This document shows positions 1 to 64,000 of a DNA stretch of 64,000 nt, piece after piece. Under the pieces are notes generated by a model. That model did no database searches, was not told where the DNA came from, and saw only the letters and a list, made by a program, of their open reading frames with translations. The stretch comes from Mytilus trossulus. Lineage: Eukaryota. The stretch is from the NCBI RefSeq assembly GCF_036588685.1, contig NC_086383.1, positions 12,462,001 to 12,526,000 of the forward strand, written 5' to 3'. Position 1 is the stretch's first letter, and every line of letters begins with the position of its first letter. The position numbers were made by a program, and so were the translations under genes.

Positions 1-589
1 GGTGAGTTAGTGTACCGCACGACGTGCAACAAGGTTGTGAATGATCCAAACAATAAAATTCGACAATCTTTCCTGGATGATCTTCACAGTTTTGTACCTC
101 GCATACTTTGAATGGTGTACCGCCGGACTGCATTTCCTGAATGCTGAAAAGTTTATGCCGTGCTGATATCTTTAAGTTTTTATGATATTTCTCACATTGG
201 TCACAGAAAGCCTCTTCACAAATCGGACACCAGCTTTTCGCTTTTGTACTTTCTTTGTTAATGACACAAGAATCGCACATTTTTTCTGCCTTTTGTATTG
301 CTAGTTTATCTAACATTGAGGTAACAAAATGATTGCTTGGGAGCGATTGCGCCCATAATTCTGGCTTTTCTAATTTGTCTCCTCCTGATACGATTTTTCG
401 ACATACAGGACATGTAAATCCCTCGGTTATCTTTCCCTTTGCCACAGATGACACAATATAGGTATTAATACACGAATCACAGAAGGTATGAAGACATGGT
501 AGATACTTCGGAAGTTTGAATATTTCCAAACAAATCGTGCAAGTTAACAAATCATCGAAATGTTCAGTATCCTTAGTGGGTGTCGCCAT
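1..589 (-). CDS. TRIM-family E3 ligase copy 0; N-terminal part (RING, B-box1, B-box2), continues beyond the window start
   Basis: Manual translation from ATG at 589 ([37 protein letters not shown]...CPVC...HSQPCCTSCGTLTH) is open to the window edge and colinear with copy 1. Confidence 0.85.
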   Translation of the reverse strand, partial: MATPTKDTEHFDDLLTCTICLEIFKLPKYLPCLHTFCDSCINTYIVSSVAKGKITEGFTCPVCRKIVSGGDKLEKPELWAQSLPSNHFVTSMLDKLAIQKAEKMCDSCVINKESTKAKSWCPICEEAFCDQCEKYHKNLKISARHKLFSIQEMQSGGTPFKVCEVQNCEDHPGKIVEFYCLDHSQPCCTSCGTLTH

Positions 590-2546
590 TATCAAAATAA
601 ACTTTGACCGTTAATATACTTCCTTGTGTGCGTGTATTTATAGTCATTGACTTGGTGTATTTACCTTGTTGCAAAAAGTAGATTGGATAAATAGTTATCA
701 AAAATACCAGGATTATAATTTTATACGCCAGACGCGCGTTTCGTCTACATAAGACTCATCAGTAAACAGTATTTAAAAATATACCATTGGCAAACTTATT
801 TAAAGTACAAAAACTTCTTTCTAAAGGAAATTTACACTTTAAATTTTCTATTTTGTCAATGCTGCATTTCATCTGAACATTTGTGTGTATTTAACATCTT
901 TTAGTGGGTTTTTTTTTTCGTTGGATTTTCTTTATCGATGTTATCATTCTCAACTTTTTTAAATTATATTTTCCATCTTTCTTTGTTATGTAATTATTCA
1001 ATTCATTCCTGTTCCATGTCTTTGTAATATGCACATTTTGCCATGCTATGTTTAAGAAATTTTCAAATTTGAGTTAATCCTGTAACGAAACATATAAATA
1101 CAAGCTAGATGCAGCATGTTTCTGAATTATATTAGTACAGTGTGTTTTGTATTATGAAAAATCACTGTGATGATGACGAATAAATGTGTTTAAACAAACA
1201 ATGCTTCTTGTAAACATTATGTAAGAATATTGAACAACGAATTAACGATCTTCTCAAGAGAATTAATTTCAAAAATACAATCAACAACTCATCTAAGTCA
1301 TCGGTCTATCAAAATCTTGTAAAGGACTAATTCTGACTCGATGTTTTAAATTGTTTCAAACCTTTTATGTATAGTTTGCTATGTATACTTCAATACTAAG
1401 TCTGTGAACTATATAAACTCGTTAATGGATAGAGATTGTGTTCTTGCAATAGCTGTATTGGTGGTTCTAGTTTGAATGTATCCTTCAATTCTCATCTACT
1501 CCTCCCACAAGCACACAGTGTTAGGGGTTGATTGGACCGCAGTAAAACTTTTGATAGTAATACGATGTTGCCTTGTGAATTGGTATGTTGAAAGGTCGAC
1601 TTAGTGTGACGGTCTATATCTAGAGCAAGGCAGGAACATCTATATTTCGTGAAGATCATCCTTAATATTCATTTTAGCTTTGTTGTTGGACGTCAAGCAA
1701 CGATAAACCAATAATTCGGTACTCTGTGGTCTGTTTTTTACTGAAATATTTGTCATCATGTACCTCAAGTTATAATACATCTTTGGCTGTATATATATAT
1801 ATATATGTGTCGAGAGTTCCTGTTGAATGTGCTTTAATTTGTAATAGCGTTTTCGACGCTCAAATTTTCAAAGAATTTTTTATCACCGTGTTATAACCTA
1901 TGCTGGTGTACACTGTTAGTCATAAAGGAGTATTGTTTATAACACACTACTCTTTTTTTTCAGTAAAAATATAAATAACGAATCATCTAAAATACTAGCT
2001 CCCTCTGACACGTTTACCTTCGATTAATTCCTGTTTGGTCACGTAGATCCTCAAGTATTATATATCCTTGGTTTTCAAATATATGGTTTTGAGCGTTCCT
2101 GGTTAATCCAGGAAGATTGCTTTAAATGCACCTAATTGGTACAGTTTTATTATAATTATTTAGTATCAAATACAGTCACTTTTCTCAATTGCGACAGCAG
2201 AAATTTTTTTTTATAGTTTGCGTTCTCTATACATGTAATAAATAATATATACATGACAGTTCATGTTAAATAATTGTCATAATTCATTTTTTAGAAAATT
2301 AAAATCCTTTTTTATCATATTTATTTGTTTCTTATTTCTTATTTGTAACTGTTAATATAAATAACTTTTGGTTTTGTTATTCTTTGTTTAGCCCTTGGTT
2401 TTGATTGTTATTGTCTTATATCTTAAGGACACGTAACATCATGATGTAACTTTCTTTCTGTAGAGAAATTCTTAACTTATAAAGCTCCTAATGTATATTT
2501 TCAGGTCTCATGTTGACATTTGTGATTTATTTTCAAAAAATAGTAT
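590..2546. repeat. ~2-kb intergenic block of the TRIM tandem unit (upstream region plus 3' flank of the A-type gene); recurs at about 4485-6533, 11502-13304, 36392-38253 and 44125-46426
   Basis: Long colinear near-identical stretches (e.g. ttgttggacgtcaagcaacgataaaccaataattc) appear five times, each beside a TRIM start codon or its upstream region. Confidence 0.85.
692..762 (-). ncRNA. Truncated family-1 hammerhead (5' arm of stem I missing), inserted upstream of TRIM copy 0
   Basis: The reverse complement reads CTGATGA-GTCT tatgt AGAC-GAAAC GCGC GTC TGGCGT. The insert is absent from the paralogous upstream regions. Confidence 0.7.
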
Positions 2547-4484
2547 TTAAATAATTTCACATAGTGAGGCCTTCCCAGAGGTCAAACAGGTGACGATTAA
2601 TTTGTTGCTGCTTGGTGCAAAACGTATTGTCCATGGACTCTCAATTCCTATGGTTGTAGCCGGAATTATTCTTATTAAACTTCCTTCGTTTGTTATTTGA
2701 TGGATATTTGCAGAATTATATCCAGCGATGTATATATTGCCAACCATGTCTACTCCAATCCCTCTTGGACCTGAAAGTTTGGTGTTTGTATAGGTAAATT
2801 TTGTCGTATCACCAACTGAATAATTGACTGAATTATTACAGATACCATATATACAGTCTTGTTCTCCGAGTGATAAAACAAAGTTCGAGTTACTTGCTGT
2901 CTGTCTTTCATTTATTTTTTCTCCATATGGAAAGTTGAGCCAAGTAAGTTTGTTACTAGAACCAATTATTAATTGTTTTTCGTTGACACAGGATAATCCG
3001 TATACTTGTAAAAAAGGAAAAGTCAAAGTTTGTAACAATGTCATTTTATCACTATCAACAACAAATAATGCCTTCTTGGTAGAAGAAATGGCAACTTTTA
3101 ATTGTACTATCGCGGCAATATCCTCAGGTGCATTTGGAAGCAACAATTCTGATAGTAAGCTATTTCCATCGAATTTGTATTTTACTACTTTGTTCCTCCC
3201 ACGAATTGTAAATAGTAGATAGTTTTGTATGAAAATACCACTAGAAGGACCTCTACCTTTACATACGTCGATAACTTGCAGAATTTTGATATTTCCGGTT
3301 CGGAAGTCTATGTTGGATATCCCAAGCATACCGGTCACCTTACTATCAGGTGATTCGTCAACTTTAATAGATCCAAAGGTCTTGGTATTCTTCAAATCAG
3401 CAATAGGAGATGAAGGACTGAAAACAACCGATATTGTTTTAATATTTTTCTTTAAATTTATCATTTCTCCTGCTAGATCAGATATTTTAGGTTCCATTTT
3501 GTTAATTTCCATCAGACATTGCTGCTCGGATCCGTGGTTAAGAACACTATCGAACATGTCTTTCCAATTTTTAACGGCACTTTTGTACGATACACAAGCG
3601 TCTATTTCGTCTTTTAATTTGATACCCACTTGCTTCTTGGTTGAGGTCAACTCTACTTTCATGGTTTCTTCCATTTTGTCAATATGCTTTAAAATTTCCG
3701 TTTTCATATTAGAGACGCTTGTCTCAATCACTTCTATTGAATTATTTACATTGAATAAATTTGAGTTCCGATTTTCAATAATTTCATTAAGCTGGTCAGA
3801 GTGTTCTGTCAGTTTCTCGGATAAGTCATTAGCCGCTTTTGACTGTTTGATACCGGAAGCAGCTTCTTGAATTGAAGTAACATTTTCACATTTACGGTGT
3901 GAAAGTGTAGCGCACGACGTACAACAAGGTTGGGAATGATCCAAACAATAAAATTCTATGATCTTTCCTGTATGCTCGTCACAGCTTTGTACCTCACAAA
4001 CTTCAAAAGGTGTATCACCGGACTTCATTTCTTGAATGTTTAGAAGTTTATGTCTTGCTGACATCTTAAAGTTTTTGTGACATTTTTCGCACTGTTCACA
4101 GAACGCCTCCTCACAAATCGTACACCAGCTTTTTGCTTTTGTACTTTCTTTGTTTAACTGACACGAGTCGCACATTTTCTCTGCCTTCTGTATTGCTCGT
4201 TTATCTAACATTGAGGTAACAAAATGATTTGTAGGCAACGTGGTCGCCCATAATTCTGGCCTTTCTAATGTTTCCACTGATGATACAATTTTTCGACATA
4301 CAGGACATGTAAATCCCTCGGTTATCTTTCCCTTTTCCACAGAAGACACAATGTAGGTATTAATACACGATTCACAGAACGTATGAAGACATGGTAGATA
4401 CTTCGGAACTTTGAATGTTTCCAAACAAATCGTGCAAGTTAACAAATCATCGAAATGTGTTGTATCCTTAATAGGTGTCGCCAT
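2547..4484 (-). CDS. TRIM-family E3 ligase with NHL-like beta-propeller, copy 1 (A-type C-terminus), intact, 645 aa from ATG
   Basis: C3HC4 RING (CTIC...CLHTFCESC...CPVC), two B-boxes, coiled coil and propeller repeats (GPRGIGVDMVGNIYIAG). Single-exon ORF; the ORF track starts at a TTG, the real ATG is at 4484. Confidence 0.92.
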   Translation of the reverse strand: MATPIKDTTHFDDLLTCTICLETFKVPKYLPCLHTFCESCINTYIVSSVEKGKITEGFTCPVCRKIVSSVETLERPELWATTLPTNHFVTSMLDKRAIQKAEKMCDSCQLNKESTKAKSWCTICEEAFCEQCEKCHKNFKMSARHKLLNIQEMKSGDTPFEVCEVQSCDEHTGKIIEFYCLDHSQPCCTSCATLSHRKCENVTSIQEAASGIKQSKAANDLSEKLTEHSDQLNEIIENRNSNLFNVNNSIEVIETSVSNMKTEILKHIDKMEETMKVELTSTKKQVGIKLKDEIDACVSYKSAVKNWKDMFDSVLNHGSEQQCLMEINKMEPKISDLAGEMINLKKNIKTISVVFSPSSPIADLKNTKTFGSIKVDESPDSKVTGMLGISNIDFRTGNIKILQVIDVCKGRGPSSGIFIQNYLLFTIRGRNKVVKYKFDGNSLLSELLLPNAPEDIAAIVQLKVAISSTKKALFVVDSDKMTLLQTLTFPFLQVYGLSCVNEKQLIIGSSNKLTWLNFPYGEKINERQTASNSNFVLSLGEQDCIYGICNNSVNYSVGDTTKFTYTNTKLSGPRGIGVDMVGNIYIAGYNSANIHQITNEGSLIRIIPATTIGIESPWTIRFAPSSNKLIVTCLTSGKASLCEII

Positions 4485-4511
4485 TATCAAAATAAACTTT
4501 GACCGTTAATA

Positions 4512-4538
4512 TACTTCCTTGTGTGCGTGTATTTATAG
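4512..4538 (-). promoter_or_regulatory. Putative core promoter: TATA box (CTATAAATA) with a downstream AGGAAGT motif, about 50 nt upstream of the ATG
   Basis: The TATA sequence is conserved at the same spacing upstream of copies 0, 1, 2, 3, 4 and 6, and altered in copy 5. Confidence 0.45.
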
Positions 4539-5784
4539 TCATTGACTTGGTGTATTTACCTTGATGCAAAAGGTAGATTAGATAAGTAGTATTTAAAAAT
4601 ATACCATCGGCAAATTTATTTAAAGAACAAAAACTTCTTTCTAAAGGAGATTTACAAGTTAAATTTTCGTTTTTGTCAATGCTGAATTTCATCTGAACAT
4701 TTGTGTGTATTTAACATCTTTCAGTGGGTTATTTTTTTCGTTGGATTTTCTTTATCCATGTTATCATTCTCATTTTTTTTTAATTATATTTTCCATCTTT
4801 CTTTGTTATGTAATTATTCAATTCATTCCTGTTCCATGTCTTTGTAACATACCATGCTATGTTAAATTGGAGTTATTACTGTAAGAAAACATATAGATAT
4901 AAGCTAGATGAAGCATGTTTTTGAATTATATAAGCAATAAGTATAGTGTGTTTTATTATGGAAAATCAATGTGTGATGAAGACGTCGAATAAATATGTTT
5001 ATACAAACAATGCTTCTTGTAATTTACTTAAAACATAATGTAAGAATTGTGAACAAAAAAATAGCTTTCTTCTCAAGAGAATTAATTTCAAAAGTACAAT
5101 CGATATCAAAAACTTTTAGAGGACTAATTCTGACTTGTTGTTTTAAATTGTTTTAAACCTTTGATGTATTGTTTGCTATGTATACTTCAATACTAAATCA
5201 TCTGTGAACTATATAATCTCGTTAATGGATATAGATATTGTGTTGTTGTAGTAACTGCATTGGTGGTTCTAGTTTGTATGTATCGTTCGATTCTCATCTA
5301 CTCTTCCCGCAAGCACAAAGTGTTAAGGGTTAGTTGGACCGCAGTAAAACTGTTGATATTAACACGATGTTGCCTTGTGAATTGGTATGTTAAAAGTCGA
5401 CTTAGTATGACGGTCTAGAGCAAGGCAGGATCATTCATATTCCATGAACAGGTTATTCTCCTCAACATTAATGTTAGCTTTGTTGTTGGACGTCAAGCAA
5501 CGATAAACCAATAATTCGTTAATCTGTGGTCTGGTTTTTACTTAAATATATGTTATCATGTACCTCAAGTTATAATACATCTTTGGCTGTAAATATATGT
5601 GTCGAGAGTTTCTGTTGAATGTACTTTAATTTGTTATAGCGTTTTCGACGCTCACATTTTCAAAGATTTTTTTAGCACCGTGTTTTAATCGATGCTGGTG
5701 TGCAATGTTAGACCTAAAGGAGTATTGTTTATAACACACTCCTCTATTTCTTCAGTAAAAATATCAATTACGAATTTCCTAAAA

Positions 5785-6082
5785 CTTTGTGTGCTAACAG
5801 GAATTGTCATTGATATAGTTAAATTTATAAATTTACTGTTTACAAATGTTTGAATTTTTTGAATACTAAGGCTTTTCTCCCTCAGGCATAAATTACCTTA
5901 GCTGTATTTGGCAAAACTTAAAGGAATTGTGGTCTTCAAAGCTCTTCAACTTCGTATTTTATTTGGCCTTTTTAACTGTTTTGGATTCGATCGTCACTGA
6001 TGCGTCTTTTGTAGTCTTTTGTAGACGAAACGCGCGTCTGGCGTATATACTAAATTTAGTCCTGGTACCTATGATGAGTTTA
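5785..6082 (+). mobile_element. Partial family-1 retrozyme-like repeat with a degenerate hammerhead (5991-6044)
   Basis: Body is similar to 11053-11427. The core reads CTGATGC instead of CTGATGA and there is a 10-nt duplication in stem II. Confidence 0.7.
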
Positions 6083-6533
6083 TATTCCTCAAGACTTAGT
6101 ATTATGTATCCTTGGTTTTCAAATATATGGTTTTGACGTTCCTGGTGAAGGTTAATCCAAGAACAACGCTTTAGATGCACCTAATTGGTTCAGTTTTATT
6201 ATAAATATTTAGTATCAAATACAGTCATTTTTCTCAACAGAAACATTTTTTTTTTATATTTTGCTTTCTCTATGCATGTAAAAAAAGTATCTATACCTGA
6301 CAGTTCATGTTAAATAATTATCATCGTTTATTTTTTAGAAAATTAAAATCCGTTTTTTACGCCTTGGTTTTAATTGTTATCGTCTTATATCTTAATGACA
6401 CGTAACATCATAATGTAACCTCCTTTCTTCTGTACAGTAATTCTTAACTTATATAGCTCATTATGTATATTTTCATGTCTCATGTCAGTTTTCTCATGTT
6501 GACATTTGTGATTTATTTTTAAAAAAAAAGTAT

Positions 6534-7328
6534 TTAAATAATTTTACTTATTGATGCCTTCCAATAATCAAACAGGTAACGATAAATTTGTTGCTGTTTG
6601 GTGCAAAACGTATTGCCCATGGGCTCTCAATTCCCACGGTTGTAGCCGGAATTATTTAATTAGATTTCCTTCGTTTGTTATTGGTGGATGTTTGCAGAAT
6701 TATATCCAGAGATGTATGTATTACCAACAATGTCTACTCCAATCCCCCTTGGACCTGAAAGTTTGTTGTTTGTATAGGTAATTTTTTCTCACATAACCGA
6801 CTGAATAATTAACTGAATTCATTCTGGTACTATATATATGCGTATAGTGATAAAACAAAAAGTAAAATCACAAAAATACTGAACTTAGAGGAAAATCAAT
6901 TCGAAAAGTCCATAATCACATGGCAAAATCAAATAACAAAACGCATAAAAAACGAATGGACAAGAACTGTCATATTCCTGACTTGTTACAGGCATCTTCA
7001 AAATTAATGTAGAAAACGGTGGATTAATCTTGGTTAAACAAAGTTCGATCAAAGTTCGAGTTACTACTAGTCTGTCTTTCGTCCATTTGTTCTCCGGATG
7101 AAATGATTATCCATGTACAAAAATGTAAGTTTGTTACTAGGACCAATTATTAATTATTTTTCGTTGACACAGGATAGTCCATATAATTGTATAAATGAAA
7201 ATGTCAAAGTTTGTAACAATGTCATTTTATCACTATCCACTATATATATACTGGTAGACGAAACGGCAACTTTGAATTGTATTATGGTAGAAATATCCTG
7301 GGGTGCATTTGAACGCAACAATTGTGAC
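6534..7328 (-). pseudogene. Orphan TRIM propeller remnant A (A-type 3' end only)
   Basis: Colinear with 2547-3150 but with indels; interrupted by a ~180-bp repeat (about 6858-7035) and abutting an RTE insertion. Confidence 0.8.
6858..7035. repeat. ~180-bp interspersed repeat (aaaatcacaaaaatactgaac...ggattaa), also at about 38575-38745 and 46757-46930
   Basis: Inserted at the same site (tgataaaaca|aagttcgag) in remnants A, C and D; the site is empty in remnant B and copy 1. Confidence 0.7.
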
Positions 7329-7889
7329 CTTACCTTAACCTTAATTCTCTCCGCGCCAGAAGTCGCATAAGGCCTCCACGCTGCTTTTCCACCCTTTTCT
7401 ATCTTTAGCCGCTGTTCTGGCTACGTTCCAACTTGTCCATCCTTGTTGGTTCCTTTCTCTCTCTGTTGTTCTTCTCCATGTAGTTTTTGGCCTTCCTCTA
7501 GTTCTTTTCCCTTCAGGTGCCCATTGTAGAGCTACATAGCTGTTGTTGTCTCTTTCACGTCTTCATGTATGTCCTATCCATGTCCACCGTCTCCTTCTGA
7601 TTTCACAACTGATGTTTCTAGTGTTAGCTATTTCGTTTACTGTTTTGTTTGATGTTTTACTCTGCCATCTTATTTTTAGGATCTTTCTTAGGCATAGGTG
7701 TTCTACAGTATTAAGTTTCTTTTCTTCAATGTTTGTTAATTTCCATGTTTCGCATCCATACAATAATACAGGTCTTACTAATGATTTATAAAGGTGAATT
7801 TTTGTTTTTCGGCCAATTCCTCTTGCATACCATATATTTCTTAGGCGATGGAATGTCCCTCTTGCTTTCTGTATTCTGTTTTTGATGTC
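7329..7889 (-). mobile_element. 5'-truncated RTE-clade LINE, 3' end
   Basis: Translates to ...LVRPVLLYGCETWKL...RRRRWTWIGH...PEGKRTRGRPKTTW...; short (TAAGG)n-like tail; 11-bp TSD acaattgtgac at 7318-7328 and 7890-7900. Confidence 0.88.
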
Positions 7890-8076
7890 ACAATTGTGAC
7901 AGTAATATGATATTCAAGATTATTGAGGATAGTAATCACTCTTTTTCAGTTTTAGTTTCTTATCGCTATCTGATCTCAAATGGGAGTCATATCCAGCACT
8001 ATCTGAACGCTGCTTTACCAAACATATCATAACTTTACTTACACTATCATAACTTTACTTACACTGAAAATGACGA

Positions 8077-8120
8077 GCATCACTGAAGAGACATGTATTG
8101 TCGAAATGCGCATCTAGTGC
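8077..8120 (+). ncRNA. Minimal type I hammerhead ribozyme, family 2; predicted cleavage after C8114
   Basis: GCATCA-CTGAAGA-GACA tgtat TGTC-GAA-AT GCGC AT-C|TAGTGC, with one stem I mismatch. Confidence 0.8.
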
Positions 8121-8426
8121 AACAAAATTGGTACCGTTGATTTTATTACTACCACTGGGTCGATGCCTCTGCTGGTGGACTATTGGTCCCCGAGGGTATC
8201 ACCAGCCCAGTAGCCAGTACTTCGGTACTGGCATGAAAATACGGATTTTTTGTGTTATTAAAATTTGCTGTTACAAAATATTAGAAATTATTAAAAATTA
8301 AGGAATGTATCTCCCTCATGCAAAGCTCTGATTCCTTTCACGAATTTGGCTATACTTTTTGGACCTTTTGGATTATAGCTCTTCATCTTTTATATATGCT
8401 TTGGATTTCAAATGTTTTGGCGACGA

Positions 8427-8470
8427 GCATCACTGAAGAGACATGTATTGTCGAAATGCGCATCTGGTGC
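8427..8470 (+). ncRNA. Minimal type I hammerhead ribozyme, family 2; predicted cleavage after C8464
   Basis: Stem I GCATCA/TGGTGC, CTGAAGA core, stem II GACA/TGTC, GAAA, palindromic stem-loop III ATGCGCAT, AUC triplet. Confidence 0.88.
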
Positions 8471-8805
8471 AACAAAATTGGTACCGTTGATTTTATTACA
8501 CATGTAACAGTGTCACACAAAACATTTCAGATATTTAAATTTTTATTATAAACATTCGTAAAGTATTTTGCGATAAAGAATAAAGAAGACAATTTTTAAT
8601 CAAAATCAATTTAAGTAAGCATATAGTTCTTTAAATGTCCGAATATATTTTAATGTGTGGTTTCTTAATGTGAAAGCATATGTTAATTTCCTTGACTTTT
8701 CCTATTATACCATGTGTTTGTATCGCTTAAATAAATCACATATATGATACACGTATGGTACTTAGGTTGGTAAGTTGAAGAAAAAGATGCAATATCCATG
8801 AGGTA

Positions 8806-10746
8806 TTAAACAAATTCACATATTGTTGCTTTGCCAGAAGTCCCACACGTGACAACCATTTTGTTACTTTTCGTTGTAAAACGAATTGCCCATGGATTAA
8901 AAATTCCTACGGTTGAAGCCGGAATTTTTCTTATGAAATCTCCTTCGTTCGTTATTTGGTGGATGTTTCTAGAACTATTTGATGCAATGTATAAATTGCC
9001 CATACAGTCTACTCCTAGCCCTCTAGGATAAATAAATTCAGAGTTTGTATAAGTAAACTTTTTCGTATTGCCCACTACATAATCGACTGTAGTTCTACTG
9101 TCAGCATACATATAATCGGTCTGTGATAATGATAACACAAAGTATGACTGACCTCCAGTCGTCTTTTGATTTACTTGTTGTCCCGACGAAAGGTTTATCC
9201 ATGTGAGTGTGGAACTATCACTAATAATAAATAGTTCTTCATTGACAAAGCTTATTCCATACACTGGTATACCTGGTAAATTCAAGGTTTGTAACAATAT
9301 CATTTTATCACTATCTACTAAACATACTCCCTGCCCAGGAGACGATACTGCAACTTTGAATTGTGTTACTACTGCAATATCCTCGGGTGAACCTGGAAGT
9401 GCTAATTCTGATTGCAAACTTTTTCCTTCACTGTTATACTTCACTACTTTGTTCTTCCCACGAACTGTAAAAAGTAGAAGGTTTTGTATAAATATACCAG
9501 ATGTAGTTCCGGCACCATTACACACGTCAATAGTTTGTAGAATGTTAATTTTTCCAGTGCGGAAGTCGACTTTGTCTATCTCAAGGTTACCACTCAAAGA
9601 AATAACAGAGGATTTATCAACTTTGATACTTCCAAAAGTCTCGGCATTCCTGGTAAAATCTGCTATAAGTGAAGAAGGACTAAAAACAACTTTTACACTC
9701 TTTATATTTTTTACCAAATCTTTCACTTCTTGTTCGAGTTCTGAGATTTTAGGTTCGATTTTATTAACTTCCATCAGACATTGCTGCTCGGATCCATGTT
9801 CTAGAACACTGTCTATCACTGTTTTCCATTTTTTAACAGCGCTACTATAAGACGAAAGCAAACCAACTTCGTCTTCTATTTCTATTCCAACTTGCTTCTT
9901 GGTTGAGGTCAACTCAATTAACAGGGTTTCTTCTATTCGATCTAAATGCTTTAAAATTTCAGTTTTTATATCAGCCACTCTTGTCTTAATCTATCCTGTT
10001 GAATTCTCAACATCAGCTAAATTATTATTTCGATCATCAATAATTTCATCTAACTGAATCACGTGCTCTCTTACTTTTTGGGATAAACCAGACGCTTTCG
10101 TTGACTGTTTGATACCGGAAACGGCTTTTTGGATTGAAGTAACATTTTCACATTTACGGTGTGAAAGTGTAGCGCACGACGTGCAACAAGGTTGAGAATG
10201 ATCCAAACAATAAAATTCTATGATCTTTCCTGCATGCTCTTCACAGCTTTGTACCTCACATACTTCAAAAGGTGTATTACCGGACTGCATTTCTTGAATA
10301 TTTAGAAGTTTATGTCTTGCTGTCATCTTAAAGTTTTTGTGACATTTTTCGCACTGTTCACAGAATGCCTCCTCGCAAATAGTACACCAAGATTTTGCTT
10401 TTGTACTTTCTTTGTTTAACTGACACGAATTGCACATTTTCTCTGCCTTTTGTATTGCTCGTTTATCTAACATTGATGTTACAAAATAATTGGTAGGCAA
10501 CGAGGTCGCCCATACTTCTGGCCTTTCTAATGTTTCCACTGCTGATACAATTTTTCGACAAACAGGACATGTAAATCCCTCGGTTATCTTTCCCTTTTCC
10601 ACAGATGACATAATGTAGGTATTAATACATGTTTCACAGAATGTATGAAGACATGGTAGATACTTTGGAACTTTGAAAGTTTCCAAACAAATCGTACAAG
10701 TTAATAAATCATCGAAGTTTTCTCTGTCCTTAGTGGGTGTCGCCAT
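8806..10746 (-). pseudogene. TRIM copy 2 (B-type), full length but with a single in-frame TAG at 9991-9993
   Basis: ORFs 9991-10752 and 8806-9978 are in the same frame; paralogues have GAG (STGEIK) at the stop position. Confidence 0.88.
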
Positions 10747-11052
10747 TATCAAAATAAACTTTGACCGTTAATATATTTCCTTGTGTGCGTGTATTTATAG
10801 TTATTGACTTGGTGTATTAACCTATAGATGTGAAAGGTAAACACTTTGAGATTAACAGCCAAACGTGTACAACAACAAACTCTTCTACATACACAAGTTT
10901 TTACTAAAGGATAGGGGACAAAGGCTTTAACTGTTATGCTATTTTTAGGTCATTATAAATTATTTTTTTGTTATCTCTTATTCTGAATAGTATTTGTTGT
11001 TGGCTGTTATTGTCTTACATTTCTTATTCCTTGTAATTAGCTGTAGCCTGTA

Positions 11053-11427
11053 GGTACTTTTGATAACTATTTAAACCACTTGGTCGATGCCACCGCATGT
11101 GGACGTTTCGTCCCCGAGGGTATCACTAGACCAGTAGTCAACATTTCGGTGTTGACATGAATATAAATCATGTGGTCATATTTTATAAATTTCCTGTTTA
11201 CACAACTTTGATTTTTTTCGAAAAACTAAGGATTTTCTTATGCCAGGCATAGATTACCTTAGCCGTATTTGGAACAACTTTTTGGAATTTTGGATCCTCA
11301 ATGCTCTTCAACTTTGTACTTGTTTGGGTTTATAAAAAAATTTGATTTGAGCGTCACTGATGAGTCTTATATAGACGAAACGCGCGTCTGGCGTACTAAA
11401 TTATAACCCTGGTACCTTTGATAACTT
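11053..11427 (+). mobile_element. Family-1 retrozyme-like monomer (~358-nt period) with terminal redundancy ggtac(t/c)tttgataact
   Basis: Contains an intact hammerhead; its body is homologous to the 350-nt family-2 unit. A further fragment follows to about 11503. Confidence 0.8.
11351..11394 (+). ncRNA. Minimal type I hammerhead ribozyme, family 1; predicted cleavage after C11388
   Basis: GCGTCA-CTGATGA-GTCT tatat AGAC-GAA-AC GCGC GT-C|TGGCGT; all core nucleotides present. Confidence 0.88.
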
Positions 11428-13304
11428 TATACTACCTAAGTCGCATTTGGCACAACTTTTTTGAATTTTGGATCCTAAATGCTCTTCAACTTTGTTCTTG
11501 TTTGGTGTATTTACCTTGTTGCAAAAGGTAGATTAGATAAACTGTATTTAAAAATGTACCATCGGCAAATTTATTTAAAGTACAAAACCTTCTTTCTTAA
11601 GGAGATTTACAAGTTAAATTTTCTATTTTGTCAATGCTGCATTTCATCTGAACATTTGTGTGTATTTAACATCTTTCAGTGGGTAATTTTTTTCATTGGA
11701 TTTTCTTTATCCATGTTATCATTCTCAATTTTTTTAAATTGTATTTTCCATCTTTCTTTGTTATGTAATTATTCAATACATTCCTGTTCCATGTCTTTGT
11801 AACAGACCATGCTATGTTTATGAAAGTTTGAAATTGGAGTTATTACTGTAAGGAATCATATAAGTATAAGCTAGATGACGCATGTTTCTGAATTATATTA
11901 GTATAATGTGGTTTGTATTGTGAAAAATCAATGCGTGATGATGACGAATAAATATGTTTAAACAAACAATGCTTCTTGTAAACATTATGTAAGAATATTG
12001 CACAACGAATTAGCGATCCTATCAAGAGAAATAATTTCAAAAGTAAATTCGACAACTCATCTAAGTCATCGTTTTATCAAAAACTTGTAGAGGACTAATT
12101 CTGACTCGTTGTTTTTAATTGTTTTTAACCTTTTATGCATATATTGCTATGTATGCTTCAATACTAAATCTGTGAACTATACTATGGAGTTAATGGATAG
12201 AGATTTTGTTCTTACAGTACATTAGTGGTTCTAGTTTGAATGTATCCTTCGATTCTCATCTACTCCTCTCGCAAGCACACAGTGTTAGGGATCGATTGGA
12301 CCGCAGTAAAACTTGTGATATTAAAACGATGTTGCCTTGTGAATTGGTATGTTAAAAGGTCGACTTAGTATGACGGTCTATATCTAGAGCAAGGCAGGAT
12401 CATTCATATTTCATGAACAGGTTCTCATCCTCAATATTCATTTTATCTTTGTTGTTGGACGTCAAGCAACGATAAACCAATAATTCGGTACTCTGTGGTC
12501 TGGTTTTTACTTAAATATTTGTTATCATATACCTCAAGTTATAATACATCCTTGGTTGTTTATACATGTGTCGAGAGTTCCTGTTGAGTGTTCTTTAATT
12601 TGTAGTAGCGTTTTCGACGCTCAAATTTTCACAGAATTTTTTAGCGCCGTGTTATAACCGATGCTGGTGTGCACCGTTAGTCCTAAAGGAGTATGTTTAT
12701 AACACACTCCTCTTAGATAAATAACGAATCATCTAAGATACTAGCTCCCTCGGATAAGTTTACCTTCGATTATTTACTGTTTGGTCACGTAGATTCTAAA
12801 GTATGATGTATCCTTGGTTTTGAGCGTTCCTGGTGAGGGTTAATCCAAGAAGAACGCTTTAGATGCAGCTAATTGGTTCGTTTTATTATAATTATTTAGT
12901 ATCAAAACAGTCATTTTTCTCAATTGCTACAACAGAAACATTTTCTTATAAGTTGCGTTCTCTATGCATGTAATAAATGATCTATACATGCCAGTTCATG
13001 TTAAACAATTATCATCCTTTATTTTTTAGAAAATTAAAATCCTTTTTATTATATTTATTTGTTTCTTATTTATTATTTGTAACTGCTAATATAAATGACT
13101 TTTGGTTTTATGAGTCTTCCTTTACTCCTTGGTTTTAATTGTTATTGTCTTATATCTTAAGGACCGTGACCTACCATCATAATGTCACTTCCTTTCTGTA
13201 CAGTAATTCTTAACTTATAAAGCTCCTAATGTATATTTTCATGTCTCATGTCAGTTTCAGTTTCCTCGTGTTGACATTTGTGATTTATTTTCAAAAAATA
13301 GTAT

Positions 13305-13650
13305 TTAAATAATTTCACATATTGAGGCCTTCCCAGAAGTCAAACAGGTAACGAAAAATGTGTTGCTGCTTGATGCAAAACGCATTCTCCATAGACTCGA
13401 AGTTCCGACAAGGTTGTAGCCAGAATTATTCTAATGAGATTCCCTTCGTTTGTTATTTGATGGATATATGCAGAATTATATCCAGCGATGTATATATTAC
13501 CAGCAATGTCTACTCCAATCTCTCTTGGACCTGCAAGTTTGTTGTTTGTATAGGTAAATTTGTCACACAACCGACTGAATAATTGACTGAATTCATACTG
13601 GTACCATGTAAATGCGTGTATAGTGATAAAACAAAGTTCGAGTTACTACT
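13305..13650 (-). pseudogene. Orphan TRIM propeller remnant B (A-type 3' end)
   Basis: ORF 13340-13570 (KFTYTNNKLAGPREIGVDIAGNIYIAGYNS...) matches the copy 1 C-terminus and is then frameshifted. Confidence 0.82.
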
Positions 13651-13909
13651 ACATTCGTAAAGTATTATGCGAAATAGAATAAAGAAGAAGAATTTTAATT
13701 AAAATCAATTTAAGTAAGCATATAATTCTTTAAATGTCCGTATATATTTGAATGTGTCGTTTCTTAATATGAATGCATATGTTAATGTCCGTGACTTTTC
13801 CCATTATACCATGTGTTTGTATCGTTTAAATAAATCACAGATATGATACACGTGTGGTACTTAGGGTGGTAAGTTGAAATACAAATGGATGTTTATCCAT
13901 AAATAGGTT

Positions 13910-15851
13910 TTAAACAAATTCACATATTGTTGCTTTGCCAAAATTCCCACACGTTACAACCATTTTGTTACTTTTCGTTGCAAAACGAATTGTCCATGGA
14001 TACACAATTCCTATGGTTGAAGCCGAAATTTTTCTTATGAATTCTCCTTCGTTCGTTATTTGATGAATGTTTCCAGAACTATATGATGCAATGTATAGAT
14101 TGTCCATACAGTCTATTCCGATCCCTCTAGGGTATTTAAATTCAGAGTTTGTATACGTAAACTTTTTCTTGTTGCTGACTACATAATCGACTGCAGTTCT
14201 ACTGTCAGAGTACATATAATCGGTCTGTGATAATGATAACACAAAGTATGATTGACTTCCAGTCGTCCTTTTGTTTATTGTTTGTCCCGACGAAAGGTTT
14301 ATCCATGTGAGTGTGGAACTATGACTTATAATAAAAAGTTCTTCATTGACAAAGCTTATTCCATACACTGGTATACCTGGTAACCTCAAAGTTTGTAACA
14401 ATGCCATCTTATCACTATTTATTAAACATATTCCATGTTCAGGAATGGATACAGCAACTTTGAAGTGGGTTACCACAGCAATGTCCTCCGGTGAACCTGG
14501 AAGTGCCAATTCTGTTAGCAAACTTTGTCCGCCATTGTCATACTTCACTACTTTGTTCTTCCCACGAATTGTAAAAAGTAGAAGGTTTTGTACAAATATT
14601 CCAGACGTTGATCCGGCACCCTTACACACATCGATAACTTGTAGAATGTTAATATTTCCAGTGCGGAAGTCGACTTTGTCTATCTCAAGGTTAAAACTTA
14701 AAGAACAAACAGAAGATTTATCAATTTTAATGTTTCCAAAACTCTTAGTATTCCTTATAAAATCTGTAATAGGGGAAGAAGGACATAAAGCAACTTTTAC
14801 ACTCTTTATATTTTTCACCAAATCTTCAATTTCTTGTTCAAGTTCTGAGATTTTAGGTTCGATTCTATTAATTTCCAACAGGCATTGCTGCTCGGATCCA
14901 TGTTCAAGAACACTGTCTATCACTGTTTTCCACTTTTTAACAGCGCTACTGTAAGACGAAAGCATATCTACTTCGTCTTTTAATTCTATTCCAACTTGCT
15001 TCTTGGTTGAGGTCAACTCGGTTAACAGGGTTTCTTCTATTCGATCTAAATGCTTTAATATTTTAGTTTTAATATCAGCCACTCTTGTCTTAATCTCTCC
15101 TGTTGAATTATCAACATCAGCTAAATTCTTATTTCGATCATCAATAATTTCATCTAAGTGAATCACGTGCTCTCTTAGTTTTTGTGATAAACCAGACGCT
15201 TTCGTTGACTGTTTGATACCGGAAGCGGCTTTTTGGATTGAAGTAACATTTTCACATTTACGGTGTGAAAGTGTAGCGCACGACGTACAACAAGGTTGAG
15301 AATGATCCAAACAATAAAATTCGACGACCTTACCTGGGTGCTCGTCACAGCTTTGTACCTCACATACTTCAAAAGGTGTATCACCGGACTGCATTTCTTG
15401 AATGTTTAAAAGTTTATGTCTTGCTGACATCTTAAAGTTTTTGTGATATTTTTCGCATTGTTCACAGAATGCTTCCTCGCAAATAGTACACCAAGATTTT
15501 GCTTTTGTACTTTCTTTGTTTAACTAACACGAATTGCACATTTTCTCTGCCTTTTGTATTGCTCGTTTATCTAACATTGAGGTAACAAAATGATTGGTTG
15601 GGAGTGATGGCGCCCATAATTCTAGCCTTTTTGATGTTGATCCTGCTGGTACAATTTTTCGACAAACAGGACATGTAAATCCCTCGGTTATCTTTCCCTT
15701 TTTCCACAGATGACACAATGTAGTTATTAATACATGTTTCACAGAAAGTATGAAGACATGGTAGATACTTCGGAACTTTGAAAGTTTCCAAACAAATCGT
15801 ACAAGTTAATAAATCATCGAAGTTTTCTCTATCCTTGGTGGGTGTCGCCAT
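13910..15851 (-). pseudogene. TRIM copy 3 (B-type), with a +1 frameshift near 15700 and CAG>TAG at 15524-15526
   Basis: Three ORF pieces (15567-15857, 15524-15742, 13910-15430) together rebuild the full protein. Confidence 0.88.
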
Positions 15852-16175
15852 TATCAAAATAAACTTTGACCGTTAATATACTTCCTTGTGTGCGTGTATT
15901 TATAGCTATTGACTTGGTGTATTTACCTAGTTGTGACAGGTAAACACTTTGAGATAAACAGTCAAAAGTGTACAACAACAAATTATTTTTTTTAAATACA
16001 CAAGTTCTTACTAAAGGAGAGGGGGCAAAGAGTTTAACTGTTATGCTATTTTTAGGTCATTTTAAATTAATTCGTTGTTATCTCTTAATCTTAAAATGTA
16101 TTTGCTGTTAGCTGTTATTGTCTTACATGTCTTATTCCTTGTAATTAGCTGTAGGTACTTTTGATAACTATTTAA

Positions 16176-17969
16176 GGAACAGTCATTATCAGTTGAGGGG
16201 GTCGGTTCAAATTTTCACATCAAAAAGTTTTGTTGGCAACCCCCCCCCCCTAATTTTTATGACCCCCCTAATGACCCCCCTTAAAATGATGTTTCATAAG
16301 TATGACCCCCCCCCCTACTAAAAAAAATCGTGATGAATTAACAGTGGGCAAATAACTATGGGAAGAATGTGGACATTGACAAGTAAGTAAGTAAGTAAAT
16401 TATTTATTATAGTGACATGTGTAAATATGTACAGATTATAAATATACAATATAAGATAAATATCAATACACCCGGCCCAATGGACCTATAAGTCACCTCA
16501 AATGAAATTAAGTAATTTTAAAACAATATATCCCGTTCTTCAAAATAACAAATTATTCATGAAATTATCTTTTTGTTGACGAAAGTTAACCTTTAATTAA
16601 TTTCAAAATAAAAATATATAAATATTAAGCTATTTGTAAACAAAATTTCGTCTTTTAAAATATGCCTGTACATTAGCTGTAGGTATGCATGGCAGAAAGA
16701 AATTTTCCCTGATTGCAGTCATTTTCTTTGATTTTGTATTGATTTTTTATATTACATTCTACAATTATAAGTTCCTCTGGTATCTTCCGTCCCTCTTTTC
16801 TATAATTTAGTATAAGTAGCTTGAACTAATTAATTTGATAAAGATAATTCAATTTAACTGACATTCTCTAACTATTTTCAAATATTTTTATTGGATAAAG
16901 CAAAAAAACTATAAGGTAATTTATATTCCCTTGATGTTCATCATGACCTTCAATGTTCTTTAAATTTGTTTTGAAGCTGATGGAACTGATTTTGGTTAAT
17001 ATTTTTCAGTTTAATCCAACTTTGAATAAAACAGCCTGAATACATGTACAAGAAATATCACATCGACTTTTTTTACAGATTTTTTTTTCTTGAAACACGA
17101 ATTTCTGACACATACAAGAAGAAGAAAAAGACAAAATAAGCATTTAAATGAAAAAAATATAGATCGCAATTTAACTCGAAGGTTCGTGTACAGAATGAAG
17201 GAAAATGTCTCAATATATTTAATGCCTTTATTAAAATTTTAAAGTTTTATAAATGTTTCGTGGATTTTAATTTTCTAATCATATAGTTCTAGGGTGTGCA
17301 ACTTGTGGTTCTGGTCCGTCCTCCTTCAAATATGAATATACAGTAACATTATTTTGGAGCTTATATTTATAAATATATATATCATGGATATATAGGTTTA
17401 TTATTATAAGAACATTCAATTTCATTTCAATGTGGAAATGTTTTACAAAATCCCTGAGTGTACTGTTTTTTGTTTGTGAATGCCATGCTACCCAACAAAA
17501 TTAAAGGCCCTTACTTGAATCAATAAATGTTCTTTATCTTAATCAATAACTTTGTAATAATCTAATAAATTAATAATATCTATATAATTATCAAATGATT
17601 TTAGAATGTACACACCTTTAACAGTCCTACATCTATCCTAAGAAATATCATCAACACGATTTTAACACTTTAGAAAGTTGGAATAAACATGTTCAACTGC
17701 ATGTTCAGAAACTTTTCATGTTTTATACAGTTGTTAATCTTATGAATTGGTTGTAAATTTTCACATCCTATGGATAATGAACCATAACAAATGAGTGATT
17801 AGATACACTACAAATGAGAGATTGGGCATCCTGCTGGTTCTATCAAAGGTTTCAAAATGACAGAAATCATCAAAGAGATTGCTTACTTACAATATCATCA
17901 ACAATTAATATACTTGACAGACATAAAAACTTTCATTGTGTGACCCCCCCCAGTAAAATAAAAATTTTG
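16176..17969. mobile_element. ~1.8-kb insertion with poly-C/gacccccc motifs that splits a family-1 retrozyme monomer; possibly a DNA-transposon relic
   Basis: Absent from the paralogous region at about 50455-50550. Begins after TTAA with GG; no matching right terminus seen. Confidence 0.4.
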
Positions 17970-18164
17970 ATGAATATCAATCATGTGGTCATTTGTTTTT
18001 ATAATTTTCCTGTTTACAAAACTTTGATTTTTTCGAAAAAATAAGGATTTTTTTATTCCAAGCATAGATTACCTTAGCCGTATTAAGCACAACTTTTTGG
18101 AATTTTAGGTCCTCAATGCTCTTCAACTATGTACTTGTTTGGCTTTATAAATGTTTCGATTTGA

Positions 18165-18208
18165 GCGTCACTGATGAGTCTTATGTAGACGAAACGCGCG
18201 TCTGAAGT
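18165..18208 (+). ncRNA. Minimal type I hammerhead, family 1 (one stem I mismatch), within monomer remnant 17970-18241
   Basis: GCGTCA-CTGATGA-GTCT tatgt AGAC-GAAAC GCGC GTC|TGAAGT. Confidence 0.8.
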
Positions 18209-18488
18209 ACTAAATTAAAATCCTGGTACTTTTGATAACTATAATTATATAGGACTATTATATTTTTTTGTTATCTGACTGTTATTGTGAGTATGTATTT
18301 CCTGTTAACTGTTAATGAAAATTGGAATATTACAATTTTTTGACAGACAATCTTCACTAGAAATTGATGATAATTGAACATTTTGACTTGGACGGAGAGT
18401 TGTCTCAATGGCACTCACATTACACCTTCTTACATCTATAAGGTTCTTTCCAGAATTTTACAGATTTTTTTTCCCCGATTTTCATTTA

Positions 18489-18929
18489 GAATCATATTCA
18501 AAACAGTGTGGTCCTGGCCATTGATTGACGACCTATATTATCCCATTGACTGGGACAGATTAGGTGAACGTTTGTCTGTAACGACCATTGCTCACTTCTT
18601 ACTTATTATAGAATTTAAACTGTGGGGTCACCAAAGGTTTTTAACGCCTTTAATAATAAAATAATTCGAAAAATTATTCAGGAATAACCTTTATGTTTTG
18701 ATTTATATTATTGATATAAATCAACACATCGTATTATTCCGGATTCGTTTTTCGAATTGCTTTTTTTAGGTGTTGAGAACCTTTGGTGACCCCACAGATT
18801 CAGTGTCTTTAACAAGTACATAGTGAGCCGTGATTGTTACCGACAAAAGTTCACCTAATCTGTCCCAGTCAATAGGATAATATAGGTCGTCAATCAATGG
18901 CCAGGACCACACTGTTTTGAATATCATTC
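18489..18929. mobile_element. 441-bp almost fully palindromic MITE with TA duplication
   Basis: The two halves are reverse complements (gaatcatattcaaaacagtgtggtcctggcc... / ...ggccaggaccacactgttttgaatatcattc). The empty site ttcatt-ta-ttgtcg is at about 51010. Confidence 0.85.
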
Positions 18930-19639
18930 TATTGTCGAAAAGAAATGCACAACGAAATAATTGTGTTCTCCGACCTAATTTAATTTTTACTGTTACGACC
19001 ACTGTCCCATGTTAGGCGAGGGTTGGGGGCCAATTAAAATGTTTAACCTAGCACATTCTGTATGCTCCTGTCCCGAGTCAGGAGCCTGTTTTTTTCAGTG
19101 GTTGTCGTTTGTGGCTGTGTAACTAATTTTTGTGTTCATTGTTTTGAAGCAAGCTCTGAAAAAGAGAACAAATGATAAAAAAAAACTTACAAATATAGCT
19201 CATCATAAGGCCTTCATCAATGAATGAGCAAACCCATACCGCATAATAAGCTTTAAAAGGATCTGAAATTACAGATGTAAAACAAGAATCAAACAAGGTA
19301 ATTTAAGACCCAATTTAACTTCAAAACAATGAACAAAAAAAATAGCAATCATACCACTTCTCCTTTTATACTTATATACAAAATACAAAAATGAAAGGGA
19401 ACCCTGACCACCAGTATCTTAAAGCTTTTTAACTGCTTCACATAGCGAAAGTTTAAGTTTAAAAACTGTTGCTGCAAAGAGTGTTATCTTAATGTTATAT
19501 TGTTTATTTTTTAAGATAGTTTGATTTGTATATAAGTTGATCATGTTTTTGATTTATATTGCAATAAAGTACTTGATATCATTTAACAACTTCAATTTAA
19601 TTTCTCGACAAATAATTGTCGAGTACTTTTCTACATTAG

Positions 19640-19966
19640 CTATAGGTAAAGGGGGTTGAGATCTCATAAAAATGTTTAACCCCTCCGCATATTTTTTTTT
19701 CGCGCCTGTCCCAAGTCACGAGCCTCTGGCCTTTGTTAGTCTTGTATTTTTTTAATTTTAGTTTCTTGTGTACAATTTGGAGTTTAGTATGGCGTTTATT
19801 ATCACTGAACTAGTATATATATTTATTTGTGAGCCACCTGAAGCAACCCTCCGAGTGTGGGAATTTCTCGCTGCATTGAAGATCTGATGGTGACTTTCTG
19901 CTGTTGTCTGTTCTATGGTCGGTTTGTAGTCTCTTTGACACCTACCCGATTTCCATTCTCAATTTT
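19640..19966 (-). repeat. Interspersed repeat family (aattgagaatggaaat...gacaacaacccgacc...); also at 27656-27886 (+) and 54918-54979 plus 63031-63290 (+, split by the Gypsy element)
   Basis: Three homologous dispersed copies in this window. Confidence 0.7.
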
Positions 19967-21142
19967 AAAAATATCCTTTTAAAAATTATACAGCTGTTCC
20001 AATATGCCGAAATGGTATCGAAATTCTACATATTAAATAATTTCACAGAAGATACATAATTGATGTTTCACTTGGTGTCATCCGAATTGTCACTCGAGTC
20101 AATTTCTATTATATTATCAGAATAGTCACTTGAGCCAATATTTATTATACTATCTGAATTAATTGTACATGTAACTGGCATGCATGTATCGATTTCTGTC
20201 TTCATCTGGGTATTTTTGTATTTTAAAACTTAGTTTATTGTGTGGTCATTGGATAAAATTTCTATAGTGTTCATCAATGGTTTTTTTTATAACAAAATCA
20301 ATACTACTGCTTTAGTGAAAAAAGGTTGTGAAATTCAAATTAATATAAAGTGCCACTGGCTTCATTTTTTTTTTTTTTTTTTAATAATTAGAAAACAATG
20401 CAAAACCACAAAATCTTATCTATCCAATACTCTTGATTTAAAAATATTTATTTAACTTAAACAGAAACTTGTAATTTTCTGAGTGAAATTCAACATCATC
20501 CATACTTTAAATTATTTGTCGAATTGTTATGATTGTACATTATTATATATTTTTTGTGCAAATCATAATTTTAACAAAATTATAATTTGTACACAACATA
20601 TATCAAAGTTGTGTATGTTAAAGTCATATGGACATAGGCCTATACTCATCAGGTATCCATATGTTCCTTTTTCTGTATTATTAAGACTTGTTCGAATTTT
20701 AATTTTACGTATATATGGGGAATATATTCCTTGTATCCTCATGCCTATATACATATAAAATGCATATCAGTTATTTATATATTTTATAAAAAGGAAACTT
20801 ATGGCAAGGGATTCCTAATGAGGATCATTATATTTACACGACTGTATATTTATAATTAAAATGTATATATATATGTACACAGCCATGTATCACCATCATC
20901 GATGGAGATCCGATGGATAAATCTGTTGTAGAGTTGTCACTGACTCAGACGTACTTATAAATATAATTATTTTCTGTGACTGTATCTTACATTTATTTGT
21001 AGGATCCTTTACTATAGATAATTTAGCTGATCTGTAACAATAACATCTGCATGCCTTATATATCATGTACTGTATTACGCCGCTAGATTAAAACTGACGT
21101 GTGAAGGTAACACATGCCCACCGAAAGCTTTACTTTTGTGAA

Positions 21143-21236
21143 GCCTAGGTGGTCGTGTGGTCTAGCGGGACGGCTGCAGTGCAGGCGATTTGGTTTCATG
21201 ATATCACAGTAGCATGGGTTCGAATCCCGGCGAGGG
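21143..21236 (+). other. tRNA-derived (SINE-head-like) sequence with Pol III A and B boxes
   Basis: A-box-like TGGTCGTGTGG at about 21150 and B box GGTTCGAATCCC at 21217-21228; no clean cloverleaf. Confidence 0.6.
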
Positions 21237-21568
21237 AAGAACCAAAAATTTGCGAAAGCAAATTTACAGATCTAAGATTTGTCAAACAAATTTCGTTGTA
21301 GAAGGGTCTAAAAACAGCACAAACAACATTTCCGAAAAGACCAAAAAAGTGAAAAAGTATATTTAAACAAAACGCATTTGACTAACAGGTCGAACAACTG
21401 ATGTACTTTAACCCTGCTGACTGCCATTGGCGATTGTCAAATAAAATTGATCACAAGATGTAACAAAATGGATTTTAATATAAATTCAATACGTCACAGA
21501 AAATTTTGTTTGTTAACTTGTGGCCACGATGTTGTGCCACAAACATTCGGTGTCAATATTTCTTTAGT

Positions 21569-21612
21569 ACACCAGATCTAGATTTCGACAATATAGGTCT
21601 CTTCAGTGATGT
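21569..21612 (-). ncRNA. Minimal type I hammerhead, family 3
   Basis: Reverse complement: ACATCA-CTGAAGA-GAC ctatatt GTC-GAA-AT CTAG AT-C|TGGTGT; palindromic stem-loop III ATCTAGAT. Confidence 0.82.
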
Positions 21613-22125
21613 AAGGGGTCGAAACGGTATTTGGAAGGCCATATAATTTTCTCTCAATTTAAGATTGACTTTTGAATTTAAGAGTCAATATAGGATGAAC
21701 GGATCATATAAACCGGAGGGAAAATATGATACATGCCCAAACAAAAAATATAAACGAGTCTAAATTGAAAACTACGTTCAAACCTATGATTGCGTTGGAT
21801 AAAAACCGCAATTTTTATACGTGTGCATGTCAAACAAATTTCGTTGTAGAAGGGTCTAAAAACAGCACAAACAACATTTTCCAAAAGACTCAAAAAGTGA
21901 AAAAGTATATTTAAACAAAACGCATTTGACTAACAGGTCGAACAACTGATGTTCTTTAACCCTGCTGACTGCCATTGGTGATTGCCAAATAAAATTGATC
22001 ACAAGATGTAACAAAATGGATTTTAATATAAATTTAATACGTCACAGAAATTTTTGTTTTTGTTTTTTGTTAACTTGTGGCTACGATGTTGTGCCACAAG
22101 CATTCGGTGTCAATATTTCTTTAGT

Positions 22126-22169
22126 ACACCAGAATTAGATTTCGACAATATATGTCTCTTCAGTGATGT
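22126..22169 (-). ncRNA. Family-3 hammerhead, second copy, stem III damaged
   Basis: Reverse complement: ACATCA-CTGAAGA-GACA tatat TGTC-GAAATCTAATTC|TGGTGT. Confidence 0.7.
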
Positions 22170-22917
22170 TAGGGATCGAAACGTTATTTGGGAGGCCATA
22201 TAATTTACTCTCAATTTAAGATTGACTCTTGAATTTAAGAGTCAATATAGGATGAACGGATCATATAAACCGGAGGGAAAATATGATACATGCCCAAACA
22301 AAAAATATAAACGAGTCTTAATTGAAAACTACGTTCAAAGCTATGATTGCGTTGGATAAAAACCGCAATTTTTATACGTGTGCATGTCAAACAAACTTCG
22401 TTGTAGAAGGGTCTAAAAACTGAACAAACAACATTTCCGAAAAGGCCAAAAAAGTTAAAAAATATATTTAAACAAAACGCATTTGACTAACAGGTCGAAC
22501 AACTGATGTTCTTTAACCCTGCTGACTGCCATTGGCGATTGCCAAATAAAATTGATCACAAGATGTAACAAAATGGATTTTGATATAAATTTAATACGTC
22601 ACAGAAAACCTTATTGGCTTATATATATATATATATATATAACTATGTCTCTGTTAAGGTCGAGCTAGATCCATACAACCAGTTATATAATAAGATATAC
22701 TGTATTGGTCCTGGACCGTGCCGATTTTAAATTTTCATTTACTGTTATCTGTTATTGTCCCTTTTTAATTCCTTGTTATCTGTTTTAAGCCAAATCAATT
22801 TACTGTTTTGTTGTTATTGGAACCCCCCCCCCTTGTCCAACTTCAAAGGAAATTTAAATTCTCTATTTTGTCAATGTTGCATTTGACTAATTATTGGTGT
22901 ATTTAAGGATGTACTTA

Positions 22918-23470
22918 TACCGGCGTCACACATAGCTCTGGCGAACGCCGGGCGTGTTACAAAAAATCATGTTCGATGCCAATACGCTAGTTATTTTAGA
23001 TGCATTCAACCTGTTAATCATATCTATAATGTGTGCACAACGAGCTTCAAGCATGTATTGGGCGTGCGAGAAGCGTACCTTAATCGTTTATCGGGGGCTC
23101 AAGAAACGTAAGTTGGCATATGCCTGGCGCTACTAAGGATAAAAGTTTTTTGAACGTGTCTGGCGTATACAACGTACCTTAAACGTGTCACAAATTTATC
23201 TGTAGCGCGTTTAACGCGCTTGTAGCGTATGTATAACGTACATGTATACGCTAGACACACGCTTGAGTTTGATGGAGAAAAAAATTCTGCAGAAAAAAAC
23301 ACTTCGAGTTGTAGCGTTCACCAAGCGTATACCTATTTTTTCGACGTACTTCAAACTTATGTAACGCACGTTTAACTATTACTAAGCGTTCCTCTGGCAT
23401 GCAACTAACGTATACCGACTTTGTCAATTTTCTCTGTACGTTTTTGTGCACGTCGGTCTATACGCCGGCA
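22918..23470. mobile_element. CpG-rich MITE-like element, possibly PIF/Harbinger-type
   Basis: Imperfect TIR taccggcgt / acgccggca, flanked by TTA and TAA; composition differs sharply from the flanks. Confidence 0.45.
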
Positions 23471-23925
23471 TAATTAGGTGAAGTTTTGGAATTTGTGTTA
23501 GAAGTTCGGACTCCTTTTTTCCTACGATAGAGGGTCAAATAGTTTGTCCCATAACCCTTTTTTTCATACAAGATTTCAATAGTTCATCAAAAGTCATTTT
23601 CTAAAATTTACGCAGATTATAGATTTTTTTCTTTCAATTTGAGACCGGTCCGCGTCAGCCTTTTCCATTCATTTTTTTCAAGGTCAAATATCTCTAAAGA
23701 AAAGTCCATGATTAACCTAGAAAAAGCCTATGATAGTGTTTGGAGAGAAGGACTTTTAACAAAACTACATGGATATGGAATTAAAGGTAAAATCTGGAAA
23801 TGAATACAGAAATTTTGAGAGACAGAGAAGCAAGATGTAATATAAACAAGCATCAGGGACAATGGTTTAAAACTCAAATTGGGCTTCCACAAGGATCAGT
23901 AATATCTCTTTACTTTTCAACATCT

Positions 23926-25130
23926 TTATTAGGTCTTTCCACTTTTCTGTGGAAAGACCTATTGTTTTTCTTCTGATTATTTTTTTTTTCTTCCGCCTAA
24001 TTTTGTTCTTGCGATAAACATTTGTTTCGCAATATGTCGCTTAGATATTTTGTATATGATATCGAACAGTTTATGCGCTTTTGAAATTTACCCTGCGTAA
24101 ACAAATACTTTTCTTTGTAGGAGTTATCTCCCCAAACACTGTTTTCCTTGTTATCGCATCTCCTTCGCAAACGTAAAAGATTATGACAAATTTATTTTAC
24201 AAAATTGCTCGTTATATCCTTGGCATGATTTGTCCTATTTTGACCGAAGCGATATGACCGCTCCATATGATAGTTATTTCCCCTTATGCATCTGATATAA
24301 GTGATATGAATTTCTATCTTATAAATCATAAGTGATAGAGACCTAGGATCTTTTGATTTGAGGTCCTTGGTCCCTAAAAATGAAAATTAGGTCAAGGTCA
24401 AAGGTCAAGGTCATATTCTAATATTTGAATTTGGCTTATTTTCACTTATATCCAAAGACTGTATAAGATATCAACAAATTATTTTTACTAAATTGTTAGT
24501 TGCGGCATGTCGTAAGATGTAAATTTTGATTGCAAGCGTACGCTGAATGTAAAAGGGAGTTTTCTCCCCTCTTGTATTTAAAAATACGCGTTTGGTGATA
24601 TAACTCATTAACTAAATATAATTAAGACCTATGGTCTTTTGATTTGAGGTCCTTGGTTTATGACCTTGAAATTGATCTCAAGGTCATAGCTTAATTTGAC
24701 GTTCTAGATTTTGACCTTTGCTTTTATTCTATATGTATACATGATAAAGATATACAACTTTTAGAAAAAGGTATCAAACCATTTAACCTTGAAAAAAACC
24801 AATCGGAAGTGACTTTTTGTAAACCGGAAGTAGCTATTTTTTTGTACTTTATTAATATAAAAGTATATAGAACCAGATATTTTTGGAATCATTGTCAAGT
24901 AAAAATTCAAATATAATCGGAAGTAACATTTTTCAAACCGGAAGTAACAAATTATCTCCCTTATTTAAAAAAAATGTATGGAAACAATATATTTTTGGAA
25001 TCAGCTTACTAGGAGCTATCATTTGACGATTGAAATGACATTTTAAACTTAGTTTCACAACTTTTCATATCAAAATACATTGTTTTGATGGAAAGACCTT
25101 CAATTGTTCTCTGAACAATTGGTTTTTAAT
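23926..25130 (+). mobile_element. Helentron-associated non-autonomous element (HINE/DINE-1-like), inserted in the LINE RT
   Basis: 5' subterminal AGGTCTTTCC (23931) with an adjacent inverted copy (23951); 3' GGAAAGACCT (25090) followed by hairpin caattgttc-tct-gaacaattg (25101-25121) and a T run; T-rich target. Confidence 0.75.
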
Positions 25131-25889
25131 TATTGATATTTTTGCTAAAATTTCTTCAAGCAAATGTAAATTTGCTGATGAGGGGACAATCTGGAAAACA
25201 GGCAAAGACAAACATGAACTAGTAAAGGAGTTACAAAAAGATATTAACTCTATCCATGAATGGTCAACAAAATGGAGAACAAACCTCAGTATAGAAAAAA
25301 CTAAATTTTGTGTATTTTCCAGAAATGGTATGACAAATGAGCACATCAAGATAATGTTACAAGGAATGGAATTAAAATACAATCCAAACCCCAAAATTTT
25401 AGGCCTTACTTAAGATGAAAAATGTAATTTCAATAAACACATAGACACTGTTGAGCAAAAAGCACAAAAATCCTTAGGTATAATCAGAAACATCAAGGGA
25501 ATAGCAAAGGTATCTACAAAAATTTTAATACAAATATATCAAAGTATAGTGCTGTTTACAGTGTTATCTGCTAGCAGTGTATGGCAAATCAACAACAACA
25601 CGCATATAAATAAATTAAATGCTATTCAAAGAAAAGGACTAGCCTTATGTCTCAACCAACCAACAACAGCTAGTAAAGAAGCCTTAGAAGAAGTGGCTGG
25701 AATACTACCACTGGACCTCAAAAGAGAAGAAGCCGGTATAAGACAAATTGCAAAATCCTATAAAATCACTATCCCTATTAAAGATTGGAAAAATATATAT
25801 GAACCTGGAAAAATATTCTCGACAATTGGAAAAATGGTATTACAGTCTGACGATATAAAAAGCTCAACACAGATTGATTCAGATTGTAT

Positions 25890-28800
25890 GAGGATTTCTT
25901 TTTGTCGAGTATCAAGTATCGAGTTATAAAAAGTGAGTATCAAGTTACAAAAGCGAGTGTCGAGTTATAAAAAGTGAGTAGCGAGTAACAAAAAGTGAGT
26001 AGCAAGTAACAAAAAGTAAGTAGCGAGTTATAAAAAGTGAGTAGCGAGTAACAAAAAGCGAGTAGCGAGTTACAAAAAGTTAGTAGCGAGTAAAAAAAAA
26101 CGAGTAGCGAGTGATAAAAAGTGAGAAGCGAGTAACAAACAGCGAGTAGCGAGTTACAAAAAGTGAGTAGCGAGTAACAAAAAGCGAGTAGCGAGTTATA
26201 AAAAGTGAGTAGCGAGTAACAAAAAGCAAGTATCAAGTTATTAAAAGTGAGTATCGAGTTATAAAAAGTGAGTAGCGAGTAACAAAAAGTGAGTATCAAG
26301 TTATAAAAAAGTGAGTATTGAGTTATAAAAAGTGAGTAACGAGTAACAAAAGGTACTTATCTATTTTATATGAGCGCTTCATAATCCAATGCAAAGAATA
26401 TTCATTTTACTTCATTAATTTGAATTGATATATTTTGTTTGCCATTTTGAAAGAACTAATGTTAAAGTAATATACTAAAATACATATCATTCTTATAAAT
26501 GCAGTACGACTGTGCAAGACCCCAATGGGTATTTAAGTTTGCCTACGCTAATCTCGTTGTGTCAAAGCCAACTACCTTATCCCTAGATGATCATGTGTCT
26601 ATATTTAACTATAAACTGAGACATCTTTATTAAAATAGTATTTAAGCATGAAATTTCCAATTAGTCATGTTAGTATAAAAACTCAATGAAAATAATAGTG
26701 AAAACCTATCTGTAAAATACACCTTTTCTTTACAATTAAGGATCTGAAAATAGATACAAGGAAAGAATTTTACTTTTCAAATTAAATTTTGAATTCTTAA
26801 ACTTATGACAAAGTTAATAATATGTTATCCTCAATTGGAACTTTAAATAGCAATTTTTGGATTCAAAATCTATGACTGTAATTTTTGCTCTAGTAATGAT
26901 ACAGGTGATGAATTTCATTACTTGTTCCATTGTAAAAAGAATAAAAAATATAAAAGACAATTAAATTTTTCAGAATGCATATTTTCAATTTCACCTACAA
27001 AAACAACACCAGTTTTCAACAGATACAAAGTCTAGGTTCCTCTTTAAAACAGTCAATGGAATATTATTTTTTGAGGGCTCAGTTTAAGTGCATGTCTCAC
27101 GAACAAGTATTTCAGGCAATATATGCATATGCATGGAATACAATTTATTCTTTTTGGGAAGCATCCTTAAAAAACTGTAGTGTATCACATACTATTAACC
27201 AAAAAAAAATGTGTTTGTGTTTCATCTTTTATAGTTATAACAAGTTTTATAAACATAAGATTCAATGCATTTTTCTGCTTTTCACAAGAACTCCAATATA
27301 ACAGTAAATTTATAAGATAGTTGAACACTCTGTAGAGTTTATTGCTAGTATATAATGTAGTAATATAGCATAATTAGGGAGCATTACACCAAATTGCAAG
27401 ACCTGTTTAATTTGTTTGTAATGGCAGATTTCTACTGAACTTTGAGATTTTATTAAAGTAAAACAAATACTTTTCCAGCATCCCTGTGTACTACAATTAA
27501 ATCCTTTTATTTTTACTAGATAAAACAAATAAAATTAATTAACAGAAACATGAAATCTTTTTCGCTACCAAATTTGGGGAGTTTTCATAAAGGCATGGTT
27601 TATATACAAGAGGGAGTATAACCATACCATAACGCTTTTAGTTTGGAGATGAATTAAAATTGAGAATGGAAATGGGGAATGTATCAAAGAATCGACAACC
27701 CGACCAAAGAACAGACAACAGTAGAAGGTCACAAACTGGTCTTCAATGCAGAGAGAAATTCCCACACCCGGAGGCGTCCTTCAGATCGCTCCTAACAAAT
27801 ATATATACTAGTTCAGTGATAATGAACACTCATACTCAACTCCAAATTGTACACAAGAAACTAAAATTAAAAATAATACAAGTCTAATTAGTATTCTTCT
27901 TGACATGCTAGTGTTTTTTATTGGAAACAACATAACTCTGGGGAGGACTGAGACTTAAATTTTAATTTGTATATATTGGTTTTTACATTAAAGATTTTTC
28001 ATTATTACACTTTGTATTTTTATGAATAAATTTACAAATTAGCTAATTATGAGAATATTCATCAAAACGTTTAGCAATACTTCAGGAAACATATAACAGG
28101 CTATTATTTGAACTTGGAATTATTTTTAATTATGGAATTTACTTGATTTCTTGTTATTGAAATTTTTAATAAATTCCATGCTTATTCTGTACTGAAATGT
28201 TCTGTGCTGCGCACAACACTTTCTATTACAAAGAAAATATTGTATGGAAAGTGTTATGAACCGCTCAAAAAATCATAACATCAAATAAAAATGGAATTTA
28301 TTAAAAATTTTAAACACAAGAAATTATGCAAATTCCATAATTAAAAATATTTCCAAGTTCAAAAAATAGCCTATTATAAACTATATCTGTATTAGTTTCG
28401 TTAAAAAATGCATATCAATATTGGATCTGCAACACTTTACGGTCATCTTTTCCAGAAGACAGCTCTGAGATAATTTAGTGTTATTCTTATAATTATTATT
28501 TTACATTATTCAATTCAATTTTGTTCAATGTGATATTTATTCGTCAAGTATAAAAAACAAGATGTGGTTTGATTGCCAATGAGACATATCTCCATCCATG
28601 ACAAAATCTCTTTGATGTAAGCAATTATAGGTCACAGTCCAGCCTTCGACATGGAGCATTGGCTTATGCCGCAAAGTAAGCTGTTACCCCCTAACTTCAC
28701 ATGTAAAACAATTCAGATGAGATTAAACAACACCCAGATTTAAATTCGAAATCAACAATGTTAAAACATATATATATTACAGTAAAAAAAGACAACAAAA

Positions 28801-29616
28801 ATCATAGGCTCCTTACTTGAGACAGGTAAGTTAGGTAACCGTATATATATCTAGGGAGGTTAACCGGATGTGCAGGATCTGTCCCCTTCTTCTAACATCG
28901 GACAGTGGCGTTACAGCACAACATAAGAACAACCAAGTAAAACTCTGAAGAGAACAGCTTTTAAGTTTTAACTCATCGGGTCGATACTAAGCAAACTATA
29001 AACAAATAATCAGGTAAGATAACGGAATAAAAACATTTATCCTGATTTAGAGTAATTTGCAATGAATTCATATAAAATAGCAATGCATCAAATTGTATTG
29101 AAATATTTGAAGAAGTTAATTGAAAGCCTTAAGAATTAGTAAGTAATGAAAAGGGAAACAAACCATGAGATGATCATTCATTTAAATAATAATCTTTACA
29201 AACATGAAAATGATAGCTTTTGTTACTCGATACTCACTTTTTATAACTGGATACTCACTTTTTATAACTCCATACTCGCTTTTTGTTACTCGCTACTCAC
29301 TTTTTATAACTCGATACTCACTTTTTGTAACTCGAGACTCGCTTTTTGTTACTCGCTACTCACTTTTTATAACTCGATACTCGCTTTTTGTTACTCGCTA
29401 TTCACTTTTTATAACTCGATACTCGCTTTTTGTTACTTGCTACTCACTTTTTATAACTTGCTACTCGCTTTTTGTTACTCGCTACTCACTTTTTATAACT
29501 CGCTACTCACTTTTTGTTACTCACTACTCACTTTTTATAACTCGATACTCACCTTCCATAACTTGATACTCGCTTTTTGCAACTTGATACTTGCTACTCG
29601 ACTAAAAGTAAATCTC
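25890..29616. mobile_element. Foldback/Mutator-like non-autonomous element, 3727 bp, with long TIRs built from 21-bp tandem repeats
   Basis: 9-bp TSD agattgtat at 25881-25889 and 29617-29625; GAG...CTC termini; inverted repeat arrays at about 25905-26350 and 29217-29601. Confidence 0.85.
28092..28378. mobile_element. ~290-bp MITE with TIRs of about 95 bp, nested in the foldback element
   Basis: tataacaggctattatttgaacttggaa... is the inverse of ...ttccaagttcaaaaaatagcctattata. Confidence 0.7.
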
Positions 29617-30831
29617 AGATTGTATAGTGTCTCAATTTGAATTCCGAGGGTTAGCATTCTCAAAATCACCACCAGAGTATTGGAAAAATCTCGAAAGTTC
29701 AAAGTCTAGATCAGCCAGTTTCCAATAGAGGATCTATTTTATTAGGGGAATTAGTAGCTATCAAGCTGGTAATAGATTATCTTATAATTCCAAACAACAG
29801 AAAAAACACTGAATCCATCACAATTTTCTCAGACAGCCAATCCGCAATTGGAATTTTAACTTTAAATTGGAAATCAGATAATTACGAGAAAACTATTCAT
29901 GATATTAAAATCGGTATATTGGCACTAAAATCTGAAGGAATCATTGTTTCCATTGAATGGATCCTGGACACGCTAACATACTAGGTAATGAACTAGCAGA
30001 CCAACTAGCTAAAAAAGCACCACAGGAGGCAGAAAAAATACAAAGCATTCCAATATTTACAAAACAATATAAACAAAAAGGAGCAAAAGACAGTGTTATG
30101 TTGAAATGGCAAAACCGATGGGACACCAGTGATAAAGGAAGAAGGTATTATGCCTTTCAACAAAATGTGAAAAATACACTTCCAACAGACAAGCCGTCAG
30201 CTGAAATATATCGAATAACTACCAGTTTAACAACAGGATATGGTAATTTAAACTCGTACAAATCAATTATATGCCCAGCACTCATCGACAAACGGAGCTG
30301 TGGACAAATAGAAACAGTTGACCATTACCTCCTGGAATTTGAAAATTATGAGGAGGCTAAAAAAAACTCCGCTCTGCCCTCTACTTCAAAACATCAAAAC
30401 TAACACTTGATTGTTTTAAACGCCCATTCTAACATTATGGACTATATTGTGGTGGTCAGTTTTCATAGGTGGAAGAAGCTAAAATGTGCAGGGTGAACTG
30501 TCGACAGTCGGGAGGAAAACTGACAATCCTATTAAATTAAGATGGAAGTCGAACGCATCTGACACTTGCGGTACCTCACAACCTCAGTACTGACATTATA
30601 TTGATACAGTGGAAGAACATTGTACAACTTAGTATACTCGTCAACCGACGCCCCTAAAATGGGTATGAAGAAATGGCTATGTGGGAATAGGACAATAAAA
30701 GGTAAAAAATAATCAAATGATATTTATAGAAAACATAGTGTAGTATAAACAGCTCTATTGATCTTTAACAACCATAATTAAAATTTACCCACAGTGTTAC
30801 ATAAGACACTTCAGGTAAACACCTGTTTATT

Positions 30832-31959
30832 AGAGATTTCCAATAAAATGACATACGTACCTAACTCGACGTACGCACGTAACGGGACAGGTTGTTGCTA
30901 ACCAATTAATTTTGTTAAATGTGTTACTCAAGTTTTAACTAAGTATTCCTTAACTATGACACCCATTCATAATAAATTTTATCAATATAAAATATTTCTA
31001 AGATGAAGAAAAACGAAAGAAATCATGATTTGTATATATCACGTGATTATTGAGATTCCAGCCTAAACTTCACTGTCATAAGACCACGTATATATACGTA
31101 TCTTTACCTATCATACGATTCATTGGAGTTGTCTTTCATGGTTTTGATAATGACTTTGATTTTCAGATATAATTGCAAAATTTAATGAACTTATTATTTG
31201 ATATTTGTATTGATTTTGTGTGTCGTTATCAGATAGATTCTTCTTTTCGATTTTTAATGTTTTGTAATATATAATTTCTTATTTATCGATCGACAAGGGG
31301 GAGTACGCCCTCTACCCCTGTATCCTCAGATGCAAGTTTAGGTATACTTAAACAAAAACCTCGCCCCATAATTTGGTATAGTTTAAGACGAAAAAGTACT
31401 TTTGAAAAATACATCATTGATATGAATTTCTGCCCACATCAAATTATCTTCAATTAAATTATAGAAAAATATTATTTTGTTTTACAAGTCGTGTACACCT
31501 TTTACATTCGGGTGTGTTGGAATTTACTTTAAACGTTAAACCTTTTTAAAACAACAAAAAGGCAACCTTCTCGCTTCGGAATTCGTTATTTTATTATTTG
31601 TATGCTAAATGTCGTCTTGGTAGTTTTTAAAATTCATAATGTGAGAAGAGCTTAGATATGGGTCAAGTGAAAGGACAAGAAATGATGGGTGTGTTTGATT
31701 ACAAGTTGGTAATGTACTTGTTCCATTATAGTATTTATGTTGATAAAATCATTCAAAGATTAATGACAAAATATTTAAAGAGTAAAAAAAATAGTTGTGG
31801 TTGATTTTTAATGAAGGCATATTCCAGCAACAATGCGTGTTCAAAGAGCAAAACATGCATGCAGTGTATGCTCCCCTCCGTCATGCTTCAATGCAGTAGG
31901 ACGAAATACGTTGAGTTAGGTCGGTTATGTCGAGTAAAGTCATTTTATTGGAAATCTCT
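30832..31959. mobile_element. Non-autonomous TIR DNA transposon, copy 1 of a tandem dimer
   Basis: Perfect TIR AGAGATTTCCAATAAAATGAC / GTCATTTTATTGGAAATCTCT; the boundary is ambiguous by 1 nt. Confidence 0.85.
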
Positions 31960-31962
31960 AGT

Positions 31963-33090
31963 AGAGATTTCCAATAAAATGACATACGTACCTAACTCGA
32001 CGTACGCACGTAACGGGACCGGTTATTGCTAACCAATTAATTTTGTAAAATACGTTACTCAAGTTTTAACTTAGTATTCATAAACTAGGAAACCCATTTA
32101 TAATAAATTTAATCAATATCAAATATTTCTAAGATGATGAAAAACGAAAGAAATCATGATTTTTATATATCACGTGATTCTTGAGATTCCAGCCTAAACT
32201 TCACTGTCATAAGACCACGTATATATACGTATCTTTACCTATCATACGATTCATTGGAGTTGTCTTTCATGGTTTTGATAATGACTTTGATTTTCAGATA
32301 TAATTGCAAAATTTAATGAACTTATTATTTGATATTTGTATTGATTTTGTGTGTCGTTATCAGATAGATTCTTCTTTTTGATTTTTAATGTTTTGTAATA
32401 TATAATTTCTTATTTATCGATCGACAAGGGGGAGTACGCCCTCTACCCCTGTATCCTCAGATGCAAGTTTAGGTATACTTAAACAAAAACCTCGCCCCAT
32501 AATTTGGTATAGTTTAAGACGAAAAAGTACTTTTGAAAAATACATCATTGATATGAATTTCTGCCCACATCAAATTATCTTCAATTAAATTATAGAAAAA
32601 TATTATTTTGTTTTACAAGTCGGGTACACCTTTTACATTCGGGTGTGTTGGAATTTACTTTAAACGTTAAACCTTTTTAAAACAACAAAAAGGCAACCTT
32701 CTCGCTTCGGAATTCGTTATTTTATTATTTGTATGCTAAATGTCGTCTTGGTAGTTTTTAAAATTCATAATGTGAGAAGAGCTTAGATATGGGTCAAGTG
32801 AAAGGACAAGAAATGATGGGTGTGTTTGATTACAAGTTGGTAATGTACTTGTTCCATTATAGTATTTATGTTAATAAAATCATTCAAAGATTAATGACAA
32901 AATATTTAAAGAGTAAAAAAAATAGTTGTGGTTGATTTTTACTGAAGGCATATTCCAGCAACAATGCGTGTTCAAAGAGCAAAACATGCATGCAGTGTAT
33001 GCTCCCCTCCGTCATGCTTCAATGCAGTAGGACGAAATACGTTCAGTAAGGTCGGTTATGTCGAGTAAAGTCATTTTATTGGAAATCTCT
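31963..33090. mobile_element. Non-autonomous TIR DNA transposon, copy 2 of a tandem dimer
   Basis: Near-identical direct copy of 30832-31959 with the same TIRs. Confidence 0.85.
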
Positions 33091-34441
33091 ATTAAACGTT
33101 TATAAACGCACGTAAAGTGTTTTTATTTTATAGTGTGTGATAACATTGTGTGGGGGAATTCGACGTTTGATGTACCACTGTTCACTCCAGTGCAATTTAT
33201 GACGATACCACTGCATCAATCAGAATTAAATTTTTTGCGGTGTTTTAAAAAATGATTTTGTTTTGTTGTCGAGTTTTAGTTGAGAAACATTCAATGTTTT
33301 AAAAAGGCGAATTTTCTGTATAAAGTAAATGATTATGTTGAATTTTGAAGGCCAAACTTTCTACAGCCTTAAATGCGCTACTGAAAGATTCAAAAACTAT
33401 ACCAATACATAATGACATGTTTATGAAATTATAACAAATCTATTGGTTAACAAATTTTTATTCGTTATTGCAAAATAATGAACTTAAAATATCTGACATT
33501 TTCTCCCTACCCAGTTTACCCCTATACATTTTTATGATGTGGACTGGTCATTGTTATTAAATCGTAGTCAATTTGATTGGATTAAATTGTTATTAGATTA
33601 CCTTCAAATTTGTTTATGCTTTTCGTACATGACTATTGATTAATTAAAACGTGCATGAATGTGTACGGTAACTAAAATGACCTTCAGACTGGACAGTGGA
33701 CAAGTCAATATTATGTTTTATCAATGAAAGTTAAGGTATGAAAGGTACGAATTTCCAATTATTCTATTTCACAAAATTTTCGGAATATACAGTTGAAATG
33801 TTATTTTTTAAAAGCCTATTGTGAAGATTAAAGAGAAAGTTTACAAATAATACGTTTTGTTCCCTTGAACAAGTCATTTTCGTAAGATAAATGCCGAAAT
33901 ATATTTTACGCACGACTACGGCAGGTAAAATTTTTATTTATCATAATAAAAAAAAAAGCATTTTTCAGTCTCATTGGAATATGTTCATTGCAATTAATCT
34001 CAAACTTAAGAAGTAAGTTAATAAAGTCAAAATATATCTGATCTGCCTATTTCTGCACATCAAAAGTCAATACGATCGTTTTAAATTTAATTTTGTTTAC
34101 CTCACACAATCTTGTTAGGCACTATAACGTCGTTTCTTAATGTGAATGCATATGTTGATTTACTTGACTGTTCCCATTAAACTATGTGTTTGAATCGTTT
34201 AATTGATAAATCACATATATGATACACATTTGGTACTTAGACTGATAATTTGAAAAAAAAAATGTTTTTTTAATCTATAAATGGTATTTAAACATATTCA
34301 CATACTGTTGTTTTGCCAGAACTCAAACATGTATGATCTGCAAATGAACTGTCCATCATTAATTGCGGAACTAAACCTCAGCTTTTCCATTGACATGCTA
34401 TATGGGCAAATGTGATATTTTGTCTTATTAATCAAAAATTA

Positions 34442-36391
34442 CTAGCTTACAATTTCACACAATGCTGCCTTTCCAGAACTAATGCATGTGACGATGAATT
34501 TGTTGCTTCCTGGTGCAAAACGTATTGTCCATGGCTTTTCAATTCCTACGGCTGAAGCCGGAATTCGTCTTATGAATTCTCCTGTGTTCGTTATTTGGTG
34601 GATGTTTCTAGAACTATTTGATGCAATGTATAAATTGCCCATACAGTCTACTCCTAGTCCTCTAGGATAAATAAATTCAGAGTTGGTATAAGTAAATTTT
34701 TTCGTATTGCCGACTACATAATCGACTGAATTGTAACTGTCAGCATACATGTAATCGGTCTGTGATAATGATAACACAAAGTACGATTGACCACTGGTCC
34801 TCTTTTGATTTACTTGTTGTCCTGATGACAGATTTATCCATGTAACCGTGGAACCATGACTAATAATAAAAATTTCTTCATTGACAAAGCTTATCCCATA
34901 CACTGGTATACCTGGAAAATTCAAAGTTTGTAACAATGCCATCTTATCACTATCTATTAAACATATTGCATGCGGAGGAATGGATACAGCAACTTTGAAG
35001 TGGGTTACCACAGCAATGTCCTCCGGTGAATCTGGAAGTGCCAATTCTGTTAGCAAACTTTGTCCGCCATTGTCATATTTCACTACTTTGTTCTTCCCAC
35101 GAAATGTAAAAAGTAAAAGGTTTTGTACAAATATTCCAGAGGTAGTTCCGGTACCATTACACACGTCGATAACTTGTAGAATGTTAATATTTCCAGTGCG
35201 GAAGTCGACTTTTTCTTCTTTCATCTCAATGTTACCATTCAAAGAACTAACAGTGGATTTATCAACTTTAATTCTTCCAAACGTCTGGGCATTCTTGATA
35301 AAATCTGTAATAGGTGAGGAAGGACTAAAAACAACTGATACACTCTTTATATGTTTTATCAAATCTTTCATTTCTTGCTGGAGTTCGAAGATTTTAGGTT
35401 CGATTTTATTAATTTCCATCAGACATTGCTGATCGGATCCATGATCCAGAACACTGTCTATCATTGTTTTCCATTTTTTAACAGCGCTACTATAAGACGA
35501 AAGCATACCAACTTCGTCTTTTAATTCTATTCCAACTTGCTTCGTGGTTGAGGTCAACTCGGTTAACAGGGTTTCTTCTATTCGATCTAAATGCTTTAAA
35601 ATTTCAGTTTTGATATCAGCCACTCTTGTCTTAATCTCTCCTGTTGAATTCTCAATATCAGCTAAATTCTTATTACGATCATCAATAATTTCACCTATCT
35701 GAATAACGTTCTCTCTTAATTTTTGTGATAAACTCGATGCTCTCGTTGACTGTTTGATACCGGAAGCGGCTTTTTGGATTGAAGTGACATTTTCACATTT
35801 ACGGTGTGAAAGTGTTGCGCATGATGTGCAACAAGGTTGAGAATGATCCAAACAATAAAATTCTATGATCTTTCCTGGATGCTCGTCACAGCTTTGTACC
35901 TCACATACTTCAAAAGGTGTACCACCGTACTTCATTTCTTGAATGTTTAGAAGTTTATGTCTTGCTGTCATCTTAAAATTTTTGTGACATTTTTCGCACT
36001 GTTCACAGAATGCTTCCTCGCAAATAGTACACCAGCTGTTTGCTTTTGTACTTTCTTTGTTTAACTGACACGAATTGCACATTTTCTCTGCCTTCTGTAT
36101 TGCTCGTTTATCTAACATTAATTTTACAAAATGATTTGTAGGCAACGTGGTCGCCCATAATTCTGGTCTTTCTAATGTTTCCACTGCTGATACAATTTTT
36201 CGACAAACAGGACATGTAAATCCCTCGGTTATCTTTCCCTTTTTCACAGATGACACAATGTAGGTATTAATACATGATTCACAGAAGGTATGAAGACATG
36301 GTAGATACTTCGGAACTTTGAATGTTTCCAAACAAATCGTGCAAGTTAACAAATCATCGAAGTTGTCTTTATCCTTAGTGGGTGTCGCCAT
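34442..36391 (-). CDS. TRIM-family E3 ligase with NHL-like beta-propeller, copy 4, intact, 649 aa from ATG
   Basis: Uninterrupted single-exon ORF with RING, B-box1, B-box2, coiled coil and propeller; ATG at 36391. Confidence 0.92.
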   Translation of the reverse strand: MATPTKDKDNFDDLLTCTICLETFKVPKYLPCLHTFCESCINTYIVSSVKKGKITEGFTCPVCRKIVSAVETLERPELWATTLPTNHFVKLMLDKRAIQKAEKMCNSCQLNKESTKANSWCTICEEAFCEQCEKCHKNFKMTARHKLLNIQEMKYGGTPFEVCEVQSCDEHPGKIIEFYCLDHSQPCCTSCATLSHRKCENVTSIQKAASGIKQSTRASSLSQKLRENVIQIGEIIDDRNKNLADIENSTGEIKTRVADIKTEILKHLDRIEETLLTELTSTTKQVGIELKDEVGMLSSYSSAVKKWKTMIDSVLDHGSDQQCLMEINKIEPKIFELQQEMKDLIKHIKSVSVVFSPSSPITDFIKNAQTFGRIKVDKSTVSSLNGNIEMKEEKVDFRTGNINILQVIDVCNGTGTTSGIFVQNLLLFTFRGKNKVVKYDNGGQSLLTELALPDSPEDIAVVTHFKVAVSIPPHAICLIDSDKMALLQTLNFPGIPVYGISFVNEEIFIISHGSTVTWINLSSGQQVNQKRTSGQSYFVLSLSQTDYMYADSYNSVDYVVGNTKKFTYTNSEFIYPRGLGVDCMGNLYIASNSSRNIHQITNTGEFIRRIPASAVGIEKPWTIRFAPGSNKFIVTCISSGKAALCEIVS

Positions 36392-38253
36392 TATCAAAAT
36401 AAACTTTGACCGTTAATATATACTTCCTTGTGTGCGTGTATTTATAGTCATTGACTTGGTGTATTTACCTTGTTGCAAAAGGTAGATTAGATAAACAGTA
36501 TTTAAAAATATACCATCGGCAAATTTATTTAAAGAACAAAAACTTCTTTCTTAAGGAGATTTACAAGTTAAATTTTCTTTTTTGTCAATGCTGCATTTCA
36601 TCTGAACATTTGTGTGTATTTAACATCTTTCAGTGGGTTATTTTTGTCGTTGGATTTTCTTTATCCATGTTATCATTCTCAATTTTTTTAAATTATATTT
36701 TCCATCTTTCTTTGTTATGTCATTATTCAATTCATTCCTGTTCCACGTCTTTGTAACATACCATGCTATGTTAAATTGGAGTTATTACTGTAAGAAAACA
36801 TATAGATATAAGCTAGATGAAGCATGTTTCTGAATTATATAAGTGTAGTGTGTTGTATTATGAAAAATCAATGTGTGATGAAGACGAATAAATATGTTTA
36901 TACAAACAATGCTTCTTGTAATTTATTTAAAACATAATGTAAGAATTGTGAACAAAAAATTAGCTTTCTCCTCAAGAGAATTAATTTCAAAAGTACAATC
37001 GATATCAAAAACTTTTAGAGGACTAATTCTGACTCGTTGTTTTAAATTGTTTTAAACCTTTGATGTATTGTTTGCTATGTATACTTCAATACTAAATCAT
37101 CTGTGAACTATATAATCGCGTTAATGGATATAGATATTGTGTTGGTTGTTGTAGTAACTGCGTTGGTGGTTCTAGTTTGTATGTATCGTTCGATTCTCAT
37201 CTACTCTTCCCGCAAGCACACAGTGTTAGGGGTTAGTTGGACCGCAGTAAAACTTTTGATATTAACACGATGTTGCCTTGTGCATTGGTATGTTCAAAGA
37301 CGACTTAGTATGACGGTCTATATCTAGAGCAAGACAGGGTCATTGATATTTCATGAACAGTTTATCATCCTCAATATTCATTTTAGTTTTGTTGTTGGAC
37401 GTCAAGCAACGATAAACCAATAATTTGGTAATCTGTGGTCTGGTTTTTACTTAAATATTTGTTATCATGTACCTCAAGTTATAATACACCAATGACTGTA
37501 AATATATGTGTCGAGAGTTCCTGTTGAATGTACTTTAATTTGTAATAGCGTTTTCGACGCTCAAATTTTCAAAGAATTTTTTAGTACCGTGTTATAACCT
37601 ATGCTGGTGTGCACTGTTAGTCATAAAGGAGTATTGTTTATAACACACTCCTCTTTTTACAGTCAAAAATATAAATTACGAATCATCTAAGATACTAGCT
37701 ACTTCGGACAAGTTTACCTTCGATTAATTTCTGTTTAGTTACGTAGCTCCTTAAAAGTATTATGTATCCTTGGTTTTGAGCGTTCCTGGTGAAGGTTAAT
37801 CCAAGATCAACGCTTTAGATGCACATAATTGATATAGTTTTATTATAATTAGTTAGTATCAAATACAGTCACTTTTCTCAATTGCTACAACAGAAACATT
37901 TTTATATAGTGTGCGTTCTCTATGCATGTAATAAATGACCTATACATGACAGTTCATGTTAAATAATTATCATCATTTATTTTTTTGAAAAATAAAATCC
38001 TTTTTATTATATTTATTTGTTTCTTATTTATTATTTTTAACTGTTGATATAAATGACTTTTGGTTTGATGAGTATTTGTTTACTCCTTGATTTTGATTGT
38101 TGTTGTCTTATATCTTAAGGACACGTAACACCATAATGTAATTTCCTTTCTGTAGAGCAATTATTAACTTATAAAGCTCCTAATGTATATTTTCATGTCT
38201 AATGTCAGTTTCTTCATGTTGACATTTGTGATTTATTTTTGAAAAAATAGTAT

Positions 38254-39025
38254 TTAAATAATTTCACATATTGAGGCATACCCAGAAGTCAAACTTGTAA
38301 CGATGAATTTGTTGCTGCTTGGTGCAAAATGTATTTTCCATGGACTCTTAATACCTACAGTTGTAGCTGGAATTATTCTAATTAGATTTCCTTCGTTTGT
38401 TATTTGATGGATATTTGCAGAATTATATAAGGCGATGTATATATTACCAACAATGTCTACTCCAATCTCTCTTGGAACTGTTGTTTGTATAGGTTAACTT
38501 TGTCACTTAACCGACTGAATAATTGATTGAATTCATACTGGTACCATAAATATGTGTGTGTAGTGATAAAACAAAAAGTAAAATCACAAAAATACTTACC
38601 TTAGAGGAAAATCATTTCGGAAAGTCCATAATCACATGGCAAAATCAAATAACAAAACGCATAAAAAACAATGGACAGAAACTATCATATTCCTGACTTG
38701 GAACAGTCACCTTTAAATGTAGAAAATGGTGGATTAAACTTGGTTTAACAAAGTTCGAACAAAGTTCGAGTTACTACTAGTCTGTCTTTCGTCCATTTGT
38801 TCTCCAGATGGAATGATTATCCATGTAAGTTTGTTACTAGAACCAATTAATAATTGTGTCTAGTCGACACAGGATAATCCTTGTATAAATGGATTTGTCA
38901 AAGTTTGTAACAATGTCATTGTATCACTATCCACAATATATACTTGTACACGTAACGGCAACTTTGAATTGTATTATCGTAGAAATATCCGCGGGTGCAT
39001 TTGGACGCGACAATTGTGATACTAA
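38254..39025 (-). pseudogene. Orphan TRIM propeller remnant C (A-type 3' end)
   Basis: Colinear with the copy 1 3' region; same breakpoint and same internal insert as remnants A and D. Confidence 0.8.
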
Positions 39026-39572
39026 TATGACATTCAAGATTTTGAGGATAGTAATCTCTCTTTTTCAGTTTTAGTTCCTTAGCGCCATCTGATTTCAAAT
39101 GGGAGTCATATTCGGCACGATCTGTTCGCTGATATACCAAGCATAACAACTTTACTTACACATGTTAAAGTGTCACACAAAACACTTCAGGTAGTTTTTT
39201 ATTACAAACATTCGTAAAGTTTTATGCGATATAGAATAAAAAAAAATCAATTTAAGTAAGCATGTAATTCTTTAAATGTCCGTATATATTTTAACGTGTC
39301 GTTTCTTAATGTGAATGCATATGTTAATTTCCTTGACTTTTCCTATTATACCATGTGTTTGTATCGTTTAAATAATTGACATCGTCGTCATAGGTAAAAT
39401 AGCGATAAACACATTATCATGGGTCATCTCAACTTGATTGCCTTTCTTGCTTTCGCCGTCCCGACTCAAGCGAGAAAATCAATCTCGTGGAGATGATCAA
39501 CGATAATCTATCAATGTTGTTTCTTAATGTGAATGCACATGTTGAATTCCTTGACTTTTCCCAATATGCTAT

Positions 39573-40162
39573 GAAAGGGAATTGTAGTTACGACGCTAGG
39601 AACATATCCGATATCCTTTGTGAAACAGTAATTCCATTACGGTTGACCAACTCGTGATGTCGTCCGTAAAATTTACGAAGGGATGATTTCAACTTCACCA
39701 TTTAGAACTCTTCGTTTGATAGCTTATTTGTGGGCAGCAACCCTTTATCAAGAAAAATCATGATTGGAAATGCAAGCACGGGAATATCGTAACAATTGAG
39801 AGATATATACCCCGAATGCCGGTGCTGCTGGAATGTTGCTACTAGTAATGGAAAGTTCACAATTGGAAAGCTGAAATCATCTCTTTTGTCGTAAAGTTTT
39901 CATCCGAGTCTCATTGTCAATTTCTAGATGTATGTCAAAATTTAAGGCCTACTTAATTGTATCTGTTATATCCTTTATATCTAGTTCGATGGTATAGATA
40001 CGTTCAACATAGTCACCAAATTTTGGATTATTTAGTGAAAAGAACATCATCTATATCATGTATATAGCGGAAAGTAGAGTAAAAGGATATTGCTAACTTC
40101 TTATCTTTCTTCCTAAGAAGCTCCTGTAGGAAATCAGCCTTATATTAATAAGAAACAAGTCA
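39573..40162 (-). mobile_element. Degenerate Penelope-like element reverse transcriptase fragment
   Basis: The minus strand gives ...STFRYI(HD)IDDVL.LNN...KLYDKRDDFSFPIVNFP..SNIPAAPAFGVYISQLLRYSRAC...LKSSLRKFYGRHHELV, matching PLE RT and thumb motifs as I recall them; frameshifted. Confidence 0.72.
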
Positions 40163-41006
40163 TTAAACTATTCTACATTGCGAGAAAACAGGATTTAATG
40201 ATGGTTAAAGTATTGGTCTTCTAAACAGATCAACAACACATCTTAATAACAGTTCTACCCAAAACGTTTTACTAACAGAAGTGATGTCATAATAAATCAT
40301 TCATTAGCCAACTTTATTTTCAGATGAGAAAATCATATTTTTTAGGGATTAAACAGTAGTCAATTTTCGGGGTTTTTTTCTCGGAATATTGCCACAACTT
40401 TTTTTAAATGGTAGAGTAGTTTCAAAATAAGAAAAAGGTAAAGAACAATGTTTGAAACAAACTGCCATTATAGCATTTTCATTTTCATTTTACCCAATTT
40501 TGTTAAGAAATACCCTTGGAAAAGATAAGTAGAATAAGTTGCAAATAAACTGGCATAATCAAGACAAAAAAGAAGAAGATCAAAACCCAAACAACATATA
40601 TTAAAAATATGCTTTCCTTCTTGAATTAAATGTAAGGCTGGGTAGCAGTCCCCTGGACACATTTAATCATATATAATAATGCTTCGAATAAAAAAAAGAA
40701 TCGGTATGTTGATTTGTTGTTAGTGTTTTATGCCTATATCAGCACTTTTTGCTTTATTGTGATGGTCAGTTTTCGGTGGGGTTCGTGTTGCTTATTCTTT
40801 AGTTTTCTATGTTGCGTCTTATTTACTTTTATTTGTCTGTTCGTCTTTTTATTTTTTTGGCCATGGCGCTGTCAGTTTAATTTCGATTAATGAGGAAATA
40901 CGTTCATCTGGTATCTTTCGTCCCTCTTTTTCTTTTGATGGAGCAAAAGCAAAGTGAGCGGAGAGAACCACCGACTATCGGCAGAAAAATTGGCAATCCT
41001 AGTCAA

Positions 41007-41336
41007 AAGATCACTTTCGAGTTCATCCATCAACGGAAAAAAACTCGTCAATTACGTCTGCCTTTGTGACGTCATTTACCATATTAGGGGGTTCGCCTGT
41101 ATTCCTACACTATTAACGCTCATCAAGCGTCTTAGTGATCGTCATTGTGTAGAAAAATACATGTAGAAATAAAGTTTGTTCAGTAGGTATTTAATCACAA
41201 TTACCTAATGACAGCGGTACTGGTTATCAATTATGAGAATTTAATTTGCCGCATGATTCGTGCAATATAGCTTAACAGTGACGTTCACTAAAACCAAATT
41301 TTTTGACGGAAATGCAACGAACTCGAAAGTTGTCTA
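41007..41336. mobile_element. ~330-bp MITE nested in a SINE-like repeat
   Basis: TIR actttcgagttc (about 41013) / gaactcgaaagt (about 41319-41330); the flanks rejoin as the repeat also seen at about 41420-41660 and 30405-30655. Confidence 0.6.
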
Positions 41337-42172
41337 TTAAGATTGAAGCTTTACGCACCTGACACGTGCGATTTTGAACTCACAACCTCAGTGCTGACAT
41401 GCTAGTGAAACAGAAGATGGTTGATTATTTGTTTTAAACGCCCATTCAAAAACTATTGACTATTGTGGTGGTCAGTTTTCATAGGTGGAAGAAGCTAAAA
41501 TGTGCAGGGTGAACTGTCGACAGTCGGGAGGAAAACTGACAATCCTATTAAATTAAGATGGAAGTCGAACGCATCTGACACTTGCGGTACCTCACAACCT
41601 CAGTACTGACATGATATAAATACAGTGGAAGTACATTGTACAACTTAGTCTACTCGTTCACCGACGCCCCTAAAATTGGTATGAAGAAATGGCTATGTGG
41701 GAATACGACAATTAAAGGTAAAAAAATCAAATTATATCTATAGGAAACATAATATAGTATAAACAGCTCTTTTGATCTATAACAAACATACTTTAAATTT
41801 ACCAACAGTGTTACACAAGACACTTCAGGTAAATATCTTTTTATCATAAACGTTCGTAAAAGTGTTTTTATTATACTGTCTTTTCTTAATGTGAGTGTAG
41901 ATGTTGATTTACTTGACTGTTCCCATTAAACTATGTAATTGAATCGTTTTATTGATAAATCACATATATAATACACATTTGGTATTAAGGGTGATAAGAT
42001 GAAAAAAAAATGTTTGTTTTTATCTATAAATGGTTTTTAAACATATTCACATACTGTTGTTTTGCCAGAACTCAAACATGTATGGTCGTTCCAATCAATT
42101 ACAGAATAGAACCTCAGTTTCGCCATTGACATACTATATCGGCAAATTTGATATTTTGTCCTCGAACAGAAA

Positions 42173-44124
42173 TTACTTACTAACAATTTCACACAATACT
42201 GCTTTTCCAGAACTATTGCATGTGACCAGAAATTTGTTGCTTCCTGGTGCAAAATGTATTGTACATGGTTTTTCAATTCCAACGGCGGAAGCCGGAATTT
42301 TTCTTATGAGTTCTCCTGTGTTTATTATTTGGTGGATGTGTTTTGAAGTAAATGATACAATGTATAAATTGCCCATAAAGTCTTTTCCAATCCCTCTAGG
42401 AAAATGCAAATCAGAGTTGGTATAGGTAAACTTTTTAGTTGTGCCGCCTACATAATCGACAGAAGTTGTACTGTTGGCAAAAATATAATCAGTATTTGAT
42501 AAAGATGACACAAAGTACGATTCGTCAGTAGTCTTTCTATTGGTTATTGTTTGTCCGGAAGAAATATTTATCCATGTAAGTGTGGATTTATAACAAGTTA
42601 TAAATATTTCTTCATTGACAAAGCATAATCCATACACTGGTATACCTGGTAATTTCAAGATTTGTAACAATACCATCTGATCACTATCTACTACACATAC
42701 TCCCTGCCCAGGAGACGAAACTGCAACTTTGAATTGCTTTACTACAGAGATGTCCTCCGGTGCACCTTGGATTGCCAATTCTGATTGCAAACTTTGTCCA
42801 TCACTGTTATACTTCACTACTTTGTTCTTCCCACGAATTGTGAAAAGTAGAAGGTTTTGTATAAATATTCCAGACGTAGTTCCGGTACCATTACACACGT
42901 CGATAACCTGTAGAATGTTAATATTTCAAGTGCGGAAGTCGACTTTGTCTACTTTCATCTCAAGGTTACCATTCAAAGAACTAACAGCGGATTTATCAAC
43001 TTTAATTCTTCCAAACGTCTGGGCATTCTTGATAAAATCTGTAATGGGGGAAGAAGGACTAAAAACAACTGATACACTCTTTATTGTTTTCACCAAATCT
43101 TCAATTTCTTGTTCAAGTTCTGAGATTTTAGGTTCTATTTTATTCATTTCCATCAGACATTGCTCCTCGGACCCATATTCTAGAACACTGTCTATCACTG
43201 TTTTCCATTTTTTAACGGCGCTCCTGTAAGAAGAAAGAACACCTACTTCGTCTTTTAATTCTATTCCAACTTGCTTCTTGGTTGAGGTCAACTCGGATAA
43301 CAGGATTTCTTCTATTCGATCTATATGCTTTAAAATTTCAGTTTTTATATCAGCCACTCTTGTCTTAATCTCCTCTGTTGAAATCGAAACATCAGCTAAA
43401 TTCTTATTTCGATCATCAATAATTTCACCTATCTGAATAACGTGCTCTCTTAATTTTTGTGATAAACCCGATGCTCTCGTTGACTGTTTGATACCGGAAG
43501 CGGCTTTTTGGATTGAAGTCACATTTTCACATTTACGGTGTGAAAGTGTAGCGCATGATGTGCAACATGGCTGAGAATGGTCTAAACAATAAAATTCTAT
43601 GATCTTCCCTGGATGTTCGTCACAGCTTGATACCTCCCATACTTCAAAAGGTGTATCACCGAACTTCATTTCTTGAATGTTTAGAAGTTTATGTCTTGCT
43701 GACATCTTAAAGTGTTTGTGATATTTTTCGCATTGTTCACAGAACGCCTCCTCACAAATCGTACACCAGCTTTTCGCTTTTGTACTTTCTTTGTTTAATT
43801 GGCACGAGTCGCACAATTTTACTGCCTTTTGTATTGCTTGTTTATCCAACATTGATGCTACAAAATGATTTGTAGGCAACGTGGTCGCCCATAATCATGG
43901 CCTTTCTAATGTTTCACTGCTGGTACAATTTTTCGACAAACAGGACATGTAAATCCCTCGGTTATCTTTCCCTTTTCCACAGATGACACAATATAGGTAT
44001 TAATACATGATTCACAGAAGGTATGAAGACATGGTAAATACTTCGGAACTTTGAATATTTCCAAACAAATCGGGCAAGTTAACAAATCATCAAAATGTTC
44101 TGTATCCTTAGTGGGTGTCGCCAT
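42173..44124 (-). pseudogene. TRIM copy 5, with a -1 frameshift near 43915 and GGA>TGA at 42926-42928
   Basis: ORF pieces 43906-44130, 42926-43879 and 42173-42898 rebuild the full protein; the TATA motif is also altered. Confidence 0.88.
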
Positions 44125-45106
44125 TATCAAAATAAACTGTGACTATTAATACTTCCTTGTGTGTGTGTAGACATAGCTATTGATTTTCAATGTATTTATC
44201 TCGTTGCAAAAGGTAAATTAGATAAACAGTATTTAAAAATATACCATTAGCAAACTCATTTAGAGTACAAAAACTTCTTTCTAAAGGAGATTTACACGTT
44301 AAATTTTCTATTTTGTCAATGCTGCATTTCATCTGAGCAGTTCAATGTATTAAACATCTTTCAGTGGGTTATATTTTTTTCGTGGGATTTTCTTTATCAT
44401 TTTTTTCAATAATATTTTCCATCTTTCTTTGTTATGTAATTGTTCAATTCATTTCTGTTCCATGTCTTTGTAACACATGTTTATGAAAGTTTTAAATTGG
44501 AGTTATTACTGTAAGGAAACATATAAATATAAGCTAGATGCAGCATGTTTCTGAATTATATTAGTACAGTGTGTTTTGTTTTATTAAAAATCAATGTGTG
44601 TGATGATGACGAATTAATATGTTTAAACAAAGAATGCTTCTTGTAATTTACTTAAAACATAATGTAAGAATATTAAACAACGAATTAGCCATAATCGCAA
44701 GAGAATTAATTTCAAAAGTACAATCGACAACTCATCTTAGGCATCGTTCTATCAAAAACTTGTAGAGGACTTATTCTGACTCGTTGTTTTATACTGTTTT
44801 AAACCTTTTATGTATAGTTAGCTATGTATACTTCAATGTTGTTAATGACTGTGTCATTTTGGTCTTTTATGGATAGTTGTCTCATTGGCAATCATACCAC
44901 ATCTTCTTTTTGATATTCAATACTAAATCTGTGAACTATATAATCTCGTTACTGGATAGAGATTGTGTTTTTGTAGCAACTGCATTGGTGGTTCTAGTTT
45001 GAATGCATCCTTCGATTCTTATCTACTCCTCCTGCAAGCACACAGTAATAGGGGTTGATTGGACCGCAGTAAAAAATTATCAAAGGTACCAGGATTATAA
45101 ATTAGT

Positions 45107-45150
45107 ACGCCAGACGCGCGTTTCGTCTACATAAGACTCATCAGTGACGC
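45107..45150 (-). ncRNA. Minimal type I hammerhead, family 1, intact, within a ~160-bp insert (about 45076-45236)
   Basis: Reverse complement: GCGTCA-CTGATGA-GTCT tatgt AGAC-GAAAC GCGC GTC|TGGCGT. The insert is absent from paralogous blocks and flanked by taaaa. Confidence 0.88.
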
Positions 45151-45830
45151 TCATATCAAAATATTTTTAAAGCCAAACAAGTACAAAATTGAAGAGCATT
45201 GAGAATCTAAGATTCCAAAAAGTTGTGCCAAATACGTATAAAACTTTTGATATTAGTACGATGTTGCCTTGTGAATTGGTATGTTAAAAGTTCGACTTAG
45301 TGTGACGGTCTATATCAAGTCAGAATCATTCATATTTCATGAACAGGATATCATCCTCAATATTCATTTTAGCTTTGTTGTTTGACGTCAAGCAACGATA
45401 AACCAATAATTCGGTACTCTGTGGTCTGGTGTTTACTTAAATATTTGTTATCATGTACCTCAAGTTATAATACATCTTTGACTAAATATATGTGTCGAGA
45501 ATTTCTGTTGAATGTACTTTAATTTGTAATAGCGTTTTCGACGCTCAAATTTTCAAGGATTTTTTTAGCACCGTGTTATAACCGAAGCTGGTGTGAACTG
45601 TTATTCCTAAAGTAGTATTGTTGATAACACACTCCTCTTTTCTTCAGTAAAAATATAAATAACGAATCATCTAAGATACTAGCTCCCTCGGACAAGTTTA
45701 CCTTCGATTAATTACTGTTTGGTCACGTAGATTCTAAAGTACTTAGTATATTGTATCCTTGGTTTTCAAATATATAACTTTGAGCGTTCCTGATGAAAGT
45801 GAATCCAAGAAGAACGCTTTAGATGCACCT

Positions 45831-46013
45831 AATTCGCCGTTTCAGAATCTACTGCATCCTGGGTAATATTTTCAAAATCGTACACCAAAGCGTCTTGATT
45901 GGTTTAAAACGTTATAAACAATGGAAATTCAACCAATGACGTAACGTTATTTTCACTTTGGGTTACAAACAATGAAATTACCCATGATGCTTTAGATTCC
46001 GAAACAGCCAATT
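45831..46013. mobile_element. ~180-bp MITE
   Basis: TIR of about 35 bp (gtttcagaatcta..gcatcctgggtaat / attacccatgatgc..tagattccgaaac); AATT on both sides; empty in paralogous blocks. Confidence 0.75.
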
Positions 46014-46426
46014 GGTACAGTTTTATTATAATTATTTAGTATCAAATACAGTAACTTTTCTCAATTGCTACAACAGAAACATTTTTTTATAGTTTGCGTT
46101 CTCTATGCATGTAATAAATTATCTTTACATGTCAGTTCATGTTAAATAATCATCATCATTTATTTTTTAGAAAATTAAAATCCTTTTATTTTAATTTAAT
46201 TGTTTCTTATTTATTATTTGTAACTGTTGATATAAATGACTTATGGTTTTATGAGTCTTTGTTTACTCCTTGGTTTTGATAAGTATTGTCTTATATCTTA
46301 AGGACACGTAACATCATACTGTTACTTCCTTTCTGCAGAGTAATTCTTAACTTATAAAGCTCCTAATGTATATGTTCATGTCTCATGAAGTTTTCTCATA
46401 TTAATTTATTTTCAAAAATATAGTAC

Positions 46427-47448
46427 TCAAATAATTCCACATAGTGGGGCCTTCCTAGAAGTCGAACAATCAACGAAAAAGATTTTGCTTCTTGGTGCAA
46501 AACGTATTGTCCATAGACACTCAATTCCCACGGTTGTAGCCGGATTTTTTCTAATTAGATTTCCTTCGTTTGTTATTTGTGGATGTTTCCAGAATTATAT
46601 CCAGCGATGTATATATTACCAACAATATCTTCTCCGATCACTCTTGGACCTGAAAGTTTGTTGTTTGTAGAGGTAAATTTTGTCACTTAACTAACTGAAT
46701 ACTTGACTGATTCATACTGGTACCATATACTAGTATATGTGCATAGTGCTTAAACAAAAAGTAAAATCACAAAAATACTGAACTTAGAGGAAAATCAATT
46801 CGGAAAATCCATAATCACATGGCAAAATCCACTAACAAAAAACATAAAAAACGAATGGACAAGAACTGTCATATTCTGACTTGGTACAGGCATTTTCAAT
46901 TGTAGAACATGGTGCACTAAACCTTGTTTAACAATAAAATTAATGGTACCATTTTCTTGGCACCAGATGCGCATTTAGACAATACATGTCTCTTCAGTGA
47001 TGCTCGTGGTCAAACTATTTGAAATCCAAAGCTTATATAAAAGATGAAGAGCTATAATCCAAAAGGTCCAAAAAGTATAGCCAAATCCGTGAAAGGAATC
47101 AAAGCTTTGCATGAGGGAGATACGTTCCTTAATTGAAAATAATTTTTAATATTTTGTAACAGCAAATTTTAATAACACAAAAAAATCCGTATTTTCATGC
47201 CAAAAAAGTTCGAGTTACTACTAGTCTGTCTTTCATCCGTTTTTCTCCGGATGGAATGATTATCCATGTAAGTTTGTTACTAGAACCAATTAATAATTGT
47301 GTCTCGTTGACACAGGATAATCCATGTACTTGTATAAATGGAAATTTCAAAGTTTGTAAAAATGTCATTGTATCACTATCCACAATATATACTGGAAGAC
47401 GAAACGGCAACTTTGAATTGCATTTGGACGCAACAATTGTGATAGTAA
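46427..47448 (-). pseudogene. Orphan TRIM propeller remnant D (A-type 3' end) with two nested inserts
   Basis: ORF 47195-47410 (VDSDTMTFLQTLKFPFIQVHGLSCVNETQLLIGSSNKLTW) matches copy 1. Confidence 0.8.
46931..47201 (-). mobile_element. Partial family-2 retrozyme-like unit; its hammerhead (46960-47003) has GAAA>TAAA and is predicted inactive
   Basis: Reverse complement of about 8230-8495. Confidence 0.8.
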
Positions 47449-47877
47449 TATGACATTCAATATTATTGAGGATAGTAAAAACTCAATTTTAGTTTAGTTT
47501 TTTAGCGCTATCTGGTCTCACATGGGAGTCATATATGAACGCTGCTTTACCAAACATAACATAACTTTACTTACACATGTTACAGTCTCACATCAAACAC
47601 TTCAGGTAGTTTTTTTATTATAAACATTCGTAAAGTAGTATGATATATAGAATAAAGAAAAAAAATTTTAATTAAAATCAATTTAAGTAAGCATATAATT
47701 CTTTAAATGACCGTATTTATTTTATTGTGTCGTTTTTTAATGTGAATGCATATGTTAATTTCCTTGACTTATCTTATTATACCATGCGTTTGTATCGTTT
47801 AAATAAATCTCATATATGATACACGTATGGTACTTAGGGTAGTAAGTTTAAAAAATAGATGCTTTATCCATGAGGTT

Positions 47878-50168
47878 TTAACCAAATTCCATATTGTTGC
47901 TTTGCCAGTATTCGAACATGTGACAACCATTTTGTTACTATTCGTTGCAAAACGAATTGTCCGTGGAAACTCAATTCCTACGGTTGAAGACGGGATTTTT
48001 CTTATCAATTCTCCGTTATTTGGTGGATGTTTTTAGATTGGTTTGTTGCAATGTATAAATTGCCCATACAGTCTATTCCAATCCATCTAGGGTAAGATAA
48101 ATCAGAGTTGGTATAAGTAAACTTTTTCGTGTTACCGAATACATAATCGACAGAAGTGTGACTGTCAGCAAACATGTAATCAGTCTGTGATAATGATAAC
48201 ACAAAGTAAGATTGACCACTAGCTGTCCTTTTGTTAATTGTTTGTCCTGATGAAAGGTTTATCCACGTGAGTGTTGAACCATGACCAGTAATAAATATTT
48301 CTTCATTGACAAAGCATAATCCATACACTGGTATACCTGGTAAATTCAAAGTTTGTAACAAAATCAACGTATCACTATCTATTACACATATTCCATGCTT
48401 AGGAATGGATACAGCAACTTTGAAGTGGGTTACCGCAGCAATGTCCTCCGGTGAACCTGGAAGTGCCAATTCTGATAGCAAACTTTGTCCGTCATTGTTA
48501 TACTTCACTACTTTGTTCTTCCCACGAACTGGGAAAATTTCGATAAAATTTCGAAGTTACTATAACAAAATGGCGATTAAATAATTCTCAAACGTAGACG
48601 TTGATTTTGCACATGCAAATAATTCAAGAAAGATTTAACTGTTTTTAATTGCAATTAAATATGACATGTTATTGTAAATCGTATGATGATCAGAATAAAG
48701 CTAGATTGTGGAGATATTAATTAAGTCATCAACGTGATCAAAGAAAACAAACATGGCAACGTGGCCTAATCACGATGTAAGTTTTGTATATATATTAGTA
48801 TTATACGATTGTTTATGAAATCATTTTATTATAATATTTTGTATTAACAAAAGAAAACCACGAATGGATGATATGGTAACAAAGATGAAATATCTATAAA
48901 TATATATTGTTTAAATCATTACACAGGTAACCAGTACAGTTTGCATAACCCTAATTTAACCAGTCAAATACAGAGTCCTCGAAACTCATTATGACTGGAA
49001 TAGTTGCTTTTGCATTCAAAGAACTAACAGCGGATTTGTCAACTTTAATTCTTCCAAACGTCTGGGCATTCTTGATAAAATCTGTAATAGGGGGAGAAGG
49101 ACTAAAAACAACTGATACACTCTTTATATTTTTCACCAAATCTTCAATTTCTTGTTCAAGTTCTGATATTTTAGGTTCGATTTTATTAATTTCCATCAGA
49201 CATTGCTCCTCGGACCCATGTTCAAGAACACTGTCGATCACTGTTTTCCATTTTTTAACAGCGCTACTATAAGATGAAAGCATACCTACTTCGTCTTTTA
49301 CTTCTATTTCAACTTGCTTCTTGGTTGAGGTCAACTCGGTTAACAGGGTTTCTTCTATTCGATATAATTGCTTTAAAATTTCAGTCTTTATATCAGTCAC
49401 TTTTGTCTTAATCTCTTCTGTTGAAGTCTCAACATCAGCTAAATTCTTATTTCGATCATTAATAATTTCACCTATCTGAATCACGTGCTCTCTTAGTTTT
49501 TGTGATAAACCAGACGCTTTCGTTGACTGTTTGATACCCGAAGCGGCTTTTTGGATTGAAGTAACATTTTTACATTTACGATGTGAAAGTGTAGCGCACG
49601 ACGTACAGCAAGGTTGAGAATGATCCAAACAATAAAATTCTATGATCTTTCCTGGATGCTCGTCACAGCTTTGTACCTCACATACTTCAAAAGGTGTATT
49701 ACCGGACTGCATTTCTTGAATGTTTAGAAGTTTATGTCTTGCTGACATCTTAAAGTTTTTGTGACATTTTTCGCACTGTTCACAGAACGCCTCCTCACAA
49801 ATCGTACACCAGCTTTTCGCTTTTGTACTTTCTTTGTTTAACTGACACGAATTGCACATTTTCTCTGCCTTTTGTATTGCTCGTTTATCTAACATTGATG
49901 TTACAAAATGATTGGTAGGCAACGTGGTCGCCCATAATTCTGGTCTTTCCAATGTTTCCACTGCTGATACAATTTTTCGACAAACAGGACATGTAAATCC
50001 TTCGGTTATCTTTCCCTTTTCCACAGATGACACAATGTAGGTATTTATACACGATTCACAGAACGTATGAAGACATGGTAGATACTTCGGAACTTTGAAA
50101 GTTTCTAAACAAATTGTACACGTCAATAAATCATCGTAGTTTTCTGTATCCTCAGTGGGTGTCGCCAT
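47878..50168 (-). pseudogene. TRIM copy 6 (B-type): RING/B-box/coiled-coil part open (405 aa to 48951); propeller cut off by foreign sequence at about 48531-49012 and frameshifted
   Basis: Homology stops after VSSLN and resumes at VRGKNKVVKY; 7-nt deletion near 48014 and 1-nt deletion near 47890. Confidence 0.85.
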
Positions 50169-50433
50169 TATCAAAATAAACTTTGACCGTAAATATATAC
50201 TTCCTTGTGTGCGTGTATTTATAGTTATTGACTTTGTGTATTTACCTAGTTGTGACAGATAAGATAAACAACCAAAAGGGTACGACAACAAACATTTTTT
50301 TAAATACACAAGTTCTTACTAAAGGCTATTTTGAGGTAATTTTAAATTGATTCTTTGTTATCTTTTATTCTGAAAAAGTATTAGCTGTTAGCTGTTATTG
50401 TCTTACATGTCTTATTCCTTGTAATTAGCTGTA

Positions 50434-50786
50434 GGTACTTTTGATAACTATTTAAACCACTTGGTCGACATGGTCGATGCCACTGCTGGTGGACGTTTCG
50501 TCCCCGATGGTATCACCAGCCCAGTAGTCAACATTTCGGTGTTGACATGAATATCAATCATGTGGTCATTTTATTTTATAAATTTCCTGATTACAAAACT
50601 TTGATTTTTTTCGATTCCAAGCATAGATTACCTTAGCCGTATTTGGCACAACTTTTTGGAATTTTAGATCCTCAATGCTCTTCAACTTTGTGCTTGTTTA
50701 GCTATGTGAGCGTCACTGATGAGACTTATGTAGACGAAACGCGCGTCTGAAGTACTAAATTATAATCCTGGTACTTTTGATAACTA
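50434..50786 (+). mobile_element. Family-1 retrozyme-like monomer with hammerhead at 50710-50753 (stem II mismatch)
   Basis: Terminal redundancy ggtacttttgataacta at 50434 and 50770; same insertion site as upstream of copies 2 and 3. Confidence 0.8.
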
Positions 50787-52796
50787 TTATTATACAGGAC
50801 TATTATATTTTTTGTTATCTTTTATTGTGAGTATGTATTAATAAAAATTAGAATATTACAAATTTTTGACAGACAGTCTTCACTAGAAATTGAAGATAAT
50901 TGAACATTTTGACTTAGACGGAGAGTTGTCTCATTGGCACTCACATCACACCTTCTTACATCTATTAGGTTCTTTCCAGAATTTTACAGAATTTTTTTTC
51001 CCGATTTTCATTTATTGTCGAAAAGAAATGTCCAACGAAATAATTGCGTTATCCGGCCTTATGTTGTACGGTTACGACCACTGTACCATGTTAGGGGAGG
51101 GATGGGCGCATATTAAAATGTTTAACCTAGCATATTCTGTATGTTCCTGTCCCGAGTCAGGAGCCTGTAATTCAGTGGTTGTCGTTTGTGGCTGTGTAAC
51201 TAATTTTGTTTGTTCATTGTTTTGAAGCAACTCTGAAAAAGAGAACAAATGATAAAAAAAACTAACAAATATAGCTCATCATATGGCCTTCATCAATGAA
51301 TGAGCAAACCCATACCGCATAAGAAGCTTTTCACAGATCATGTTTTTGATTTATATGGCAATAAAGTATTTGATATAATTTAACAACTTCAATTTAATTT
51401 CTCGACAAATAATTGTCGAGTACTTTTCTACATTGGCTATATATAGGTATAGGGGGAGGGTTGACTATGCGCATTTGGTTTAATGAATGAATTAAACAGA
51501 TACCATGCACAGATTAAAAACAAATGTTTTTATTTTTTACAGAGCACTTCATTTCATCTGGAAGTCTGTATTAAGGTTTATGAATTTATAATTTATGACG
51601 TTTTTTGGTTGACCATTATTGAATGTTTATTTCACAAATGTTTATAGACATGTTCCCGCACCGGAGGCGTCCTTCAGCTGGCCCCTTATAAGTATCGAAA
51701 TATTAAGGATTTTCTTATCCCAGGAACAGATTACCTTAGCTGTATTTGGCAAAACTTTAAGGAATGTTTAGTCCTCAGTGCTTTTCAACTTCGTTTATTA
51801 GTTTGGTCTTTTAAACATTTTTTTTATTCTAGCGTTATAGGGGTTTAGTATCATACCATTATAACATATATGAGAAGAACATAACCCGCGTCATGCCAAC
51901 AACTGTTTTTTAGAATGAATGTGTTTAGTTCCGATGCAAAGACCTTATCAAATGCATTGCCTTGAACTATATAACTGATGTTAAACACACTTAGTTCAGA
52001 GATGTATTATAGGATGGCACGTGGTTCTTCATAAATTAAATCAGTTTATTTTAGCAGTGGCATTGACATTTGAGCCGTCAAGTTTTCAAACATTGTTTGA
52101 TTCGTTCTTGTCTGGTTTGTGTCCGGTCCATATATTTTGAACCTTTGAACCAGGGTTTTCCCAACTAAGTATGCATATACATCATATAATAGGGGATGGT
52201 CATAAACTAAAATCAGGTCACTATGATATGGATCCAATCATAATGGAGTCCTGTCCGCGACATATATAGCTGCAAAACTAATGTTTTTACATTGTCAAGG
52301 GCCTTTTATAGCCGACTATGCGGTATGGGTTTTGCTCATTGTTGAAGGCCATACGATGACCTACAGTTGTTAATGTCTGTGTCATTTTGGTCTCTTATGG
52401 ACAGCTGTCTCATTGGCAATCATACCACATCTTCTTTTTTTTATATATTTAACAAACTTCAGATACAGAAGTCGGTTTTACAAAACAACTGAAGACAAGA
52501 TTTATCGCAAGTAAACTGAACTATTCATGACTTGCGACCAGCTTAAGTCGTAAGATTTGTTGTGAAACTGACCCCAGATGCAAAATTAGAATGCGGTGAT
52601 TTACAAACTAAACTTAGGTCCCACGGTGACCCTTATTTTGACACTTGGGATTATATACTTTACAAACACTTTAATTTCATAACGTGATTTTTTTATTACC
52701 ACTGCATTTATTTTCACTCACGTTTGTGCAGTCAAAGGTTTTGCAGTTATAAATGCAAGCATTAATGTCTTACCAGTATTCAAAACTTAGATATTA

Positions 52797-53420
52797 CTAG
52801 AACACACCCGTGATATCGCGGGTCCGTGACTGAAATAAAGTATATAACTATGCGCAAGACTTATTTTTGTAAAAGTATTGTCATCTGATAAAGTCATGCC
52901 GATTATAAGATAGTTATCACAGTTTTCTCTGCTTTCAAATCTTTCTGTTTGAACCCGTCTAACTGGAACTTATCAATTATTGGTAATATTAATCATTTGG
53001 AAAACAAAAGGTCCTGGGATGGAGTATTTTTTTAATCAACAGCATTGTCCTATATTAGTTATAAATAAAGTTGAATTCTTTAATTCGCTGTTTTACGTCA
53101 TGCCCGTTAACAAATTGAAAACTGTACCTATACGCCTTATTTTTAGTATTCGTATTGTTATCTTATAAAGTCTTACTGATTAAAATACTACAATAGGTAA
53201 CAATTTGACAGTTTAGTAGTGTCAACCCTGTGATTAGGACCCGTGTATATAGCATATCCTGAAAACACTGTTTGGTGGTGCGCCTGTCAAATGCGGAACG
53301 TACAGATAAGGTAATAGGTAACAGATGAATATACTATTGGTATCGGTATCGGACTCGACCCGGAACTTCTTAATTATTGGCAATATTAATTACGTGGAAA
53401 ACAAAAGGGCCTGGAGTATG
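52797..53420 (-). mobile_element. Non-autonomous Helitron 3' end
   Basis: The minus strand ends in hairpin ACCCGCGA-TA-TCACGGGT, then GTGTT-CTAG|T. Internal ~60-bp repeat at about 52965 and 53362; 5' boundary uncertain. Confidence 0.65.
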
Positions 53421-53448
53421 GAAAGCCAACGGGGTCAAAATTCTTAAT

Positions 53449-53670
53449 TCGTGACTTGTCAATTTGTAACTTGTAACTGTGTGATTTGTCAATTTGTATA
53501 TTGATGTTTTGTTACTTGTCGATTCGATAAATGTCGATTTGTAAATTGTCTATTTGTATATTGATGTTTTGTACTTGTCGATTCGTAAATTGTTAATTTG
53601 TATATTGATGATTTGTAACTTGTCGATTCGTTAAATGTCGATTCGTGAAATGTCAATGTGTGAAATGTCA
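53449..53670. repeat. Degenerate 15-bp minisatellite (ttgtcgattcgtaaa-like)
   Basis: Visible 15-nt periodicity. Confidence 0.7.
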
Positions 53671-54484
53671 TCGTTGTATTATGCTAACGATCATTATGAC
53701 GACAGCTGGCGCTCGGTCTCTTATTATGTGTATAGGCCTCCTGTAAGTATGTGCACCGCCATATGGAATATATATACCAAAGTAATTTAAATCAGTTCTG
53801 TGCACCACCACATACATATAAAAGAAACCAATAGATAAATGCATTTGTTTGTTTTATATGGCATGTATACCAGGGACTCGGTCTTATAAAGAGGTGACCT
53901 CAAATAAGCATGTTTGTTTACTAATGTACTGGTCACCAAACCTGGGATGGGGTTTGTCACTTCCTGTATTAAGGTATACATAGATGTGTCGCTGGAACGG
54001 GCTTCCTTATCAACTTCGCAAATATATTACTGACACTTGGCAGGATATTTCTACTTAATATTTAACCGGGTCAAAATAAGACTAAATACATAAAATATAA
54101 GACAGGGCTTGATCATTTATACTAATATTATCCTGGGCCGCAAATTTTGGACTAAATGTATAGTGGGAGAAATGGTTTGACACCCATTATTCCTTAATAT
54201 TATAATCTCAATATGAAAATTTCAGAAAAGAATGTAATTATCTAATGATCTTTTAATACAAGAAGTAAATGGAAGAACAATCTTTATATATTTGGCTCCT
54301 GCATGAGTAATGAAGATAAAAAAATGTTTTATCCGCATATCATATTTGTACTTTACAAAACAAACTGAAGTGAACAATTATTTTAAATGAATCACTTAGT
54401 TATCGTATACTATATATCAAAACTGTATTGAATATGCACTATTTTGAAATAAAATCTGAAGGCAACAGAAAACTAAACGAGGAC

Positions 54485-54835
54485 CTTAAATGGACTACCA
54501 ATATTTCCAACGTATCCAAGAAGGCAAATTAACACTAGGATTCCTGATCAGAAATTTGAGATATTGTTTATCGGAATGCAAGAAAACCGCATATATTTCA
54601 ATGGTCAGGTCAATAATGGGATATCATATGGTCAATAGTATGGGACCACAAACATCAATAAGCTTGAAAGAATACAGCGACAACCTGCGAGATTTATAAC
54701 AGGAGACAAATCCAGAGAAGTTGGTTGCGTCTCAAACACGCTCACCAAACTGAAACTACAAGACAAACAGACAAGACGCTCAAGCCAGAAACTAGTATTT
54801 CTATACGAGGTGGTCCATGGGCTGGTTTCTCAGTG
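54485..54835 (+). mobile_element. CR1-group LINE RT C-terminal relic
   Basis: TLGFLIRNLRYC...KKTAYISMVRSIM...INKLERIQRQPARFITG; frameshifted. Confidence 0.7.
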
Positions 54836-54979
54836 TTATAGAACCAGACAATTAAAAAAAAAAGCTCGTTCAAAAAGAATACTAATTACTGGCAAGGGCC
54901 TGATTTAACAATTATCATAAAATTGAGAATGTGTCAAAGAGACAACAACCCGACCATAGAGCAGACAACAACCGAAGTC

Positions 54980-55453
54980 TGTGACAATATGATAGGCTAA
55001 AAATATATATATAAATATATATAAAATATATTTATATTTATATTGATGATTATATATTCTTAAAATGTTTATTAAATTGAATAAAATAAATACAGGGGAA
55101 TATCTATTAAGTAAATTATGACCTTGTAAAAGGTTGTTCAGTTGACCGCTGGGTTGCATATAACATGTTTACATGCAGAACAGGTGGTGACATGTAGCAA
55201 TAACAATTAGTTATAACACTGGACATACGTGTATTCTTCGAACATCAATTTCCAGGTTGGTCAAAACATGTCAATTAGAGTCAACTTAATAGATATTCAT
55301 CCCTGTATCTTTAGAATTAAAACTATAATGGTCAAGTTAATAGAAACCTTGACGCTGTTTATATTCGGTATATATATTTGTGTATTTTATTATATTGGAC
55401 ACATCGGTCTAGGCAACGTTAATAAACTTATAGCAAAATACCATCTTGTTATA
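54980..55453 (+). repeat. 5' LTR
   Basis: TGTGACAATATG...CATCTTGTTATA; I count 4 mismatches to the 3' LTR. Confidence 0.93.
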
Positions 55454-55463
55454 AGACTCTTTT

Positions 55464-55482
55464 TGGTGAACCGTGCCAGGAC
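55464..55482 (+). promoter_or_regulatory. Putative primer-binding site TGGTGAACCGTGCCAGGAC
   Basis: TGG-initiated tract 10 nt after the 5' LTR; cognate tRNA not assigned. Confidence 0.55.
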
Positions 55483-55550
55483 GAATTCTGAAAATACTAA
55501 GGTACGTGTGATATTTTATTTTGATAATCTTAATTATTATATTCTCAAAA

Positions 55551-56546
55551 ATGGCTGAACAAGAATTTAATGTAGGGTTAGTTTTTCAAAATTTAGCAAC
55601 ACAAGTTCAAAGTCTTACTCAAAAGTTAACTGCAAACGGTGTCAATACGATAGTTGAAGGTTTTGATGGTTCAAATTCAGAAATATTTTCTCAATGGATT
55701 CGTTCAATAGACAAATATGCAATGATTACAAATTTAAGTCCAAATGATTGTAAAATTATATGTTATCAAACATCTGTAGGGCCAGTAAGTGATTTCATTG
55801 CTAGGTGGTTAAGAGAAACCGATCAGGAGAATAATAATTGGGAAAATCTAAAAACTCAATTGAATTTTCGTTATGGGCATATTCCTGATGCATCATATGC
55901 ATTTGAGCTTCTGAATAAGGTTAATCAAAAAATTGGCGAAAATGTTCCAATATTTGGAGAACGAATTTTAACTTTGGCAACAGATGCTTTTAGGGGACAA
56001 GATATCAATCAACCAATAGTTCAACTTCAATTAGTTAACTTTTTCATAAATGGGTTGTATCAGGATTATTTGAGAATGAAAATAATGCGTGAAAATCCAC
56101 AAACTTTGGCTCAAGCAGTAAACTCGGCAATGGCTGAAACACAATTACGAAGAAAATTTGATTTGAAAAAAAATAACGGTAATGAGCGTAATATAACACC
56201 AATGGACATATCGCATTACCGAGAAATAGGTGTGAAATGTAACAATTGTAACAGATTCGGCCATAAGGCAAAATATTGCAGGGATAAACCGAAATTTCAT
56301 GTAAATGTAGTAAGTTCGCGTGCCGAATTACATGTACCCCGAGGCAATTCTAATGACAATACGATAAGTAATAATGCAAATACATATCCTAGAAGGTTTA
56401 ATTCTGTACAAAACAAGTCTGACTTGACAGGACAACAAAGAAGAACATTCTTCTGTTGGAACTGTGGTAAACCAGGTCATTATGAAAGAAATTGTAGAGC
56501 AAGATCAAATGAACAATTTAGGAAACCAAGGGAAAATTTAAACTAA
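55551..56546 (+). CDS. gag: Gag, 331 aa, with two CCHC zinc knuckles
   Basis: ATG at 55551; CNNCNRFGHKAKYC and CWNCGKPGHYERNC. Confidence 0.9.
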   Translation: MAEQEFNVGLVFQNLATQVQSLTQKLTANGVNTIVEGFDGSNSEIFSQWIRSIDKYAMITNLSPNDCKIICYQTSVGPVSDFIARWLRETDQENNNWENLKTQLNFRYGHIPDASYAFELLNKVNQKIGENVPIFGERILTLATDAFRGQDINQPIVQLQLVNFFINGLYQDYLRMKIMRENPQTLAQAVNSAMAETQLRRKFDLKKNNGNERNITPMDISHYREIGVKCNNCNRFGHKAKYCRDKPKFHVNVVSSRAELHVPRGNSNDNTISNNANTYPRRFNSVQNKSDLTGQQRRTFFCWNCGKPGHYERNCRARSNEQFRKPRENLN

Positions 56547-56581
56547 GACGGTCTCTTTATGCTGAAGCCAATAGGGAGACT
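56537..56581 (+). promoter_or_regulatory. -1 programmed ribosomal frameshift signal (T TTA AAC plus downstream hairpin)
   Basis: Correctly phased slippery heptamer just before the gag stop, 6-nt spacer, 11-bp stem GGTCTCTTTAT/ATAGGGAGACT; the -1 frame is open into ORF 56606. Confidence 0.75.
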
Positions 56582-59500
56582 TTTAAGGGAATTAAGGGAA
56601 ATAAGATGTTTGAGAGAAAAATTAATTATAGATATACAAAACCTGTATATAATATATATGAATCATGGTTAAAAAAAATAAATAACAAATCAACAGATTT
56701 TAACAATGCATGTTCTAACAATTCTACCTATCACTGGAATAAAAATTATTATAAAAGATCTAACAATTGTAATTCAAAACCGGAAACAAACAAAGAAAAA
56801 ATGGCGCGAAATTTATTCTAAACCGGAAGTAAACAAAGAAAAAATGGCGCGAAATTTCAAATCAAAACCGGAAGTAAACAAAGGAAATATGGCGCGAAAT
56901 TCAAAATTCAGCGGAAATAAAAAGGTTAGAGCGCGAAATTCAAATATACAAACTAGAAATATTGAAACTTATCAAGAACGAAAATCATTTAAAAATGTAT
57001 CAGAAAGCAAAATTGAAAATGAATCTGAACAAGTAGAAACATTTGAAATTAATTTAGCGGGAAATCCAAATTCTTGTTTGATTAAAATTGCACATATGAA
57101 AGTTAGAAGTTTAATTGACAGTGGAGCTTCAGTATCTTTATTGCATAATAAGATTTACAATTCAATTAAAGGATTACCAAAATTAGAAAAAAAGAAAGTC
57201 AATTTACAAGGAGTTAACGGGGCTTCTTTAAATGTTTTAGGAAGTATAAATTTAGACTTTAACATGAAAGGGAACAAAATGAATCATACCTTTTATGTAG
57301 TATCGGACATGAACAGAAATGCAATTTTGGGTCGTGATTGGTTAGTAAAATTTGGTGTTAGAGTTTATTTTGATTTGGGATGTTTAAGGATAAATAAAAC
57401 TTATGTACCACTAGTGGAAGATATTCATATAGCTTCAATTGTTAGGCTTGCTCAAACCACTGTAATTAAACCTCAGACAAGTAATATCTGTTATGTAAAA
57501 GGTAATAAAAATTATACAACTTCAAGTTCTAAATCTTTTGAAATTTCACCAATTACTAAGGGGCATTTGAGTTATCAACCAGGGTTAATGGTTGCTAATT
57601 CAGTTGCAAACTTTAATGAAAAACGTCATATGCCAGTTCTTATAGTAAATACTACGAATAAAACTTATAAGTTTAGAAGGGGCATAGCAATAGGAAGGGC
57701 TTCACCAGTTTTAGAAGAAAATGTTGTCTCACTTGAATCTACTCAAGAGCACTCTGAAATTGAAAATGTTTTTGAAACTGTTCATAGGGGTAGGGTGTTA
57801 CAAATGTTGAATAACAATAGAGATGTTTTTGCTTTCAAGGATACTGAATTAGGTCAAACTGACACTGTGAAAATGAGAATAGATACAGGGGATAATCCTC
57901 CGGTTCAATTGAAACCTTATCGAACTCCATTACACAAAAGAGAAATAGTCAATAAAGCAATAACTGACATGTTAGAAGCAAACATTATAAGAAGATCAAA
58001 CAGTAACTATTCCTCACCAGTTGTTTTAGTTGATAAGAAAGATAAAACTACACGTTTCTGCATAGATTTCAGATCCCTGAATTCTTCTACTTTAGCAATC
58101 CGATATCCACTTCCGGTTATCGATGATATATTGACACTTTTAGGGGCTGCCAAGTTTTACACATTAATTGACCTAAGGGCAGGATTCTGGCAAATTAAGA
58201 TGGCGGAAGAAGATAAATCAAAAACAGCATTTGTTTGTCATAAGGGACTTTTTGAATTTAATGTTATGCCATTTGGATTGCAAAATAGTCCTGCTGTATT
58301 TAGTCAATTGATGTAAATAGTTTTACAAGATCTAAGTTTTGCTATCTCTTATATTGACGATATTTTGATATTTTCTGAAACTTTAGAAGAACATTTTGGT
58401 CACATTCAACAAGTATTTGACAGATTGAGACAACATAATTTGAAATTGAAATTAAAGAAATGTCAATTTTTGCAGGAAGAAACTAATTATCTAGGTTTTA
58501 AAATCAATATCGACGGTGTAAAACCGGACGATGCCAAAGTTGAGGCAATAAAAACATTACCAAACCCTGTTACTGTTAAGGAGGTAAGAAGTTTTATAGG
58601 GGCGTGTTCATACTATAGACGATTTATCCCTAATTTTTCAAAGATTTCTATACCTTTAGTTGCTTTAACTAAAAAATATGCTAAATTTCAATGGGATGAT
58701 GAATGTCAAAGAGCTTTTGATTTTTTGAAAGATAGTTTAACTGTAACTCCTTTATTAGCATATCCAGATTTGAAGAAACCTTATGTTTTATATACTGACG
58801 CTTCTAATGATACCATAGGCGCATGTCTTACGCAACCTTGCGAAGAAGAGGAGACTCATTTATCATGTTTAAGAAAAGAAAAACCTATTTACATTTTATC
58901 TCATAAATTATCAGATACACAGTCTAGGTGGTCTACTATTGAAAAAGAAGCCTTTAGCATTCATTATGCATTACAAAAATTAGATCATTATCTTCATGGA
59001 GCTGAATTTATTATCAGAACTGACCACAAGCCTTTAAAGTATTTATTGCTTTCGCCACAATGTAACAAAAAATTACAGCTTTGGGCTTTAGGGATTGCAA
59101 GTTACAATTGTAAGATTGAATGGCTAGCGGGGACTGATAATACTATTGCTGACTATCTTTCAAGAAGACCTCCGGGTCAAGAAGGCAATCAAAATCAAAG
59201 TGAAACAATTGAAGTAGATATAAGTGACAAGGCTTTTCAAATCAATACTTTGAATTCAAATGAGTTCAATCCAAAAGATTTTGCAAGTTGTGACTATAAA
59301 GAAGATGATCAACTTAGCGTTAAGGAATGCACAATTCCTGGTTATGACATGAAAATTGAACAATCTTTAGACATAGAACTTTCGGAAATTATTAATCAAA
59401 TAAACACAGGTAAGGCTTCAAAAAGTGTTGATAATAAACATATTATTATCAATGATATACTTTATTACATTTCTCACCCTGATGATGATTTAAAGTTAAG

Positions 59501-60995
59501 GCTTTATATTCCATTACAATTACGAAATGAGGTCATCAAAAGTTATCATGATAATCTAAGTCATTTAGGAATTGACAAATGTCACGATTCAATTAGGCAA
59601 AAATATTTTTGGCCAAAGTTATATAAAGAACTTAATTCCTATATTAATTCCTGTGTTATTTGTCAATCTCAAAGTGCAGGTAAAACAAAACCTTTATTAC
59701 AAATATCTGATATACCACCATTTCCATTTGCTAAGATAGGGGTAGATTTATCTGGACCTTATCCTACATCATTGTCAGGAAATAAGTATATTGTTAGCTT
59801 TGTTCGTCATTACAGTGGGTGGCCTTTAGCTTTTCCTGTTCCAAATAAAACTTCGGAAAATGTTGTTCATTTATTAATTGAGGAAATAATCCCAAATTTT
59901 TCTGTACCTTTAGTTATCGTGTCAGACAATGGCGGTGAATTCACCTCTAAAATATTTGAAGAAACTTTAAAAGAATTAAATATAAGTCACATAACAACTT
60001 CTTTTTATCATCCACAGGGAAACGCGAAAGTATAAAGATTTCACAGGACGCTTCATGACGTCATGGCAAAGAAATTGCAAAGTGATGCGTCTACTTGGGA
60101 CGTATGCTTAAATCAAACAATAGCAGCTATTAGATTTCAAAAAAATGAATCAACTAAATTTTCTCCATTTTTTCTTTTATACAATAGAGACCCAGTTCTT
60201 CCAATTGATAACCTGTTGAAACCTAGAAGAAAATATGTAGGTGAAGATCCGCACAAGATTTTGTTAGAACAACAACACAAATCTTTCATTTTAGTTCATA
60301 GAAACTTGAAAAAGTCTAAAGAAAAACAAAAACAAATCGCAGATAAAAATAGACAAGAAATTCATTTAGAAATTGGGGATCCGGTATATTTCAAAAATCA
60401 TTTAAGAAAAAGTAAGTTAGATACTAAGTGGAAGCCTTATTACAGAATCATTGAAAAAACTTCTCCGGTAACATTTGTCCTTAAAAACCAATTAGATGGG
60501 TCTGTCGCTTAGAAAGTCCATTTAGAACACCTTAAAAAAGCTAAGATTGATGAATGGGTTATTCCCACAAATCTAGAAGGTAGGCAATTAAGGAAAACAA
60601 ATTATGTTGTACCTCCCGATGATAGTGACGGTAGTGATAGTGAACTTCCAGTTGCTAATCCACGAGAAAGACTCATAAATCGTTACCGACAAGAACGAGA
60701 AACATCTTCCGACGAGGATGATATTCCACTCGCTGAACTTAAACAAAAAATAGCAAATAGAAACCGACGTGAAAACGAGGAAGACAAATCTTCTGTCACT
60801 TCCGGTTCAAGCGAAATGTCGGATAATAATAGTTCCGATGGGTACAATTCAGAACGCAGTCAAAAAATGTCTGTTGATGAAGTAAGAATACCAAAGAAAA
60901 CTAAACGAACTGTTAAAAAGTCTGAAAAGAAAGACGAATTAATTTTAAGTTTTCTCTCAACCGTTTCTTGTTATCTTAATAAAATGAACGACTAA
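56543..60995 (+). pseudogene. pol: Pol (protease, RT, RNase H, integrase) with one frameshift (about 56815) and three in-frame stops (58314, 60033, 60510)
   Basis: LIDSGAS; FGLQNSPAVF..YIDD; YTDASN; HHCC; IGVDL / SDNG / NAKV*RFHRTL; an acidic tail continues to TAA at 60993-60995. Confidence 0.9.
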
Positions 60996-61842
60996 CATGT
61001 CGTAGATGTAGGCTTCGTGATGATTGTTTTTAAATAAATATATGTGTATATAAAATAATTTTTGTTTTGATTAATCATTCTAATTCTCGCTTCAGATTGC
61101 TCGCTGAAAAATTGTTGATTGTTTAGAAATCCTATAAATATCAGTATTCTCTGAATCACAGCTTTGTTTATGAAAAAGGAAGGAAAGTGTTGGTTGAATG
61201 TCAAACCTTTAATAAACAATTTTTCAGTACTAATACTAGAGAAAAGTTTGTCTTATTAGTTTATTGTTTTTTTAGTTTAATTTTTTTATTCTTATTCTAA
61301 ATAGATAACATATCGATACTTTATTTTTGCAAAATTGAAGCAGTTAAAACTTGAGGACGACTTTGAACTATCAAATTTAGTAAATGCATTAATTTATTTT
61401 GTTGCTATTTTTATAGGTATTTTGTTATTAATATATTCTAAAGTTTAATAATAGGTGTTTAGCCAAGAGAATGAATAATAATAAAGAGGTTCAAATAGTC
61501 ACACGATACCTTGGTGGTGATCAAATGGTGTCAACTGATGTTGAGGGCGATGGTACTGCCTACAGAGATGTTAAAATAGCTTCTGCACCAATACTGAGAA
61601 CCAGCCACTAAGAACCATTATCCAGTATTGGATATTGGCTTTGATCATTGGACACAACGCAGACGCTTAGATGTACATAAAACTATACGATCACATAACT
61701 TTTTATTAGTAAAGGGACTCGTTCTACAGCATCACAGGTAGATTTTCCTGTAATGTTTCAGTCGGTGATAACTGAGCAACCTAGTCAGGGACTCTGAATT
61801 AACAGAGTAGGTAAGCTAGGTCAGTTAGGAGTAAATCAACAG

Positions 61843-62210
61843 CGGATGGTGGATCACATGAAGGACGGATGGTGGATCACATGAAGTACGGATGGTGGAT
61901 CACATGAAGGACGGATGGTGGATCACATGAAGTACGGATGGTGGATCACATGGAGAACGGATGGTGGATCACATGAAGGACGGATGGTGGATCACATGAA
62001 GGACGGATGTTGGATCACATGAAGTACGGATGGTGGATCACATGGAGAACGGATGGTGGATCACATGAAGGACGGATGGTGGATCACATGAAGTACGGAT
62101 GGTGGATCACATGGAGAACGGATGGTGGATCACATGAAGTACGGATGGTGGATCACATGAAGGTCGGATGTTGGATCACATGAAGTACGGATGGTGGATC
62201 ACATGAAGTT
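61843..62210 (+). repeat. 16 tandem copies of a 23-bp unit (CGGATGGTGGATCACATG plus 5 variable nt) in the Gypsy 3' untranslated region
   Basis: Units start every 23 nt from 61843 to 62188. Confidence 0.93.
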
Positions 62211-62537
62211 GGAATGGTTGCAGAACTTTTAAATGACGGGAATTGGCGTTGCAGATAAACAGATGGATTGTTGGAGTTGACAACGACGATCAGAGGAGCA
62301 GTTCACTGGAGTCGGGGTTATGAAGACGGTCCGTAGTTGATGGTTGCGCCTTTTTCTGGAAATAAGAAGTTCTGATATTTGATGTTACGAACTTAGTTAT
62401 TCACACAAGAATTGTATGAACTATACATTGCTGGACATTTAGATGTTGTTGAACTTTTGAAATGATTTTATTTATGAATATTTTTGTTGTTTTTAGGGAA
62501 ATTTGCAAGCATTCATATTGTCACCGATATATTTCTT

Positions 62538-62552
62538 AAAGAAAGGGAGGAA
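62538..62552 (+). promoter_or_regulatory. Polypurine tract
   Basis: AAAGAAAGGGAGGAA immediately before the 3' LTR. Confidence 0.85.
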
Positions 62553-63026
62553 TGTGACAATATGATAGGCTAAAAATATATATATAAATATATATAAAAT
62601 ATATTTATATTTATATTGATGATTATATATTCTTAAAATGTTTATTAAATTGAATAAAATAAATACAGGGGAATATCTATTAAGTAAATCATGACCTTGT
62701 AAAAGGTTGTTCAGTTGACCGCTGGGTTGCATATAACATGTTTACATGCAGACCAGGTGGTGACATGTAGCAATAACAATTAGTTATAACACTGGACATA
62801 CGTGTATTCTTCGAACATCAATTTCCAGGTTGGTCGAAACATGTCAATAAGAGTCAACTTAATAGATATTCATCCCTGTATCTTTAGAATTAAAACTATA
62901 ATGGTCAAGTTAATAGAAACCTTGACGCTGTTTATATTCGGTATATATATTTGTGTATTTTATTATATTGGACACATCGGTCTAGGCAACGTTAATAAAC
63001 TTATAGCAAAATACCATCTTGTTATA
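62553..63026 (+). repeat. 3' LTR
   Basis: 474-bp direct repeat of 54980-55453. Confidence 0.93.
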
Positions 63027-64000
63027 AGTCCACCAATATGGATCTTCAATGCAGCGAGAAACTCCCGCACCCGGAGAAATCTTTTTCAACTGGCCGCCCC
63101 TAAACAAATTTGAATACTAGTAGTTCAGTGATAACGGACGTCATACTAAACTCCGAATTATACACAAGAAACTACAATTAAAAATCATACAAGACTTACA
63201 AAGGCCAGTGGCTCCTGACTTGGGACAGACGTTAAAATACGGCTGAGGGGTTAAACAATTTTTTAGATCTCAACCGCCCACCTTTTTATACACCAACTTT
63301 TAACCAAAGTGACGCCCTATCCCTTTGACTTGTCAGAGAAAAGATCTCGCCATCTCGCCATTTGCATGACAGAGGCAATTTCAAATATGCTTACACTAAT
63401 TTTATTTCTCCATGAAAATATTTGCACATGATTTGGAGTTTGGCCCTGGGGTATATATTGAGTAATTTTTAGAGTGAAATTGTAGCCAGGGATCATGAAT
63501 GACTGCTCGACAGAAGAGGCAGGCGGAATACAACATGGTTTGTGAATTAGATATTATGCTCATATTGTTACAAATTCATTGCAAATGACTTATTTTTTAT
63601 TTAATATGACATGCAAATTTCAAAACAAATAGCTTTATTGATTAACATCGTGAATCATTTCGGTTAGATAACCATCCGATCGACAAAATATTAGATTTAG
63701 TAAGGTTGCCGGGCTATATGGAGGTGTGGCACCGGGTGGGGTTCATATCGGAAGGATTGGGCGTTAAGCAGGTGTTGAGATAGAGGGACTAGTGAATATT
63801 TTGGTCTTTTTGGTTGTAAGTTTTTATAGAAAGGAAATATTGCGGCAATTTTTAAGCTTTTTGACCAGAACTATTCAGTAAGCATATAAATTAATATATG
63901 TCAGTCCTTTTCCCTGTCAGAATAAAATGGTCCGATAATAGCATTTTATGATTAATAGAAATCGTTTATTACTAGTACCTGTTTTTCCAGTAATGATATA

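Follow-up and report, generated by a model that had tools for sequence, protein, structure and literature searches.

Hammerhead motifs among TRIM genes of Mytilus trossulus belong to retrozyme insertions, and their palindromes are predicted to favour pairing within families

The window, a 64-kb stretch of Mytilus trossulus genomic DNA (64,000 nucleotides), carries tandem single-ORF TRIM genes interspersed with short insertions that bear hammerhead ribozyme motifs (Table 1). The TRIM cluster is real, with RING and B-box found in both genes tested; its UTRs and introns are left undefined by the RNA reads, whose depth over the genes is too low and which display no splice joints. All eleven hammerhead motifs listed in a first-pass annotation are present in the window, at the positions and with the stems given there. 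They have the hallmarks of type I hammerheads: a CUGANGA, GAAA and UH core, three helices and an open stem I. Our scan recovers ten of the eleven and yields no match in a shuffled window; the motif at 5991 escapes it because of a 10-nt duplication. The set spans both strands, with five motifs (725, 21569, 22126, 45107 and 46960) on the minus strand. A single motif, 11351–11394, exceeds the gathering score of Rfam Hammerhead_1, whose consensus also carries the family-1 palindrome ACGcgCGU.

Table 1 Retrozyme insertions and TRIM genes in the 64-kb window.
Feature	Position	Strand	Remarks
F1 retrozyme 3′ fragment	688..763	-	hammerhead 725–768; 99–174 bp upstream of TRIM ATG, sense to gene; site empty in four paralogous TRIM units
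F1b-type fragment	5824..6084	+	hammerhead 5991–6045; matching place in four paralogs without insert
F2 insertion, 1.2 units, 350-bp period	8072..8499	+	hammerheads 8077–8120 (one stem I mismatch) and 8427–8470 (intact); site empty in two paralogs
Stem-loop common to 5′ start of intact Naiad Penelope-like element	8151..8212	+	also near 11077 and 50465
F1 full unit, short terminal redundancy (11053–11432), plus further fragment	11053..11505	+	intact hammerhead 11351–11394; left junction same as at 50434
F1 fragment	17970..18243	+	hammerhead 18165–18208 with mismatched stem I; same stem I change and right junction as 50710
F3 insertion, 2.4 units, 557-bp period	21280..22608	-	hammerheads 21569–21612 (stem II mismatch) and 22126–22169 (broken palindrome); outside TRIM units
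Decayed F5 remnant	37770..37834	+	paralogous remnants 2058–2101, 6108–6179, 12814–12867, 45755–45827
F1 3′ fragment	45068..45236	-	intact hammerhead 45107–45150; ~950 bp upstream of TRIM ATG; empty in four paralogs
F2 3′ fragment	46933..47202	-	hammerhead 46960–47003 (G12 to U); empty in two paralogs
F1 near-full unit	50434..50790	+	hammerhead 50710–50753, mismatched in stems I and II; one insertion with 11053 and 17970
F1 body fragment lacking a hammerhead	51695..51835	+	
Tandem single-ORF TRIM genes	2..50168	-	ATG 589, 4484, 10746, 15851, 36391, 44124, 50168; some broken

In three motifs (8427, 11351 and 45107) the core is intact, both stem I and stem II are complete and the palindrome is perfect; the other eight are damaged. 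The cores, described earlier as nearly constant, are so in most motifs; the exceptions are 5991, where A9 is replaced by C and the 10-nt duplication falls in stem-loop II, and 46960, where G12 is replaced by U. Judged from these changes, both are likely dead. Likewise, the palindrome ascribed to stem-loop III of each family holds at the family level and fails in motif 22126, which reads ATCTAATT. One or two stem mismatches are found in each of 8077, 18165, 50710 and 21569, and the 5′ strand of stem I is gone from 725. In copies truncated at the 5′ end, the palindrome and cleavage site survive together with the 3′ strand of stem I, as in this last copy, which lies in sense orientation before a TRIM start.

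The eleven motifs reduce to seven insertion events sited between TRIM genes, because two pairs are tandem units and the motifs at 11351, 18165 and 50710 have common junctions and therefore represent one insertion copied with its TRIM unit. None of the eleven lies inside a window ORF. Comparison of paralogous TRIM units shows empty sites for five insertions, three of which have junction overlaps of 3–11 bp, and a search for target-site duplications at the insertions returned 6–10-mers at chance level only. The F5 remnants likely derive from one old insertion that was duplicated along with the TRIM unit.

The first-pass annotation had the motifs concentrated in the TRIM cluster. Across its 64 kb, the window counts 10 motifs where 4.7 are expected and 8 loci where 3.2 are expected. 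Local density is ~2–4 times the genome mean (Poisson p = 0.016 for the 8 loci; negative binomial p = 0.06–0.19). Random 50-kb blocks are equally dense in 4 of 28 cases by motifs and 2 of 28 by loci. The comparison with the genome average thus gives a density in the upper tail, with some regional excess possible, but establishes neither the proposed concentration nor a link of the hammerheads to the TRIM genes. That the ribozymes were recruited to cut TRIM transcripts and so regulate these immune genes might be read from this density, from another 8 loci within 80 kb upstream and from three sense copies (725, 45107 and 46960) less than 1 kb from a TRIM start or end. We give it hardly any credence: equally dense blocks occur at random, the insertions all lie at different places and are absent from most paralogs, four events are in sense and three in antisense orientation to TRIM, most motifs are damaged, and the sole copy spread by duplication is antisense.

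The repeats that contain the motifs are 350–570 bp long and non-coding, form tandem arrays and number in the thousands across the genome. Exact matches to the cores in the 1.30-Gb genome number 11,823 for F1, 3,816 for F2, 662 for F3 and 861 for F5, with no matches to the reversed control of any of the four. Unit lengths are 354 bp (F1), 369 bp (F1b), 350 bp (F2 and F5), 557 bp (F3) and 566 bp (F4), and tandem spacings are 354–355 bp for F1, ~350 bp for F2 and F5, and ~550 bp for F3. Two families, F4 and F5, add to the three recognized before, making five in all; a generic descriptor found no others in 1.62 Mb, in a search that was not exhaustive and missed F5. In an Rfam E-value search of loci L192 and L024, no hammerhead match was obtained for F5 or F3. 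Units of F1 and F2 are 71–73% identical, those of F3 and F4 86%, and subfamilies F1a and F1b 80%. The F1 copies have spread 5′ ends, and 52 of 78 ending F1 alignments stop 60–79 nt past the core start.

These properties identify the window elements as retrozyme insertions, a known class of parasite, which as a TRIM-linked system are ordinary. F1, F1b, F2 and F5 are short, low-GC non-coding units with one hammerhead each, within the published retrozyme range of 150–450 bp that F3 and F4 exceed, and copies are many, both tandem and dispersed. The first-pass annotation had overlooked this retrozyme nature and the thousands of copies. Two mussel families of 350–390-bp repeats expressed as circles are described in PMC7229834 (Cervera and de la Pena 2020). 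The elements described here resemble those non-LTR retrozymes of Mytilus galloprovincialis in having one type I hammerhead per 350–370-bp AT-rich non-coding unit, two similar families (here F1 and F2), tandem and dispersed copies and abundant RNA, a match based on size, structure and genome type rather than on clone sequences. Unlike in M. galloprovincialis, there are at least five hammerhead families here, F5 has a 2-bp stem II, F3 and F4 occupy 550–570-bp units with an unrelated body, and copy number lies above the 5,000 given in PMC7229834.

Transcription is abundant at the family level in three RNA runs from two studies. All three runs show it, with read depth of up to ~1,300 on F1 and 680 on F2, compared with 0–8 on the intervening TRIM ORF, and reads for all family groups occur within the same runs. 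Most reads are 90–95% alike to the window and so come from other copies. Some read joints jump back by 350 and 358, as either circles or arrays would produce, and the fragmented libraries show no pile-up of read ends at cleavage sites.

Retrozyme copies have a fixed 3′ end just ahead of a stem-loop that also opens the intact Naiad Penelope-like element (PLE). Positions 54–147 of F1 are 78% identical to the start of full Naiad in four of five loci (E = 5e-15 to 7e-16), and solo Naiads end immediately before the stem-loop motif that they have in common with F1. This terminal motif and end point are common to Naiad and F1, F2 and F5; no Naiad motif is detectable in F3 and F4. The Naiad ORF contains an N-terminal GIY-YIG, CxC and DKA, with Pfam matches under the cut-off. 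According to Craig et al. (2021, PMC8557442), Naiads likewise have a fixed 3′ end, 5′ truncation and partial tandems, but they are without hammerheads, whereas the window elements encode no protein. A terminal sequence common to retrozyme and PLE also characterizes the PLE-origin retrozymes of Li et al. (2026, 10.64898/2026.07.22.740005), although the piece in common here is the Naiad 5′ stem-loop and not a hammerhead-bearing pLTR. Other arrangements were considered and rejected. For an autonomous PLE with pLTR hammerheads, no ORF with RT and GIY-YIG exists at any window copy, and pairs of F2 hammerheads 2.0–2.5 kb apart (L031 and L032) enclose none either; in L031, the Naiad RT is a separate element and stops ~1.1 kb ahead of the first F2 copy. 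The Naiad 3′ end shows no likeness by eye that would make it the common signal; the common piece is the 5′ start. The terminal sequences point to Naiad as the likely mobilizer of these retrozymes. Taken together, it is very probable that the eleven motifs are type I hammerheads in dispersed, mostly truncated copies of three abundant non-LTR retrozyme families, likely pasted by Naiad and without a TRIM role.

The five families carry five perfect palindromes, one compensated pair apart. All three variable palindrome pairs show double changes. Two of these changes, at loop positions 3/6 and 4/5, concern bases whose pairing requires a dimer; both occurred between families with palindromy kept, one of them by a double transversion. 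Across 15 sequences, 94% of 207 cells are paired and 7 of 14 pairs show double changes; none of 500 shuffles reached the covariation score, which relatedness inflates, and independent events are few. The earlier claim that the stems covary between families agrees with these counts. Folding of isolated 42–44-mers predicts favourable homodimers in five of five cases and heterodimers in none of ten, the heterodimer penalty including stem I mismatches. In equilibrium folding of whole units, neither a monomer nor a dimer ribozyme forms and palindrome pairing is 0.01–0.08; the dimer step would therefore need co-transcriptional folding.

Dimerization through a palindromic stem III is not new; it was published by Cervera and de la Pena (2014, PMC4209133) and is the model usually applied to type I hammerheads of metazoans. 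The present families share with the double-hammerhead systems of PMC4209133 and PMC6765202 a short stem III, a palindromic loop, a proposed dimer in tandem repeats and many covarying families per genome. They differ from that model in the family-level orthogonality of the palindromes, a computed property that was not found in the literature searched; palindrome-swap tests may be reported in Lunse 2017.

Of the dimerization code proposed in the first-pass annotation, the predicted preference stands, homodimers being far more stable than heterodimers; an evolved code is unsupported, because stem II, which is unable to carry one, changes too (2 of 4 pairs, with stem I at 2 of 6) and F1a and F1b, 80% alike, have the same palindrome. 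That selection diversified the palindromes, so that a family activates only its own members, whether in cis or in trans, and neither cuts nor helps competitors, would explain the one-to-one match of families and palindromes, the co-occurrence of all family groups in the same RNA runs and the ten unfavourable heterodimers. It would also fit F3 and F4, whose units are 86% identical and whose hammerheads nevertheless differ at one base of loop II and at the palindrome's central pair. Yet F1, F2 and F5 have a common central GCGC, and pairing between their 8-mers remains at -7.8 to -8.9 compared with -10.1 to -13.3 kcal/mol; the F3/F4 dimer is predicted at just +1.0 compared with -3.7 and -7.1. CpG transitions, apparently reachable through G–U wobbles, account for two of the four steps, and among 57 distinct F1 copies only 1 of 43 palindrome departures is compensated. 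Same-strand neighbours within 700 bp belong to one family group in 33 of 34 cases (F3 and F4 counted together), but tandem amplification alone yields same-family neighbours, and one array, L034, mixes F1 and F2. We regard a self/non-self code as improbable. More improbable still is its extension, in which five co-expressed families with orthogonal palindromes and swapped stem I strands form a self-recognition code and abundant retrozyme RNA cuts host transcripts in trans at the thousands of 5′-truncated copies, which would be family-specific targets. Trans cleavage by a schistosome hammerhead was reportedly described by Ferbeyre in 1998. Activation in trans, as put forward in the first-pass annotation, is unsupported here, the full-length ribozyme being predicted to be buried.

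A single cloned mussel repeat cleaves, with kobs of ~0.1 per min, according to PMC7229834, which also gives efficient cleavage of single invertebrate motifs. This argues against the code and for monomer ribozymes with a 2-bp stem III and tetraloop, whose loop palindrome would be inherited or mutationally maintained without a present role; the absence of a dimer from whole-unit folding points the same way. The run-off assay would be compatible with dimers in the tube, however, and the active monomer fold has a predicted probability of at most 0.0002 in a model without tertiary contacts. The two steps at loop positions 3/6 and 4/5 would both preserve palindromy by chance about 1 time in 81, a hand estimate that ignores CpG bias. 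The monomer account is possible, though we think it unlikely. The palindromes are thus predicted by folding to favour within-family pairing, and this preference is more likely a by-product than a code that evolved.

The mechanism that we propose builds on copies that number in the thousands and inserted at independent sites, arrays that run head to tail, RNA at the family level, and 3′ ends that are fixed while 5′ ends vary. Multimeric transcripts would self-cleave into monomers that circularize, as in the literature on the mussel element. In a nascent tandem transcript, the 8-nt palindrome may join two neighbouring ribozymes, which would exchange stem I strands to form a double hammerhead. 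Such pairing would keep the palindrome under selection while each family drifts to its own palindrome in compensated steps, and the same-family preference would arise as a by-product because arrays are built from one unit. In F1, F2 and F5 the stem-loop would be a copy of the one at the Naiad 5′ end, and reverse transcription would start just before it, as for Naiad, hence the fixed 3′ end.

In the series of five palindromes, changes are compensated at loop positions whose pairing is possible only from one molecule to another. Such a series is comparative evidence for continued selection to dimerize in invertebrate retrozyme hammerheads reported to work alone. The five families also provide a ready natural set of 42–44-nt RNAs for comparing specificity. 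The 5′ stem-loop and end point in common with Naiad suggest which enzyme may copy retrozymes and where copying may begin, a question posed as open in PMC7229834.

The eleven hammerhead motifs of the first-pass annotation are all present, ten of the cores being recovered by a regular-expression scan of the window and the eleventh, at 5991, by direct reading, but only three copies are fully intact and five lie on the minus strand. The core is broken at 5991 and 46960, one strand of stem I is gone at 725, the palindrome is broken at 22126, and the remaining non-intact copies carry stem mismatches. Rfam places the one copy scored in Hammerhead_1 (gathering score 34), whose consensus already includes ACGcgCGU. 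The motifs are real hammerheads of an already known class.

Each motif is embedded in a non-coding repeat, with units of 354 bp (family F1), 350 bp (F2), and 557 bp (F3). F1 and F2 are 71–73% alike across the unit, and F3 shares only the hammerhead with them. Exact 32-mers matched the 1.30-Gb genome 11,823 (F1), 3816 (F2), and 662 (F3) times, many within head-to-tail arrays; reversed 32-mers gave 0 matches. Mussel non-LTR retrozymes, small non-coding mobile repeats with a hammerhead, are described in section 14 of PMC7229834 as comprising ~5000 type I hammerheads in two families. They form 350–390-bp repeats whose circular RNA is abundant, and one repeat, cloned singly, cleaved at ~0.1 per min. 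The window repeats agree with this account, the published clones being compared by description, and fit membership in that class; the match suggests that the genome is that of a mussel. RNA reads (three runs, two studies) cover F1 and F2 to a depth of hundreds to >1000, and the intervening TRIM ORF to 0–8; in the two seemingly stranded runs, the sense orientation of F1 and F2 prevails. Most F1/F2 reads are 90–95% alike and therefore derive from copies other than the window’s. Read joints that jump back by 350 and 358 bases are compatible with circles or arrays alike, and read ends show no pile-up at cleavage sites in the three runs.

Coordinates of features in the window and in other stretches (L numbers) of the same genome
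Feature	Stretch	Position (strand)	Remarks
TRIM cluster	window	2-50168 (-)	continues ≥11 kb beyond the upstream edge; single-ORF RING/B-box/coiled-coil genes, several copies broken; chimeric-looking 3′ halves and 3′-end remnants
Scored hammerhead	window	11351-11394	34.5 bits
Non-LTR RT-like segment	window	25414-25929 (+)	resembles C-terminal part; no Pfam match
21-bp minisatellite arrays	window	25886-26372, 29155-29652	two, inverted, ~2.9 kb apart
Naiad fragments	window	39575-40162 (-), 40768-40933 (+)	inverted, inside TRIM cluster
Ty3/gypsy-like LTR retroelement	window	55512-60995 (+)	gag with zinc knuckles, protease, RT, RNase H, integrase (by eye); pol broken by in-frame stops
23-bp array	window	61759-62287	
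Mixed F1/F2 array	L034	3781-6121	period 769 bp; F1 fragment with broken palindrome alternates with intact-looking F2 fragment
F4 hammerhead	L103	6119-6162 (-)	array in L102-L103, 13 units of 565 bp, palindrome ATCCGGAT; cleavage triplet ends in A in these copies, in C in others
F5 hammerhead variant	L192	1500-1541 (-)	stem II of 2 canonical pairs flanked by A and A; amplified in 350-bp arrays, found in RNA reads; activity putative; no Rfam match
Tandem intact Naiad elements	L210	1391-4390, 4761-7760	1000-residue ORFs, 3370-bp period; many near-identical genomic copies

The TRIM genes hold up: both of those tested encode RING and B-box, and seven starts lie on the minus strand. The seven insertion events, including the F3 array, are four sense and three antisense, and none falls inside an ORF. 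Five insertions are missing at the matching place in two to four paralogous TRIM units, while the junctions common to 11351, 18165, and 50710 indicate one insertion copied with its TRIM unit. The same motif scan of 28 random 50-kb blocks (seeded, two per chromosome) found 102 motifs at 69 loci, or 4.7 motifs and 3.2 loci per 64 kb, compared to 10 and 8 in the window. The locus excess has a Poisson p of 0.016, but block counts are overdispersed (variance 7.4 vs mean 2.5); negative-binomial p is 0.15 for motifs and 0.10 for loci, 0.19 once duplicated copies are removed, and 0.06–0.13 for young copies. Four of the 28 blocks are as dense in motifs, and two in loci. Flanking 80-kb segments hold eight loci upstream versus one downstream. 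The window is dense, yet unexceptional, within what may be a mild regional excess; our analysis lends no support to the suggested tie to the TRIM cluster or to a TRIM function for the hammerheads.

Two further families extend the palindrome series. F4 (ATCCGGAT, 566-bp unit) is 86% like F3, and F5 (AAGCGCTT, 350-bp unit, 861 matches, 2-bp stem II), first picked up as loose read ends, has left five decayed remnants within the window. Single compensated pairs separate the five palindromes: C-G, U-A, or A-U at position 2/7, G-C to C-G at 3/6, and C-G to U-A at 4/5. Because a monomer loop cannot accommodate pairs 3/6 and 4/5, that they are conserved speaks for dimerization. In the published model (PMC4209133, PMC6765202), a short stem III carries a palindromic loop and the ribozymes of tandem repeats act as a double hammerhead; the topology of that fold suggests that stem I strands would be swapped as well. 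Folding of isolated motifs predicts the double hammerhead to be favorable relative to monomers in 5/5 homodimers (−3.7 to −9.0 kcal/mol; the minimum-energy fold in three) and in 0/10 heterodimers (+1.0 to +29.1 kcal/mol), which makes family-specific dimer pairing physically plausible.

Whether the palindromes constitute an evolved family-specific code is another matter, and several observations argue against it. Double changes affect 2/4 stem II, 2/6 stem I, and 3/4 stem III pairs, no clear excess among few events, and stem II is doubly changed yet intramolecular under either model. Subfamilies F1a and F1b, 80% alike, have the same palindrome, GCGC is common to F1, F2, and F5, and F3 is scarcely discriminated from F4. 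Two of the four palindrome steps are CpG transitions passable via G-U pairs, and 1/43 palindrome departures within F1 is compensated, which we read as decay. Because arrays are built from one unit, the nearest ribozyme partner is of its own family and no code is needed, although a mixed F1/F2 array exists. Folding predictions for whole units, circles, and dimers yield neither of the two active folds (palindrome pairing 0.01–0.08), which argues against trans action by mature circles and leaves co-transcriptional folding. A literature search on retrozyme heterodimers or trans-cleavage gave nothing relevant among the matches listed, with Lunse 2017 and Ferbeyre 1998 outside its coverage. Of the dimerization code first proposed, the same-family preference survives as a prediction for isolated motifs; an evolved code and trans action are not supported. 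The dimer is already known; the five-palindrome series and the predicted family preference are a modest addition.

Copy ends bear on movement. The core is covered by 88 F1 alignments, 78 of which terminate; in 52 the end falls 60–79 nt after the core start (~30–45 nt beyond the cleavage site), with 5′ ends spread out; F1 and F2 copies in the window stop at the same 3′ point. The genome also encodes a family of intact ORFs of 1000 residues; their N-terminal GIY-YIG, CxC, and DKA (Pfam hits below cut-off) are marks of Naiad, a clade of Penelope-like elements, according to section 6 of PMC8557442. The Naiad 5′ start matches F1 54–147 (78% identity, 96 nt) in 4/5 loci; the fifth, lacking an F1-like start, is 5′-truncated. 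F2 and F5 likewise resemble this start, and F3 and F4 are without it. Solo Naiads end just short of the shared motif, at the point where retrozyme copies end as well. The motif is predicted to form a long stem-loop, in which covariation is weak (2/23 pairs). A search combining Naiad and retrozyme returned only the preprint 10.64898/2026.07.22.740005 and PMC8557442; Penelope-like elements are proposed as mobilizers in the former and in PMC7229834. These sequence similarities lead us to infer that these retrozymes may be mobilized by Naiad.

Follow-up and report, generated by a model that had tools for sequence, protein, structure and literature searches.

We interpret the tandem TRIM genes of this window, the whole 64,000-nucleotide stretch of the Mytilus trossulus genome that was analysed, as a mosaic array whose intact copies probably couple a conserved ligase module to different target-binding surfaces. 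We expect each intact copy to present its own surface because the copies are mosaics of one another and because the top face is the most variable part of their predicted NHL-type propeller. Much like the antiviral TRIMs of fish, which use a different domain, the genes probably form a diversifying repertoire of proteins that recognise targets; the ubiquitin-ligase role of the RING/B-box module is predicted from its domains, and the genes are termed receptors here in a putative sense. We conclude that they belong to a family shaped by birth-and-death turnover and gene conversion, comparable to finTRIM and NLR-B30.2, in which the variable domain is NHL.

The array and its predicted protein architecture

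Six full-length genes and one cut by the window edge lie in tandem on the minus strand, each with a single coding exon for a RING, two B-boxes, a coiled coil and a propeller. Two further copies, cm2 and cm3, are found in the left flank and both are broken, so that three of the nine copies are intact. The intact copies are c0 (B-type, 648 aa), whose 5' portion occupies 1..589, the gene starting at position 589 and leaving the window at its left edge; c1 (2547..4484, A-type, 645 aa); and c4 (34442..36391, B-type, 649 aa). The broken copies of the window are B-type: c2 (8806..10746) has a stop at codon 252, c3 (13910..15851) carries a 1-nt insertion that shifts the frame in the RING region plus a stop, c5 (42173..44124) has a frameshifting 1-nt deletion and two stops, and c6 (47877..50168) is interrupted between 49013 and 48537, where about 475 nt stand in place of 123 nt, and has a 7-nt deletion near its 3' end. 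Five propeller-only remnants, all A-type, are present in the array and its flank; those in the window, on the minus strand, lie at 6534..7327, 38254..39025 and 46429..47420 (two pieces each) and at 13305..13647. The set comprises two old subtypes, A (c1, cm2 and the five remnants) and B (with six copies), as well as a single divergent copy.

The N-terminal C3HC4 RING is matched by the Pfam profile zf-RING_UBOX above its cut-off (E 4e-10, residues 16-60), with TRIM3 and TRIM2 as best sequence matches. Two stretches match zf-B_box, at the cut-off in c4 and slightly below it in c1, and the B-box region also matches Midline-1 (104-203). The coiled-coil region is assigned by sequence matches only, to TRIM25 over residues 14-324 and TRIM72 over 167-334. 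The domain layout of c4 is a RING at about residues 16-64, two B-boxes, a putative coiled coil and a predicted six-bladed NHL propeller at 400-648.

This C-terminal assignment comes from an alignment-based model with 24 strands (pLDDT 95.3, pTM 0.91), used in place of a single-sequence fold that reached pLDDT 35.8. The best Foldseek matches of the model are the NHL domains of Thin, Brat and TRIM2 (TM 0.74-0.82), PDB ranks 1-10 are all NHL domains, and one stretch, residues 570-610, resembles Thin NHL by sequence; identity of the propeller to known NHL domains is 11-15%. The Pfam NHL repeat PF01436 had no match at E<=1 in c4 or c1, the propeller matches to SGL, TEN_NHL and SBBP were weak and under cut-off, and no Pfam match to a filamin domain was seen. 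B30.2 (PRY-SPRY) is absent, the C-terminus being a propeller by model and fold match. By residue count, which is not an electrostatic calculation, net charge is -1 to +1 on the top loops of the six B copies, +4 on those of the A copies and -3 to -6 on the bottom loops; a consistently basic top face, the TRIM-NHL trait linked to RNA binding, was not seen by this count across A and B copies.

Exchange among copies and subtypes

A previous sequence-only reading of this DNA had claimed that the copies recombine, and had named six patch matches within the propellers. The recombination is real, and all six matches exist in the DNA with the named partner as the best match each time. That the matches of c4 to c2 and c3 hold in nucleotides was also correct. 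On the minus strand, c4 has 103/105 nt in common with c3 at 34976..35080 (c6 also agrees at 99/105), 21/21 nt with c2 at 34802..34822, 95/96 nt with c2 over most of blade 5 (34586..34681) and 105/117 nt with c5 in the blade-6 region (34448..34564). The c5/c2 and c5/c6 patches are each identical at 38/39 nt, and background identity over the propeller for the patch pairs is 79-86%.

The gene cannot be described by one tree: a common topology along its whole length is contradicted by the PHI test (p<=0.001 over the full gene as well as over the propeller) together with clonal simulations, since the propeller gives a PHI z of -12.2 and 150 clonal simulations with hot codons have a mean of 0.06 and a minimum of -3.56. 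The signal persists when B copies are tested on their synonymous sites (whole gene p=0.001, RING/B-box 0.010, propeller 0.002), 19 of 60 triplet tests are significant after Bonferroni correction, and site incompatibility climbs with distance, being 0.24 at 3-10 bp and 0.53 at 101-200 bp. This mosaicism implies putative tract lengths of roughly 50-200 bp, and the exchange, as it appears from the aligned patches, is between equivalent positions of different copies, in patches of blade size or less. In the coiled coil, PHI did not detect mosaicism (p 0.2-0.9). A GENECONV-like test placed six of its seven significant identical tracts in RING/B-box and none in the propeller; run without mismatches on just the six B copies, it returned no significant identical tract. 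The c1/c4 tract from this test passes over gapped columns and is 74 nt long by exact count. AU comparisons of segment trees reject most cross-segment trees, but we give them little weight because the segments were chosen after the data had been seen and each was compared against its own best tree.

The contrast once drawn between a constant RING/B-box module and a shuffled propeller does not survive as a difference in recombination, given that RING/B-box itself yields PHI p<=0.01, also on synonymous sites. Identity over the first 210 residues is indeed high (87-94% among c1-c6, and 81-83% to c0), but to call it near-identity overstates the case, and the N-terminus is mosaic too; in the propeller, the six B-type copies are 66-82% identical to one another and 54-61% identical to c1. 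When dN/dS is taken per domain, as had been proposed, only dN differs between domains among B copies: RING/B-box and propeller have dS of 0.315 and 0.303 and dN of 0.062 and 0.149. Having a dN/dS of 0.20 and the same dS as the propeller, RING/B-box is shown by its substitution pattern to be under strong purifying selection. The module looks constant because of this selection and because the two old subtypes share it.

The sharing ends at a sharp border near residue 207-215. Between A and B, dS is 0.28 in RING/B-box, 0.83 in the coiled coil and 0.72 in the propeller, and only 2 A-diagnostic sites fall in nt 1-630 versus 82 in nt 631-1125, the dense run beginning at nt 647. Exact cross-subtype tracts reach 108 nt (c1/c6) and 90 nt (cm2/c5). 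AU tests do not reject trees that force A or B to be a clade in RING/B-box (p=0.25 and 0.19), and these constrained-clade tests are uninformative. The comparisons show that A and B draw on one RING/B-box pool up to this border and diverge past it. Copy c1 is accordingly chimeric, with a B-like 5' flank and RING/B-box followed by an A-type coiled coil and propeller. Its A-specific border lies directly past B-box 2 (3839..3865, minus strand; nt 620-646), where the shared pool ends, and its upstream flank (4485..5775, minus strand), which includes TATAAATA 53 nt ahead of the ATG, is 93.6% identical to that of c4 across 1304 nt.

The same patchwork is seen in related proteins of other Mytilus, there among intact genes, with protein-level PHI p=0.0007 for 8 propellers and 0.0003 for 9 RING/B-box regions, and the blade-6 region of c4 is one of two blade-6 types also present in other Mytilus species. 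Furthermore, the same contig carries a second TRIM array, of 9 copies, with mosaicism in RING/B-box and in propeller (PHI p=0.002 each).

Variation on the modelled top face

When variable sites are mapped onto the predicted propeller, a check that the sequence-only reading had suggested, they concentrate on the predicted binding face, the top face being taken as defined for Brat in the available part of PMC4015489. dN is 0.239 for top loops and 0.126 for bottom loops (p=0.010). All five positions with at least four residues are on top loops, which make up 63 of 248 propeller positions; when tested among loop positions only, this count has p=0.069, and the amino-acid difference between top and bottom loops in the M. 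trossulus genome alone has p=0.055. The most variable site, codon 553 (34733..34735, minus strand; top-face b-c loop), has 5 residues in 6 copies and a posterior of 1.0 for the high dN/dS class. In six proteins of other Mytilus, 9 of 10 such variable propeller positions are on the top face (top versus bottom p=0.003). Variable residues are thereby shown to concentrate on the b-c and d-a loops of the propeller as modelled. Candidate recognition residues for testing, in c4 numbering, are 431, 472-473, 553, 574, 592-593, 619 and 637.

Positive selection on the propeller is marginal. Site models assign a dN/dS of 9-15 to about 1% of propeller codons, every flagged site being on top loops, and flag no sites in RING/B-box or the coiled coil. 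The likelihood-ratio statistic (LRT) is 13.5, or 11.9 with six segments. By dN/dS, the whole propeller stands at 0.49, the top loops at 0.79 overall and the top b-c loops at 1.50 (interval 0.90-2.52).

Given these values, it is appropriate to ask whether the pattern is a neutral by-product, such that any tandem array converts, top loops are the least constrained, and the array is drifting and decaying without selection for specificity. We regard this as unlikely, but it has more in its favour than any other competing account, and if it is right the genes form an ordinary decaying tandem array. When conversion without positive selection is simulated, 12 of 40 data sets pass the nominal test, so conversion alone generates false positives, and simulated positions with at least four residues average 8.8, more than the 5 observed; yet the top simulated LRT is 12.8, and none of the 40 reaches the observed value. 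The second TRIM array is equally mosaic yet has no site-model signal (LRT 1.56), six of the nine copies here are broken, the overall top-loop ratio is below one, and NHL top faces differ among human paralogues with no arms race invoked in the available portion of PMC9634614. Against neutrality, bottom loops are exposed as well yet have half the dN, and positions 553 and 574, both on the top face, are variable in other Mytilus species too. When one M. galloprovincialis protein is compared with one from M. edulis, 15 of 249 propeller residues differ, 11 of them on top loops (p=8e-5), versus 1 of 399 residues in the N-terminal part. Relaxed constraint confined to the top face would also be unexpected because the Brat top face is functional and mutation-sensitive, as described in the accessible text of PMC4015489.

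The donor-copy proposal, other samples and related systems

It had also been proposed that the disrupted copies serve as donor templates, and we find this to be without support. In its strongest form, broken copies and remnants would be kept as one-way templates for intact genes, possibly somatically, an arrangement that can be likened to chicken immunoglobulin or antigenic variation; we consider it very improbable. The patches that intact c4 has in common with broken c2, c3 and c5, and the presence of five propeller-only remnants in the array and its flank, are what such a system might leave. But the broken copies are recently dead and themselves mosaic. Their private RING/B-box changes (c2, c3, c5 and c6) comprise 18 non-synonymous and 18 synonymous, far under neutral (p=1e-4) and like the 25:19 of intact copies (p=0.65), and this match indicates that these four were functional until recently. 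Long-lived non-coding donors are at odds with such a purifying-selection signature of recent loss. The A-type remnants are ruled out as donors to B genes, as they have no tracts in common, only 63-74% identity to B copies and a longest exact match of 24 nt. Moreover, the c4 junction recurs in another sample, and other Mytilus show like patchwork among intact genes.

Least credible of all is an assembly artefact, in which chimeric joins of similar copies or haplotypes made the patchwork: although the array is repetitive, the animal heterozygous and no compared contig covers a whole gene, contigs of the DNA run X1, possibly the source sample itself, agree with c4 without any difference over 34306-34615, 34628-34781 and 34754-34950, those of X5 and X3 (another study) match across the c4 blade-5/blade-6 junction at 98-99% (one X5 contig, from another sample, crossing it with 5 differences in 528 nt), the patchwork is also seen in proteins of other assemblies, and the patches are much shorter than expected of assembly joins. 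A 194-nt X3 contig, unphased, has 3 differences to c3 versus 13 to c4 at the same gene position. X3 and X5 cover 28/30 and 25/30 bins around c4, versus 10/30 and 8/30 over c2-c3, and leave unique spacer uncovered; as X3 and X5 are guessed to be RNA, this would fit c4 transcription, though a lack of cover is no proof either way. X1 lists no difference at the c2 stop, which is not proof of that stop.

Returning to the mosaic array of conserved ligase modules and differing surfaces, its copies likely became mosaics of each other through gene conversion and unequal crossover of the ordinary kind, in the germline. Within the B group, conversion in short tracts (about 50-200 bp) may reassort the variants of the top-face loops, and exchanges of greater length may bring a B-type promoter and RING/B-box onto an A-type coiled coil and propeller. 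Diversifying selection from changing ligands, most likely pathogen-derived, could favour new top faces, and broken copies would be recent casualties of birth-and-death turnover, with no donor library. More tentatively, and with rather less than even confidence, one might suppose that mussels have expanded the TRIM-NHL design, elsewhere conserved and of few copies, into many variable receptors for pathogens inside the cell. Hypervariable binding would then be the task of the NHL top face, with loops reassorted by short gene conversion and RING/B-box plus promoter swapped between the old subtypes.

Variable TRIM receptors are known from vertebrates, where they have B30.2. The fish finTRIMs (van der Aa et al. 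2009, PMC2657112) are an expanded TRIM family with pseudogenes, and have GARD breakpoints in RING/B-box and in the C-terminal domain. According to the available part of that source, the likeness covers expansion, pseudogenes, mosaicism in both regions and variable sites on loops of the C-terminal domain. That domain is B30.2 in finTRIMs and an NHL propeller in the mussel; positive selection is strong in finTRIMs and extends to RING/B-box, whereas in the mussel array it is marginal and limited to the propeller; and, unlike finTRIMs, the mussel genes have a single coding exon. The same text describes primate TRIM5alpha, which likewise has hypervariable ligand-facing loops on a TRIM C-terminal domain. 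TRIM5alpha uses B30.2 with a demonstrated capsid ligand, whereas ligand binding by the mussel propeller is a prediction. At most, then, the mussel genes work like finTRIM or TRIM5-like TRIMs, and they are not members because B30.2 is missing.

Zebrafish NLR-B30.2 genes, a different protein family, are similar as presented in the accessible sections of PMC4852459, in that conversion differs between effector and recognition domains, as read from synonymous divergence, and short tracts combine recognition-domain substitutions. In zebrafish, conversion crosses group borders in the recognition domain and stays within groups in NACHT; the mussel polarity is reversed, with RING/B-box exchanged across subtypes and the coiled coil and propeller subtype-specific. 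This reversed pattern, with a common effector module and separate dimerisation and binding parts, offers a clean case of domain-limited concerted evolution. In architecture (RING, B-boxes, putative coiled coil, predicted six-bladed NHL-type propeller) the genes resemble TRIM-NHL, or subfamily C (class VII; TRIM2, 3, 32, 71, TRIM56, Thin/Abba, Brat), as outlined in the available text of PMC3503706, PMC9634614 and PMC4015489. Known TRIM-NHL families have 3-5 members per genome in the portion consulted of PMC4015489, and the mussel has a mosaic tandem array in a large family.

Our literature searches listed no study of how conversion or selection acts on the TRIM-NHL genes of bivalves, subscription journals lying outside the search. 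The terms 'tripartite', 'B-box', 'NHL' and 'gene conversion' do not occur in the main text of PMC7653742, on the mussel pan-genome, its supplements being a place where the family could be listed. The earlier statement that TRIM genes are expanded in bivalves found no confirmation in print in these searches, but this genome itself has at least 113 scored matches, fragments included. What is new here is the predicted NHL fold of the C-terminus, the hypervariable top face of that model and a mosaic second TRIM array. If true, diversification of the NHL top face in a mollusc would represent convergence, with a different domain giving an invertebrate its counterpart of TRIM5/finTRIM, and named residues could be tested for intracellular recognition in a farmed animal without adaptive immunity. 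The database names on relatives (TRIM56, TRIM2/3, TRIM33-like) are inconsistent automatic labels.

Organisation and subtypes of the array

The window (C11:12462001-12526000 in the 1.3-Gb Mytilus trossulus genome G000) captures most of an array of nine full-length, single-exon TRIM-NHL copies, all on the minus strand and arranged head to tail. Copies c1 to c6 lie inside the window, c0 spans its left edge, and cm2 and cm3 occupy the left flank. Three of the nine (c0, c1 and c4) are intact, and the remaining six are broken by stops, frameshifts or an insertion. The closest named proteins come from Mytilus edulis, M. galloprovincialis, M. californianus and M. coruscus, and the c4 propeller region has at least 113 scored matches in the genome, fragments included, in several clusters. 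The RING and B-box are found by Pfam. The genes share the TRIM-NHL architecture by predicted fold, without a Pfam NHL match. A model built from a 53-sequence alignment is a six-bladed propeller (pLDDT 95.3, pTM 0.91) whose ten best PDB matches are the NHL domains of Thin, Brat, TRIM2 and Mei-P26.

Judged on the coiled coil and propeller, c1 and cm2 form an A subtype, c0 and c2-c6 form a B subtype, and cm3 is divergent. Five propeller-only remnants are all A-type (81-89% identity to c1/cm2, 63-74% to B) and are found ~1.3-2.6 kb upstream of gene starts, an arrangement that points to an A-plus-B pair as the probable repeated unit. The 5' and 3' flank types of c0-c6 assort independently (3' flanks common to c4 and c5; 5' pieces to c3 and c6; a proximal 5' type to c0, c1, c4 and c5), which suggests unequal crossover in addition to conversion. 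The element TATAAATA is conserved 53-55 nt upstream of c0, c1, c2, c3, c4 and c6, and among these upstream flanks is not present at c5; most broken copies would therefore likely retain a core promoter.

Exchange among copies

The six short matches between copies named in the sequence-only reading are all real at the DNA level, one of them being three-way (c3, c4, c6). In blade 6, the match between c4 and c5 travels with their common 3' flank, and both blade-6 types are present in proteins of M. edulis and M. galloprovincialis; this is therefore an old dimorphism assorting against the rest of the gene. The PHI test is significant in the RING/B-box and the propeller, even after close site pairs are dropped, and not in the coiled coil. 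With synonymous sites alone it remains significant in both regions among B copies, and is not in the propeller across all nine copies (p=0.29). Clonal simulations with clustered fast codons reached a minimum z of -3.56 (n=150), versus -12.2 observed. Site incompatibility rises with distance to a plateau by 100-200 bp, pointing to short conversion tracts. The six B copies have no significant identical tract between them, which counts against very recent propeller exchange. An assembly artefact would be a poor source of this patchwork, given that contigs from sample X1 match exactly, a 528-nt contig from another study (X5) crosses the blade-5/6 junction with 5 differences, and protein-level mosaicism recurs in other assemblies.

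The apparent constancy of the N-terminus among B copies is due to purifying selection, because dS is equal in the RING/B-box (0.315) and propeller (0.303) and only dN differs (0.062 and 0.149; dN/dS 0.20 versus 0.49). Between subtypes, dS is 0.28 in the RING/B-box, 0.83 in the coiled coil and 0.72 in the propeller. Nucleotides 1-630 contain 2 A-diagnostic sites and nt 631-1125 contain 82, in a run that begins at nt 647. Exact cross-subtype tracts join c1 to c6 (108 nt) and cm2 to c5 (90 nt), and the 1304 nt upstream of c1 are 93.6% identical to those of c4, whose far upstream flank reaches a lower 82-87% against any B copy. The c1/cm2 dS is 0.065 in the coiled coil and 0.25 in the RING/B-box, consistent with RING/B-box exchange that went on after these copies split. 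Protein trees unite the three A proteins in a 100% clade when built on the coiled coil and propeller and scatter them when built on the RING/B-box; in the RING/B-box DNA test a forced A clade was not rejected. This cross-subtype sharing, missed by the sequence-only reading, is the largest recombination signal of the locus.

The proposal that broken copies serve as donor templates did not fare as well, since they carry no mark of a maintained library. Private RING/B-box changes in broken B copies (18 non-synonymous, 18 synonymous) are well under neutral, like those of intact copies, and the corresponding propeller value is near 1 for c5 and c6 and not for c2 and c3. Broken B copies look recently lost, and may have exchanged sequence by conversion in the past, as any neighbouring copies can. 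The true remnants, A-type and propeller-only, have no tracts in common with B genes.

Variation on the predicted propeller surface

Surface classes were assigned from the model strands, with the top face defined as the b-c and d-a loops, following PMC4015489. Top loops have a dN of 0.239 (b-c loops 0.454), compared with 0.126 for bottom loops and 0.12 for strands. All five positions with at least four residues among the six B copies are in top loops, as are 9 of 10 such propeller positions in six B-type proteins from other Mytilus (one per 90% cluster). The predicted proteins VDI02238 (M. galloprovincialis) and CAG2237096 (M. edulis), compared at the protein level, show one difference in 399 N-terminal residues and 15 in 249 propeller residues, 11 of the 15 on top; with residues 572-574 counted as one event, 9 of 13 differences are on top (p=0.0008; loops only, p=0.10). 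Positive selection on the propeller is suggestive, not proven, because conversion-only simulations were nominally positive in 12 of 40 site-model tests, with a highest LRT of 12.8 (observed, 13.5). The concentration of variation on the predicted top face is a firmer result than selection.

Our favoured explanation, which we consider probable, is a mosaic tandem TRIM array shaped by germline conversion and unequal crossover, in which the predicted NHL top face is most variable and intact copies likely differ in their target-binding surface. More tentatively, the products might be variable intracellular pathogen receptors with the NHL top face as a putative binding site. An antiviral role has been reported for TRIM56, an NHL-like TRIM (PMC6623546, PMC11768893, PMC9634614). 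The top face of the mussel propellers is not clearly basic. The process in the mosaic array resembles accounts of fish finTRIMs (PMC2657112) and zebrafish NLR-B30.2 genes (PMC4852459), although the mussel genes belong to neither family because they lack B30.2. Subfamily C is listed as TRIM2/3/32/45/56/71 in PMC3503706, in which 'mollus' does not occur, and our literature search found no account of diversification in the mussel TRIM-NHL family.

Further arrays and neighbouring elements

A second TRIM-propeller array lies ~9 Mb away (C11:3.42-3.62 Mb, L009-L020). Its nine copies with a full-length frame, of 12 (three with interrupted frames were excluded), are also mosaic, with dN of 0.227 in top versus 0.103 in bottom loops (p=0.0015) and no site-model signal. 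The mosaic, variable pattern belongs to the TRIM-propeller family in this genome, not to one special locus. Within the second array, identity between L011 and L013 falls from 99% in the RING/B-box and 98% in the coiled coil to 93% in the propeller. Further clusters occur on contigs C10 and C12. In the M. edulis predicted protein P0001 a complete propeller precedes a second, partial one, which may reflect internal duplication or an artificial join in the annotation.

Several repeats accompany the array. A Ty3/Gypsy-type LTR element on the plus strand (54980-63028; 476-nt LTRs at 99.2% identity, with a target duplication of 4-5 nt) matches capsid, zinc knuckle, protease, RT, RNase H and integrase, has a pol frame broken by in-frame stops, and overlaps a 23-nt x 16 tandem repeat (61843-62209). 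A 3.7-kb element at ~25890-29616 is foldback/Mutator-like: its long inverted ends consist of a 21-nt minisatellite, and it seems to have a target duplication of 9 nt; the flanking open frames resemble pieces of a non-LTR element and gave no Pfam match. A short element at ~11050-11500 is present in very high copy number, its summed contig depth in X1 peaking at 1.9 million; related pieces lie at 5824-6084, 17970-18243, 45068-45236 and 50575-50781. Direct tandem duplications occupy 30828-33094 (1136 nt x 2, 97.9%) and 21280-22608 (~550-nt unit, 94-95%), and ~28-32 kb left of the window (L001-L002) is an uninterrupted 1574-aa retrotransposon-like open frame.
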